64,000 nucleotides of DNA from contig JAQGDQ010000795.1 of assembly GCA_030141605.1 (NCBI GenBank), positions 1 through 64,000 on the forward strand, read 5' to 3'. The number at the start of each line of letters is the position of its first letter. Position 1 is the stretch's first letter. This document shows, piece after piece, positions 1 to 64,000 of this stretch. The position numbers were made by a program, and so were the translations under genes. Source of the stretch: Tubiluchus corallicola. Lineage: Eukaryota > Animalia > Priapulida. The notes beneath the pieces were generated by a model. It was given only the letters and a program-made list of their open reading frames with translations. It had not been told where the DNA came from and did not search any database.

Positions 1-675
1 GGCAAATTCAACAATCGTAGCGACAGAACTGCAAAAATTTTCACTACAGGGACTTCAAGAGACCAGGATTATATTTTAACATCGAAAATACGAAAATGTG
101 TCAATCGTAATCAATGTTAGTAAACAAACATCAATACTTAAAGATGATTTTTGAAGATTTGATTACAGAAATGGAACACTAACGATGATTACAGAAATGA
201 TAGATTCCCAACGCCACCTATTGTGTAAGATCACTAACTTTTTCTCATTCTCGCCTCTGCCTCTTTTACAGAGCATCGCATTACGGCTCTGACTACCAGG
301 GGGCAGCTTTTCATTGGAAATAGTTTATTGAGAAAGAAAGCATGGATTTGAGGTTATGCATTAAAACCGAAGCTACAGCAAGAGCTTTTTTGAATTTGTA
401 CGATGCCAGTATAAACTGCGTCTCTACATTTGGAAACTATATTAGCATTTAATATAATCAACTGTGTGTGTAACAAAAAATAATGCTGTTAATTGTTACA
501 GGTTTGCACTGCAAATGTTCACCCGCAGGTGGAGCCACTATCAAGCAACATAATACAGTTTTTGCTCGCGCACTGTGCACAAATAGTACTGCCACTGTTT
601 ACTTAGATAAGCTTGACTTTATGGCCACTTTAATCATAGTATCCTCGCCCAGATGCAATATTATTTAGGACCCAC

Positions 676-972
676 CTTGACGTAGACTTGCTATTAGTAC
701 CTATCTCATTACTATTGCTCCTGGATCGTGCGGAGCGATCCCGGCTTCGAGAACGCCGGCTCTTTTTCCCGGTCCTACTATCGTCGTCGTTCCGATGTCT
801 CGATCGCGAGGATTTTGATCGTCGGTCGGAACTGGGGCTTTGCGATCTACTGGAATACCTTCCGCGACTCGACGACCGATGCTTCTGGCTACGTCGAGAC
901 GGGCTCCGAGAGGGACTTCGCGTAGGGCGGCTTTCTCTGATAATCGTAGTGTAAACGGGCCTCTTGGGTGAT
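676..972 (-). CDS. Arg/Ser-rich protein, second coding exon
   Basis: SPKRPVYTTIIRESRPTRSPSRSPSRR...RSRSRDRSARSRS; 297 nt, phase 2-2, TGTTTAG / GTGGGT boundaries, in frame with the 4593-4957 exon. Confidence 0.75.
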
Positions 973-1196
973 CTAAACAATAAAAGGAATAAGATGCAAT
1001 TTACAATAAGCAAACATAATTTATATGTATAATATTTACTTGTAAAATAAACAGCTGAATGTAATGGAACAACATGATTACAGCTCTGTCATTGTAGAAA
1101 AGTTTATAGCAGAACTACATAGAAGGAGCCACTTGTAAAAACTTCATGGCTGACAGAATAGAAGTATTGAATTTGTAGAGAGCTTGAAGTATATTA

Positions 1197-1725
1197 GACT
1201 GAAGTTAGTTTAGATTATGTAGACTGGCTCACTTTGGTGGCTGAAACAAAGAATATGAAATTGTGTTGAACTGTGAAAGACTGAAGTTAGTGTGGATAGT
1301 TGTAGACTGGTTAGCTCTGGTGGTTGAAACAAAGAATATGAAATTGTGTTGAACTGTGAAAGACTGAAGTTAGTGTGGATAGTTGTAGACTGGTTTAGTC
1401 TGGTGGTTGAAACAAAGAATATGAAATTGTGCTGAACTGTGAAAGACTGAAGTTAGTGTGGACAGTTGAAGACTGGTTCGCTCTGGTGGTTGAAACAAAG
1501 AATATGAAATTGTGTTGAACTGTGAAAGACTGAAGTTAGTGTGGACAGTTGAAGACTGGTTCGCTCTGGTGGTTGAAAAAAGAATATGAAATTGTGTTGA
1601 ACTGTGAAAGACTGAAGTTAGTGTGGACAGTTGAAGACTGGTTCGCTCTGGTGGTTGAAACAAAGAATATGAAATTGTGTTGAACTGTGAAAGACTGAAG
1701 TTAGTGTGGACAGTTGTAGACTGGT
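1197..1725. repeat. 83-bp minisatellite, ~6.5 copies, in an intron of the RS gene
   Basis: Unit GACTGAAGTTAGTGTGGACAGTTGAAGACTGG...AACTGTGAAA starts at 1279, 1362, 1445, 1528... Confidence 0.95.
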
Positions 1726-4592
1726 ATTTACATATTACACTATTATTTACCATTCAACAGCAATGCTTAAGAAGAAAAAAACAGCCTGGCCTTGGCAGAG
1801 CTGCCCAAGTCACATGCACCCACCGAGCTTACTGATTGGCTAGTAAAACACACTAACAATAAACACTACCATATAAAGGAAGCCCAGCAGGTACAGGTGA
1901 CCAAGGCCACAACCTGGATTAAACTTGACTCAATTCAATAATAAATAATTGTAAAACGTAGGTGGCAGCACATATTGAATTATTATTATAGTACTTTAAA
2001 TTAAGAATAGCAAATGAAAGGTGAGACAGTCATGCGACCAAGAATCTAATCATTTAAGTAGTTATAGTCACATGAAATAAGATCTATCCAACAGGTTAAA
2101 AACTAAGTATGTTATACAAGTACAGTTTTACGGATAGTTTTCGCCACACGTTAGGCCCTTGTAAACGCAAAACACCTTGGACACATTTCTTCAAATTTAG
2201 TTTTCTAAATTTAGTTTTCTCAAATAAACGTATGAACAAATTTCTCAAATAAACAAACAAACAAGTAAACATTACTAATTCCATTACTGTCTACTAGTTC
2301 ATTAGGCCTAACAGGGTTCAAATTAAGTCGTCTTTCCCAACAGAAATGGGGACAGGCGGCTAAAAAAATCTGCCGATACACATTTTTTTCAATGTGTAGA
2401 GAATGCTACTGTTATGCACATACACGTTTCCCTACATATTAAATTTGGTCTTGTATGTCATGTGACCAGGTAGTTGGCCAGGTAGACATTACCTGGTATG
2501 CAATTCAAGTTGATATGATGCGAATGTTGTGAATTGATTTCTATTGCTTTTTTACAAGTGCCAAAACTCAGGGAGACCACATGTAAGTGTCTAATTATGT
2601 TTATTGAATTGCTTTATGCTATTAGGACTATTTTGCTGTTTTTTTTTGTATAATTATAGACGAAAATCACGTAATCTAATTTAGTAATGTACCGTATCAA
2701 ACATGTTTTTCGCTAAAAACTTATTGCTGTAATTTATTATTACAGATGAAACGACAATTGCTGCATATTAAACATATTTGATGTTCTGGAGCTTAAATGT
2801 AGTACACCTACCACATTAATGTTGTGCAGTAATTTGACAACATTACATAGGATATTTTTCCTATGCGAACACAACAGAGTAACTGTTTTAATAAGAAAGA
2901 ATCATACTCTGACTTTATGTAAAAAATATCCAAGTATTTACCGTGTACCTTTTAGTCTGTATATTTCATCAGTTTTCTTACATATTTTTTCTAAAACAGT
3001 TCGTTCAATGCACGAGTAAGCGAAGCGGTTCAAATCTGACATGCGCCAGCTAGAATTTCATTAAAGCGGCAGCGTCCTCGTATAAAAGGAAAGTGAAAAA
3101 AAATTGTGACTTTGCACTAAAATGCTAGCCAAAAAATCATATTAATTAAAAAAACAGGATGATTTTTCGTATAATACCCCATTTTCAAGTATGATAAAAA
3201 GTATACATTTTAGCACAATTAATACTACAAGAGCGTTTCTGATAATTAAATGAAAGATTAAAAACTTAATTAATGGCAGGGGAGCTCCCGTATTGATGAC
3301 ATCACAAACTAACATAATTTCCAACAGCAAAAATATTCCACGAGTGCGCCGTGCACGTGTTTGTGAAAGCAAAAATTGAAGTACAGTGCTCCTGTAAGAC
3401 ATTCACTGTGCTGTACTAAGACTAAGCAAGTTTTAAGATAAAAATTAAAAATAAAAATTTATAGCTGCGCTCACGCATGAGCTGTCGAATGTGTGCAGTT
3501 CGTCATAACATAACACACCTGAACTAAGAGGTACAGCGCCTGACCTGTTTTATGAAATCGTGGTGCTAGTGTCCGTCTAACTAGCAAATCGCGAAATGCA
3601 TGTAACAGCGAAGAACTAGAGGCGCAAACACGAATTTGTTCAGAAGACTGGCACCCCGCCTAATTTGTACAATGGGATTTACTATTATTACACTCATATC
3701 TTAGTTTGCCGGCCAAAAGTGAAGAATGTCTGATACTAAGCTAATACAGTAGGCGCCGTGTATTAGACTCACGGTAATGTAGAATCAATTGCCTAATTGT
3801 CTCAAAAGCAAGGGTGAGCATTCTCTACCAGAAAGCGAATTCGAATCGAATCGAATCGAATTTGTGACTTTCGAACTCGAAAGTTTTCAAACCACTAGTA
3901 AAAAGTGGTCTTACAAAGATCATGCATATTACTTGATTTTGTTCGGCAATAAGCCCACTATTAGGTTGTTAAAAATTTTGCACAGAAACTGCAGCTAAAT
4001 TGTGCACATTGCATGCTGTTTCAAACATTGTGATGATAAAGAGCGTTTGTGGCTGAAGTGCTTAATTATTCGAATATATATAGTTTTAGGTTCGGATTGA
4101 ATTCGTACTAAAAATGCAAAAATATATGAAAACTGTCAGCAATTGACTCAAATAACTCCGCATAATTGATTCTATATTTTTGTACATGTATCGAGATATG
4201 CACTGATGTACGTGATGAAAGCAAAGTGGTGGCCCGCCAACTAGCGGTCAGCTCGTGAAGGCACTGTGTCTGTCCCAATTTTCCAATATCCATAAAATCA
4301 AGGTCCGGCAAATGGACATATGAGTGTGTTATCATCATAATCATTTAATACAATTATATAATTACAATTAATACAATTATATATATTACAAAAATATAAT
4401 ACAATAATATCAATACAGTTATATCATTTTACAATCAGTGCCGCTGACATAGCATAGATTCATAGCAAAACAGATTGTTAATTTAACGTGTTACACGGAA
4501 CCTGTCACAGATGTCACCACTAGTCAGTATACACACGCACGCTGCTTAACTGCTTACGATACTAAAGAGCCAATCAACTTGTATAGACCTAC

Positions 4593-4957
4593 CTTATGCT
4601 TCTAGATCTTGATCGATCGTCTTTTGACCTTGACCTCCTGGTCTCCGACCTTCGGTCTCGGGACTGTCGACTTGATGAGCGGGATCGCTTTCCTTTCTTT
4701 TTACTGCTCCTATATTGTGAGCTGCGAGACGAAGACCTCTTTCGCGATGACTTTTTCCGCTTCGATGCGTCACGCGAACTGTTACTACTGTAACTGCTTG
4801 ATCGTCTCACTTTGGTTATCTGTTTTAGTTTATCTGATATTTCGCTGCTGGAATTATCTGAACTGGATTTATTTTCCTTTTTTCTCCTTTTTGTGCTTTT
4901 TCGGCTTTTGCTACTTTGTCGTGAAACTTCGCTGTCTGAGCTTGAGTGCCGCCCCAT
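4593..4957 (-). CDS. Arg/Ser-rich protein, first coding exon (possibly RSRC1/SRrp53-like)
   Basis: MGRHSSSDSEVSRQSSKSRKSTKRRKK...RSRSKDDRSRSRSIR. Acceptor CACTAG just upstream, donor GTAGGT in phase 2. The N-terminus recalls RSRC1 (MGRRSSD), but low complexity limits the assignment. Confidence 0.72.
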
Positions 4958-5499
4958 CGCTCCTAGTGACAAAAATATTTTAATTTCAATGTTATTTCAA
5001 AATGCAAAGCCAGAAACTACAGGAAATATTCAAATTCCGTTTCCCGATTTTTGCTTGATTTTTTGATAAGTAAGGATTTTTACAAATGGTAAAAACAGAG
5101 AAGTGATCTGATACTTGGTTCAGGACTATTTATTTATTTATTAAATATATCCACAACGATCATTACAGCATTGCAAATAAAAGTATTTAATAACATATTT
5201 ATTACTATGTACACAAGATGCCAAGCTGCAAATGACCCATGGGGTACTCAAGAAGTCATTACTTGTTCAGAGCACCCCAAATGAACATGGATTGAGTGTA
5301 ATAGAAAAGAGCAGTAAAGGAGTAGAAAAGAAAGGTTAATAGAGAATAGAAAAAAAGAGAAAGATGTGATGGTATCTGTATGAAGTAACGTGAACTAAAG
5401 AAATGTACGTGTTAATTGACATAGCCAGCAGCGCAATGGATTCCGACAGTGACAGCAGCATAATTAGTTAAATTGATTTATTCTGTATAATTAGAAGAG

Positions 5500-6450
5500 A
5501 TTTCGCTTGTAAGATTTCTTTTGAAGTTATTTATAGATAAAGAATTTTTCATTTATTTGTTGATGTTATTCCAAAGTCTATGGCCAGTGTAAGTGATCAC
5601 TACACCGGCATAAATGGGAGAAGGGGAGTAAGTGTATAAATGTGGTCAATACTTGTTTTAGCTGTAGAAGAAAAATGTGTAGGCTTAGTAATCAATGGTG
5701 TAAAGTAATTGGCAAAAAGCATATTGGTATAGTCCTGAACACATTGCTTGGAGTCAAACTGTAATAAGTCGTTACTAACATCTCCGCACACATAAGCCAA
5801 TTTATCTGTTTTGCTGATTTTATTCAGAAGTTTGTCCATCTCTTCGTGAAAACATCTGAGTGGAGCGTTTGAGTGGTGATAGATCACCCCAAAAATAATA
5901 TTTTTACTACAAGTTTTTGTCGACAAGATGTTCAACCTGAATATGGCTATGCCCAGGGGGCAAGGTATCATTTATCAACTTATCATATTCTATTTTTAAA
6001 TTTCTTTTAATTTGAAATTCTATAGAATTTTTAATATATAAAGCGCTACCCTACCTGCGTTAGTTACCGAGTTATGTGAAATATAAATGTAACCGGGAAG
6101 AGAACACAAAAAAGATTGATGAATTATCTTTTATACAAGTTTCACTAATGGCGATAACATCAGGAGCCTGAGAAAAATAACAAAGTAAATCGAGCATACA
6201 CGAGTAATTTTTGGTTAAACTATTTGCATTCATATGGACAAACAAAAAATCATTTTTATCTGCATTGAGATTGATGTCATTCTTTAGAGATTCGAGTTTA
6301 TAATAATCACATGTGAACTTCACTAAATTGTGATCAGGATCATAAGAATCAGCCTTGTTAGGCTGGCGAGTTCTATGTTGATTTGTTCTAATAATTCGGT
6401 TGCTTTTCGAAACAAAATTACGATTTTTTTACTTTTTAAGACATGGAAAT
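5500..6450 (-). mobile_element. Degenerate CR1/L2-group LINE, APE endonuclease remnant
   Basis: Frameshifted motifs HMNANSL, PDVIAISET, GVIYH, VCGD, PLITKPTH..TSIDHIY. Confidence 0.8.
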
Positions 6451-6779
6451 TTTAGAAGAATCGCCATGACAGTAACAGCGCCATCTATTAAACGACAGTC
6501 ACAGTGGATAAGGTATTGAAGATCGTAGATTACATAACATAATTATCTTAAACCATTGTACTTACTTTTATTGAGAACTCGTACCGCCAATTTTTCAAGA
6601 AAACAACGTGAAAATGATTTTTGTAGGCGCTATTACACTTTCGGACCTCCTAGTTTTTTTCTAGTTTATTACTCGTTTCTAGGCTCGTATCTCATTATTC
6701 TCACGACTTCAGTGAATGTTTGTGATAATCTGGTGATAATTTAGTCATATGTTTAGTGTATAATACCAAATAATTACGT

Positions 6780-6910
6780 AGTATTCACAGTTGCACACCA
6801 TACAGTACATATCGCCATCATGTTTGTGTGGAGTCACGTGACGAATTTCGTATTAGTTTTGGCATTATCGAGGCCTAAGTTGAAAGGCACGTGACACACG
6901 CGTTTACGAA
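6780..6910. promoter_or_regulatory. Possible promoter of the RS-rich gene
   Basis: CpG-enriched patch with GTCACGTGAC and GCACGTGAC E-boxes and a CGCCAT (YY1-like) motif, upstream of the first coding exon. Confidence 0.3.
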
Positions 6911-7751
6911 ATAAAGAAAAAACCTTTACTTTTATAATCTAATAATATTACAGTAACAAATAGAATTAATGATTAATAATTGTAGTCGCCTTAGAAAATT
7001 TCCTTGTATATGTCAGCTTGGGTCTGACTACACACTGAAGGAGAAACAAAAAATTCGGGACGTCTTTCAAAGAAAAGACAATTTGCAAAATGTCACAGGA
7101 CTATAATGGCATTTTTGGTCTAGAAATATTGTATTTAAGGCCTGCACCCTACCTATAAATACAATTGGTTTGAAGCTCAGCTGCCCTCAGTGATGCTGTA
7201 GTTTCTAAAAAAAATTATTAATTTTAATTTATATTTAAATTTTATTTAAAGTCATACTGTAGAAGTACGAGGGGAAAGGTAGTGGAAAACAAATAAGAAG
7301 TTCTTTTTGTTAGTGTTTCTGTACGCAAAATTTATTATATTTTTGCATAATCCTTTTATTTTAGCACTGTTGTAAATGAAGTATAATTATTTGCATTGTT
7401 GCCGAATAAATACTCCCTCCTTATGATCACACGCCCCCGACTACTGGGTTATTTGCTGCATACTTAAAACAATGGCTTTACTCATTAGTTTAGGGGTTTG
7501 TGTGACCACAAAATATTATAGTTAAATGGCTTTTTGTCACTTGCCACATATAAATACATTCGTTCTAGGCAAACCAACACTTTATGTTATCTTTCTTCAA
7601 TTGGGCAGCTTTCTAATTGAAATTTATTTACAGAAAATCCCACACCTCGGGATGTCAGGAAGTTTGAAAAAACCGAACACCTGCTTACTTGCAGTCCCAT
7701 ATGCAATAAATAATTTTAAACCGTCCAAAAGAAAAAGATGATTCCTGAAGA

Positions 7752-8090
7752 ATTTAAGAAGAATAACAAGAAGAACCAGAAGAAAAACAAGAAGAAAAAG
7801 TAGAACAACAACAGACAGACACAACAAGGGCAAGAAAAAAACAATAACAAGAAAAACAAGAAGATGCAGAAGAAAAACAAGAAGAAAAAGTAGAACAACA
7901 ACAGACAGACACAACAAGGGCAAGAAAAAAACAATAACAAGAAAAACAAGAAGATGCAGAAGAAAAACAAAAAAGAACAAAAAGAAGAGAAGAAAAGAAC
8001 AACAACTAAGGACAAAAAGTACAAGAACAAGAACGAAAATTAAAAAAAAAGAAAAATAAAAGAAGAAGAAGAAGAACAACAACAACAGCA
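7752..8090. repeat. AAG/AAC-rich low-complexity tract with an internal ~87-bp duplication
   Basis: GAAGAAAAACAAGAAGAAAAAGTAGAACAACAACAGACAGACACAACAAGGG occurs twice. Confidence 0.85.
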
Positions 8091-8591
8091 GAAATTGTAA
8101 TGCCTAAAAACCTATAATATTATGAGAATGTGGTGCATATTACACCTGTTCGTCTGCTTCACGGCCTACAGGTGTAAAAACAAAGAATACGGGCCGAGAA
8201 GCCCAGTAGTGCAAATGTATCAGTATTATACAGAATGCACGTCATAATTTGACGATTCCAACCTGGCCTTTCTGTCTGTAAAGGTGAATGCTGTAGGTTT
8301 GCTAATTTTTATACAAAAGTCTGTTCACATGTCATGGAGCTACTGGTTGTGCATTAAAGTTTATTTTACATTCGTATTCTTTTTACTTTTCTCGTCTGCT
8401 GTAAAGTATTTTATAGCTTGTATGCCGCTCTATACATCCTGAGACGGATCCACATTGGAACCGGGATCCGTTACAATATTATTACAAACCAAACTAAAAA
8501 AAATTATCAACTTTACCTATAACAGCAAACGTAATATTGATAATATTAGTAACAATAACGAAGTAAATACAAGAATTAGGTTTAGTTATTT

Positions 8592-8660
<69 letters not shown>

Positions 8661-8679
8661 TATAATAGTAAAGATAGAT

Positions 8680-9150
8680 CTACCAGAATGCCAAACAGCA
8701 CTAAGCACTAAGGTACCATCTCACCCAGGAGGGAATGCCACCAGATTTCTCGAATTGTTGTGTTCTTTTCACAATAGAAATATTGATAATAATAATATTA
8801 ATAATGACAATAACAATAACAACAATAACTATAATAGTAAAGATAGATCTGCCGGACTGCCTAACAGCACCAGTCAACTAGGCACTAAGGTACCGTCTCA
8901 CCCAGGAGGCAATGCCACCAGATTTCTCGAATTCTTGGCTTCCTTTCTCAACAACAACAACAACAACAATAATAATAATAATAATAATATTAATAAAGAC
9001 CTCAATTTTTCCTGAAAAAGGTCTAAGTTCATTGCACTAACCACTCTCTCAGGTAAACTATTCCATTTGTTCACTACACGGTGTGAAAGAAATGAACTTT
9101 TACAACGATTAGCTCTTGCATACGGTTTATACAATTTCTCAGAATGACCG
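8680..9150 (-). mobile_element. CR1-like LINE 3' end with duplicated tail and (AAT)n tracts
   Basis: FLSHRVVNKWNSLPERVVSAMNLDLFQEKL is a typical CR1 ORF2 C-terminus. The tail segment TCTCACCCAGGAGG..GCCACCAGATTTCTCGAA occurs twice. Confidence 0.7.
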
Positions 9151-9239
9151 CTAGTGGGCAGCAGATCTGCAGGCTTAAATAGTGTATCACATGGCCAGCA
9201 GAGGTGCAGGCTTAAATAGTGTATCACGGCCAACGCGGT

Positions 9240-9664
9240 TGTCTCCATTTATTAGGGAGAAGAACATCGTCGTACCTGAATGGCCTGGAAACAGCCCGGA
9301 CGTCAATCCGATAGAGAATTTCTTGGAGATACTGAAGGATAAGGTGGCAGACAGGCAGCCCTCAAGTGCTGAAGAGTTATCACGGACGTTTGGGTTAAAG
9401 AAATTACTTCCGAGTACTGCCAAAACCTATTTTCCAGTATGCCTCTTAGAATGAAGGCAGTGATTGACAACATCGGCGGCCATAAAAAGTACTAAAATGT
9501 TCAAGGACAGTGACTATTTTTGGATAAAAACATACAAACTATGCTGTAGTATATTTCTCTAGAAGAATAAATGAATAGTTTTTAGATGGAACCGTGCTAA
9601 ACGATGGTTTCGTCAATTTTCACGGAAAAATCACTTTGGTCTGAAACTTTTGCAAATGATTGTA
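9240..9664 (+). mobile_element. Tc1-like transposon 3' remnant
   Basis: WPGNSPDVNPIEN (Tc1 WPxxSPDLNPIE motif); ends AAACTTTTGCAAATGATTG-TA. Confidence 0.8.
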
Positions 9665-11727
9665 CTTGAATACTTCATACAAGTCAGTTGGTTTCTCTTT
9701 GTTGGAGTGAAAAAAATTTCAGGACGCAAATCAGCTGCATCACGTAATCACAGTCACCTATCTTGAATTTTCTCCAATCTCTAAGTTAGAAAATTAGGGC
9801 AATTTTTAAGCAAGACTTTGTGAGATTTTGTGGTCTTTTCCTTCTTCCTATCCCGTATCTTACTATTTTTTCCATTCCTTCATGTCTACTAACCCTAACC
9901 ATTCTTTCATTCACTCATTTCTGCCACCCTAACAAGCCATGCTTTCAAGGTGTCATACAGCAACTCTTTTATTTGGTTAATTTGACTTCATCAACGTTTT
10001 TTTTACCTATACTGTTTCTTTTTGTTTCAATAATATTGTATGTTTATGTATTGTATAATTATGTATTGCTGGAGTGAAATAAATTGATTGATTGATAAAT
10101 AAAAATAAATAAAAAAGACAAATTTTTAATTCATTACTACAATGCATTACTAATTAGACAAAATGTATGATGCCTACTGTATTACTACTACTACTACTAT
10201 TACTACTACCAATTTTACTGTTCCTATATTTATTTACATTTCATATACTTAAGTGACTATACTTAATGTGATATACAATAACTATACCAGCAACTTAAAT
10301 GTGTAATTTCCAACGATAAGTCACAATTGAATGAAAAAACAAAAGGCCATTATTAATATCTGAATTAGGGCACTTGGGTAAATAAAGAAGGCAAGGAATG
10401 CTTATGGCACTTTCGGTCTTTGCTTAGCAAAAATTTTAACTTAGTTGGTAACGGTGTTAGGCAGATCACGAGCATCGGACATCTTCAAAAGCTCATTTAG
10501 CGGGAGGCTTGGAAAGTAACACGGGGAATTTTATTGTTTTTCATTAAAACCACTAGCATCATGAATACCATCAGGTAATTAAGTAACTGGAATAAAAAAT
10601 TTATTGATTTTAAAATTTTCGATACCAAAGCACGTGGAACAAACTGAGATGTAAGCACAACTCCAATAAATAGCACAAAAACCTACCGATTTTAATATCA
10701 AATTGGGCTTTTTTGCTAGTTAATAAATTACAAAATAATAATAATAATAATAGCAAATTTCATTCATTGACTGTTATATACAGTTAAGATCTACTATACC
10801 AATTTTTCTGACCCTGATAAGTAATAATTGTATATTAAAAGTACAGCTCAATAAATTTAGACAGGACGTCACCATGTAAAGTACATTATCACATATAATT
10901 ATAGACACTCACACGTGTTAAGCCATAGTATCTTCATTACTTTACTGCAAAAATAAATATTAGTATATTAGAAAAGTAAAATCCTTTGGCATTAAAAAGT
11001 TATAAATGTATGACGATAATAAAATGTAGCCGTTTTTCACGGAGAAAGCACACGCCTATTGTAAGCACATAATGTAATGAAGCATTTGAAGGCCACCGGT
11101 CATTTAAATAACATAACTTAATTAGACAATAAATTCTTACGCATTCGACCTCTTACATCAGTTCATGCAAATTTATACAGAGTAAACTCCTAATTTGTTA
11201 ATCGGTTTGTGGAATTTTGATTGAGCCCTGATATAAACTTGAAATTTCTTTGTAGAATAAAGTTCATGAAAATTTAAACTGCAGCTGAAAATCTTCCATA
11301 ACACGCAGGTTTCGGTCAGTCTTGACCCCTTCAGGACCGCTAGCGTTGTTGCATTTTGCGACGATACATAAGAAATTGCTCTCACTAAGTAACAATATCA
11401 TTGTATTTGATAATTTTTGCAGTCTTCTACTCTTCATACAATAAATTTTTATGCAAAACTATACATGAAATGCATTTGCGTACCATAATCTGATCTAAAA
11501 TCAGTTTTTCACGAAAAAATTGAAAAAGTTTTCAGTAACTGCAGTGTTTGCACTGTAACAATGTACAGTATCACGTGTGTGAAATCGGTTAATGCAGAAA
11601 ATTTCAACTATCCAGACACAACACTGTGATTCACTTTGGCCTCAAGTCTACTCTATTTTTAAGGAGACGTTGTTAAAATACGAAGCGAAACGAATTTGTC
11701 CTTGGCTGATTGGCGGTTAGCAAAATA

Positions 11728-12175
11728 GTGTGTACGATCATGCAAGTGTACACCAGAGTAAGCTACTCAATGGGCTAAGCCTGGTTAGTGCTTGGATAGG
11801 TGACTGCCTAGGAATACCAGGTGCTGTAGGCTTGCGGGATGCCCACACTGTATCTCGACACTAGGTGGAGGAGCTGCACAAGCAGCCAACGGCTAGAGGG
11901 CAGAGGAGGTCAAGTGACCCAACCGCCATGTGTAGAGGAGTAAGCCTTCCAAATTGGGAGTGGAGCCCCAAGGCGGACCACTGCAGCATGCTTACTGACT
12001 CCGGCAGCTCCTGCAGCCAACCTGGTGCCAAACGCATCGCTCCGCTTTCCTTTGGACTACACCAGGGAGGAAGAGAGGGGGTTCCTGTTGCGTGTGCCCT
12101 GGAGACGTTCAAGGATCGGACTCTCTTGGCGCACATTCCATTGTCTTCCGAGACAGAAGGATGCCAACAACAGCC
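11728..12175 (+). mobile_element. 5S-rRNA-headed retroelement (SINE3-like)
   Basis: 11779-11833 GCCTGGTTAGTGCTTGGATAGGTGACTGCCTAGGAATACCAGGTGCTGTAGGCTT matches the 3' half of eukaryotic 5S rRNA (box C region). A GC-rich body and a short (CAA) tail follow. Confidence 0.7.
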
Positions 12176-12199
12176 GATATTCTGCTCAATAGAACAGTA

Positions 12200-12600
12200 C
12201 CCAATTTGTAAGTCCTTAGGGACAAGACATATTGTGCCACCATTCTTGTGTAGATACGTAATACTTGAAACCCAATTGGTTGGCTCGTTCACTGGGCGCA
12301 TAACACCTAAACTGTTGCATATGACCAAGTTAAGTCTTCGAGTTATCTTTTAACTGGATAGGTGTTCTTGTTGGTGTGTGTATGACAGGGTTGATGGTTG
12401 GATACACAGTTAACGTCTTAACCAGTTTTAAGGTCATTCACTGAATTAATTGTCGGCATTGTGTTTGTATGACGGAAAATTACCCACAGTTTTGTTCACG
12501 GTACAGTTGAGGGTTACAACTCCTAATTCTGTACAGGTTGATAGACCAAAGATGATTGGTCCCGATGTATCAGCAACATAAAATGTTAGCTACGTCTTTG
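12200..12600 (-). mobile_element. Gypsy/Ty3 pol remnant (reverse transcriptase N-terminus)
   Basis: LGVMRPVNEPTNWVSSITYLHKNGGTICLVPKDL resembles Gypsy GVIxPVxEPTxWVS..RICLDPxDLN. Confidence 0.65.
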
Positions 12601-12650
12601 CTCATACAGTAACAGAAAAATGCTAGGTCTTACAAGATCTGTTTTGAATA

Positions 12651-13097
12651 CAGTGTTCCCTCGCTACTTTGCGGTTCGTTTATCGCGGACTCGCTGTTTT
12701 GCGGGTTTTTGCGGTACTCCGTCTAAAGTATTTTTGCACATGCGTAGTACATGTTGTACAGTAATGTATAAATTTGATGAATTTTGCATAAAAAATCACA
12801 AAATGTATAAAAATATATTAAAAATATTAATTCTAAAGAATACTATAAATCATAAAAAATTACCATTTTCAGTAAATAGTGTATTTATTCAGCGGATGAA
12901 TGCACACCAAAAACGAAATGTAGTACTTGCGCCCGCTTGAGATGCTACATGCCGACGTGAGATTGTACACAACCCACGATTGGTTGATTGATGGAATGTA
13001 TAACTACTAAAATAAATACAGCGACCCTACTTCGCGGAAATTCACTTATCGCGGGTGGGCCTGGAACGGAACACCCTCCATAAGTGAGGGAACACTG
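12651..13097. mobile_element. Tigger/pogo-type MITE
   Basis: TIRs CAGTGTTCCCTC / GAGGGAACACTG flanked by TA. Confidence 0.82.
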
Positions 13098-13504
13098 TAG
13101 TGCAGTCCTGAGGGAGTTAAATTAGCAGAGTTTCGCATCATTAAGTGACACACCGGCCAATTTATAATTTCTCTTTTTCACATTTACAGCTCATACGATA
13201 TTATAAAAACTAATCAGTATCATTATTCTACATATTTACACTTATTTATAATAATTTATTTACTAGTTAAATTAATTAGGTTAAATATACGGAAATGTTT
13301 GCTTGCATATCAAAAACGTCCGGAAGTCGGCAATTAAGCTGGATTCTGATCTCCATCTAATGAGGATAATTTTGTTCATTTTTTTATTGTAGTTCTAAGC
13401 AGAGATAATCCACGTTGAAGCTGAGGTGCAGGCTACGCACTGAAAAACATAATCTTGAGAAAATCACTGTTAAAGTCAGCCATTGTTCGCGTTTTTACAA
13501 AACA

Positions 13505-14090
13505 CTTAGCAACCGTACAAATGTCGGTTGCTATGGACTTTACAAGAGCACATTGATGTTATGTTTAAATCCAATAGATGGCTCTTTCTTAGGAACCACA
13601 CAAACGTTGGTTGCTACGGACTTTGCAAGAACATATTGATGTTATGTTTAAATCCAGTAGATGACTCTTCCTTAGCAACCGCACATATGTTGGTTGCTAT
13701 GGACTTTACAAGAACACATTGATAATATGTTTAAATCCAGTAGAAGGCTTTTCTTTAGCAACCGCACAAATGTTGGTTGCTATGGAGTTTGCAAGAACAC
13801 ATTGATGTTATGTTTAAATCCAGTAGATGACTCTTCCTTAGCAACTGCACAAATGTTGGTTGCTATGGACTTTACAAGAGCACATTGATGTTATGTTTAA
13901 ATCCAGTAGATGGCTCTTCCTTAGCAACTGCACAAATGTTGGTTGCTATGGACTTTACAAGAACACATTGATATTATGTTTAAACCCTGTAAATGGCTCT
14001 TCCTTAGCAACCGCACAAATGTTGGTTGCCATGGACTTTACAAGAACACATTGATGCTATGTTTAAATCCAGTATATGGCTCTTCCTGAT
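13505..14090. repeat. 83-bp minisatellite, ~7 copies, inside a dispersed TIR element
   Basis: Unit TTAGCAACCGCACAAATGTTGGTTGCTATGGACTTTACAAGAACACATTGATG...GGCTCTTCC; ORF-track periodicity is 166 = 2 x 83. Confidence 0.93.
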
Positions 14091-15555
14091 AAAGATCTGG
14101 GTTTGGCAACAGAAAAAACTGCAAGCAAATTGACTGCTAGCAGGAGCTACTATCGGAATTTGAAAATACAAGATTTTCACAATTCCAGTACTAGTTTTTA
14201 GGCACAGAAGTTATAACATTAAATTTTTAGTATTTTCTGAACATTTTCCTGATGATTTGATAATAGAATATAAAAGCCTTTACATTCAGCACTTGGGTGA
14301 ACTTGCAGTTTATGTGGTTCTCCTCACACCCGACTACCTTCCCTACCACTTACCTCACACTCTACCTCCTCCTCCTTACTCCAACCTCCTCCCTCTTCCA
14401 CTCCATCACGAAGCCTCCAAGAACGCCAAGCTGTGTAACTCAACCTGCCAACTGACTAGCTTAGCTAACCAACTAATTAACAATCTTCGTACAGTCATCT
14501 TTTTTTCGTGACTGTACGAGCATGAAGCGCCATATTATCATGTGTTTCGATATTAAATATTTTATTGTATAAATTGCAACCCTGCTTTGCTGGTTGCACC
14601 GCGTTTCAAAAGAGAAACAAAAGTTACAAAACAACGCTGGTAGAGTACGCCACTTACTGGTACACACGTGCGCTGCAAACTGGCGCATGTTGAAAAATTC
14701 GGACGAAACTCTTTAACTTTTCAGTAAGTTTACACTTTGACTTTGATTCTTTTTTGGTGAAGTGCGGATACTTCCTAGGCTGCGCTGCACAGTAGGAGAT
14801 AAAAAATATCATCTCTGCTAACTTCCAAATGAAAATATTTCATAAAATCGCTCAATCTTAGACCGTTTTCGCGACCCTAACAGCTTCAAAATTATTTTTA
14901 TGTGAATAGGAGGTACGTTTCAGTTTTTCTTTACATCAGTGTGCGGATAAACGATGCAACTTCTATTGTAGTCCTGCTTTCAGCGATATTTCTGATTAGG
15001 CCGACGTGAGAGCGACTTAGAAAAGAACCTCCTAAACTGCAATCTACCCACCATTTGTTTTAACAAAAAACAATAAGCTGACATTTAATCCCGTTTTTCA
15101 TGTATTCTACTTGAACCATAATAACGCAATTTTAACTATGCCGATTAATAGACAGTTTTGGTTTGCAAGCACACAAATGTACAGATAATATAACATGACC
15201 TTTAGTACCTATCGTCAAACCTCGTTAATGTCAACGTCGTTTAGCACCAAAATTTTTGGCAAAGCAAAATGTCTATATTTGCACAGACTTTTACACGTCA
15301 ATGCAACTCGTCATAATGCCAAACTGCCGTTAGTGCCAATGCTGTTAGTTAAACAAGCGAAGGTAAATAAATGCTGTCTGCTTTTGTGTCTCAAATTCAC
15401 CCAATGCCATTTTCTCTGCTGTCCCTCAAAGTGGGCAATTTACAGAGATTTGACTGTAATCGATTTGACAGTTTGGAGTACCAAGTCGATGCATTCGATT
15501 AAGCAAATTTTGACTAATACCCAAGGTTATCTGATCTCGTATGTGTCTTCCTTTC

Positions 15556-15625
15556 TCAACTGATCGATAAACAGCAGCTTCTCATCGAAGTCGCTAATGT
15601 TGCAAAATTGGGCCTGTCTTCGGGT
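15556..15625 (-). CDS. SYK: SYK last coding exon
   Basis: [22 protein letters not shown]; acceptor CTATTTTCAG with a phase-2 join. Confidence 0.88.
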
Positions 15626-18600
15626 CTGAAAATAGAAATAGAAAATGGACAATTTTATTTACCTGTTACAGAGCTGCCAACAATTTGACGTAACACTAAG
15701 TGTGAAACGTAGAAATTCCAGGAGGTCGTCTCGCCGCTGACCGGGGTCCAGGAGGGCAAATTAGACCGCAGAAATTTTTGCTCTTTTGGGTGTCAAAATG
15801 AACTTATCGAAAAATAAAGGCAAAAAACAAAAACAATTAACGTAATTTAATATAATAATAATAATTAATTTGTATAGCCTCTAAATCAATAGACATATTG
15901 ATAATAATAATAATAATGGTAATGGTAATGAAAATAATGATGACGATGATATTTACTTTGCGTGGCATCTAAGTCTATAGACAGCACGAATGACAATATT
16001 CAAAGATGCTTCACAAAAATATTTAAAATCATCATGACAGACTTAAAAAAGGTTTACAAAATTAAACAGTAATCCTACTAAATATCATAAAACTACAAAC
16101 ACATAAAAACGCACAGATTCACAAAATACGTACATTCAACCACAAATAATTTTAAATGTGGTCGGCAGTAATATCTATAGCAGAAACACTACTTCCCTTT
16201 CTTAAAATATTTAAAGCAAAACCGGACCTAATCTTAAACTGTACATCAAAACAATCTACATTTTAAAATATTGAAAGGAAACATACTATTTTTTCAAACA
16301 TGACTTATGTGAAAGAATTATTACCACACAAACACAATTTCACGTTCGCGCCACTAGTTCTTCGCTGTTACATGAATTTTGGCATTCGCTAGTTAGTTAG
16401 ACGGGCACTAGCGTCTGTATTTCGGAAACGCATTGCACAAGAAACAGGTGCTGTACCTCTCGGTTCACATGTGTTAGTTTGTGATGAACTATACACGTTC
16501 GACAGCTCATGTGTGAGCACAGTGCTAAATTTGAAATTTTAACTTAAGACTTGTCTAGTTTTTGTACAACACACTGAGTATGTTACAGTAGCACTGTACT
16601 TCAATTTTCACTTTCACAAACACGTACAACATGCTAGTGCAATATTTGTGCTGAAAATTATGTTTGTTTGTGATGTCATCAATAGTTGCATTCACTGCCC
16701 GTTATTCAAATTTTTAGTCTATTATTTAATTATCAGAATTGCTCCTGCAGTATTAATCGTGTTAAAATGTATACTTTTTTATCGGACTTGAAAATGGGGG
16801 AGTATACGAAAAATCATCCCGTCTTCCTGTAACTACTCCAGCTTCAATGCAAACTGCAGGGCAGCAAAGAGGTTAATGCTAACGTTTCTCATGAGCGAAG
16901 AAACACAAATTGTGATGCTAACGACCTCGAAAAATAGCATGTTATGCAATCAAATTTTTTATGACGACAGACTCCAAACAACTCACATATAAAATTATAT
17001 AACCGGGGATTAGGTCTATAGTCTCTCTAAGCAGAAAGTCTTGTAAAATAATCCTGCTAAAATAATAATAACAATAAAATCGTACTTGTATTATTAGTAA
17101 ACCGTCGTTAAAATGAAACATGCGACGTTAAGTGAAAAATGTGTCGAAAGTTAGTCGTTAAAACAGAATGATGCTAAGCAGAGCGTTGTTAAGCGAGAAT
17201 TTACTATACTTGCATTGTTATTAAATCGTCGTTAAAATGAAACAAGCGACGTTGAGTGAAAAATGTGTGGAAAGTTGTTGTTAAAATGAAATGTCGCTAA
17301 GCGGAACATCGTTAAGCGAGAATTTACTATACTTGCGTTGTTATTAAATCGTCTTTAAAATGAAACATACGAGTAAAAAATGTGGGAAGTTGGAGTCGTT
17401 AAAATGAAATGTTGCTAAGCGAAACGTCGCTAAGCGGAACATCGTCGTTAAGTGAGAACTTATTGTACTTACGTATATGCCCAGCACTGAAGCATGACGT
17501 CGTATACGTGAGTTGGACAGTTGAGAGGCTTTTCGAGTCGTTCTCCAGCTTGCAACATGGCCAGAAATTCATTTGCGTCTTTATTCTGAAATAACAGTGG
17601 CAATTACATGCATGCCATGATACCATGTCTGTGTGGTATCTCTAACATAATGAAATGCACAACACTAAAGCATGTAGAATCCTATACTGGCTGTTGTGTT
17701 CAGTGTAGTCTCGTGTATCGGTACTGTGGTACTGCAGCACCCTCTGTCTTCACTCATTATTATCGATAATATTTAATATAATAAATATTTTTTCTTTAGT
17801 TCTTTCTTCGGCACGTGAGAGTAGTACTGTTTGTGTCACAGTCGAGCACAGCGATGTGTTTAGCTGTTGTGTGCACGCGCCCATGCGCACAAGTCTGAGA
17901 CAAGACGCTGTACTTTAAGTAGCAAGAGGACTGGTGCTCACTGCAGTACGTGTTTTCGGTTGTCACGTGTTTAAAAGCCGTGTGCCGGCATATTCTTGAA
18001 CTGTGACAATTTAGGCAATTCGTAAGAAAATAATATTTTTTGTTTATGAGTTTATCAAGGTTATGCTTAAATTAGTTTGTTTAAAATCACAATTACAGCA
18101 TAATTAAATATGTTTGTTTCGTTTTACACAGTATTAAAACTATGGCTAAAAATTTTTGATTTTGCAGCACCCCACTAATTTTAGTTATGAGACTGCTACT
18201 GACTGCGTTACATGCTAGCATTTTGAATATTTCTACTAAATACTTGCTTACACCAAGGACAAGACTAATGTTCAAATGAGCCAATGCACTACTCTATCCA
18301 GTGCCGGATCAAGGCGTGGGTTTTAAGGGTTGCAGCCCAAGAGCCTCCGCTAGCTAAGGGGCCTTCACTAAATAGCTGAAACTAAGTTACTGTGAAAAGT
18401 TACTATAAAATTGTTGTGGAGATCGCTGGCATCTATTAGAATTAAATAGAACATTGTAGAATGTTCCGTTACAATAATCGTCTTACCTTGTAGAATGTTC
18501 TAGAAAGACTCGTCTAGAATGTTCCCAGGCACCTCATATAAGACGAACCTGACGGACACACACAGATTCGCACAGACGTACACTTACACATTCTCTTGTA

Positions 18601-21600
18601 TACTTGCATTTTCAGATGCACTTAAACGTTTTCCAGATTTTCACGTTTACTGTAAAGATTTCGCGTTCCTTCATACTCTTGTGTTGTAGAATTCTCGCTT
18701 AATAAACTAGTTTAATTTGACGACGTGTTTTCTGGTTTTCTCTACGAGCCTTCCGAGAGAAACGAAACACAACACAAATGAGAGTAGAAGTATGCTGAAT
18801 TATCTCTTTAAAAAGGCTTAATTAATTAATATACTGTATAATAAGGATACATACAAGGATAAAGACAACCAAAAGAATAATATTAGCCTATTTCCATTGT
18901 GACCATCTTATGTATTTATGGCAGTAAAAGATACAATTATATTTTTCAAAATTCTGTCATACTAAAGAGAAATGTTTCTCGTTATAGATAAATGGTTAAA
19001 ATTATATTTGTCAAAATATGTAATGTTGCTATTAAAGAAAAATGATTTCAGTTACTTTATAAATACATAGATTTATAGCAGCTTCAAACAGTCTCCTTAA
19101 AAATAGAGTAGACTTGAAGCCAAAGTGTATCAGAGTGTTGTGTCTGGATAGTTGAAATTTTCTACATTAGCCGATTTCACACAACTGATGCTGTAATTGC
19201 AAACTTGTTGCAGTGCAAATACTGCAGTTGATGAAGGCTTTCTTGATTTTTTGGTCAAAAATTTATATTTAATTTGTCTAAGGCAGTGGTTCCCAAACTT
19301 TCTCGGACCGTTACCCAAATCGGGAAACCCAGTCTTGTCCATTACCCCCACCTAGTACTACTTCTCCAACTCAAAAAGTAAACACACGTATATGCCACAA
19401 GCAAGCAAAATTATTTATGTTTGCTCGTGACATAAATAAATTTCCAGGTGTTGTTGTTGTATTGTTGCCAAAACAAGTATTACCGGAGGCAGTCTCTTCA
19501 AGAAGAAAACTACGTAAAATGCATTCCGAGCGAAGTTTTAAAAATTTTTAGAGGGGTGCCCGTTACCCCCCAAAAAAACCATATTACCCCCGGGGGGTAA
19601 TTTACCCCTAGTTTGGGAACCACTGGTCTAAGGTAAGCAAGTGTATTTCATAAGTAATTTTGCATGAAACGCAATTGTGTGAGAAGTAGAAAGTTAGAAA
19701 ATTATCAAAAGTAACGTAATCGCTGCTTTAATTTAGAAGTCTGAGCAGGTCTGATTTAAGGTTTGTAATCAAAGCATTTGACCTTTTGGTTTCACAAGGG
19801 TTTGCATTTTACTTTTCTCCACGCTACTGCTACCACATTTCTCATGGAAACCATCCATTTAGGTGACAGGGTTTGCAATTTCTTGTCGACAGTAACTCAT
19901 AAAGCAGTTCACACTAGACAGAAAATCAACTCGCAGCAAGTGTGAGAGGGTTTGCAATTTCTTGTCGACAGTAACTCATAAAGCAGTTCACACTAGACAG
20001 AAAATCAATTCGCAGCAAGTGTGAGAGGGTTGCAATTTCTTGTCGACAGTAACTCATAAAGCAGTTCACACTAGACAGTAAATCAATTCGCAGCAAGTGT
20101 GAGAGGGTTGCAATTTCTTGTCGACAGTAACTCATAAAGCAGTTCACACTAGACAGTAAATCAATTCGCAGCAAGTGTGAGAGGGTTTGCAATTTCTTGT
20201 CGACAGTAACTCATAAAGCAGTTCACACTAGACAGTAAATCAATTCGCAGCAAGTGTGAGAGGGTTTGGAATTTCTTGTCGACAGTAACTCATAAAGCAG
20301 TTCACACTAGACAGTAAATCAATTCGCAGCAAGTGTGAGAGGGTTTGGAATTTCTTGTCGACAGTAACTCATAAAGCAGTTCACACTAGACAGTAAATCA
20401 ATTCGCAGCAAGTGTGAGAGGGTTGCAATTTCTTGTCGACAGTAACTCATAAAGCAGTTCACACTAGACAGTAAATCAACTCGCAGCAAGTGTGAGAGGG
20501 TTGCAATTTCTTGTCGACGGTAACTCATAAAGCAGTTCACACTAGACAGTAAATCAACTCGCAGCAAGTGTGAGAGGGATTGCAATTTCTTGTCGACAGT
20601 AACTCATAAAGCAGTTCACACTAGACAGTAAATCAACTCGCAGCAAGTGTGAGAGGGTTTGCAATTTCTTGTCAACAGTAACTCATAAAGCAGTTCACAC
20701 TAGACAGTAAATCAACTCGCAAGTGTGAGAGGGTTTGCAATTTCTTGTCAACAGTAACTCATAAAGCAGTTCACACTAGACAGAAAAACAATTCGCAGCA
20801 AGTGTGAGAGGGTTTGCAATTTCTTGTCGACAGTAACTCATAAAGCAGTTCACACTAGACAGTAAATCAATTCGCAGCAAGTGTGAGAGGGTTTGCAATT
20901 TCTTGTCAACGGTAACTCATAAAGCAGTTCACACTTGACAGTAAATCAACTCGCAGCAAGTGTGAGAGGGTTTGCAATTTCTTGTCGACGGTAACTCATA
21001 AAGCAGTTCACACTAGACAGTAAATCAACTCGCAGCAAGTGTGAGAGGGTTTGCAATTTCTTGTCGACAGTAACTCATAAAGCAGTTCACACTAGACAGT
21101 AAATCAATTCGCAGCAAGTGTGAGAGGGTTGCAATTTCTTGTCGACGGTAACTCATAAAGCAGTTCACACTAGACAGTAAATCAACTCGCAGCAAGTGTG
21201 AGAGGGTTTGCAATTTCTTGTCGACGGTAACTCATAAAGCAGTTCACACTAGACAGTAAATGAACTCGCAGCAAGTGTGAGAGGGATTGCAATTTCTTGT
21301 CGACGGTAACTCATAAAGCAGTTCACACTAGACAGTAAATCAATTCGCAGCAAGTGTGAGAGGGTTGCAATTTCTTGTCGACGGTAACTCATAAAGCAGT
21401 TCACACTAGACAGTAAATCAACTCGCAGCAAGTGTGAGAGGGTTTGCAATTTCTTGTCGACAGTAACTCATAAAGCAGTTCACACTAGACAGAAAATCAA
21501 TTCGCAGCAAGTGTGAGAGGGTTTGCAATTTCTTGTCGACAGTAACTCATAAAGCAGTTCACACTAGACAGTAAATCAACTCACAGCAAGTGTGAGAGGG

Positions 21601-24600
21601 TTTGCAATTTCTTGTCGACTGTAACTCATAAAGCAGTTCACACTAGACAGTAAATCAACTCGCAGCAAGTGTGAGAGGGTTTGCAATTTCTTGTCAACAG
21701 TAACTCATAAAGCAGTTCACACTAGACAGTAAATCAACTCGCAAGTGTGAGAGGGTTTGCAATTTCTTGTCGACAGTAACTCATAAAGCAGTTCACACTA
21801 GACAGAAAAACAATTCGCAGCAAGTGTGAGAGGGTTTGCAATTTCTTGTCGACAGTAACTCATAAAGCAGTTCACACTAGACAGAAAATCAATTCGCAGC
21901 AAGTGTGAGAGGGTTTGCAATTTCTTGTCGACAGTAACTCATAAAGCAGTTCACACTAGACAGTAAATCAATTCGCAGCAAGTGTGAGAGGGATTGCAAT
22001 TTCTTGTCGACAGTAACTCATACAGCAGTTCACACTAGACAGTAAATCAATTCGCAGCAAGTGTGAGAGGGTTTGCAATTTCTTGTCGACAGTAACTCAT
22101 AAAGCAGTTCACACTAGACAGTAAATCAATTCGCAGCAAGTGTGAGAGGGTTTGCAATTTCTTGTCGACAGTAACTCATAAAGCAGTTCACACTTGACAG
22201 TAAATCAACTCATAGCAAGTGTGAGAGGGTTTGCAATTTCTTGTCGACGGTAACTCATAAAGCAGTTCACACTAGACAGTAAATCAACTCGCAGCAAGTG
22301 TGAGAGGGTTTGCAATTTCTTGTCAACAGTAACTCATAAAGCCGTTAACACTAGACAGTAAATCAACTCGCAAGTGTGAGAGGGTTGCAATTTCTTGTCA
22401 ACAGCAACTCATAAAGCAGTTCACACTAGACAGTAAATCAACTCGCAGCAAGTGTGAGAGGGCTGCAATTTCTTGTCGACGGTAACTCAAAGCAGTTCAC
22501 ACTAGACAGTAAATCAACTCGCAGCAAGTGTGAGAGGGTTTGCAATTTCTTGTCGACAGTAACTCAAAGCAGTTCACACTTGCGAGTTTGCTGTCACTAG
22601 TTTGAACATGTTGTTAGTTTCTGCATCCACATTGTGACTTACCAAGTACGGTTTCGACCCGTATGACAGACATTCCCAGCACGTAATTCCGTAGCTCCAC
22701 ACGTCAGAACTTGAATTGAACTTGTGGTAGAAGATGCACTCAGGAGCGTACCATTTCAGCGGCCACGCTCCGTAGCACTGAGCCTTAAACATAACCAAAT
22801 ATAGATAAAATGCAAAGCTTCAAAGGAAATTAATTTCTGTTCTCGAGTAGTTACCTTTAAAATGGTTTATTTTTCAATACGAAAAAGAAAAGTATGTAAA
22901 ATTACTAGTCTTTGTTTTTTACAAGTCAGTGAATTAGTAGTACAGCAGGTGTATATTAAACATACACTAGCAAAGGCCCCGCAAAAAATTTTGCGAATAA
23001 ATACACTTATATATAATCAATAATGCACAAACATCCTACATATTCCTCATTTATAATGCAAAGCCAGTAGCAGCTTTTACTGAATTGAAGTTATAGGCAG
23101 AGTATAATGGATGATGTCATAACAATGGCTTTGCGTCAGCAGTTTTGCAAGCGAAAATTGCCGAAAATAGAACATCTAATTAACTCGTCGGTACTCCTCT
23201 TGGTGGATGTGTCCTAAAATATAGCCCACATCATTGTGTAGCCCTGTTCTTCCTCTTTCTAAAGAGCTATATATCTCCTTTTGAGAGTCCCACCAGGCGC
23301 CGCTAGAACATGTTTTTGCAGGCTGTTTGGTCAAAATTTCGAAAAAATCGTGAGTTGGATCCGGTGAAATGCCCGTTGCAGGACGCCGTGGCCCTCTCGC
23401 AAATTCTAAATATGCCTATGACACCCACTGCTGAATGGGCTATCTATCCATAGCCAGCACCACCCATGGCCCGTTCCCATTCTCCATATCTCAGATGCAT
23501 AACTTTTACAAAAAACATCCGTCCAGAGAATAGCCATTTTTGGAGGTTTTTCGCCCCCCACCCCCGTTCGTCCCAGTGGGCCGATTCGAAAAATAAACCC
23601 CCAATGGCACGACACTAGATCGAGACCTTTCGTATGATATACAGATCACCACAAGTGGTGCCGCCGTCCGAGCTGTAGCCTCGAATATTATATACATATA
23701 TAAATATATATATATATAACATACCAGTAGAATTAATATATACGATAGACAGCAGTGTATATTAGTAAAAATTTTATAGGATGTCCGAAAGACAGTGTTT
23801 CAATCGGGTGCCCGGGTAATTACCTGTATTGTTTATTACCCAAGCCTAATATTTCTCCCCGGTTCCAATAATGAAAATGCTGACATTTGTAATACGATGT
23901 CCATTGCTAAGCCACGACTCCATGTGCTTGTAATGCATAATGCATGAACTGTGATACATAATCCGTGATGTGCATTAACTGTTCCCATGTGTCCGTAAGC
24001 GCTACGCATATTAACAAAGCTCCAGATGCTCTTTCTGACTTGAGAAAATCACTATTAAAGCCGGTCATTGTTTTTTGTCGCATTTCTGCACACATTTAGC
24101 AACTGTATGAAAGGCTGGTCGCTATGGACTTTGCAAGAACACATCAAAGTTATGTTTAAATCCAGTAGATGGCTCTTGCTGATGAAGTTCTGGGTTTGGC
24201 AACACAAAAACCCGAAGCAAAATGACTGCTTCCACGAGCTACTTACAACTGCAGTTGATAGAGGGTTATAAAATTAGATTTTCAGTACTTTTTGACTTGA
24301 TATTTTGATGCAAAAATATAAAAACCAATATATTTAGCATTTGCTTTTATAAAAAAAAAACTGACATTTGACCGAAATGTTTTGTGCTTTCTAAAGCGTA
24401 GTTATAACTGTAACGACATATGGACGGTTTTAGTTTGCAAGCACACACGTCTATGAAAAAACATTAGTGACACAAAAGCCCTCGTACCTTGTAGTAATCA
24501 TTGTTGGCACCGATCATGCGGGACATTCCGAAATCTGAGATTTTGGCATAATTCTGATTTACCAGAAGAACATTTCTTCCAGCCAAATCTCGATGCACGA

Positions 24601-27600
24601 ACCGTTTCTCCTCCAGGTAGGCCATGGCTTCGGCGACTTGTACCAGTAATTCCATTATGTTTTTGATCGAAACGTGCCTGCCAAAAATCCAAAAAAATGG
24701 AGTAAAATGGAAAGATATTGCAGGTAAGGTCGTCCGAACCAAGAGACTTTGGCTAAAGAGGAGATTGGGCACAGCGAAACATAGAAATGAGTTACATATA
24801 AGGCTAATTGTAAATGGAACTTCTTTCAGTAAAAGAGATCAAATGATGATGATGATGATAAATATTTATTTGCACAACATATACATGCAAGGCCTCTATT
24901 TGCAGGCTGATAATTCTACACAGAATCGTGATATATATTCTAATATCACGATTCTGTGTAGAATTATCAGCCTGCAAATAGAGGCCTTGCATGAATATGT
25001 TGTGCAAATAAAGATTTATCATCATCATCATCATTTGCATGTATATATAAATATGTATATGTATATATATCTATATATATATGTGTATGCATGTGTAAAT
25101 ATATATATGTGTGTGTATGTATATGTATATATATGTGTGTATGTATATGTGTATATATGTATGTATATATGTATGTATGTATATATATATATATATATGT
25201 ACAACACGGTCAATTATAATTATATTCTTAATACATGCACCATAAAGCAGCTTATAAAACATTTTAACAAATATTTATAATAATTAAGGTCCATAATAAC
25301 AGAATTAAATCACTGGGATTATTTAGATTACACTATTAGGAAAGTATTAAAAATGACAAGCTTTTCTACACACTTTACTTACAAATATATAAGAACAAAG
25401 ACTTTTGCTCAAATTCACGATAAAACCAGGATAAATTTTCCCTGAGTTATACATGTGTTTTATGCATTTAACCCTTTCACACCCCTTTACAAAATCATAA
25501 TAAAAGACCAGAGTAAAGTTTGGCATAGAACGTTTTCGATAAACTGCATCAAATGTCTTAGTTTCGTTTCGTTGGTGAATAAATACTTCAGCAAACGTCT
25601 CCAATCTGCTTTTCAAGGACTTGTTCCTACATGTTGAAGCTGTCGCCTGCTGACCAAATGTGGCTTCTTTCCAAACACTTGTATCACATTAGTACCTGTG
25701 TTCATTTATCAATTCATCGTCCATTTCTACAAGTTCAAAAGCACGGCTCACCTGTTTCGTCTGAGGTAGATGTTAAGAGGTCCGAGAGGAGCCAGCTCCA
25801 AAATTAACATGATGGAGTCAGTCTCTTCAATGTATCCTGAAAAGCGGTTTGTAAAATTATTTCGTGTTTCTAACTTGTGTGCTTGAACAGCAAAAACATC
25901 CATTAGTCGGCACTTAAGCTTTTCTAATTATTCACGTATCCTGAATCTCCATTTCATGAGGATCATTTTGATACCAAGCTCATCATTCTATGTTATTTCT
26001 AAGCTGAGATAACTCACATTGAAGTTGAGGTGCAGGCTGCACACTGAAAAACATAATCTTGAGAAAATCACTGTTAAAGTCAGCCATTGTATTTGTCGCG
26101 TTTCTACAAAACACTTAGCAACCTCACAAATGTTGTTTTTATGGACTTTGCAAGAGCACATTGAAGTTACAGTTAAATCCAGCAGATGGCTCTTCCTTAC
26201 GAAGATCTGGGCTTGGCAGCAGAAAAAACCCGAAGCAAAATGACTGCTTCCACAAGCTACACTCGGAGTGTGAAAATATAAGTTTTTTGCAATTGCAGTA
26301 CTAGTTTCTTGCATGAAAAATGGGCACGGGGTTATAAAATTAGATGTTTGGTATTTTTTATCATTTTCATGATAATTTGTTGTCAGAATACAATAATCCA
26401 ACATATTTAGCATTTGCTTTTATGATAAACAAAAAAATTGACATTTCACCCAATTTTTGGTGCATTCTACTTGAAGCACCAAATTATGCAAAACAAGGCA
26501 TCATTGATAAATCTTTAGAGCTGATGTCAACATCACACAATCTACTATCTTTCTTCTTACCATTTCCACTAACACATCCTTCTACCCTTCCTGTGTGATC
26601 TAACCTTTTTCCCTGTTCTTTTTTTTGTTCACTGATCCATTCCTTTCTTATCGGGTTCACATGACAGTGGGCTTACACAAACCTTTACTTCTCTAGCCCA
26701 CTGCAGTACAATTATTCTTTTATGATAACAATAGTGTATGACACATAACAATTTAATACAGTAGATGTAACAATTTTGATGTCACTGTGTGCTTAATGTC
26801 ATTATATTGTACTGAATGTGATAATAATAATAATAAATAAATAAAATAACTATGCCAGGTTATGGATGGTTTTGGTTTGCAAGCTCACAATTTTTAAAAA
26901 CTTTTTATTTCATGTGATTCGTTTGGACAATTTCAGTGGCAGTTTAAGACAAGCGCTTTCAAAGAATTCTCTCATTAGAAAATGTTAACTGAAATTTCTA
27001 ACACGAGTTGCAAACAAAAAATCAAAACAATCATAAACAAGCAAACAAACCAATGCTAAAAACAGTCGAATGGTCACGGCGTGTGCTCGGTCACCAAAGC
27101 TAAAAATATATTTGCTTACTGACGATTTACAATTCATAAAATTACAATTACAAGTTACAAAACATTACATAAACAATGCAATACATTACAATGAAAAAAA
27201 CTACACAGACAGAGCCTACAACACGGTCAAAAAATTACAACACAGAAATTATATGAACATATATGAACTTATAAGAATACATATTCTTAATTTCTGCTGC
27301 AATGGGAAGTAAATGGAAGGATGACCTGATTTCGTCCACCATACTGACTCTGGCTGTTTACATCGTTAGGGAATGATACATCCGAATGTAGCAAAGACGC
27401 CTCGGCCAGTGCAGTAGCTCATCTTAGACCAACAATAAAAATCTAATCGCCCGGGTAATATTTTTTATCGTCGGGAATTTTATAATTTTTTCTGTACGTT
27501 CACATACTGACTTGATGCAGTCAAAAAAGTGTATTTTTTTAATTTAAAAAGCAATCATCATTATCACATGGTTCTTTTGGGAAATGCAGGACACGGCCAT

Positions 27601-30254
27601 GTTTTTCCACAGCCAACTCTTGGCCGGGGTTGCCATTTTGTATGATGCTCTTTGTATTGGATGCTAAAAAGTACGGAATTTCCCGCCAATTCAGTGTATT
27701 AACAGCCGAGTAGTGTTGCCGCTTATACCATAATTATCAGAACATACACGTTCATAATACAAAAGAGAGAGACTAGACAATAACCGATAATTATAGGATA
27801 ATTTACTAATGCGAAACTGAAAAACAAAGCGTGAAAAAATGTGCACTGAAAAAACTTAAAACATGACTGCTAATCAGTGGGAAATAAGCAAACTTTGATT
27901 TCAACTGATTTTAAATATTCAACGATTCAGCATTAAACACTCTCAAAGCTTTAAAAAAATGTTCTCCCTCCCTACTGACATGTTTTGAGCGTATGAGGTA
28001 AGACAAAAACAAATTTTTTTGGTGGCCGGCCTTAGGCATAGCTTTCATAATGAATCGGTCGCAGGTGTCGACCCGGCCACCCAATTTAAAGGAAAACCGG
28101 ATAATTGTATAAGCAGGAGTTCAGAATAAAGAATGCTCTAAAATATTGAAAACTAAAATAGCTTATTTTAAATTAAAGCTTAGATTAAATAATAATTACC
28201 TCGGATACTCAAATTTCGTTAAACTTTCAAAGCTACGCGCGACTCAGTGAATCTACTAAGATTGGCAGTGGCATCTTTTTGTCACATGCACGTGGCCGAC
28301 AAATAGAAGGTGGTACCATGATAAGCAAAATCATGAACTGCTGTGTTAGTTTCTGACGTCATATGATGTAGAGCCCATTTTTCATGACATCACGCGTTTA
28401 AACAGTCACCCCTAACTCAAACGTGCTTGACGCGCACGGGAAGATGCTTTCATTGCACAAACTGTGGTTAGTTTCTGACGTAAGCAATAGCTGTGTTTGT
28501 TGGACGTTAATTAACTTCCTAAGCTAATTATTCAAGTATAAGGAACAATTGTTAACTTTTATAGGCAAGAAAATGTATATTTTGGACAGTAAATTAAAGT
28601 GAGTCTAAACAATCGTGTGGTCTTCCTTTAAGCAGGACATGCCGTTGAAATGCCGGATTGTATGTAAAAAAATTGTACCCAATAATCTTATGATGTACTT
28701 GTGATTGAGGTGGGACATCACTTCCGCTTCCAACAGCATTTGCTCCGAAGTGTTCGAACCCTGATTGTTCTTCAGCATCTTCACGGCCACCGGTACCGGG
28801 ACATCTCCCAGCTTGTAAACACCTTTCTTGACGAATCCGAAATTTCCTCTGCCTAGAATAAAATGGCTTTGCTTACAGTCCCGGAACGTTGAATTAAACC
28901 AAAACCGGACCAAAATGGATAAATGCTGCTAAATCTCGGAAAAATGCTACCGAAAATTACCGAAAGTTGGAGCTACGAAATTTAATAATTTCTAATGAAA
29001 ACGAAACTTTACCGAAAGCGCAATTATCGGCACCTCTCTATTCAATTATTAGTGAAGAAATTAAAAGGCTTAAGGACTCCAGTGGGGTTTGAACTCAGGT
29101 CCTGTGTGTTCCGGGCAGCCATACCAACTACTACACCACACAGCTACGAGCAGGATGCTGTCCAGCATTTGGAAAGACACGCTTACGCTGACACAACTTT
29201 AAAAAATTAGTTTTCAAAACAGATAAATACGTTTTGAAGTTCGAACAGTTATTTATCTTAATAGTTAAAATGATAGTTCTAGTAATAGAACTAATAGTAG
29301 CTTGAATAGTAGGAAAAAAAATCTTTACCAAGCTGGGTGCCGACTGATAATCGATTCCTCTCTAACGGCAAGGGGTTCCCGTAAATGACATCGTAGTCTT
29401 CATCTTTTGCCGGACCTTAAACAGACAAATATGGCACACTTATAAGCAGTTTCAAAACTTGGAAAAAGTTAAAGCAAAAGTCAAGTCTCTCGGGAAGTTG
29501 AGCTTATTCTTATATTTGAGAAAATAGAAAAATGTTAGAAAGTTTCAGCAATGAAATTCTGATAGTAGTTTTGTAGTAGCAGTAGCAGTAGCAGGAGCAG
29601 AAGCAGGAGCAGGAGCAGTAGCAGCAGGAGCAGGAGCAGCAGCAGGAGCAGGAGCAGCAGCAGCAGGAGCAGGAGCAGCAGCAGGAGGAGGAGCAGCAGC
29701 AGCAGCAGCAGGAGCAGGAGCAGCAGCAGGAGCAGGAGCAGGAGCAGGAGCAGCAGCAGCAGGAGCAGCAGCAGCAGCAGCAGCAGGAGCAGGAGCAATA
29801 GCAGGAGCAGTAGCAGCAGCAGCAGCAGGAGCAGGAGCAGCAGCAGTATCAGCAGCAGGAGCAGTATCAGCAGCAGGAGCAGTATCAGCAGCAGGAGCAG
29901 CAGCAAGAGCAGCAGCAGTATCAGCAGCAGGAGCAGTATCAGCAGCAGGAGCAGCAGCAGCAGGAGCAGGAGCAGCAGCAGCAGGAGCAGGAGCAGGAGC
30001 AGGAGCAGCAGCAGCAGGAGCAGCAGCAGGAGCAGCAGCAGTATCAGCAGCAGGAGCAGTATCAGCAGCAGCAGCAGGAGCAGTATCAGCAGCAGGAGCA
30101 GGAGCAGCAGCAGGAGCAGCAGCAGTATCAGCAGCAGGAGCAGTATCAGCAGCAGGAGCAGCAGCAGCAGGAGCAGGAGCAGCAGCAGGAGCAGCAGCAG
30201 GAGCAGCAGGAGCAGGAGCAGTATCAGGAGCAAGAGCAGGAGCAGGAGCAGTAT

Positions 30255-30329
<75 letters not shown>

Positions 30330-30445
30330 CAGCAGCGGAGCAGCAGGAGCAGCAGCAGCAGCAGGAGCAGCAGGAGCAGGAGCAGCAGGAGCAGCAGGAG
30401 CAGTATCAGCAGCAGGAGCAGACAGCAGCAGGAGCAGAGCAGACA

Positions 30446-30497
<52 letters not shown>

Positions 30498-30522
30498 CAG
30501 CAGCAGCAGCAGCAATAGCAGT

Positions 30523-30578
<56 letters not shown>

Positions 30579-33500
30579 CAGGAGCAGCAGCAGAGCAGCA
30601 GCAGCAGCAGCAGGAGCAGCAGCAGCAGCAGCAGCAGCAGACAGCAGCAGGAGCAGAGCAGCAGCAGCAGCAGCAGCAGCAGGAGCAGCAGCAGCAGACA
30701 GCAGCAGGAGCAGAGCAGCAGCAGAGCAGACAGCAGCAGGAGCAGACAGCAGCAGAGCAGGAGCAGCAGCAGCAGCAGCAGCAGGAGCAGACAGCAGCAG
30801 GAGCAGAGCAGAGCAGACAGCAGCAGCAGGAGCAGCAGCAGTAGCAGCAGCAGCAGGAGCAGGAGCAGGAGCAGGAGCAGCAGCAGCAGCAGCAGGAGCA
30901 GCAGCAGCAGGAGCAGTAGCAGCAGGAGCAGCAGCAGGAGCAGCAGCAGCAGCAGTAGCAGCAGGAGCAGCAGCAGAGCAGCAGGAGCAGGAGCAGACAG
31001 CAGCAGCAGCAGCAGGACAGCAGCAGCAGCAGCAGGAGCAGCAGCAGAGGAGCAGCAGGAGGAGCAGCAGGAGCAGGAGCAGCAGCAGGAGCGGGAGCAG
31101 GAGCAGGAGCAGCAGCAGGAGCAGCAGCAGGAGCAGCAGCAGGAGCAGCAGGAGCAGTATCAGCAGCAGGATCAGGAGCAGTATCAGCAGCAGGAGCAGT
31201 ATCAGCAGCAGGAGCAGGAGCAGTATCAGCAGCAGGAGCAGGAGCAGTATCAGCAGCAGGAGCAGGAGCAGTAGCAGTAGTAATAGTAGTAGCAGGGGGT
31301 GTGTGGGGGAGAGTAGTAGTAGTAAGCAGCAGCAGAGAGTAGTAGTAGTAGTAGTAGGGGGGTGGGGGGTACACTGTTTAGATCTTGATTGATTTATTCA
31401 TCCATTTAGCACAATACAAAAATAAAAGTTATAAAATGACTAATTAACAGTGCATTACAGTGCAATGAGCTGTTCTTGGCAAATGCATCTGGTGCAAGCT
31501 AACCTATAAGCGCAACTAGAAATTTAAAACTATGAAACATCAACTACAAACACACAATGCACTACGATAAAACTACAGGCAATCTTTACTCTCTTTCTCT
31601 CATACATACATTTTCACGCTCGTGCTCACACACATGCACACACGCACACACACACCCCATCTTATAGTCTAGCAATGCTTTCAAATGGTTTAGTGATCTT
31701 TTATATGCATACATTTTCACGCGCGTGCTCACACACACGCACACATGCATGCGCACGCATGCACACATGCACACACACACACACACACACACACACCCCA
31801 TCTTATAGTCTAGCAAAGTTTTCAAATATTTTAGTAATCTTTTATATGCATACATTTTCACGCTCGTGCTCACACACACGCACACACACATGCGCGCGTG
31901 CATGCACACACGCACACACCCCATCTTATAGTCTAGCAAGGCTTTCAAATGGTTTAGTAATCTTTTATATGCATTTGTTTTTTTTGTGGATCATGGAGGA
32001 TTTTAAAATCCGGAGTCACAACTCCGCTCACCTTTGCTGGTGCCACTGCCGTTAGGATTCAAACTTTGCACCTGTTCATATCACAAATGCTTGCTTTAAG
32101 CTCACGGGTCTAAGTTTCTATGTGCAAAATAGATAAATGTTAACCCACAAGCCACGTCGTATCAGATTTTTGCAACCCTATCAGTCTGGAAAGTTTGCAT
32201 TACAAAGTTTTGCTAATGGTTGGCATATTTACCGATACTTGTTTGCTTCAATTCAAGTTCACTTATTACAGCAAACCAACAATAAATTATTTCACGTCCG
32301 GTTAAAACACACTTCCGCTGACAAAACCACATGGAATTTACAGCTGATTTTTGCAGGGTTCCCCTTGGTAATAAAGTTATTAAATGTGTGAAGAAAAGAA
32401 TGTGATGCTATAAATGCTTGAAGAAAAACCAGACTCAATCTTATACCATAGCTCACGAAATGGAGCAATTTTTCACATTTGACTTGCATGAAAGAATTAT
32501 TACCACACAAACACAATTTCATGTTTGCGCCACTAGTTCTTTGCTGTTACATACATTTCACTATTCGCTAGATAGACGGTCACTAGCACTCGCATCTCGG
32601 AAATGTGGTGCACAAAAACAGGTGCTGTACCTCTCAGTTCAGACGTGTTCAGTTGTGATGTGGCACACACGTCTGAGAGCTCATGCGTGAGCACTGCAGA
32701 TAGACTTAAAACTTGAATTTTTAAGCCTAAAATTTGCCAATTTTTTATATACCACACTGAATGGTTTACAGTAGCACTGCACTCCAATTTTTACTTTTTC
32801 TAAACATTTGTAAACATTGAAAATGCTAGTAGAATGTTGTGACGTCCACTGTGAGGTTTGTTGCCACACTAAATGCCTTTCATCACCACTTTAATTTAAC
32901 ATCCTCATCACCTCCTGCTTTTTCACCGCTTCCCGATAGGGATGAGAATGACAAATTGCAAAAAAACTCTGAAACAGGCCGGGGGTTTGGAGGCCGCGTA
33001 GCCCCATTGGGGTTCAAGGGGTCCAAGGCGAAACCCCCTTGAAGCCAGCAAAAAATTGCAATTTTGTGATCATAGAGAGCCTCTAAGTGGACTTAAAATA
33101 TCAGTTACCTTGTTTCATGCATAATTTAAAATACGCAACTATCAAGGATGCATGATACCTAATTGTCTCAAAAACGCCTAAGTACTGGCCGCTCCTTTAT
33201 GCAAAAGTATATAAAAACTGTCTGCAATTGATTCAAATAACTCTGCACAATTGATTCTATAATTTTATTACATAGAGATCTACACGTAGTTACATTGATG
33301 TACGTGATGTAAACAAAGTGACGGCCTGCCAACTAGTGGTCAGCTTGTGAAATAATGTACTGGGTCCGTAAAAATTTTCTCAACAAATTTACACGATTTA
33401 CAAAATTGTCCCTACTGGTCTTCCAAAAACTCGGAATTCCGCGATTTGCCATTATAGCTCCCAGCTTCATACAAAAAAATATTTTTTAACGATAGGGCAC

Positions 33501-36500
33501 ACATAGCAAGCCTAGCTAATTTGTTGCCAACATTTTTTGCAGATATATTGCGGACATTGGAATTTCACTCAATCCGTGGATTTTGCGGATGCGGATAAAC
33601 GAGAAAGCGGAGTAGGGGGATTTGATAAAAATTCCGTGCTGGAAATGGCCCATAATACAATACAGTGGAACCTCGACTTATGAAAACCCTATTATACGAA
33701 GAATTCAGAATACGAATAAATTTCCGTCCCATTTAAAGGAAAAATATTCAAGATGCGAAAACGAAAATTGCAAGTGCCGCCCGACAGCCGTCCTCCCAGA
33801 ATGCATTTCGTAGCATCACGTGAATGATGCTACATCACAGCATCACCTTGCTCTCACACACCGTACCAAAAAGCTCCCGTCCATTGTCTTGTGTCTTCGT
33901 GCCGTGTATTTCTAGTAAATTTGTGTTAATTTGCATCCAGTAACCATGGGTCCGAAAAAAGCAAGTGGCAGTGATAGTGATAAGAAGAAAAAGATGATGT
34001 CGACGGAAACGAAGCATGAAATTATAGCTAAATATGAAAGTGGCATGCATTTAACTGCTATCTCAAGGAAGTATGAGCGTAACCCTTCATTAACGAACAT
34101 ATTCTTTTCGGGTGGGTACAATATTTACACTTTATATGACTGTTTTCGGGGTGGGGGGTGTTGGAACAAATTACACCATTCACATATACGAAAGCCCCAA
34201 CGAAATGAATTAATTTCGTATCTCGAGGTATTCACCGTACTTTACGATTAAATTGAAAGTTCATGCAACACGCAACAGCACATTTTGCAATTTTGTCGCA
34301 ACTGAGCTTCGCCTCGCTGCTGCTACAATCAGACCACTAAAATTAAAAACTACTCACTATATTTAGAACAACCTCTCGTCAGTTGACATCTCAGGCCTTC
34401 TTGACTATGATAGTAGAAGTCTATCAGCTGGAAAAATACAATACACCTTGAGCACAGACATGTTATAAGTAAATGAAGAACCTACTCTGCTTAACCCTTT
34501 AACTACGGAAGGTGACACAGTCGGCTCGTGTGCGCACACGCACGTGTGTGTGTGTGTGTGTGTGTGTCTGCGTGTGCAAGTGTGCTCGCATTTGTGTCAA
34601 TAACGAACAACTATTTGTTTATTTACAAGATTCTGTTTTAGTAACACACCACAAGACATTATTGTCAAATATGCAAAAGTCAATGTGGCCGTGTTAAAAA
34701 GCAATTATGTAGTGAAAGAGTTAAAGCTTAAAAAATTTGCTCTAAAATTACTTATCACTTACATTTTCGACTTGATTTATTAAAATAAGTGCAAAAACCA
34801 TTAATGTCGTGATATCTTATTGCATACGGAGCTTACGTTAGCAGTATCTCTGTACAAAACTTGTAAATCTAAACTCCCACAATGACTATTAGATGCAATG
34901 CAGCACTAGCTAACAAAAAAATCACAAAAATACTACTTCTTAATAAATTAGCATCTTAGTAACAAACAAGTTGTGCACTTGTTAGTAATTAAGCACAGAT
35001 TAAAAATGGTTACCAAGACAAGAGCCTCGCAGACCGAAGCCGAGTTTTCCAGCGAGAATCCGGCATCAGATTTTTCAATTTTGTAATGCCGGACGTCACT
35101 GCCATAAGCCATCGTCAAAACGAACGCGTCCTCGCGTTTCTGCCTCACCCTGAAAAGGGACGAAATCTTTTCTGTAGCACTTTCTGGAGAAATCATCTGC
35201 CGAAATGAAGAAAGTGTGACTCTAGGTTGATTTAAGACACCCTAACTGGTTTAAGAACAAGCAGTTTAACCTGACGAAAGTAGAGAACCAAAAGTACATC
35301 AATTCTTCCTGATACAGGAAGTACAGTAAAATACATACATTAAATCGTTTTGAAAACCGTACATACGTAAACGATAATATATATTCATCCGCAAATTTCT
35401 TTTACCCACATCCATTTTAATTTGTATGTATATATTGTATATTTACTCACATCCATGTATATGTAGTATATAGTCTATTATAATTTTCGTGTAACATTAT
35501 AATGTATATTTTGTTTTAAATTTTTGGCACAGTAGTTTTTAGTTTGCACATGACGCATTTGCCTTTAACAGTTGTGTGAATTTTATAATCATGTTGCGAT
35601 GTTCTTTTATGTTTTATAGTTATGAATATCAATTTTTTTATAGCAAATAAAGATTATTTTATATATGTATGTATATATAAATAGTAATACAGTAAATTAT
35701 GTGTCTCTCAAAGTCAATTTATTCAATTTTTTGCGTAACTCAAACAATTTCAGTGCAATGGATTGAAATCCTTCGTTTTTTCCATAAAAAAACCACGGCT
35801 TAACTACAAATCTTCCCTAACTCAAATAAAAAATTATTACTGTAAACTATGGGTAACTGAAAATAGCATAGCTCAAATTTTCGCCTATCTGAAACAACGA
35901 AATCTATTGTTTTTCCCTCATAAAACATTGCTTCACTTTAAACATATAACTGAAACTTTCACCTAACTCAAATAAAAAGTTATGATCCATTTAATCAAAA
36001 TACGTGTAATTCACTTCGCCTAACTAAAAAATGCAATTTAGAAAAACAAAAAGTTTCGTACAACTCAAAAACAGTATGGTCTTCCGGGAAAATTTTTACC
36101 CCCCAACACTACAAGTGTCATCAAATCTCCTTGTTTATGCACAGAAGGGTTGACTTTCTGCCTTCTATTTAGCTCGCCATCTGGAGGAGGGGTTTAGAGT
36201 GTCTATGCTGGAAAATGGCCAATACTGCCTAACTCAAAATATCACCCCTAACCTAAAGTTTTTTTCAGTCCAGCTGGACTTGAATTATGCGGAGTTTACT
36301 GTAGTTACATCAGTAAATCAGGATAAAATATACTTCCCGTAAAAATATCCTCGTGCAAGTATATTTCGAAAGCGATTCAAATGCTGGTATTATTACTGAG
36401 GGAAACCAGATAATTGTGTAAACACGAGTTTAGAATAAGGAATGCCCTAAAATATTGAAAACTACAATAGCTCATTTTAAATCAAAGCTTAGATTAAATA

Positions 36501-39500
36501 ATAATTACTTCGAATACTCAAATTTCGTTAAACTTTCAAAGCTACGCGCAGCTCAGTGAATCTAGTAAGATTGCGGCCTGCTGTGTGGGTGCTGGTGTAA
36601 AACGACACAAACACATGTAATTTTAATGTTGTGATTGTGAGCGACAGCACTTTCTCTACCTAGCAGCAGGCGCTAGCAGCGCAGTGTACAGCGTATTAAC
36701 TCAGGCATGTACACATTGGCTCATGCATTTAACAACCAAACACACCACTGTGCTGGGCTGTGAAGCAAACAATACAACCCTCACGTGCTCTGGTGCCATG
36801 CAATTATAAAGAAAAAACTAAAGAAAAAAGACTATTGAATATTATGGATTTATTATTTGAATATCATAAATAATATTGAATGAAAATAGGGGGTGCTTCA
36901 GTTCCACCGTACCTATACAGGAGCCACCACTGTATATCGTCATGACAACCAGCTGTAAACACTAATTTATCATCTCTGTACAGCTGTTCTGGAACAGTGA
37001 TATGCGCGCAGGTAATAAATGGCATGTAGTAAGAAAGTCAATCATAAGAACAATGTATCAAATAAGGCATTAAAACCGAGACTCACAGAAAGAGACCATT
37101 TTCTAAACCGTCCTGGTGTAATCGTTCTTCAGCCTCCTCCCTGCCTATATCACCGTGAAACCATTCCATATGCTCATGAAAGTGACTGAGAATCGCCCTG
37201 ATGTTATTTGAGTTGAACTAGAATGGCAAAACGTGCAAACTTGAGTCCAACGGGAAAACTTAATGCCGAACAATTATCCAAAAAGGGGGGTTAGAAAACC
37301 ACAGAAATCATTTAGAAATTTCGTGACCGTGAAACCACTACTGAACGGTAGGGGTGAGCATTCTCTACCAGAAAGTGAATTCGAATCGAACCGAATTTGT
37401 GACTTTCGAATTCGAATCGAACTGAACTTCAGTGTTTCGAATTCGATGCGAATTCGAATTGAGACTGAAAGATTTTCGAACAAGTTTTCGAACCACCAGT
37501 AAAAATTAGTCTTACAAAGATCATGCATATCACTCGATTTTGTTCTGCAATAAAACGACTAGTAATTTGTTTAAAATTGTGCACAGAAATCACAGCTAAA
37601 TTATGCTAATTGCATGATGTTTCAATCGTTTTAGTGATAAAGAACATGTGTGATTGAAGTGCTGAATTATTCGAATCTATAGTTTTGGATTCGAATCGAG
37701 TTCGAACTGAAAAACTCGTTCGAATCGAATTCGAGCGTTCGATGCTCACCCTTACTGAACGGTATTTACGAAATCACAGTGCCACTCGCACTGTCGCGTA
37801 CAACAAAAGATGCCGTTTGGTAAAAAACAACGGTTCCATTTATTGTTGAAAGCAATGTGTACCGATTGCTCTGCTTCATTACAAGCAGGTGATAGTTATT
37901 TGATCTTACTGCATTGAGATACATTATTACATTCTGTCTTAGTACATTAAATCAAATTGCCAAGCTGGCACAGGGCCAAGTCGCAGTGTTGCATAATTAT
38001 AGCCCCAACTTTCGGTACAATAATAAGCATTTTTGCAGTTTCATTGTGTGCACGTGCAGTTCCTGCAGGTCAAAGGCTAAGTGTATCATAGCAATGCGTC
38101 TTAACTACAACTGTGACGTGTGGGTAAAACAAAGACAACTGCTGCATCAGTTCAGTAACATCAGTTATTTTCTGTGGACATTACTTAATTATCCATTAGT
38201 CTGTACGTAGACTGATTTATTAGCAGGATCTTGCTTGGGAACAAGAAAAAATGAACTAGGTAAGGTTCTAGCTAACTGTTAAAACTGTTACTATTACAAT
38301 AGCTTAGGCTGCGAGGCATTATCAAGTGTACACAAATGCATTGTCTGGTACACTTAACCTTTGACTTTCACGATTATCATCAATTGCTGGAACTGTGAAA
38401 AGGCTTAATATGCTTATTCATTTTCACAATCTAAATTACAGTCAAAGCTCTTTATACCATGCCATTTGGACCACAAAAATTCGGCGTTAAGCGAATTTGG
38501 CATCACAACGAGTTGCATTAATACATACATGTCTATACAAATACAGTGAGTCCTCGCTTAACGATTCCCTGTTAAATGGCGTTTCGTTTTAATATTGCTG
38601 AACACTTGACACATTTTTCTCACTTGACGATGCACGTTTCGTTTTAACGACGATTTTTTAACTGCTGTCTATATACAGTTTTCAAGAGACCGCAAGCAAG
38701 TCTAGCTAGTCATTGGTGGCTTCTACTAAGAAAAATAGGTGCTTACAACCAAACAAAAAGAAATTAATCAGTAGAAATATGAATAAAACTCATAATATAA
38801 AATATGAATAGTAATTGACTTAAGCAGCATTGATTTTTGCCTCTGGAACGTATCTCACTTCTTTTACAAACTTTCTATGAAAGTCTTGGTTTCATTTAAC
38901 GGCATTTCGCTTAACGTTGCATTTTGCCGGAACGCACGAGCATCGTTAAGCAAAGACATACTGTATAGATGTTTTGTTTTGCCAAAAATGTGGGCGCAAA
39001 ATGAGCTTGGCATTGTTTGGTGTTATAATGACGTTTGGCTGTAGTGTTTTTCAGGGTTAATTTTAAATGCAACACAGACGATGGTAGGGAAGTTGAAATT
39101 TGCAATGAGAGCTCCAAGGAGTGCAGTATTTAGATCATCAATTTCTTCGCCTTTATCCCAACAAGCGGGAGTCAACTGCACCGATTACTTGCGCTGCACC
39201 AGCCAGCAGTCTCTGAACCTAAACTCTAAATTTCCTGGTCAATCCACTGTGCTACGGTTTACTGTTATACTCATGTTCTGATTCATCACCTCTAAGCCCA
39301 TCTTCTCAGCTACGTCCAAGATCATCTGGTCGGACACGGTCATGCTCATTCTGAACAGTCCCAACGGTTGTTCGCCCTCTTGTCTTTCGCACGGCATTCT
39401 TAGCGGTGTCACTAATCCTCCGTCGTCCATTCGAAGATGTTCCGTGAGCTCGACGGGACCCGGGTATGTTATTCCATTCTGTATTCCGAAATAACCATTT

Positions 39501-40926
39501 GCGTACTGCTTTATGTCATAGTGGTAGAACCTAGAAAATACAACGTGTGTTTATTAATGCAGGGATGAGAATGACAAATTGCAAAAAACTCTGAAACAGG
39601 TTGGAGGTTTGGGGGCCGCGTAGGCCCCCATGGCAGTTCAAGGGGGGCGAAGACCCCTTGGAACCAGCAACAAATTACAATTTTGTGACCATAGAGAGCC
39701 TCTAAGTAGACTTAAAATATCAATTACCTTGTTTCATGCATAATTTAAAATACCCAACTATCAAGGATACATGATACCTAATTGTCTCAAAAATGAATAA
39801 GGACTGGCCGCTCCTATGCAAAAGTATATAAAAACTGTCTGCAATTGACTCAAATAACTCCGCATAATTGATTCTATATTTTTATACATAGAGATATACA
39901 CGTGGTTACACTGATGTACGTGATGTAAACAAAGTGACGGCCTGCCAACTAGCGGTCAGTTTGTGAAATAATGTACTGGTCCGTAAAAATTTTCTTAACA
40001 AATTTACGCGATTTTCAAAAATGGCACTACTGGTCTTCCAAAAACTGGGAATTCTGCGTATCCGCGGAAAATTCTCATCCCTGTTAATGTTGTAACTGTT
40101 AGAAATAAATCCACTATCCGATGCATAAGATCAGTTGCTAATAGTAACTTATAATAAAAAACATTTTAATTGGTAATATTTCAAAATAAATCCACACTAC
40201 TTTACAGCAATTTTATGCGTATATCGTGCACAAGTTGAAATGATATTTTGTTTCAATTTTAAATTTCTCGCGATACTGTTCCGACGGCGCCATTACATGA
40301 CGTCACCTATATACAACATAAATCAGGTGAAGAAAAGGAAATATTAAACTATGTCCCAAAAAACTTTCCATGCAAAATTATATTACTTAGCATTTTCCTT
40401 ACCTGCTGGAAAGGCTTATGTAACTAGACTAATAATTTAAAATGTTTGTGCCAATTGGCAAAATGTCGCTGACTTACCCTCCAGGGTGCGTCACTCACTA
40501 GCCAAGAGAAGGTATCGTTAACGTTATTGACAAGATACAGTAATTTAAAATTTTACTTAGTTAGTGACTTATCGTCAAAATGGCTGCACCTGATGGTTAT
40601 CACGGAAGTTTAAATTTACATGTTTTATACAGCGTTACTGCCAACGCAAGCCCTGCATGCAGAAAGGCAGTATGTAAGCGGCATAAATTTCAAGACGAAT
40701 TTTTTAAGCTCTATGTAAGTGGAGGGTTTTCTCATTGTACTAACTGATGCCCATAGCACATGGAGAGAGCATAGTGTTCGTATTCCAAAAGCCTCTGACG
40801 AAGAAGAAACAGTCCGTCTACCGCCCGATTTTCTATCAGTATCTGTTCCGACTCGGCCCTGCTCCTCTTTCCAAAAAAATAAGTCTTCTCTTCCGGCGGG
40901 ATGACTCTTCTTGGCGGAGGCTGCAT
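15556..40926 (-). CDS. SYK: SYK/ZAP70-family tandem-SH2 non-receptor tyrosine kinase, copy 1 (spliced; coding exons 40745-40926, 39290-39530, 37087-37217, 35014-35149, 34358-34427, 29329-29415, 28679-28852, 25752-25836, 24488-24677, 22643-22783, 17473-17585, 15556-15625)
   Basis: All exons have GT-AG boundaries with consistent phases. N-SH2: [28 protein letters not shown]2: [25 protein letters not shown]. Kinase: [55 protein letters not shown]. No ankyrin repeats between the SH2 domains, so SYK-type rather than SHARK-type. Small linker exons may be missed. Confidence 0.92.
16310..16825. repeat. Dispersed repeat family; other copies ~3145-3640 (reverse) and ~32480-32850
   Basis: Shared blocks such as CCACTAGTTCTTCGCTGTTACAT, CAGGTGCTGTACCTCT and ATACGAAAAATCATCC. 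Confidence 0.75.
17473..17585 (-). CDS. SYK: SYK exon, kinase subdomains X-XI
   Basis: [37 protein letters not shown]; TATTTCAG / GTAAGT boundaries. Confidence 0.92.
18412..18774 (+). mobile_element. Solo LTR
   Basis: TGTTGTG...CACAACA termini, near-TSD AAAAT/CAAAT, internal TATA-like ATATAAG and AATAAA. Confidence 0.72.
19284..19625. mobile_element. hAT (Charlie-like) MITE nested in another dispersed repeat
   Basis: TIRs CAGTGGTTCCCAAACT / AGTTTGGGAACCACTG; perfect 8-bp TSD GTCTAAGG. Confidence 0.92.
19868..22580. repeat. ~79-bp tandem satellite, ~34 copies, in a SYK intron
   Basis: Unit GGGTTTGCAATTTCTTGTCGACAGTAACTCATAAAGCAGTTCACACTAGACAGTAAATCAATTCGCAGCAAGTGTGAGA, with 76-79 bp variants. 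Confidence 0.97.
22643..22783 (-). CDS. SYK: SYK exon, P+1 loop/subdomain IX
   Basis: [47 protein letters not shown]; donor GTAAGT. Confidence 0.94.
22965..23750. mobile_element. Possible non-autonomous Helitron-like element
   Basis: One end is ACTAGC..GGCCCCGC..GCG and the other is a TA microsatellite plus TTAATATATACGAT, a layout common in non-autonomous Helitrons. Confidence 0.35.
24488..24677 (-). CDS. SYK: SYK exon, catalytic and activation loops
   Basis: [63 protein letters not shown]. Confidence 0.94.
24840..25037. repeat. Near-perfect hairpin, 95-bp arms with an 8-nt loop
   Basis: 24840-24934 is the reverse complement of 24943-25037 with 2 mismatches. Confidence 0.95.
25038..25201. 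repeat. (TA)/(TATG) microsatellite
   Basis: Direct inspection. Confidence 0.9.
25752..25836 (-). CDS. SYK: SYK exon, kinase hinge
   Basis: [28 protein letters not shown]; TTTTCAG / GTGAGC boundaries. Confidence 0.9.
28679..28852 (-). CDS. SYK: SYK exon, kinase subdomains I-IV
   Basis: [59 protein letters not shown]. Confidence 0.92.
29074..29144 (-). pseudogene. tRNA-derived sequence (tRNA pseudogene or SINE head)
   Basis: The minus strand reads GCTGTGTGGTGTAGTAGTTGG...GAGTTCAAACCCCAC, with A- and B-box-like motifs; the stems are imperfect. Confidence 0.55.
29329..29415 (-). CDS. SYK: SYK exon, interdomain B end with YxxxY motif
   Basis: [28 protein letters not shown]; 87 nt, phase 1-1, joins in frame to the GRGNFG exon. 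Confidence 0.82.
29573..31357. repeat. Compound (CAG/GAG/TAG)n trinucleotide tract of ~1.8 kb; mirrored copy starts ~63623
   Basis: Direct inspection; interrupted by GAG, TAT and GAC variants. Confidence 0.97.
31600..31975. repeat. Three tandem units containing (CA)n; mirrored at ~62990-63380
   Basis: CCCCATCTTATAGTCTAGCAA...TTTTATATGCATACATTTTCACGC repeated three times. Confidence 0.88.
33663..34238 (+). mobile_element. Internally deleted Tigger/pogo element; mirror at 60726-61301
   Basis: TA-CAGTGGAACCTCGA terminus; remnant [30 protein letters not shown] resembles a CENP-B/psq-type HTH start. Confidence 0.78.
34358..34427 (-). CDS. SYK: SYK copy 1 exon, end of C-SH2
   Basis: [23 protein letters not shown], comparable to SYK [29 protein letters not shown] / GTGAGT boundaries. 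Confidence 0.85.
35014..35149 (-). CDS. SYK: SYK copy 1 exon, C-SH2 core
   Basis: [45 protein letters not shown]; acceptor CTTTTCAG, donor GTAACC. Confidence 0.88.
37087..37217 (-). CDS. SYK: SYK copy 1 exon, start of C-terminal SH2
   Basis: [44 protein letters not shown]; donor GTGAGT. Confidence 0.88.
37349..37754. mobile_element. hAT-type MITE rich in TTCGAA; relatives at ~3810-4100 and 42466-42852; mirror at 57210-57615
   Basis: TIRs TAGGGGTGAGCAT / ATGCTCACCCTTA; perfect 8-bp TSD CTGAACGG. Confidence 0.9.
39290..39530 (-). CDS. SYK: SYK copy 1 exon, end of N-SH2 and interdomain A
   Basis: [49 protein letters not shown]...MGLE. Acceptor TTTTCTAG; the donor GTGATG is weak, so the 3' boundary is less sure. 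Confidence 0.85.
39560..40083. mobile_element. hAT-like MITE; relative at ~32937-33450; mirror at 54881-55404
   Basis: TIRs CAGGGATGAGAAT / ATTCTCATCCCTG flanked by TTAATG on both sides. Confidence 0.85.
40745..40926 (-). CDS. SYK: SYK copy 1 first coding exon, N-terminal SH2 start
   Basis: [60 protein letters not shown]. Acceptor TTTTAACAG upstream (exon starts 40943), GCCATG start context, donor GTTAGT. Confidence 0.88.
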
Positions 40927-41108
40927 GGCGGAAGTTGCTCTTCCTGTTAAAACGAGAAATAATTAGGAAACCTCCCACGTTTTTCCTGTAGTCGAACGTG
41001 TCAAGTTTTGTTGACTTCAATCATTTTAATTATAATTATAACATTATTATATTATTAAAGCCAATTATAACTATAACATTATTATATTATTAAAGCCAAT
41101 TATAACTA

Positions 41109-41724
41109 CCGTATATACTCGCATATAAGCCTACATCGCATATAAGCCGTCCCCCTAAAACTGCTTTAAAATGGCCAGTTTTTGCAAAAACCCGTATATA
41201 AGCCGACCATCAACTTGTCTAATTTTACTCCATACCCAATCAACAAAATTGATCCCTTTTTGTCACATTTTGTTAATTGGGTATTTTTGGTTCATAGAAA
41301 TTTTTTACTATAAAGATGTAAAATGATTACTTTTATGTTACACACTAGAAGAAATAGAAGAAATTATACATTTTGATATGAATAAAGAAGAAAATATTTT
41401 GTTTTCTATTTATTCACAAAAAATTATAACATTTCTGTTTATAATTTAACGTTCTTAAAAATAATTAGAAACCTTCAAAATCATTGTCACTACCACCCTC
41501 ATCGTCTCTGTCTCAAACTTATAGAGTGTCTGATCCCCTCCAATACACCACTTGTGACACACAACCAAATAAAGTGTCAGATAGCGATGAAAATGTGTGG
41601 CTGGAAAATTGGCATTAGTGTCTGTCCTTGTGTTCGTTTTGTTTCATGCGCATATAAGCCGACCCCCTGATTTCAGTATTGTATTTTATAGTTCTAAATT
41701 CGGCTTATATGCGAGTATATACGG
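41109..41724. mobile_element. Tc1/mariner-superfamily (Tc2-like) MITE; mirror at 53240-53855
   Basis: TIRs CCGTATATACTCGCATATAAGCC / GGCTTATATGCGAGTATATACGG with TA TSD. Confidence 0.88.
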
Positions 41725-41948
41725 TATAACATTATTATATTATTAAAGCTTTAATTCTTTAATTGAGGCATTTTATTAGTTTAATGATTGCAGTTGTTAT
41801 ATGTTTGTGTAGATGTTTTTTGTAATTAGGCATATTTTAGTGTAATTTATGACCCAGCTGTCGTAGTATATGTATATATTTATTATTTATTTCTTGTGCC
41901 TAATAAATAATAAATAAATGGTATAATCTAATGTTGCTAAAAATTAAT

Positions 41949-42427
41949 ATAGTAAACCTCGGATATAAGAGACATCCGGGACCGCAAAAAACCGTCCCTT
42001 ACAGTCGAAGTTGAGTCAGATCGAGGGTGTATCTAGACGTGTACTTTTCTGTACCTCTTCCCATATTTTTATGGATTATTGTTACAGATTCAGTGCAAAC
42101 GGTAGGTAGGAAGCTCCTTCAGTGATGCGAGATGTAGGTGACCGCGGAAACCGAGCTGTTTGAAGACGGAGTTTGCGAAAAATTGAGGTTAAAAATCGAT
42201 TAAAATCGATCATAGGGTCTCTTATATGCGAGATAATTTACCTGGGTTTCTATTACGTGGGACCTGAAGATATTGTCCCTTATAACTGAAAGTCCCTTAT
42301 ATCCGAGTACCTTATATACGTAGATTTTTACATATGAAAAATGTTACGAAAAATCGGGACCGGTGTTGGTGGTCCCTTATGAGCGAGTGTCCCGCATGAT
42401 CGAGTACCTTATACCCACGGTTGACTG
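41949..42427. mobile_element. Degenerate Tc1/mariner-type MITE; mirror at ~52537-53015
   Basis: Termini TAGTAAACCTCGGATATAAG / CTTATACCCACGGTTGACTG-TA, with repeated GTCCCTTATA subterminal motifs. Confidence 0.6.
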
Positions 42428-44976
42428 TAGTCATTTTTTTACTCATTTGTACACATATGCATACAAGGGTGTGAGCATCGAACGAGTTTTTTAATTCAAA
42501 TTTGATTCGAAGCTAAAATCATAGATTCGAATAATTCAGCACTTCGGCCACATACGTTCGTTAGCGTTAAAATGTTTGAAACATCGTGCAATTAGCACAA
42601 TTTCGCTGCAGTTTCTGTGCAAATTTTTAATAAACCAATAATAGCTTTGCTGCAGAACAAAATCAAGTAATATGCACGATCTTTGTAAGATCACTTGTTA
42701 CAAGAGATTCGAAAACTTGTTCGAAAATCTTTCAAACTCAATTCGAATGCGGTTGAAATTTGAAATACCGAAATTCGGTTCAATTCGAATTCAAAGGTCA
42801 CAAATTCGACTCGATTCGAATTCGCATTCCGGTAGAGAATGGCCACCCTTAATACTGACAGGCATAAGTAAGAGAAATTAATTTGGAAACAGTGCTACAG
42901 AACCACAGTACTTGCACGCAGTGAAATGTTTCAGGCTGTTTTGCAAATCTAAATGTCCAGACTGTAAAGAATGGTATAGCACAAAACAATGGCCATTGGT
43001 CACTCTGACCACTGGAACATGTAACAGGTTACGCTACTTCCAGTCATCACTTTTGACTATTATTTATATATGTACTTTGTTTATCGTTATTTTTTATCCG
43101 GTGCTTATTGATTTTCACGAACTCAAAACTTTATACCACCTAGTCTGGAATACAAAAAGGATGTCGTTAAGCGAGCTGATTAACAAAATGCATTAATGTC
43201 ATTTATGTCATTAATGTACACGAATACAGACATTTTGTTTTGCTAAAACAGTCGGCGTTAATTAAACGAGATTGGCATTATGAGGGAGAGCGTTTTGACA
43301 AGGTGAGACTGTAGTGTTTCTTCCAAGGTTAATTACAATGGCAACAAGGATGCTCTTCTGACATGACCTGATGACTTCATATGGGTCATTCTCCACAGAA
43401 CGTACAATTTTTGTCCCAGGATAATTTTTTTAAATAACACGTTTCTGGTGCAGTACTGTCTCATGACTGGTAGACACCAAAGAAAGAGACTTATTCCAGT
43501 TGTATTTGTTGCCAGAAAAGTGATTTAGACACTTCTACTGAAGCTGAAATCAGTTCCTGTGAAAGTTTTTCCTATGTGCCCATTTTCAACTTTTCCATTA
43601 CATTAGATTTGGCAGAAACTATCCGTTTAAAAATTAATTTGCAGTATTTTATTCTAAACAGCACACTAGAAGTGAAAATCTTCTTCCCAAATACTTTCAG
43701 AACTAGCAAATATTCGTGTTGCTTAATTTCATGTGTCCCCGTGTTCATGTGTCATTCCTGTTACTTTGGTGGAAAAGCTGAGGCATGTGTCACTGATTGA
43801 CTCAATTGTTTTAAATATTTGTTAGCAGAGAGTATATATAATAGTATATATGCTATTACACATTTACAGGGTTGCCTGATGTCCCTTATATATGGGACAT
43901 GTCCCATATGTGATAATTTTGTCCCCTGTTCCACACTGATATTTCAGGGATACCCATATGTCCCACATTTAGTTCATTTTCGAATTTTCTAATGAAAACA
44001 TATTTTTACTACCTTTTTACGGTTCTTAGTTGTAACTTGGACAGAACAAAATCATTTTAATTTAAATTTATATTGCGTTGTCATCATACTTTTTTTAAAT
44101 TTTGCATAGGCGCTGCCACCTTCAGGTGTTCTTGTTAAAATTTTTAAAGCTTTCTCTTTACTGTTTAAATTTTCATTGGCTTCTACAGTCTTAAGGAATG
44201 CATAATCTCTAAACCTGTTTTCACATCTAACTGATTCCACCTGTAGTTTTGGTCACTTGTTTTTCTGCTTTTCATCATGACACTACTTCGCTGATTATGT
44301 AGGCATTTCAGAATAAAATCTTAAAACTAAATTTCATTTTTTTTTTAGTTTCTTCAAACCATAACTTTATAAGTAATTACACGTTTTTCTCAGATTCTCT
44401 TGTTGAAAATAACACAATGCAAAGAGGAAACTAGAATTACTAGATGTTTACACAAAACTGACATGTTTGCTGCCAGTTTGCAACTTGGTCAGTTGCTATG
44501 GTTACCGTTTCGCTCTCCAGGCCAAATAAATTTTTAGTTTTATTTTCCGTATTGTTTGTATTAAATTATAACTTTCAAAATTGTCCCTTACATTTTTATA
44601 ATATTATAGTCTCTATTAAATAAGAATTTTGCAATGATTTCACAAACTCAGAATTTCTTATATAATATGTATGAATAGTAGCGTGTGTCGTATTTCTAAT
44701 TTTCTGACAACCCTATTATATCCAGTACGGTTTTTAAAGGTTTGATCAACTGATCAGTAATCTTATCGACTCTTTTTGGCTTTAATAGATAGATGCCCCA
44801 CTTGCTTCAACTAAGCAACTTGCAATGCCCATAATATTCCTCAGAGAAGCTCAAACTTTCATAAGTTACACCACAAAAATCCATTACATTTGTAAACTTT
44901 AAAATTCGCACAAATATGTACCATCGTACCACATGTAGCTTATTAAAAGTTGGCATAATAATTACACCCTTCTTAC

Positions 44977-45260
44977 CTGTAACGTTTCGAGCACCTAGTC
45001 GTTAGAACAACTGAATATACATCACTATAAAAACGTAATTATTATCCAGACGGACAAAAATCAGTCGCGTTCATTATCCAAGTGTTGTGAATGACTCGTC
45101 AGAGAAGATTAAATCTGCACAAGTTTACAGAGTAGTACGTTGTTAAACGCTTGTTTACGAGGTGGCAAGAACACGTCATGCAGTGGCTAAACGGAAGTGC
45201 AGGACGCTTCGACAATTCAGTTGTACAAGACGCGTCCTAGTATAGAATTAGGGTCAAAAT
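44977..45260 (-). promoter_or_regulatory. Putative promoter and non-coding first exon of SYK copy 1
   Basis: Strong donor ACAG|GTAAGA at 44977/44976, local CpG enrichment, ETS core ACGGAAGTG (~45191-45199) and TGACTCGTCA. The first coding exon has an acceptor upstream of its ATG, which requires an earlier exon. Confidence 0.5.
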
Positions 45261-45538
45261 AGTCTCGACGTTCAATTCTTATCTCGAATGTAAACCAATA
45301 CATATTCACCGGGAAATTACGCTCGCTACTATCATATGTAAATAAGCGGTTCTACCCAAGTCACGTAGCAGAAGAGTATTGCACTGTATCTTGTTTTAAT
45401 GCTACCCAAGAGGCATTCGTGATCTGTACACGCGCTTGTAACCTTTCACAAATCACCTCTAGGTTGTAGACCTGTAGGTAGATTTTGCTGTATGTATACT
45501 AATTTTATAGTATGAACTCACCGATTTGTAGGTTGACT

Positions 45539-47523
45539 CTGCTGTTCAGGTACACGTGGGACAAGCCATTTAACCTCTCTACCCAGTTCTGCTGTTCAGG
45601 TACACGTGGGTCAAGCCATTTAACCTCTCTACCCCAGTTCTGCTGTTCAGGTACACATGGGCCAAGTCATTTAACCTCTCTATCCCAGTTCTGCTGTTCA
45701 GGTACACGTGGGGCAAGTCATTTAAGCTCTCTACCCCAGTTCTGCTGTTTAGGTACATGTGGGTCAAGTCATTTAACCTCTCTACCCCAGTTCTGCTGTT
45801 CAGGTACACGTGGGACAAGCCATTTAACCTCTCTACCCCAGTTCTGCTGTTCAGGTACATGTGGGTCGTCATTTAACCTCTCTACCCCAGTTCTGCTGTT
45901 CAGGTACACGTGGGTCAAGCCATTTAACCTCTCTACCCCAGTTCTGCTGTTCAGGTACACGTGGGACAAGTCATTTAACCTCTCTATCCCAGTTCTGCTG
46001 TTCAGGTACACGTGGGCCAAGTCATTTAACCTCTCTACCCCAGTTCTGCTGTTCAGGTACACGTGGGCCAAGTCATTTAACCTCTCTATCCCAGTTCTGC
46101 TGTTCAGGTACACGTGGGCCAAGCCATTTAACCTCTCTACCCAGTTCTGCTGTTCAGGTACACGTGGGTCAAGTCATTTAACCTCTGTACCCCAGTTCTG
46201 CTGTTCAGGTACACGTGGGTCAAGCCATTTAACCTCTATCCCAGTTCTGCTGTTCATGTACACATGGGACAAGTCATTTAAGCTCTCTACGCCAGTTCTG
46301 CTGTTCAGGTACACGTGGGTCAAGCCATTTAACCTCTCTACCCCAGTTCTGCTGTTCAGGTACACGTGGGACAAGCCATTTAACCTCTCTACCCCAGTTC
46401 TGCTGTTCATACATGAGTCATTTAACCTCTCTACCCCAGTTCTGCTGTTCAGGTACACGTGGGAGAAGCCATTTAACCTCTCTACCCCAGTTCTGCTGTT
46501 CAGGTACACGTGGGCAAGCCATTTAACCTCTCTACCCAGTTCTGCTGTTCAGGTACATGGGGCGTCATTTCCTCTCACCCCAGTTCTGCTGTTCAGGTAC
46601 ATGGGCAAGCCATTTATCTCTACCCCAGTTCTGCTGTTCAGGTACATTGGGCTTTAACCTCTCTACCCCAGTTCTGCTGTTCAGGTACACGTGGGACAAG
46701 TCATTTAACCTCTCTACCCCAGTTCTGCTGTTCAGGTACATGTGGGTCGTCATTTAACCTCTCTACCCCAGTTCTGCTGTTCAGGTACACATGGGACAAG
46801 TCGTTTAACCTCTCTACCCCAGTTCTGCTGTTCAGGTACACGTGGGAGAAGCCATTTAACCCCTCTATCCCAGTTCTGCTGTTCAGGTACACGTGGGACA
46901 AGTCATTTAACCTCTCTACCCCAGTTCTGCTGTTCAGGTACACGTGGGTCAAGTCATTTAACCTCTCTACCCCAGTTCTGCTGTTCAGGTACACGTGGGA
47001 CAAGCCATTTAACCTCTCTACCCCAGTTCTGCTGTTCAGGTACACGTGGGCCAAGTCATTTAACCTCTCTACCCCAGTTCTGCTGTTCAGGTACACGTGG
47101 GACAAGCCATTTAAGCTCTCTACCCCAGTTCTGCTGTTCAGGTACACGTGGGTCAAGTCATTTAACCTCTCTACCCAGTTCTGCTGTTCAGGTACACGTG
47201 GGACAAGTCATTTAACCTCTCTACCCCAGTTCTGCTGTTCAGGTACACGTGGGTCAAGTCATTTAACCTCTCTACCCCAGTTCTGCTGTTCAGGTACACG
47301 TGGGACAAGCCATTTAACCTCTCTACCCCAGTTCTGCTGTTCAGGTACATGTGGGTCAAGTCATTTAACCTCTCTACCCCAGTTCTGCTGTTCAGGTACA
47401 TGTGGGCCAAGTCATTTAACCTCTCTACCCCAGTTCTGCTGTTCAGGTACACGTGGGACAAGTCATTTAACCTCTGTACCCCAGTTCTGCTGTTCAAGTA
47501 CACGTGGGCCAAGTCATTTAACC
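45539..47523. repeat. 51-bp tandem satellite, ~39 copies, in the palindrome spacer
   Basis: Unit CTGCTGTTCAGGTACACGTGGGACAAGCCATTTAACCTCTCTACCCCAGTT; 17-aa periodicity in the ORF track. Confidence 0.97.
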
Positions 47524-48180
47524 TGTTTTCGTTTTCAACAGACGTAGGCAGAGAATGGTGTGTGGCTTCTGGTGTGCTTGTAGACACTGGAATGATGACA
47601 CCAATTGACAACAGTGAATATAATATAGGAAACTGTTGTTTGTTAAATACTTTCAGAAGCTCTCATCAAAGAAGCATATACATGGTATTTTAAAAGTTTA
47701 ACCCCAAAAAAGCATTTGAAAGAGAAAATATAACAAATAGAAATGCCAGAACATTAAATCAAATGTCGTTTATTCGTTAATTCATCAATTGTTCAATACG
47801 ATCCATCAGACAGCTAGGAATGATACAAAACGTGCATAATTTTTTTAAAATTTCAATGAATGGGGAACCCAGGCTGCCACCCCTGGACTCTGCTTGTTCC
47901 CAAATCGTAACTGAGCTTTTCTAACAGGAATTGTTGAATATTGATGAAATATATTTGTTTATACGGTATTTGTTTATGTTTAACTCTTGTATTTATTTTA
48001 TATCTTTAACATCACAAAAGTAGCAAATAATGCAGTACAACTTTTAATATATGAACTTTAATTACTGTTTATATAATGGAGTAAACCTATTAAGTATTTG
48101 CTTAAAATTGGTTTTATAGCAGTGAATAAAACTAATTTTCACAACAAAAACTCATCATAACGATGAAGTAAGCCTGCAAC

Positions 48181-48226
<46 letters not shown>

Positions 48227-48859
48227 CAGTACAACTTTTAATATATGAACTTTAATTACTGTTATACTAATGGAGTAAACCTATTAAGTATTTTCTTAAA
48301 ATTGGTTTTATTTGGCACTGAAAATACCACGTGTTTATAGATCAAGCAGCACACATTGGGTTAACAATAATATTACTATTATAATTATAATTACTATTTT
48401 TATTACTTTTATTGTTGTTATTATTATTATTAGTATTATTATTACTATTATTATTATTATCATCATCATTGTTATTATTATTATTATTTTGATGTTGAGA
48501 TTAATAGAAGCAAGTGACTTTACAGAATAATTGTAAATTTAATAATTAAAGTCAGTGTGATAATAAATAAATATATTTTTGGTTTGTTTCATTTTTGACT
48601 TTTAAGTCTATTATTCTTTCGGCACTGAAAATACCACGTGTTTATAGATCAAACAGCACACTTTGGGTTAATATTTTGCAGTGCAAGCGAAATTAAAACG
48701 TTTTTATAGTTGAAACAACACAACTTTATTAAAGCTTTTAACTATGTAAAGTAAAAATTTTAATAAAGTTTGGTTGTTTTAACTATAAATGTTTTAAGTG
48801 CCTGAAATAAAACAACTTTATTTGGATTATTACGTGATTTTGTGATTGCTACTTTTGAC

Positions 48860-49290
48860 AAAACGAAGCGGAAACTTCTACAAGCAAATCATAAAGCTGA
48901 AATCGATGTATTTCAAAGGCGAAATTACAGAAACATTTTGGGTATTAGATGGCCAAAGAAAATTTCAAACAAAGATCTATATGAAAAAATAAAAGAAGAA
49001 CCCTGGAGGCCGTTTAAGATGGATTGGGCATATTGTTAGAGTACCTGATGATATTCCAGTGAAGACAGCTCTTGAACAAGCCATGGAACCGGCTAAAAAA
49101 CCTGCAGGAGGACAAATGTTAACATATTTAAATTTTGCACAGAAAGATTTAAACACTTCAGCATTGATCCTTAGAAACAAATGCACCTGGGACATTGCGA
49201 CGAGCAGGGAGTCCTGGCATGGGGAGGTGAGCAGAATCATGTCACTGGGACGTATGATTCAGTGGAAGATGATGTACAAGCGCTAGTCTC
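48860..49290 (+). mobile_element. RTE-like LINE 3' remnant in the palindrome spacer
   Basis: IDVFQRRNYRNILGIRWPKKISNKDLYEK, then in another frame RWIGHIVRVPDDIPVKTAL: an RTE-type ORF2 C-terminus. Confidence 0.72.
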
Positions 49291-49703
49291 TTTTACTACT
49301 CGATAACAAACATTTTTAGCTACGCTTCGTCAAACTTGGAAAATGTTAAAAAACTTTTTGGGTTGAGACGCCTGGTGACTACAGTTCGGTGAGTTCATAC
49401 TGTAAAATTTGTGTACAAACAGCAAAGTCAACCTACAAATCGGTGAGTTCATACTATAAAATTAGTATACATACAGCAAAATCTACCTACAGGTCTACAA
49501 CCTAGAGGTGATTTGTGAAAGGTTACAAGCGCGTGTACAGATCACGAATGCCTCTTGGGTAGCATTAAAACAAGATACAGTGCAATACTCTTCTGCTACG
49601 TGACTTGGGTAGAACCGCTTATTTACATATGATAGTAGCGAGCGTAATTTCCCGGTGAATATGTATTGGTTTACATTCGAGATAAGAATTGAACGTCGAG
49701 ACT

Positions 49704-49987
49704 ATTTTGACCCTAATTCTATACTAGGACGCGTCTTGTACAACTGAATTGTCGAAGCGTCCTGCACTTCCGTTTAGCCACTGCATGACGTGTTCTTGCC
49801 ACCTCGTAAACAAGCGTTTAACAACGTACTACTCTGTAAACTTGTGCAGATTTAATCTTCTCTGACGAGTCATTCACAACACTTGGATAATGAACGCGAC
49901 TGATTTTTGTCCGTCTGGATAATAATTACGTTTTTATAGTGATGTATATTCAGTTGTTCTAACGACTAGGTGCTCGAAACGTTACAG
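49704..49987 (+). promoter_or_regulatory. Putative promoter and non-coding first exon of SYK copy 2
   Basis: Mirror of 44977-45260; donor GT at 49988. Confidence 0.5.
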
Positions 49988-52900
49988 GTAAGAAGGGTGT
50001 AATTATTATGCCAACTTTTAATAAGCTACATGTGGTACGATGGTACATATTTGTGCGAATTTTAAAGTTTACAAATGTAATGGATTTTTGTGGTGTAACT
50101 TATGAAAGTTTGAGCTTCTCTGAGGAATATTATGGGCATTGCAAGTTGCTTAGTTGAAGCAAGTGGGGCATCTATCTATTAAAGCCAAAAAGAGTCGATA
50201 AGATTACTGATCAGTTGATCAAACCTTTAAAAACCGTACTGGATATAATAGGGTTGTCAGAAAATTAGAAATACGACACACGCTACTATTCATACATATT
50301 ATATAAGAAATTCTGAGTTTGTGAAATCATTGCAAAATTCTTATTTAATAGAGACTATAATATTATAAAAATGTAAGGGACAATTTTGAAAGTTATAATT
50401 TAATACAAACAATACGGAAAATAAAACTAAAAATTTATTTGGCCTGGAGAGCGAAACGGTAACCATAGCAACTGACCAAGTTGCAAACTGGCAGCAAACA
50501 TGTCAGTTTTGTGTAAACATCTAGTAATTCTAGTTTCCTCTTTGCATTGTGTTATTTTCAACAAGAGAATCTGAGAAAAACGTGTAATTACTTATAAAGT
50601 TATGGTTTGAAGAAACTAAAAAAAAAATGAAATTTAGTTTTAAGATTTTATTCTGAAATGCCTACATAATCAGCGAAGTAGTGTCATGATGAAAAGCAGA
50701 AAAACAAGTGACCAAAACTACAGGTGGAATCAGTTAGATGTGAAAACAGGTTTAGAGATTATGCATTCCTTAAGACTGTAGAAGCCAATGAAAATTTAAA
50801 CAGTAAAGAGAAAGCTTTAAAAATTTTAACAAGAACACCTGAAGGTGGCAGCGCCTATGCAAAATTTAAAAAAAGTATGATGACAACGCAATATAAATTT
50901 AAATTAAAATGATTTTGTTCTGTCCAAGTTACAACTAAGAACCGTAAAAAGGTAGTAAAAATATGTTTTCATTAGAAAATTCGAAAATGAACTAAATGTG
51001 GGACATATGGGTATCCCTGAAATATCAGTGTGGAACAGGGGACAAAATTATCACATATGGGACATGTCCCATATATAAGGGACATCAGGCAACCCTGTAA
51101 ATGTGTAATAGTATATATACTATTATATATACTCTCTGCTAACAAATATTTAAAACAATTGAGTCAATCAGTGACACATGCCTCAGCTTTTCCACTAAAG
51201 TAACAGGAATGACACATGAACACGGGGACACATGAAATTAAGCAACACGAATATTTGCTAGTTCTGAAAGTATTTGGGAAGAAGATTTTCACTTCTAGTG
51301 TGCTGTTTAGAATAAAATACTGCAAATTAATTTTTAAACGGATAGTTTCTGCCAAATCTAATGTAATGGAAAAGTTGAAAATGGGCACATAGGAAAAACT
51401 TTCACAGGAACTGATTTCAGCTTCAGTAGAAGTGTCTAAATCACTTTTCTGGCAACAAATACAACTGGAATAAGTCTCTTTCTTTGGTGTCTACCAGTCA
51501 TGAGACAGTACTGCACCAGAAACGTGTTATTTAAAAAAATTATCCTGGGACAAAAATTGTACGTTCTGTGGAGAATGACCCATATGAAGTCATCAGGTCA
51601 TGTCAGAAGAGCATCCTTGTTGCCATTGTAATTAACCTTGGAAGAAACACTACAGTCTCACCTTGTCAAAACGCTCTCCCTCATAATGCCAATCTCGTTT
51701 AATTAACGCCGACTGTTTTAGCAAAACAAAATGTCTGTATTCGTGTACATTAATGACATAAATGACATTAATGCATTTTGTTAATCAGCTCGCTTAACGA
51801 CATCCTTTTTGTATTCCAGACTAGGTGGTATAAAGTTTTGAGTTCGTGAAAATCAATAAGCACCGGATAAAAAATAACGATAAACAAAGTACATATATAA
51901 ATAATAGTCAAAAGTGATGACTGGAAGTAGCGTAACCTGTTACATGTTCCAGTGGTCAGAGTGACCAATGGCCATTGTTTTGTGCTATACCATTCTTTAC
52001 AGTCTGGACATTTAGATTTGCAAAACAGCCTGAAACATTTCACTGCGTGCAAGTACTGTGGTTCTGTAGCACTGTTTCCAAATTAATTTCTCTTACTTAT
52101 GCCTGTCAGTATTAAGGGTGGCCATTCTCTACCGGAATGCGAATTCGAATCGAGTCGAATTTGTGACCTTTGAATTCGAATTGAACCGAATTTCGGTATT
52201 TCAAATTTCAACCGCATTCGAATTGAGTTTGAAAGATTTTCGAACAAGTTTTCGAATCTCTTGTAACAAGTGATCTTACAAAGATCGTGCATATTACTTG
52301 ATTTTGTTCTGCAGCAAAGCTATTATTGGTTTATTAAAAATTTGCACAGAAACTGCAGCGAAATTGTGCTAATTGCACGATGTTTCAAACATTTTAACGC
52401 TAACGAACGTATGTGGCCGAAGTGCTGAATTATTCGAATCTATGATTTTAGCTTCGAATCAAATTTGAATTAAAAAACTCGTTCGATGCTCACACCCTTG
52501 TATGCATATGTGTACAAATGAGTAAAAAAATGACTACAGTCAACCGTGGGTATAAGGTACTCGATCATGCGGGACACTCGCTCATAAGGGACCACCAACA
52601 CCGGTCCCGATTTTTCGTAACATTTTTCATATGTAAAAATCTACGTATATAAGGTACTCGGATATAAGGGACTTTCAGTTATAAGGGACAATATCTTCAG
52701 GTCCCACGTAATAGAAACCCAGGTAAATTATCTCGCATATAAGAGACCCTATGATCGATTTTAATCGATTTTTAACCTCAATTTTTCGCAAACTCCGTCT
52801 TCAAACAGCTCGGTTTCCGCGGTCACCTACATCTCGCATCACTGAAGGAGCTTCCTACCTACCGTTTGCACTGAATCTGTAACAATAATCCATAAAAATA

Positions 52901-54037
52901 TGGGAAGAGGTACAGAAAAGTACACGTCTAGATACACCCTCGATCTGACTCAACTTCGACTGTAAGGGACGGTTTTTTGCGGTCCCGGATGTCTCTTATA
53001 TCCGAGGTTTACTATATTAATTTTTAGCAACATTAGATTATACCATTTATTTATTATTTATTAGGCACAAGAAATAAATAATAAATATATACATATACTA
53101 CGACAGCTGGGTCATAAATTACACTAAAATATGCCTAATTACAAAAAACATCTACACAAACATATAACAACTGCAATCATTAAACTAATAAAATGCCTCA
53201 ATTAAAGAATTAAAGCTTTAATAATATAATAATGTTATACCGTATATACTCGCATATAAGCCGAATTTAGAACTATAAAATACAATACTGAAATCAGGGG
53301 GTCGGCTTATATGCGCATGAAACAAAACGAACACAAGGACAGACACTAATGCCAATTTTCCAGCCACACATTTTCATCGCTATCTGACACTTTATTTGGT
53401 TGTGTGTCACAAGTGGTGTATTGGAGGGGATCAGACACTCTATAAGTTTGAGACAGAGACGATGAGGGTGGTAGTGACAATGATTTTGAAGGTTTCTAAT
53501 TATTTTTAAGAACGTTAAATTATAAACAGAAATGTTATAATTTTTTGTGAATAAATAGAAAACAAAATATTTTCTTCTTTATTCATATCAAAATGTATAA
53601 TTTCTTCTATTTCTTCTAGTGTGTAACATAAAAGTAATCATTTTACATCTTTATAGTAAAAAATTTCTATGAACCAAAAATACCCAATTAACAAAATGTG
53701 ACAAAAAGGGATCAATTTTGTTGATTGGGTATGGAGTAAAATTAGACAAGTTGATGGTCGGCTTATATACGGGTTTTTGCAAAAACTGGCCATTTTAAAG
53801 CAGTTTTAGGGGGACGGCTTATATGCGATGTAGGCTTATATGCGAGTATATACGGTAGTTATAATTGGCTTTAATAATATAATAATGTTATAGTTATAAT
53901 TGGCTTTAATAATATAATAATGTTATAATTATAATTAAAATGATTGAAGTCAACAAAACTTGACACGTTCGACTACAGGAAAAACGTGGGAGGTTTCCTA
54001 ATTATTTCTCGTTTTAACAGGAAGAGCAACTTCCGCC

Positions 54038-57000
54038 ATGCAGCCTCCGCCAAGAAGAGTCATCCCGCCGGAAGAGAAGACTTATTTTTTTGGAAAGAGG
54101 AGCAGGGCCGAGTCGGAACAGATACTGATAGAAAATCGGGCGGTAGACGGACTGTTTCTTCTTCGTCAGAGGCTTTTGGAATACGAACACTATGCTCTCT
54201 CCATGTGCTATGGGCATCAGTTAGTACAATGAGAAAACCCTCCACTTACATAGAGCTTAAAAAATTCGTCTTGAAATTTATGCCGCTTACATACTGCCTT
54301 TCTGCATGCAGGGCTTGCGTTGGCAGTAACGCTGTATAAAACATGTAAATTTAAACTTCCGTGATAACCATCAGGTGCAGCCATTTTGACGATAAGTCAC
54401 TAACTAAGTAAAATTTTAAATTACTGTATCTTGTCAATAACGTTAACGATACCTTCTCTTGGCTAGTGAGTGACGCACCCTGGAGGGTAAGTCAGCGACA
54501 TTTTGCCAATTGGCACAAACATTTTAAATTATTAGTCTAGTTACATAAGCCTTTCCAGCAGGTAAGGAAAATGCTAAGTAATATAACTTTGCATGGAAAG
54601 TTTTTTGGGACATAGTTTAATATTTCCTTTTCTTCACCTGATTTATGTTGTATATAGGTGACGTCATGTAATGGCGCCGTCGGAACAGTATCGCGAGAAA
54701 TTTAAAATTGAAACAAAATATCATTTCAACTTGTGCACGATATACGCATAAAATTGCTGTAAAGTAGTGTGGATTTATTTTGAAATATTACCAATTAAAA
54801 TGTTTTTTATTATAAGTTACTATTAGCAACTGATCTTATGCATCGGATAGTGGATTTATTTCTAACAGTTACAACATTAACAGGGATGAGAATTTTCCGC
54901 GGATACGCAGAATTCCCAGTTTTTGGAAGACCAGTAGTGCCATTTTTGAAAATCGCGTAAATTTGTTAAGAAAATTTTTACGGACCAGTACATTATTTCA
55001 CAAACTGACCGCTAGTTGGCAGGCCGTCACTTTGTTTACATCACGTACATCAGTGTAACCACGTGTATATCTCTATGTATAAAAATATAGAATCAATTAT
55101 GCGGAGTTATTTGAGTCAATTGCAGACAGTTTTTATATACTTTTGCATAGGAGCGGCCAGTCCTTATTCATTTTTGAGACAATTAGGTATCATGTATCCT
55201 TGATAGTTGGGTATTTTAAATTATGCATGAAACAAGGTAATTGATATTTTAAGTCTACTTAGAGGCTCTCTATGGTCACAAAATTGTAATTTGTTGCTGG
55301 TTCCAAGGGGTCTTCGCCCCCCTTGAACTGCCATGGGGGCCTACGCGGCCCCCAAACCTCCAACCTGTTTCAGAGTTTTTTGCAATTTGTCATTCTCATC
55401 CCTGCATTAATAAACACGCGTTGTATTTTCTAGGTTCTACCACTATGACATAAAGCAGTACGCAAACGGTTATTTCGGAATACAGAATGGAATAACATAC
55501 CCGGGTCCCGTCGAGCTCACGGAACATCTTCGAATGGACGACGGAGGATTAGTGACACCGCTAAGAATGCCGTGCGAAAGACAAGAGGGCGAACAACCGT
55601 TGGGACTGTTCAGAATGAGCATGACCGTGTCCGACCAGATGATCTTGGACGTAGCTGAGAAGATGGGCTTAGAGGTGATGAATCAGAACATGAGTATAAC
55701 AGTAAACCGTAACACAGTGGATTGACCAGGAAATTTAGAGTTTAGGCTCAGAGACTGCTGGCTGGTGCAGCGCAAGTAATCGGTGCAGTTGACTCCCGCT
55801 TGTTGGGATAAAGGCGAAGAAATTGATGATCTAAATACTGCACTCCTTGGAGCTCTCATTGCAAATTTCAACTTCCCTACCATCGTCTGTGTTGCATTTA
55901 AAATTAACCCTGAAAAACACTACAGCCAAACGTCATTATAACACCAAACAATGCCAAGCTCATTTTGCGCCCACATTTTTGGCAAAACAAAACATCTATA
56001 CAGTATGTCTTTGCTTAACGATGCTCGTGCGTTCCGGCAAAATGCAACGTTAAGCGAAATGCCGTTAAATGAAACCAAGACTTTCATAGAAAGTTTGTAA
56101 AAGAAGTGAGATACGTTCCAGAGGCAAAAATCAATGCTGCTTAAGTCAATTACTATTCATATTTTATATTATGAGTTTTATTCATATTTCTACTGATTAA
56201 TTTCTTTTTGTTTGGTTGTAAGCACCTATTTTTCTTAGTAGAAGCCACCAATGACTAGCTAGACTTGCTTGCGGTCTCTTGAAAACTGTATATAGACAGC
56301 AGTTAAAAAATCGTCGTTAAAACGAAACGTGCATCGTCAAGTGAGAAAAATGTGTCAAGTGTTCAGCAATATTAAAACGAAACGCCATTTAACAGGGAAT
56401 CGTTAAGCGAGGACTCACTGTATTTGTATAGACATGTATGTATTAATGCAACTCGTTGTGATGCCAAATTCGCTTAACGCCGAATTTTTGTGGTCCAAAT
56501 GGCATGGTATAAAGAGCTTTGACTGTAATTTAGATTGTGAAAATGAATAAGCATATTAAGCCTTTTCACAGTTCCAGCAATTGATGATAATCGTGAAAGT
56601 CAAAGGTTAAGTGTACCAGACAATGCATTTGTGTACACTTGATAATGCCTCGCAGCCTAAGCTATTGTAATAGTAACAGTTTTAACAGTTAGCTAGAACC
56701 TTACCTAGTTCATTTTTTCTTGTTCCCAAGCAAGATCCTGCTAATAAATCAGTCTACGTACAGACTAATGGATAATTAAGTAATGTCCACAGAAAATAAC
56801 TGATGTTACTGAACTGATGCAGCAGTTGTCTTTGTTTTACCCACACGTCACAGTTGTAGTTAAGACGCATTGCTATGATACACTTAGCCTTTGACCTGCA
56901 GGAACTGCACGTGCACACAATGAAACTGCAAAAATGCTTATTATTGTACCGAAAGTTGGGGCTATAATTATGCAACACTGCGACTTGGCCCTGTGCCAGC

Positions 57001-60000
57001 TTGGCAATTTGATTTAATGTACTAAGACAGAATGTAATAATGTATCTCAATGCAGTAAGATCAAATAACTATCACCTGCTTGTAATGAAGCAGAGCAATC
57101 GGTACACATTGCTTTCAACAATAAATGGAACCGTTGTTTTTTACCAAACGGCATCTTTTGTTGTACGCGACAGTGCGAGTGGCACTGTGATTTCGTAAAT
57201 ACCGTTCAGTAAGGGTGAGCATCGAACGCTCGAATTCGATTCGAACGAGTTTTTCAGTTCGAACTCGATTCGAATCCAAAACTATAGATTCGAATAATTC
57301 AGCACTTCAATCACACATGTTCTTTATCACTAAAACGATTGAAACATCATGCAATTAGCATAATTTAGCTGTGATTTCTGTGCACAATTTTAAACAAATT
57401 ACTAGTCGTTTTATTGCAGAACAAAATCGAGTGATATGCATGATCTTTGTAAGACTAATTTTTACTGGTGGTTCGAAAACTTGTTCGAAAATCTTTCAGT
57501 CTCAATTCGAATTCGCATCGAATTCGAAACACTGAAGTTCAGTTCGATTCGAATTCGAAAGTCACAAATTCGGTTCGATTCGAATTCACTTTCTGGTAGA
57601 GAATGCTCACCCCTACCGTTCAGTAGTGGTTTCACGGTCACGAAATTTCTAAATGATTTCTGTGGTTTTCTAACCCCCCTTTTTGGATAATTGTTCGGCA
57701 TTAAGTTTTCCCGTTGGACTCAAGTTTGCACGTTTTGCCATTCTAGTTCAACTCAAATAACATCAGGGCGATTCTCAGTCACTTTCATGAGCATATGGAA
57801 TGGTTTCACGGTGATATAGGCAGGGAGGAGGCTGAAGAACGATTACACCAGGACGGTTTAGAAAATGGTCTCTTTCTGTGAGTCTCGGTTTTAATGCCTT
57901 ATTTGATACATTGTTCTTATGATTGACTTTCTTACTACATGCCATTTATTACCTGCGCGCATATCACTGTTCCAGAACAGCTGTACAGAGATGATAAATT
58001 AGTGTTTACAGCTGGTTGTCATGACGATATACAGTGGTGGCTCCTGTATAGGTACGGTGGAACTGAAGCACCCCCTATTTTCATTCAATATTATTTATGA
58101 TATTCAAATAATAAATCCATAATATTCAATAGTCTTTTTTCTTTAGTTTTTTCTTTATAATTGCATGGCACCAGAGCACGTGAGGGTTGTATTGTTTGCT
58201 TCACAGCCCAGCACAGTGGTGTGTTTGGTTGTTAAATGCATGAGCCAATGTGTACATGCCTGAGTTAATACGCTGTACACTGCGCTGCTAGCGCCTGCTG
58301 CTAGGTAGAGAAAGTGCTGTCGCTCACAATCACAACATTAAAATTACATGTGTTTGTGTCGTTTTACACCAGCACCCACACAGCAGGCCGCAATCTTACT
58401 AGATTCACTGAGCTGCGCGTAGCTTTGAAAGTTTAACGAAATTTGAGTATTCGAAGTAATTATTATTTAATCTAAGCTTTGATTTAAAATGAGCTATTGT
58501 AGTTTTCAATATTTTAGGGCATTCCTTATTCTAAACTCGTGTTTACACAATTATCTGGTTTCCCTCAGTAATAATACCAGCATTTGAATCGCTTTCGAAA
58601 TATACTTGCACGAGGATATTTTTACGGGAAGTATATTTTATCCTGATTTACTGATGTAACTACAGTAAACTCCGCATAATTCAAGTCCAGCTGGACTGAA
58701 AAAAACTTTAGGTTAGGGGTGATATTTTGAGTTAGGCAGTATTGGCCATTTTCCAGCATAGACACTCTAAACCCCTCCTCCAGATGGCGAGCTAAATAGA
58801 AGGCAGAAAGTCAACCCTTCTGTGCATAAACAAGGAGATTTGATGACACTTGTAGTGTTGGGGGGTAAAAATTTTCCCGGAAGACCATACTGTTTTTGAG
58901 TTGTACGAAACTTTTTGTTTTTCTAAATTGCATTTTTTAGTTAGGCGAAGTGAATTACACGTATTTTGATTAAATGGATCATAACTTTTTATTTGAGTTA
59001 GGTGAAAGTTTCAGTTATATGTTTAAAGTGAAGCAATGTTTTATGAGGGAAAAACAATAGATTTCGTTGTTTCAGATAGGCGAAAATTTGAGCTATGCTA
59101 TTTTCAGTTACCCATAGTTTACAGTAATAATTTTTTATTTGAGTTAGGGAAGATTTGTAGTTAAGCCGTGGTTTTTTTATGGAAAAAACGAAGGATTTCA
59201 ATCCATTGCACTGAAATTGTTTGAGTTACGCAAAAAATTGAATAAATTGACTTTGAGAGACACATAATTTACTGTATTACTATTTATATATACATACATA
59301 TATAAAATAATCTTTATTTGCTATAAAAAAATTGATATTCATAACTATAAAACATAAAAGAACATCGCAACATGATTATAAAATTCACACAACTGTTAAA
59401 GGCAAATGCGTCATGTGCAAACTAAAAACTACTGTGCCAAAAATTTAAAACAAAATATACATTATAATGTTACACGAAAATTATAATAGACTATATACTA
59501 CATATACATGGATGTGAGTAAATATACAATATATACATACAAATTAAAATGGATGTGGGTAAAAGAAATTTGCGGATGAATATATATTATCGTTTACGTA
59601 TGTACGGTTTTCAAAACGATTTAATGTATGTATTTTACTGTACTTCCTGTATCAGGAAGAATTGATGTACTTTTGGTTCTCTACTTTCGTCAGGTTAAAC
59701 TGCTTGTTCTTAAACCAGTTAGGGTGTCTTAAATCAACCTAGAGTCACACTTTCTTCATTTCGGCAGATGATTTCTCCAGAAAGTGCTACAGAAAAGATT
59801 TCGTCCCTTTTCAGGGTGAGGCAGAAACGCGAGGACGCGTTCGTTTTGACGATGGCTTACGGCACTGACGTCCGGCATTACAAAATTGAAAAATCTGATG
59901 CCGGATTCTCGCTGGAAAACTCGGCTTCGGTCTGCGAGGCTCTTGTCTTGGTAACCATTTTTAATCTGTGCTTAATTACTAACAAGTGCACAACTTGTTT

Positions 60001-60606
60001 GTTACTAAGATGCTAATTTATTAAGAAGTAGTATTTTTGTGATTTTTTTGTTAGCTAGTGCTGCATTGCATCTAATAGTCATTGTGGGAGTTTAGATTTA
60101 CAAGTTTTGTACAGAGATACTGCTAACGTAAGCTCCGTATGCAATAAGATATCACGACATTAATGGTTTTTGCACTTATTTTAATAAATCAAGTCGAAAA
60201 TGTAAGTGATAAGTAATTTTAGAGCAAATTTTTTAAGCTTTAACTCTTTCACTACATAATTGCTTTTTAACACGGCCACATTGACTTTTGCATATTTGAC
60301 AATAATGTCTTGTGGTGTGTTACTAAAACAGAATCTTGTAAATAAACAAATAGTTGTTCGTTATTGACACAAATGCGAGCACACTTGCACACGCAGACAC
60401 ACACACACACACACACACACGTGCGTGTGCGCACACGAGCCGACTGTGTCACCTTCCGTAGTTAAAGGGTTAAGCAGAGTAGGTTCTTCATTTACTTATA
60501 ACATGTCTGTGCTCAAGGTGTATTGTATTTTTCCAGCTGATAGACTTCTACTATCATAGTCAAGAAGGCCTGAGATGTCAACTGACGAGAGGTTGTTCTA
60601 AATATA
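54038..60606 (+). CDS. SYK: SYK/ZAP70-family kinase copy 2, partial (exons 54038-54219, 55434-55674, 57747-57877, 59815-59950, 60537-60606); kinase exons would lie beyond the window
   Basis: Mirror image of copy 1 with intact frames and splice sites. One amino-acid difference spotted (YGSD vs YGTD). Confidence 0.85.
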
Positions 60607-63165
60607 GTGAGTAGTTTTTAATTTTAGTGGTCTGATTGTAGCAGCAGCGAGGCGAAGCTCAGTTGCGACAAAATTGCAAAATGTGCTGTTGCGTGTTGCA
60701 TGAACTTTCAATTTAATCGTAAAGTACGGTGAATACCTCGAGATACGAAATTAATTCATTTCGTTGGGGCTTTCGTATATGTGAATGGTGTAATTTGTTC
60801 CAACACCCCCCACCCCGAAAACAGTCATATAAAGTGTAAATATTGTACCCACCCGAAAAGAATATGTTCGTTAATGAAGGGTTACGCTCATACTTCCTTG
60901 AGATAGCAGTTAAATGCATGCCACTTTCATATTTAGCTATAATTTCATGCTTCGTTTCCGTCGACATCATCTTTTTCTTCTTATCACTATCACTGCCACT
61001 TGCTTTTTTCGGACCCATGGTTACTGGATGCAAATTAACACAAATTTACTAGAAATACACGGCACGAAGACACAAGACAATGGACGGGAGCTTTTTGGTA
61101 CGGTGTGTGAGAGCAAGGTGATGCTGTGATGTAGCATCATTCACGTGATGCTACGAAATGCATTCTGGGAGGACGGCTGTCGGGCGGCACTTGCAATTTT
61201 CGTTTTCGCATCTTGAATATTTTTCCTTTAAATGGGACGGAAATTTATTCGTATTCTGAATTCTTCGTATAATAGGGTTTTCATAAGTCGAGGTTCCACT
61301 GTATTGTATTATGGGCCATTTCCAGCACGGAATTTTTATCAAATCCCCCTACTCCGCTTTCTCGTTTATCCGCATCCGCAAAATCCACGGATTGAGTGAA
61401 ATTCCAATGTCCGCAATATATCTGCAAAAAATGTTGGCAACAAATTAGCTAGGCTTGCTATGTGTGCCCTATCGTTAAAAAATATTTTTTTGTATGAAGC
61501 TGGGAGCTATAATGGCAAATCGCGGAATTCCGAGTTTTTGGAAGACCAGTAGGGACAATTTTGTAAATCGTGTAAATTTGTTGAGAAAATTTTTACGGAC
61601 CCAGTACATTATTTCACAAGCTGACCACTAGTTGGCAGGCCGTCACTTTGTTTACATCACGTACATCAATGTAACTACGTGTAGATCTCTATGTAATAAA
61701 ATTATAGAATCAATTGTGCAGAGTTATTTGAATCAATTGCAGACAGTTTTTATATACTTTTGCATAAAGGAGCGGCCAGTACTTAGGCGTTTTTGAGACA
61801 ATTAGGTATCATGCATCCTTGATAGTTGCGTATTTTAAATTATGCATGAAACAAGGTAACTGATATTTTAAGTCCACTTAGAGGCTCTCTATGATCACAA
61901 AATTGCAATTTTTTGCTGGCTTCAAGGGGGTTTCGCCTTGGACCCCTTGAACCCCAATGGGGCTACGCGGCCTCCAAACCCCCGGCCTGTTTCAGAGTTT
62001 TTTTGCAATTTGTCATTCTCATCCCTATCGGGAAGCGGTGAAAAAGCAGGAGGTGATGAGGATGTTAAATTAAAGTGGTGATGAAAGGCATTTAGTGTGG
62101 CAACAAACCTCACAGTGGACGTCACAACATTCTACTAGCATTTTCAATGTTTACAAATGTTTAGAAAAAGTAAAAATTGGAGTGCAGTGCTACTGTAAAC
62201 CATTCAGTGTGGTATATAAAAAATTGGCAAATTTTAGGCTTAAAAATTCAAGTTTTAAGTCTATCTGCAGTGCTCACGCATGAGCTCTCAGACGTGTGTG
62301 CCACATCACAACTGAACACGTCTGAACTGAGAGGTATAGCACCTGTTTTTGTGCACCACATTTCCGAGATGCGAGTGCTAGTGACCGTCTATCTAGCGAA
62401 TAGTGAAATGTATGTAACAGCAAAGAACTAGTGGCGCAAACATGAAATTGTGTTTGTGTGGTAATAATTCTTTCATGCAAGTCAAATGTGAAAAATTGCT
62501 CCATTTCGTGAGCTATGGTATAAGATTGAGTCTGGTTTTTCTTCAAGCATTTATAGCATCACATTCTTTTCTTCACACATTTAATAACTTTATTACCAAG
62601 GGGAACCCTGCAAAAATCAGCTGTAAATTCCATGTGGTTTTGTCAGCGGAAGTGTGTTTTAACCGGACGTGAAATAATTTATTGTTGGTTTGCTGTAATA
62701 AGTGAACTTGAATTGAAGCAAACAAGTATCGGTAAATATGCCAACCATTAGCAAAACTTTGTAATGCAAACTTTCCAGACTGATAGGGTTGCAAAAATCT
62801 GATACGACGTGGCTTGTGGGTTAACATTTATCTATTTTGCACATAGAAACTTAGACCCGTGAGCTTAAAGCAAGCATTTGTGATATGAACAGGTGCAAAG
62901 TTTGAATCCTAACGGCAGTGGCACCAGCAAAGGTGAGCGGAGTTGTGACTCCGGATTTTAAAATCCTCCATGATCCACAAAAAAAACAAATGCATATAAA
63001 AGATTACTAAACCATTTGAAAGCCTTGCTAGACTATAAGATGGGGTGTGTGCGTGTGTGCATGCACGCGCGCATGTGTGTGTGCGTGTGTGTGAGCACGA
63101 GCGTGAAAATGTATGCATATAAAAGATTACTAAAATATTTGAAAACTTTGCTAGACTATAAGATG

Positions 63166-63211
<46 letters not shown>

Positions 63212-64000
63212 ATGTGTGCATGCGTGCGCATGCATGTGTGTGTGTGTGAGCACGCGCGTGAAAATGTATGCATATAAAAGATCACTAAACCATTTGAAAG
63301 CATTGCTAGACTATAAGATGGGGTGTGTGTGTGCGCGTGTGTGCATGTGTGTGAGCACGAGCGTGAAAATGTATGTATGAGAGAAAGAGAGTAAAGATTG
63401 CCTGTAGTTTTATCGTAGTGCATTGTGTGTTTGTAGTTGATGTTTCATAGTTTTAAATTTCTAGTTGCGCTTATAGGTTAGCTTGCACCAGATGCATTTG
63501 CCAAGAACAGCTCATTGCACTGTAATGCACTGTTAATTAGTCATTTTATAACTTTTATTTTTGTATTGTGCTAAATGGATGAATAAATCAATCAAGATCT
63601 AAACAGTGTACCCCCCACCCCCCTACTACTACTACTACTACTCTCTGCTGCTGCTTACTACTACTACTCTCCCCCACACACCCCCTGCTACTACTATTAC
63701 TACTGCTACTGCTCCTGCTCCTGCTGCTGATACTGCTCCTGCTCCTGCTGCTGATACTGCTCCTGCTCCTGCTGCTGATACTGCTCCTGCTGCTGATACT
63801 GCTCCTGTCCTGCTGCTGATACTGCTCCTGCTGCTCCTGCTGCTGCTCCTGCTGCTGCTCCTGCTGCTGCTCCTGCTCCTGCTCCGCTCCTGCTGCTGCT
63901 CCTGCTCCTGCTGCTCTCTGCTGCTCTCTCTGCTGCTGCTCCTGCTGCTGCTGCTGCTGTCCTGCTCCTGCTGCTGCTGTTCCTGCTCCTGCTCCTGCTG

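What the first reader, a model, noticed from the sequence alone, without database searches (positions are those of the whole stretch)
31000..64000. Giant palindrome creating two head-to-head SYK/ZAP70 kinase genes
Seen: arms of at least 14.5 kb are reverse complements around a ~3.9-kb unique spacer. The mirror sum stays at 94964 with no net indel from ~31850 to 45546. Each arm carries the putative promoter and both SH2 domains with intact frames and splice sites, pointing outward. Known: SYK/ZAP70 kinases read phosphorylated ITAMs in immune and phagocytic signalling, and gene-bearing palindromes maintained by arm-to-arm conversion are known from mammalian sex chromosomes. Inference: this may be a young or conversion-maintained palindromic duplication of an immune kinase in an invertebrate. 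If the right arm stops before the kinase exons, copy 2 would encode an SH2-only decoy.
Basis: partly seen in the sequence, partly recalled or inferred. Interest (0 to 1): 0.85.

Follow-up and report, generated by a model that had tools for sequence, protein, structure and literature searches.

The report
SYK palindrome is likely assembly error
An intact immune-signalling kinase gene of the SYK/ZAP70 type appears twice in mirror image in this assembly, but a deep public sequencing run that matches this DNA shows one copy's worth of depth and only one of the two junctions, so the giant palindrome is likely an assembly error that laid two alleles of one gene head to head.

Summary
The mirror is in the assembly: arms 30979-45546 and 49418-64000, 99.73% identical, 10 substitutions and no indel over 13,769 bp. 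The left arm starts a complete 12-exon, 539-aa SYK/ZAP70-type gene; the right arm repeats its first five coding exons. Public data argue against a fixed duplication. In deep run X1, seven arm contigs have depth 172-193 against 168 for the one listed spacer contig (ratio 1.07, not 2). One contig runs unbroken through the right junction; none covers the left. The left junction is the derived one, with an inverted microhomology 3.9 kb from its partner. Locally the left arm is closer to that sample's sequence than to the right arm, so the arms behave like alleles. Best reading (0.68): false duplication, two haplotypes joined through a fold-back molecule or through the spacer's satellite. Main rival (0.25): a real private or polymorphic fold-back duplication. 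No reads are tied to the assembled animal. The SH2-only decoy has no support. The scan has met similar giant palindromes in other genomes.

The parts
30979..45546 (-). Left arm of the mirror as far as the window can show it; carries the 5' half of the complete gene; its inner end is the derived junction
49418..64000 (+). Right arm, running off the window inside the AGC minisatellite intron; contiguous with the spacer in run X1
   Evidence: X1 contig 49214-50548
15556..40926 (-). Complete SYK/ZAP70-type gene model, 12 coding exons, 539 aa: 40926-40745, 39530-39290, 37217-37087, 35149-35014, 34427-34358, 29415-29329, 28852-28679, 25836-25752, 24677-24488, 22783-22643, 17585-17473, 15625-15556
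   Evidence: all introns GT-AG, open frame; SH2, SH2, tyrosine kinase; collinear with ZAP70
54038..60606 (+). Mirror copy of coding exons 1-5 (both SH2 domains): 54038-54219, 55434-55674, 57747-57877, 59815-59950, 60537-60606; one residue change (S202T)
45538..45557 (+). Left junction: arm passes into the satellite at an imperfect inverted microhomology with 49412-49426 (8 of 9 bases, then 6 more after a 2-base gap)
   Evidence: 12 of 20,000 random sites score as high; not covered by any contig
45538..47524 (+). 51-bp satellite, about 39 units, first half of the spacer; deletion-rich units at 46400-46673
47525..49417 (.). Non-satellite half of the spacer, with a decayed LINE-like reverse-transcriptase tail at about 48880-49290 (label from recalled motifs)
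   Evidence: present in runs X1 and X3
49379..49491 (+). 54-bp tandem pair (86% alike) that straddles the right arm's inner edge; whole on the right, cut off on the left, which marks the right junction as ancestral
29578..31277 (+). AGC-rich minisatellite in the intron after coding exon 5; its mirror starts at about 63700 and leaves the window
44977..45220 (-). Candidate non-coding first exon and promoter region (donor at 44977/44976; ETS-like motif, recalled); untested

Best explanation
The locus is likely a single-copy SYK/ZAP70-type kinase gene, and the palindrome is likely a false duplication in which the assembly reads one allele leftwards and the other allele rightwards from a shared hinge. 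Shown: the right junction (spacer into arm) exists in a deep public run, the arm there has the spacer's depth, and the left junction carries an inverted microhomology. Inferred: a DNA strand copied leftwards through arm, unique spacer and satellite; its 3' end in the satellite paired with the look-alike 54-bp repeat 3.9 kb back and primed a reverse copy of the arm. That template switch gave the assembler a bridge, either as a chimeric library molecule (about 0.40) or as one breakpoint of a heterozygous structural allele that was joined to the normal allele through the satellite (about 0.28). The 10 arm differences would then be heterozygous sites. The gene itself is predicted to work as other SYK kinases do: tandem SH2 domains dock on doubly phosphorylated ITAM-like tails and release the kinase domain (from family knowledge; not tested).
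For: Depth: X1 contigs in the arm 173.8, 172.4, 180.0, 183.3, 179.3, 182.8 and, across the right junction, 192.8; spacer contig 168.1; mean ratio 1.07; a doubled arm predicts about 310 for the junction contig. X3 (second sample, low depth): spacer 5.8, four of five arm pieces 3.9-6.0. Low-repeat bins spacer against arm: X2 1.17 against 1.22, X3 3.51 against 3.40. Junctions: in X1 one contig alone covers 44900-45523, then leaves the left arm at 45546 with 204 loose letters that begin as the right-hand spacer does; every satellite piece listed starts at 45538 or later; 0 of 4 runs bridge the left junction. Runs X1 and X3 both show the satellite joined at 45543 to another flank that is not in the window. 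Alleles: at 6 of the 10 arm-difference sites covered by listed X1 contigs, X1 has the left letter at 5 and the right at 1; over 55381-56129 the X2 contig differs from the left arm at 1 site while the arms differ at 4. An X3 contig begins and ends exactly beside two arm-difference sites (55419-55746), as expected if both letters occur there. Microhomology is beyond chance and lies on the primer side of the switch. Inverted joins under 10 kb apart with short complementarity are the commonest amplification chimera (PMC1855051), and such reads create false inverted duplications in assemblies (PMC6218980).
Against: No read set is tied to the assembled animal. X1 carries letters found in neither arm at six listed sites, so sample S1 may be another animal that simply lacks a real duplication. 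Only one X1 spacer contig is listed and it includes 45 satellite bases. The X1 bin comparison gives 147.9 (spacer) against 216.1 (arm), a ratio of 1.46, though that spacer bin is 23.5% GC with a skipped repeat and bins sum all contigs. One X3 arm piece has depth 16.8. The tool warns that depth is no copy number and that a hole proves nothing; contig simplification could trim a branch into a high-copy satellite (my knowledge). A 3.9-kb spacer with microhomology fits real fold-back duplications equally well (median 3,428 bp in PMC3907307). Whether the DNA was amplified is unknown. Nine of 10 differences are transitions, so they are real variants, not read errors.
Confidence: 0.68

Rival explanations
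1. A real, recent inverted duplication, private to the assembled animal or polymorphic, made in the germ line by fold-back or template switching at the microhomology; the arms differ because the switch used the homologous chromosome or because an arm later exchanged with a single-copy allele. It would give two intact SYK copies on one chromosome.
For: Spacer size and inverted microhomology match human fold-back duplications (PMC3907307 passages). The window has no N gap. S1 has letters in neither arm and may be another animal. The X3 contig ends beside two arm-difference sites fit paralogous variants as well as heterozygosity. Differences cluster (4 gaps of 100 bp or less, p = 0.0013), as conversion patches would.
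Against: Absent from S1 by depth and junction. X3, which matches the window at 49909 where X1 does not, also shows about equal arm and spacer depth, weakly. A fresh copy should have identical arms, yet the left arm is locally closer to S1's sequence than to the right arm. A stable chromosome needs a second junction, which is not in the window.
Confidence: 0.25
2. One reading: a fixed palindrome of two SYK genes kept alike by arm-to-arm gene conversion, possibly confined to a sex chromosome that sample S1 lacks.
For: Arms above 10 kb and above 99% identical, as in mammalian sex-chromosome palindromes (abstracts). Clustered differences. The sex of the sampled animals is unknown.
Against: A fixed autosomal palindrome predicts arm depth twice the spacer's and a branch at the inner edge in every animal; X1 shows neither. 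The arms are not each other's closest sequences locally. The derived junction still carries its microhomology and the spacer's satellite edge is sharp, which looks recent.
Confidence: 0.06
3. The right copy ends before the kinase exons and makes an SH2-only dominant-negative protein.
For: Only exons 1-5 of the right copy are in the window.
Against: The arm leaves the window inside an intron, still mirroring. The right copy is the one contiguous with the ancestral upstream DNA. No stop or alternative end was seen.
Confidence: 0.01

Closest known systems
SYK/ZAP70 family non-receptor tyrosine kinases (vertebrate SYK and ZAP70; amphioxus, mollusc, annelid, cnidarian SYK; PMC13344425 passages)
   Same: SH2 - interdomain A - SH2 - linker - tyrosine kinase, no ankyrin repeats; 41% identical to a crane ZAP70 over 554 columns; kinase domain about 48-53% identical to invertebrate SYKs.
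   Different: Very short linker between C-SH2 and kinase (about 25 aa; a missed exon is not excluded) and a long branch (2.0 changes per column) with no supported placement.
False duplications in long-read assemblies: haplotype duplications (10.1101/2020.05.22.110833 passages) and palindromic chimeras after whole-genome amplification (PMC1855051 abstract and passages; PMC6218980 passages)
   Same: Inverted join under 10 kb with short complementarity; two near-identical copies with allele-like differences; single-copy depth.
   Different: The published haplotype duplications I read about are tandem or separate contigs, not head to head; use of amplification here is unknown.
Fold-back inverted duplications with a single-copy spacer (Hermetz et al. 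2014, PMC3907307 passages)
   Same: [quoted passage not shown]
   Different: Those junctions were confirmed in patients' DNA and come with a second junction; here the junction was found in 0 of 4 runs and the arms differ at 10 sites.
Conversion-maintained palindromes of mammalian X and Y chromosomes (PMC8600007, PMC3723533, PMC8327919; search listing and start of abstract only)
   Same: Arms above 10 kb and above 99% identical around a spacer, carrying a gene.
   Different: Those arms have twice single-copy depth (PMC6218980 passage on gorilla Y) and are shared by individuals; here neither holds in the deep run.

Membership tests
SYK/ZAP70 kinases | Two SH2 domains in tandem with the phosphotyrosine-binding arginine | tested here: met
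   Pfam SH2 on exons 1, 3 and 4; exon 2 best matches ZAP70 then SYK; LLRQ at 41 and LVRQ at 185
SYK/ZAP70 kinases | Interdomain A without ankyrin repeats (unlike SHARK) | tested here: met
   The model aligns collinearly with ZAP70 from N-SH2 to C-SH2; homologues hit no further exon there. Stop-free frames in that intron reach 94 codons and were not scanned against Pfam.
SYK/ZAP70 kinases | Intact tyrosine kinase domain with paired activation-loop tyrosines | tested here: met
   Pfam PK_Tyr_Ser-Thr on 3 of the 4 kinase exons scanned; G-loop, VAVK, HRDL, DFG, DYY and WPLKWYAPE present; left copy only
SYK/ZAP70 kinases | Placement inside the SYK clade against SHARK | tested here: inconclusive
   Quick tree of 45 rows, long branch, no supported group, and no ankyrin-bearing SHARK among the rows
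SYK/ZAP70 kinases | Binds phosphorylated ITAMs and is expressed in immune cells | not testable with these tools
   No RNA holder listed; no binding assay
Conversion-maintained gene palindrome | Arms above 10 kb and above 99% identical around a spacer | tested here: met
   (in the assembly)
Conversion-maintained gene palindrome | Arm depth twice the spacer's | tested here: not met
   X1 ratio 1.07 by contig; weakly the same in X3; neither run is tied to the assembled animal
Conversion-maintained gene palindrome | Both inner junctions present in other individuals | tested here: not met
   Right junction bridged in X1; left junction in 0 of 4 runs, of which only X1 covers the place
Conversion-maintained gene palindrome | Arms closer to each other than to allelic copies | tested here: not met
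   55381-56129: left arm against X2 contig 1 difference, arm against arm 4; one short stretch, and contigs can be mosaics
Fold-back inverted duplication (in vivo) | Inverted microhomology at the spacer's far end and a spacer of a few kb | tested here: met
Fold-back inverted duplication (in vivo) | Junction present in the animal's unamplified DNA, plus a second distal junction | not testable with these tools
   No raw reads of the assembled animal; no whole genome held
Amplification or library fold-back chimera | Junction confined to one read or one library; amplified input | not testable with these tools
   Library descriptions not on record

The most novel reading that the evidence does not exclude
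The structure is real in the assembled animal: a young, polymorphic or sex-limited fold-back palindrome, primed by a satellite end on a 54-bp repeat and built from two different alleles, that puts two intact SYK kinase genes head to head. It would be a SYK copy-number variant caught at birth in an invertebrate, with its priming site still readable.
Probability: 0.27. Interest if true: 0.45.

Novelty: not a real feature. Interest (0 to 1): 0.14.

Why it matters
If the best reading holds, the value is cautionary: an annotation would count two SYK genes here, and the record needs breaking at the satellite. The gene itself is an ordinary but divergent new SYK family member. If the rival holds, it is a known kind of rearrangement (fold-back with spacer) acting on an immune kinase, which would allow a dosage test; one full-text search for Syk + palindrome + duplication + invertebrate found 0 papers, which is a narrow search in a partial library.

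Tried and rejected
No whole genome is held, so the sequence beyond 64000 and the outer end of the mirror could not be read. No RNA holder was listed; this says nothing on expression. X2, X3 and X4 have no cover at 45097-45537 or beside the left junction, so they do not test it. Two X3 pieces (depth 605.9 and 14.5 with 20 other letters) were set aside as repeat copies before comparing depth. Summed bin depths are dominated by dispersed repeats in most bins and were used only for two low-repeat bins. Homologue search with exon 2 gave 0 of 20 candidates. The kinase-exon search found no close relative (best about 70% identity), so the taxon was not established; an earlier AI note calls the genome a likely priapulid, which my tree neither supports nor excludes. 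A purely computational overlap at the junction was rejected: 8 of 9 matching bases are too few for an assembler overlap. Sequencing error as the source of the arm differences was rejected (9 of 10 transitions, letters shared with other runs). Three of 10 differences fall in coding exons (p = 0.015), but two of them are 5 bp apart, so I draw nothing from it. No higher-order structure splits the satellite into two halves (longest exact repeat 176 bp). No other palindrome note exists among 17 notes on this genome. Supplements were not read; none is expected to bear on the verdict.

Full report
OBSERVATION. The window aligns to its own reverse complement over 14,589 columns at 99.733% (30979-45546 against 64000-49418). 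The mirror sum 94964 is ungapped from 31770 to 45538 (13,769 bp) with 10 substitutions at left positions 32627, 35099, 35104, 39217, 39252, 39497, 39546, 40377, 43768 and 43852; nine are transitions. That is 0.073% divergence (95% interval 0.035-0.134%). Indels occur only in CA and AGC repeats near the outer end. The window has no N. The spacer is half satellite: about 39 units of 51 bp at 45538-47524, then 1.9 kb with a decayed LINE-like tail (label recalled).

THE GENE. On the minus strand 12 coding exons from 40926 to 15556, all with GT-AG introns, give an open frame of 539 aa. It aligns end to end with a ZAP70 (41% over 554 columns, E 9e-145). Exon 2 matches ZAP70 and SYK structures best; Pfam finds SH2 on 3 and a tyrosine kinase on 3 of 8 exon pieces scanned; catalytic and SH2 motifs are intact. 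There is no ankyrin insert, so it is SYK-type, not SHARK (distinction from PMC13344425, passages). Kinase-domain identity to invertebrate SYKs is about 48-53%. A quick tree of 45 rows leaves it on a long branch with no supported group. The right arm repeats coding exons 1-5 with one residue change; its remaining exons would lie at about 65.5-79.4 kb, outside the window.

WHICH JUNCTION IS NEW. A 54-bp tandem pair (86% alike) straddles the right arm's inner edge at 49379-49491 and is whole there; the left arm stops inside its second unit and passes into the satellite. At that point the satellite start matches the continuation of the 54-bp unit at 8 of 9 bases and 6 more after a 2-base gap; 12 of 20,000 random sites score as high, and 41 of 2,000 if the best of all 51 satellite phases is allowed. 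The match lies on the side that a leftward-growing strand would already have made, so it fits a 3' end folding back over a 3.9-kb loop (inference). So the right junction is ancestral and the left is derived by a template switch. Both real fold-back duplications (spacer median 3,428 bp, 2-8 bp microhomology; PMC3907307 passages) and amplification chimeras (over 85% inverted, most under 10 kb apart, 2-21 nt complementarity; PMC1855051 abstract and passages) leave this mark, so it does not decide between them.

PUBLIC RUNS. Six runs were listed; four that hold the stretch were laid (X1, X2, X4 from sample S1; X3 from S2). All are contigs, with one depth figure each, and the tables are cut. In X1 the 8 listed pieces give 168.1 for the spacer (47480-47838), 192.8 across the right junction (49214-50548) and 172.4-183.3 for six arm pieces. 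The seven arm-containing pieces average 180.6, ratio 1.07; a doubled arm predicts about 310 for the junction piece, and a heterozygous duplication about 250 for arm pieces. In X3 the spacer piece has 5.8 and five arm pieces 3.9, 6.0, 4.5, 5.31 and 16.8 (two repeat-like pieces set aside). Low-repeat bins, spacer against arm: X2 1.17 and 1.22, X3 3.51 and 3.40, X4 0 and 0, X1 147.9 and 216.1; the last runs against my reading but compares a 23.5% GC bin with a skipped repeat to a bin that sums several contigs. On the left junction, X1 depth is exactly 192.8 from 44900 to 45523, one contig, which leaves at 45546 with 204 loose letters that begin as the right-hand spacer does. All listed satellite pieces start at 45538 or later. 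No run bridges the left junction; only X1 covers the place. X1 and X3 both show the satellite joined at 45543 to a flank absent from the window, which may be the true upstream neighbour or another array.

ALLELES. Listed X1 pieces cover 6 of the 10 arm-difference sites: left letter at 5, right letter at 1; X2 agrees at the 4 it covers. Over 55381-56129 the X2 contig differs from the left arm at 1 site and the arms from each other at 4. X1 also has letters in neither arm at six listed sites, four of which X2 reads as the window does, so S1 is polymorphic and may not be the assembled animal. An X3 contig spans 55419-55746, ending beside two arm-difference sites, which suggests both letters occur in S2. 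The differences cluster in pairs within 100 bp (p = 0.0013), which fits haplotype patches, short-read polishing or conversion tracts alike. Five deletion-rich satellite units at 46400-46673 look like poorly supported consensus and could mark a seam; this is a hint only.

READING. The simplest account of equal depth, one missing junction and allele-like arms is one gene, two haplotypes and a false head-to-head join (0.68), through a chimeric fold-back molecule or through the satellite at a heterozygous structural allele. False duplications are among the commonest assembly errors (10.1101/2020.05.22.110833 passages) and amplification palindromes create false inverted duplications (PMC6218980 passages). 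A real private or polymorphic duplication stays open (0.25) because no reads are tied to the assembled animal. A fixed, conversion-kept palindrome is contradicted in S1 unless it is sex-limited (0.06). The decoy has no support (0.01).

NOVELTY AND SCORE. The kinase is a new, divergent member of a known family; the palindrome is probably not a feature of the genome and, if real, is a known kind. Earlier AI notes of this scan report several similar giant palindromes in other animal genomes, mostly unconfirmed by reads; I used them only as a lead to one paper. Interest 0.14.

Noticed in passing
window 660-4960, minus strand: Exons of an arginine/serine-rich protein gene (an ATG-started frame at about 4930 and a further RS-rich frame at 680-975), downstream of the kinase gene and in the same direction; resembles RSRC1-type proteins (recalled, not searched).
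   Followed up: partly
window 29329-34427: The linker between C-SH2 and the kinase is only about 25 residues in the model but keeps a two-tyrosine motif that aligns with the regulatory linker tyrosines of ZAP70; many invertebrate SYKs have a far longer linker. A missed exon in the 5-kb intron is possible.
   Followed up: partly
window 19863-22580: A 79-bp satellite of about 35 units (96% alike) fills an intron of the kinase domain and starts about 60 bp after the exon's donor.
   Followed up: partly
window 45543 (runs X1 and X3): The 51-bp satellite is joined in two samples to a flank that is not in the window; candidate for the true upstream neighbour of this array.
   Followed up: partly
window 9230-9490, plus strand: Frameshifted remnant of a Tc1/mariner-like transposase end (label from a recalled motif).
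   Followed up: no
window 11860-12700, minus strand: Decayed gypsy-like retroelement pieces (protease to reverse-transcriptase region; label recalled).
   Followed up: no
window 24840-25037: A 198-bp near-perfect hairpin (95% self-complementary) in an intron, likely a MITE.
   Followed up: no
window 32938-33443 and 39561-40058: A 500-bp dispersed repeat at 90% identity occurs twice in each arm; much of the arm's intron DNA is high-copy repeat in the public runs.
   Followed up: no
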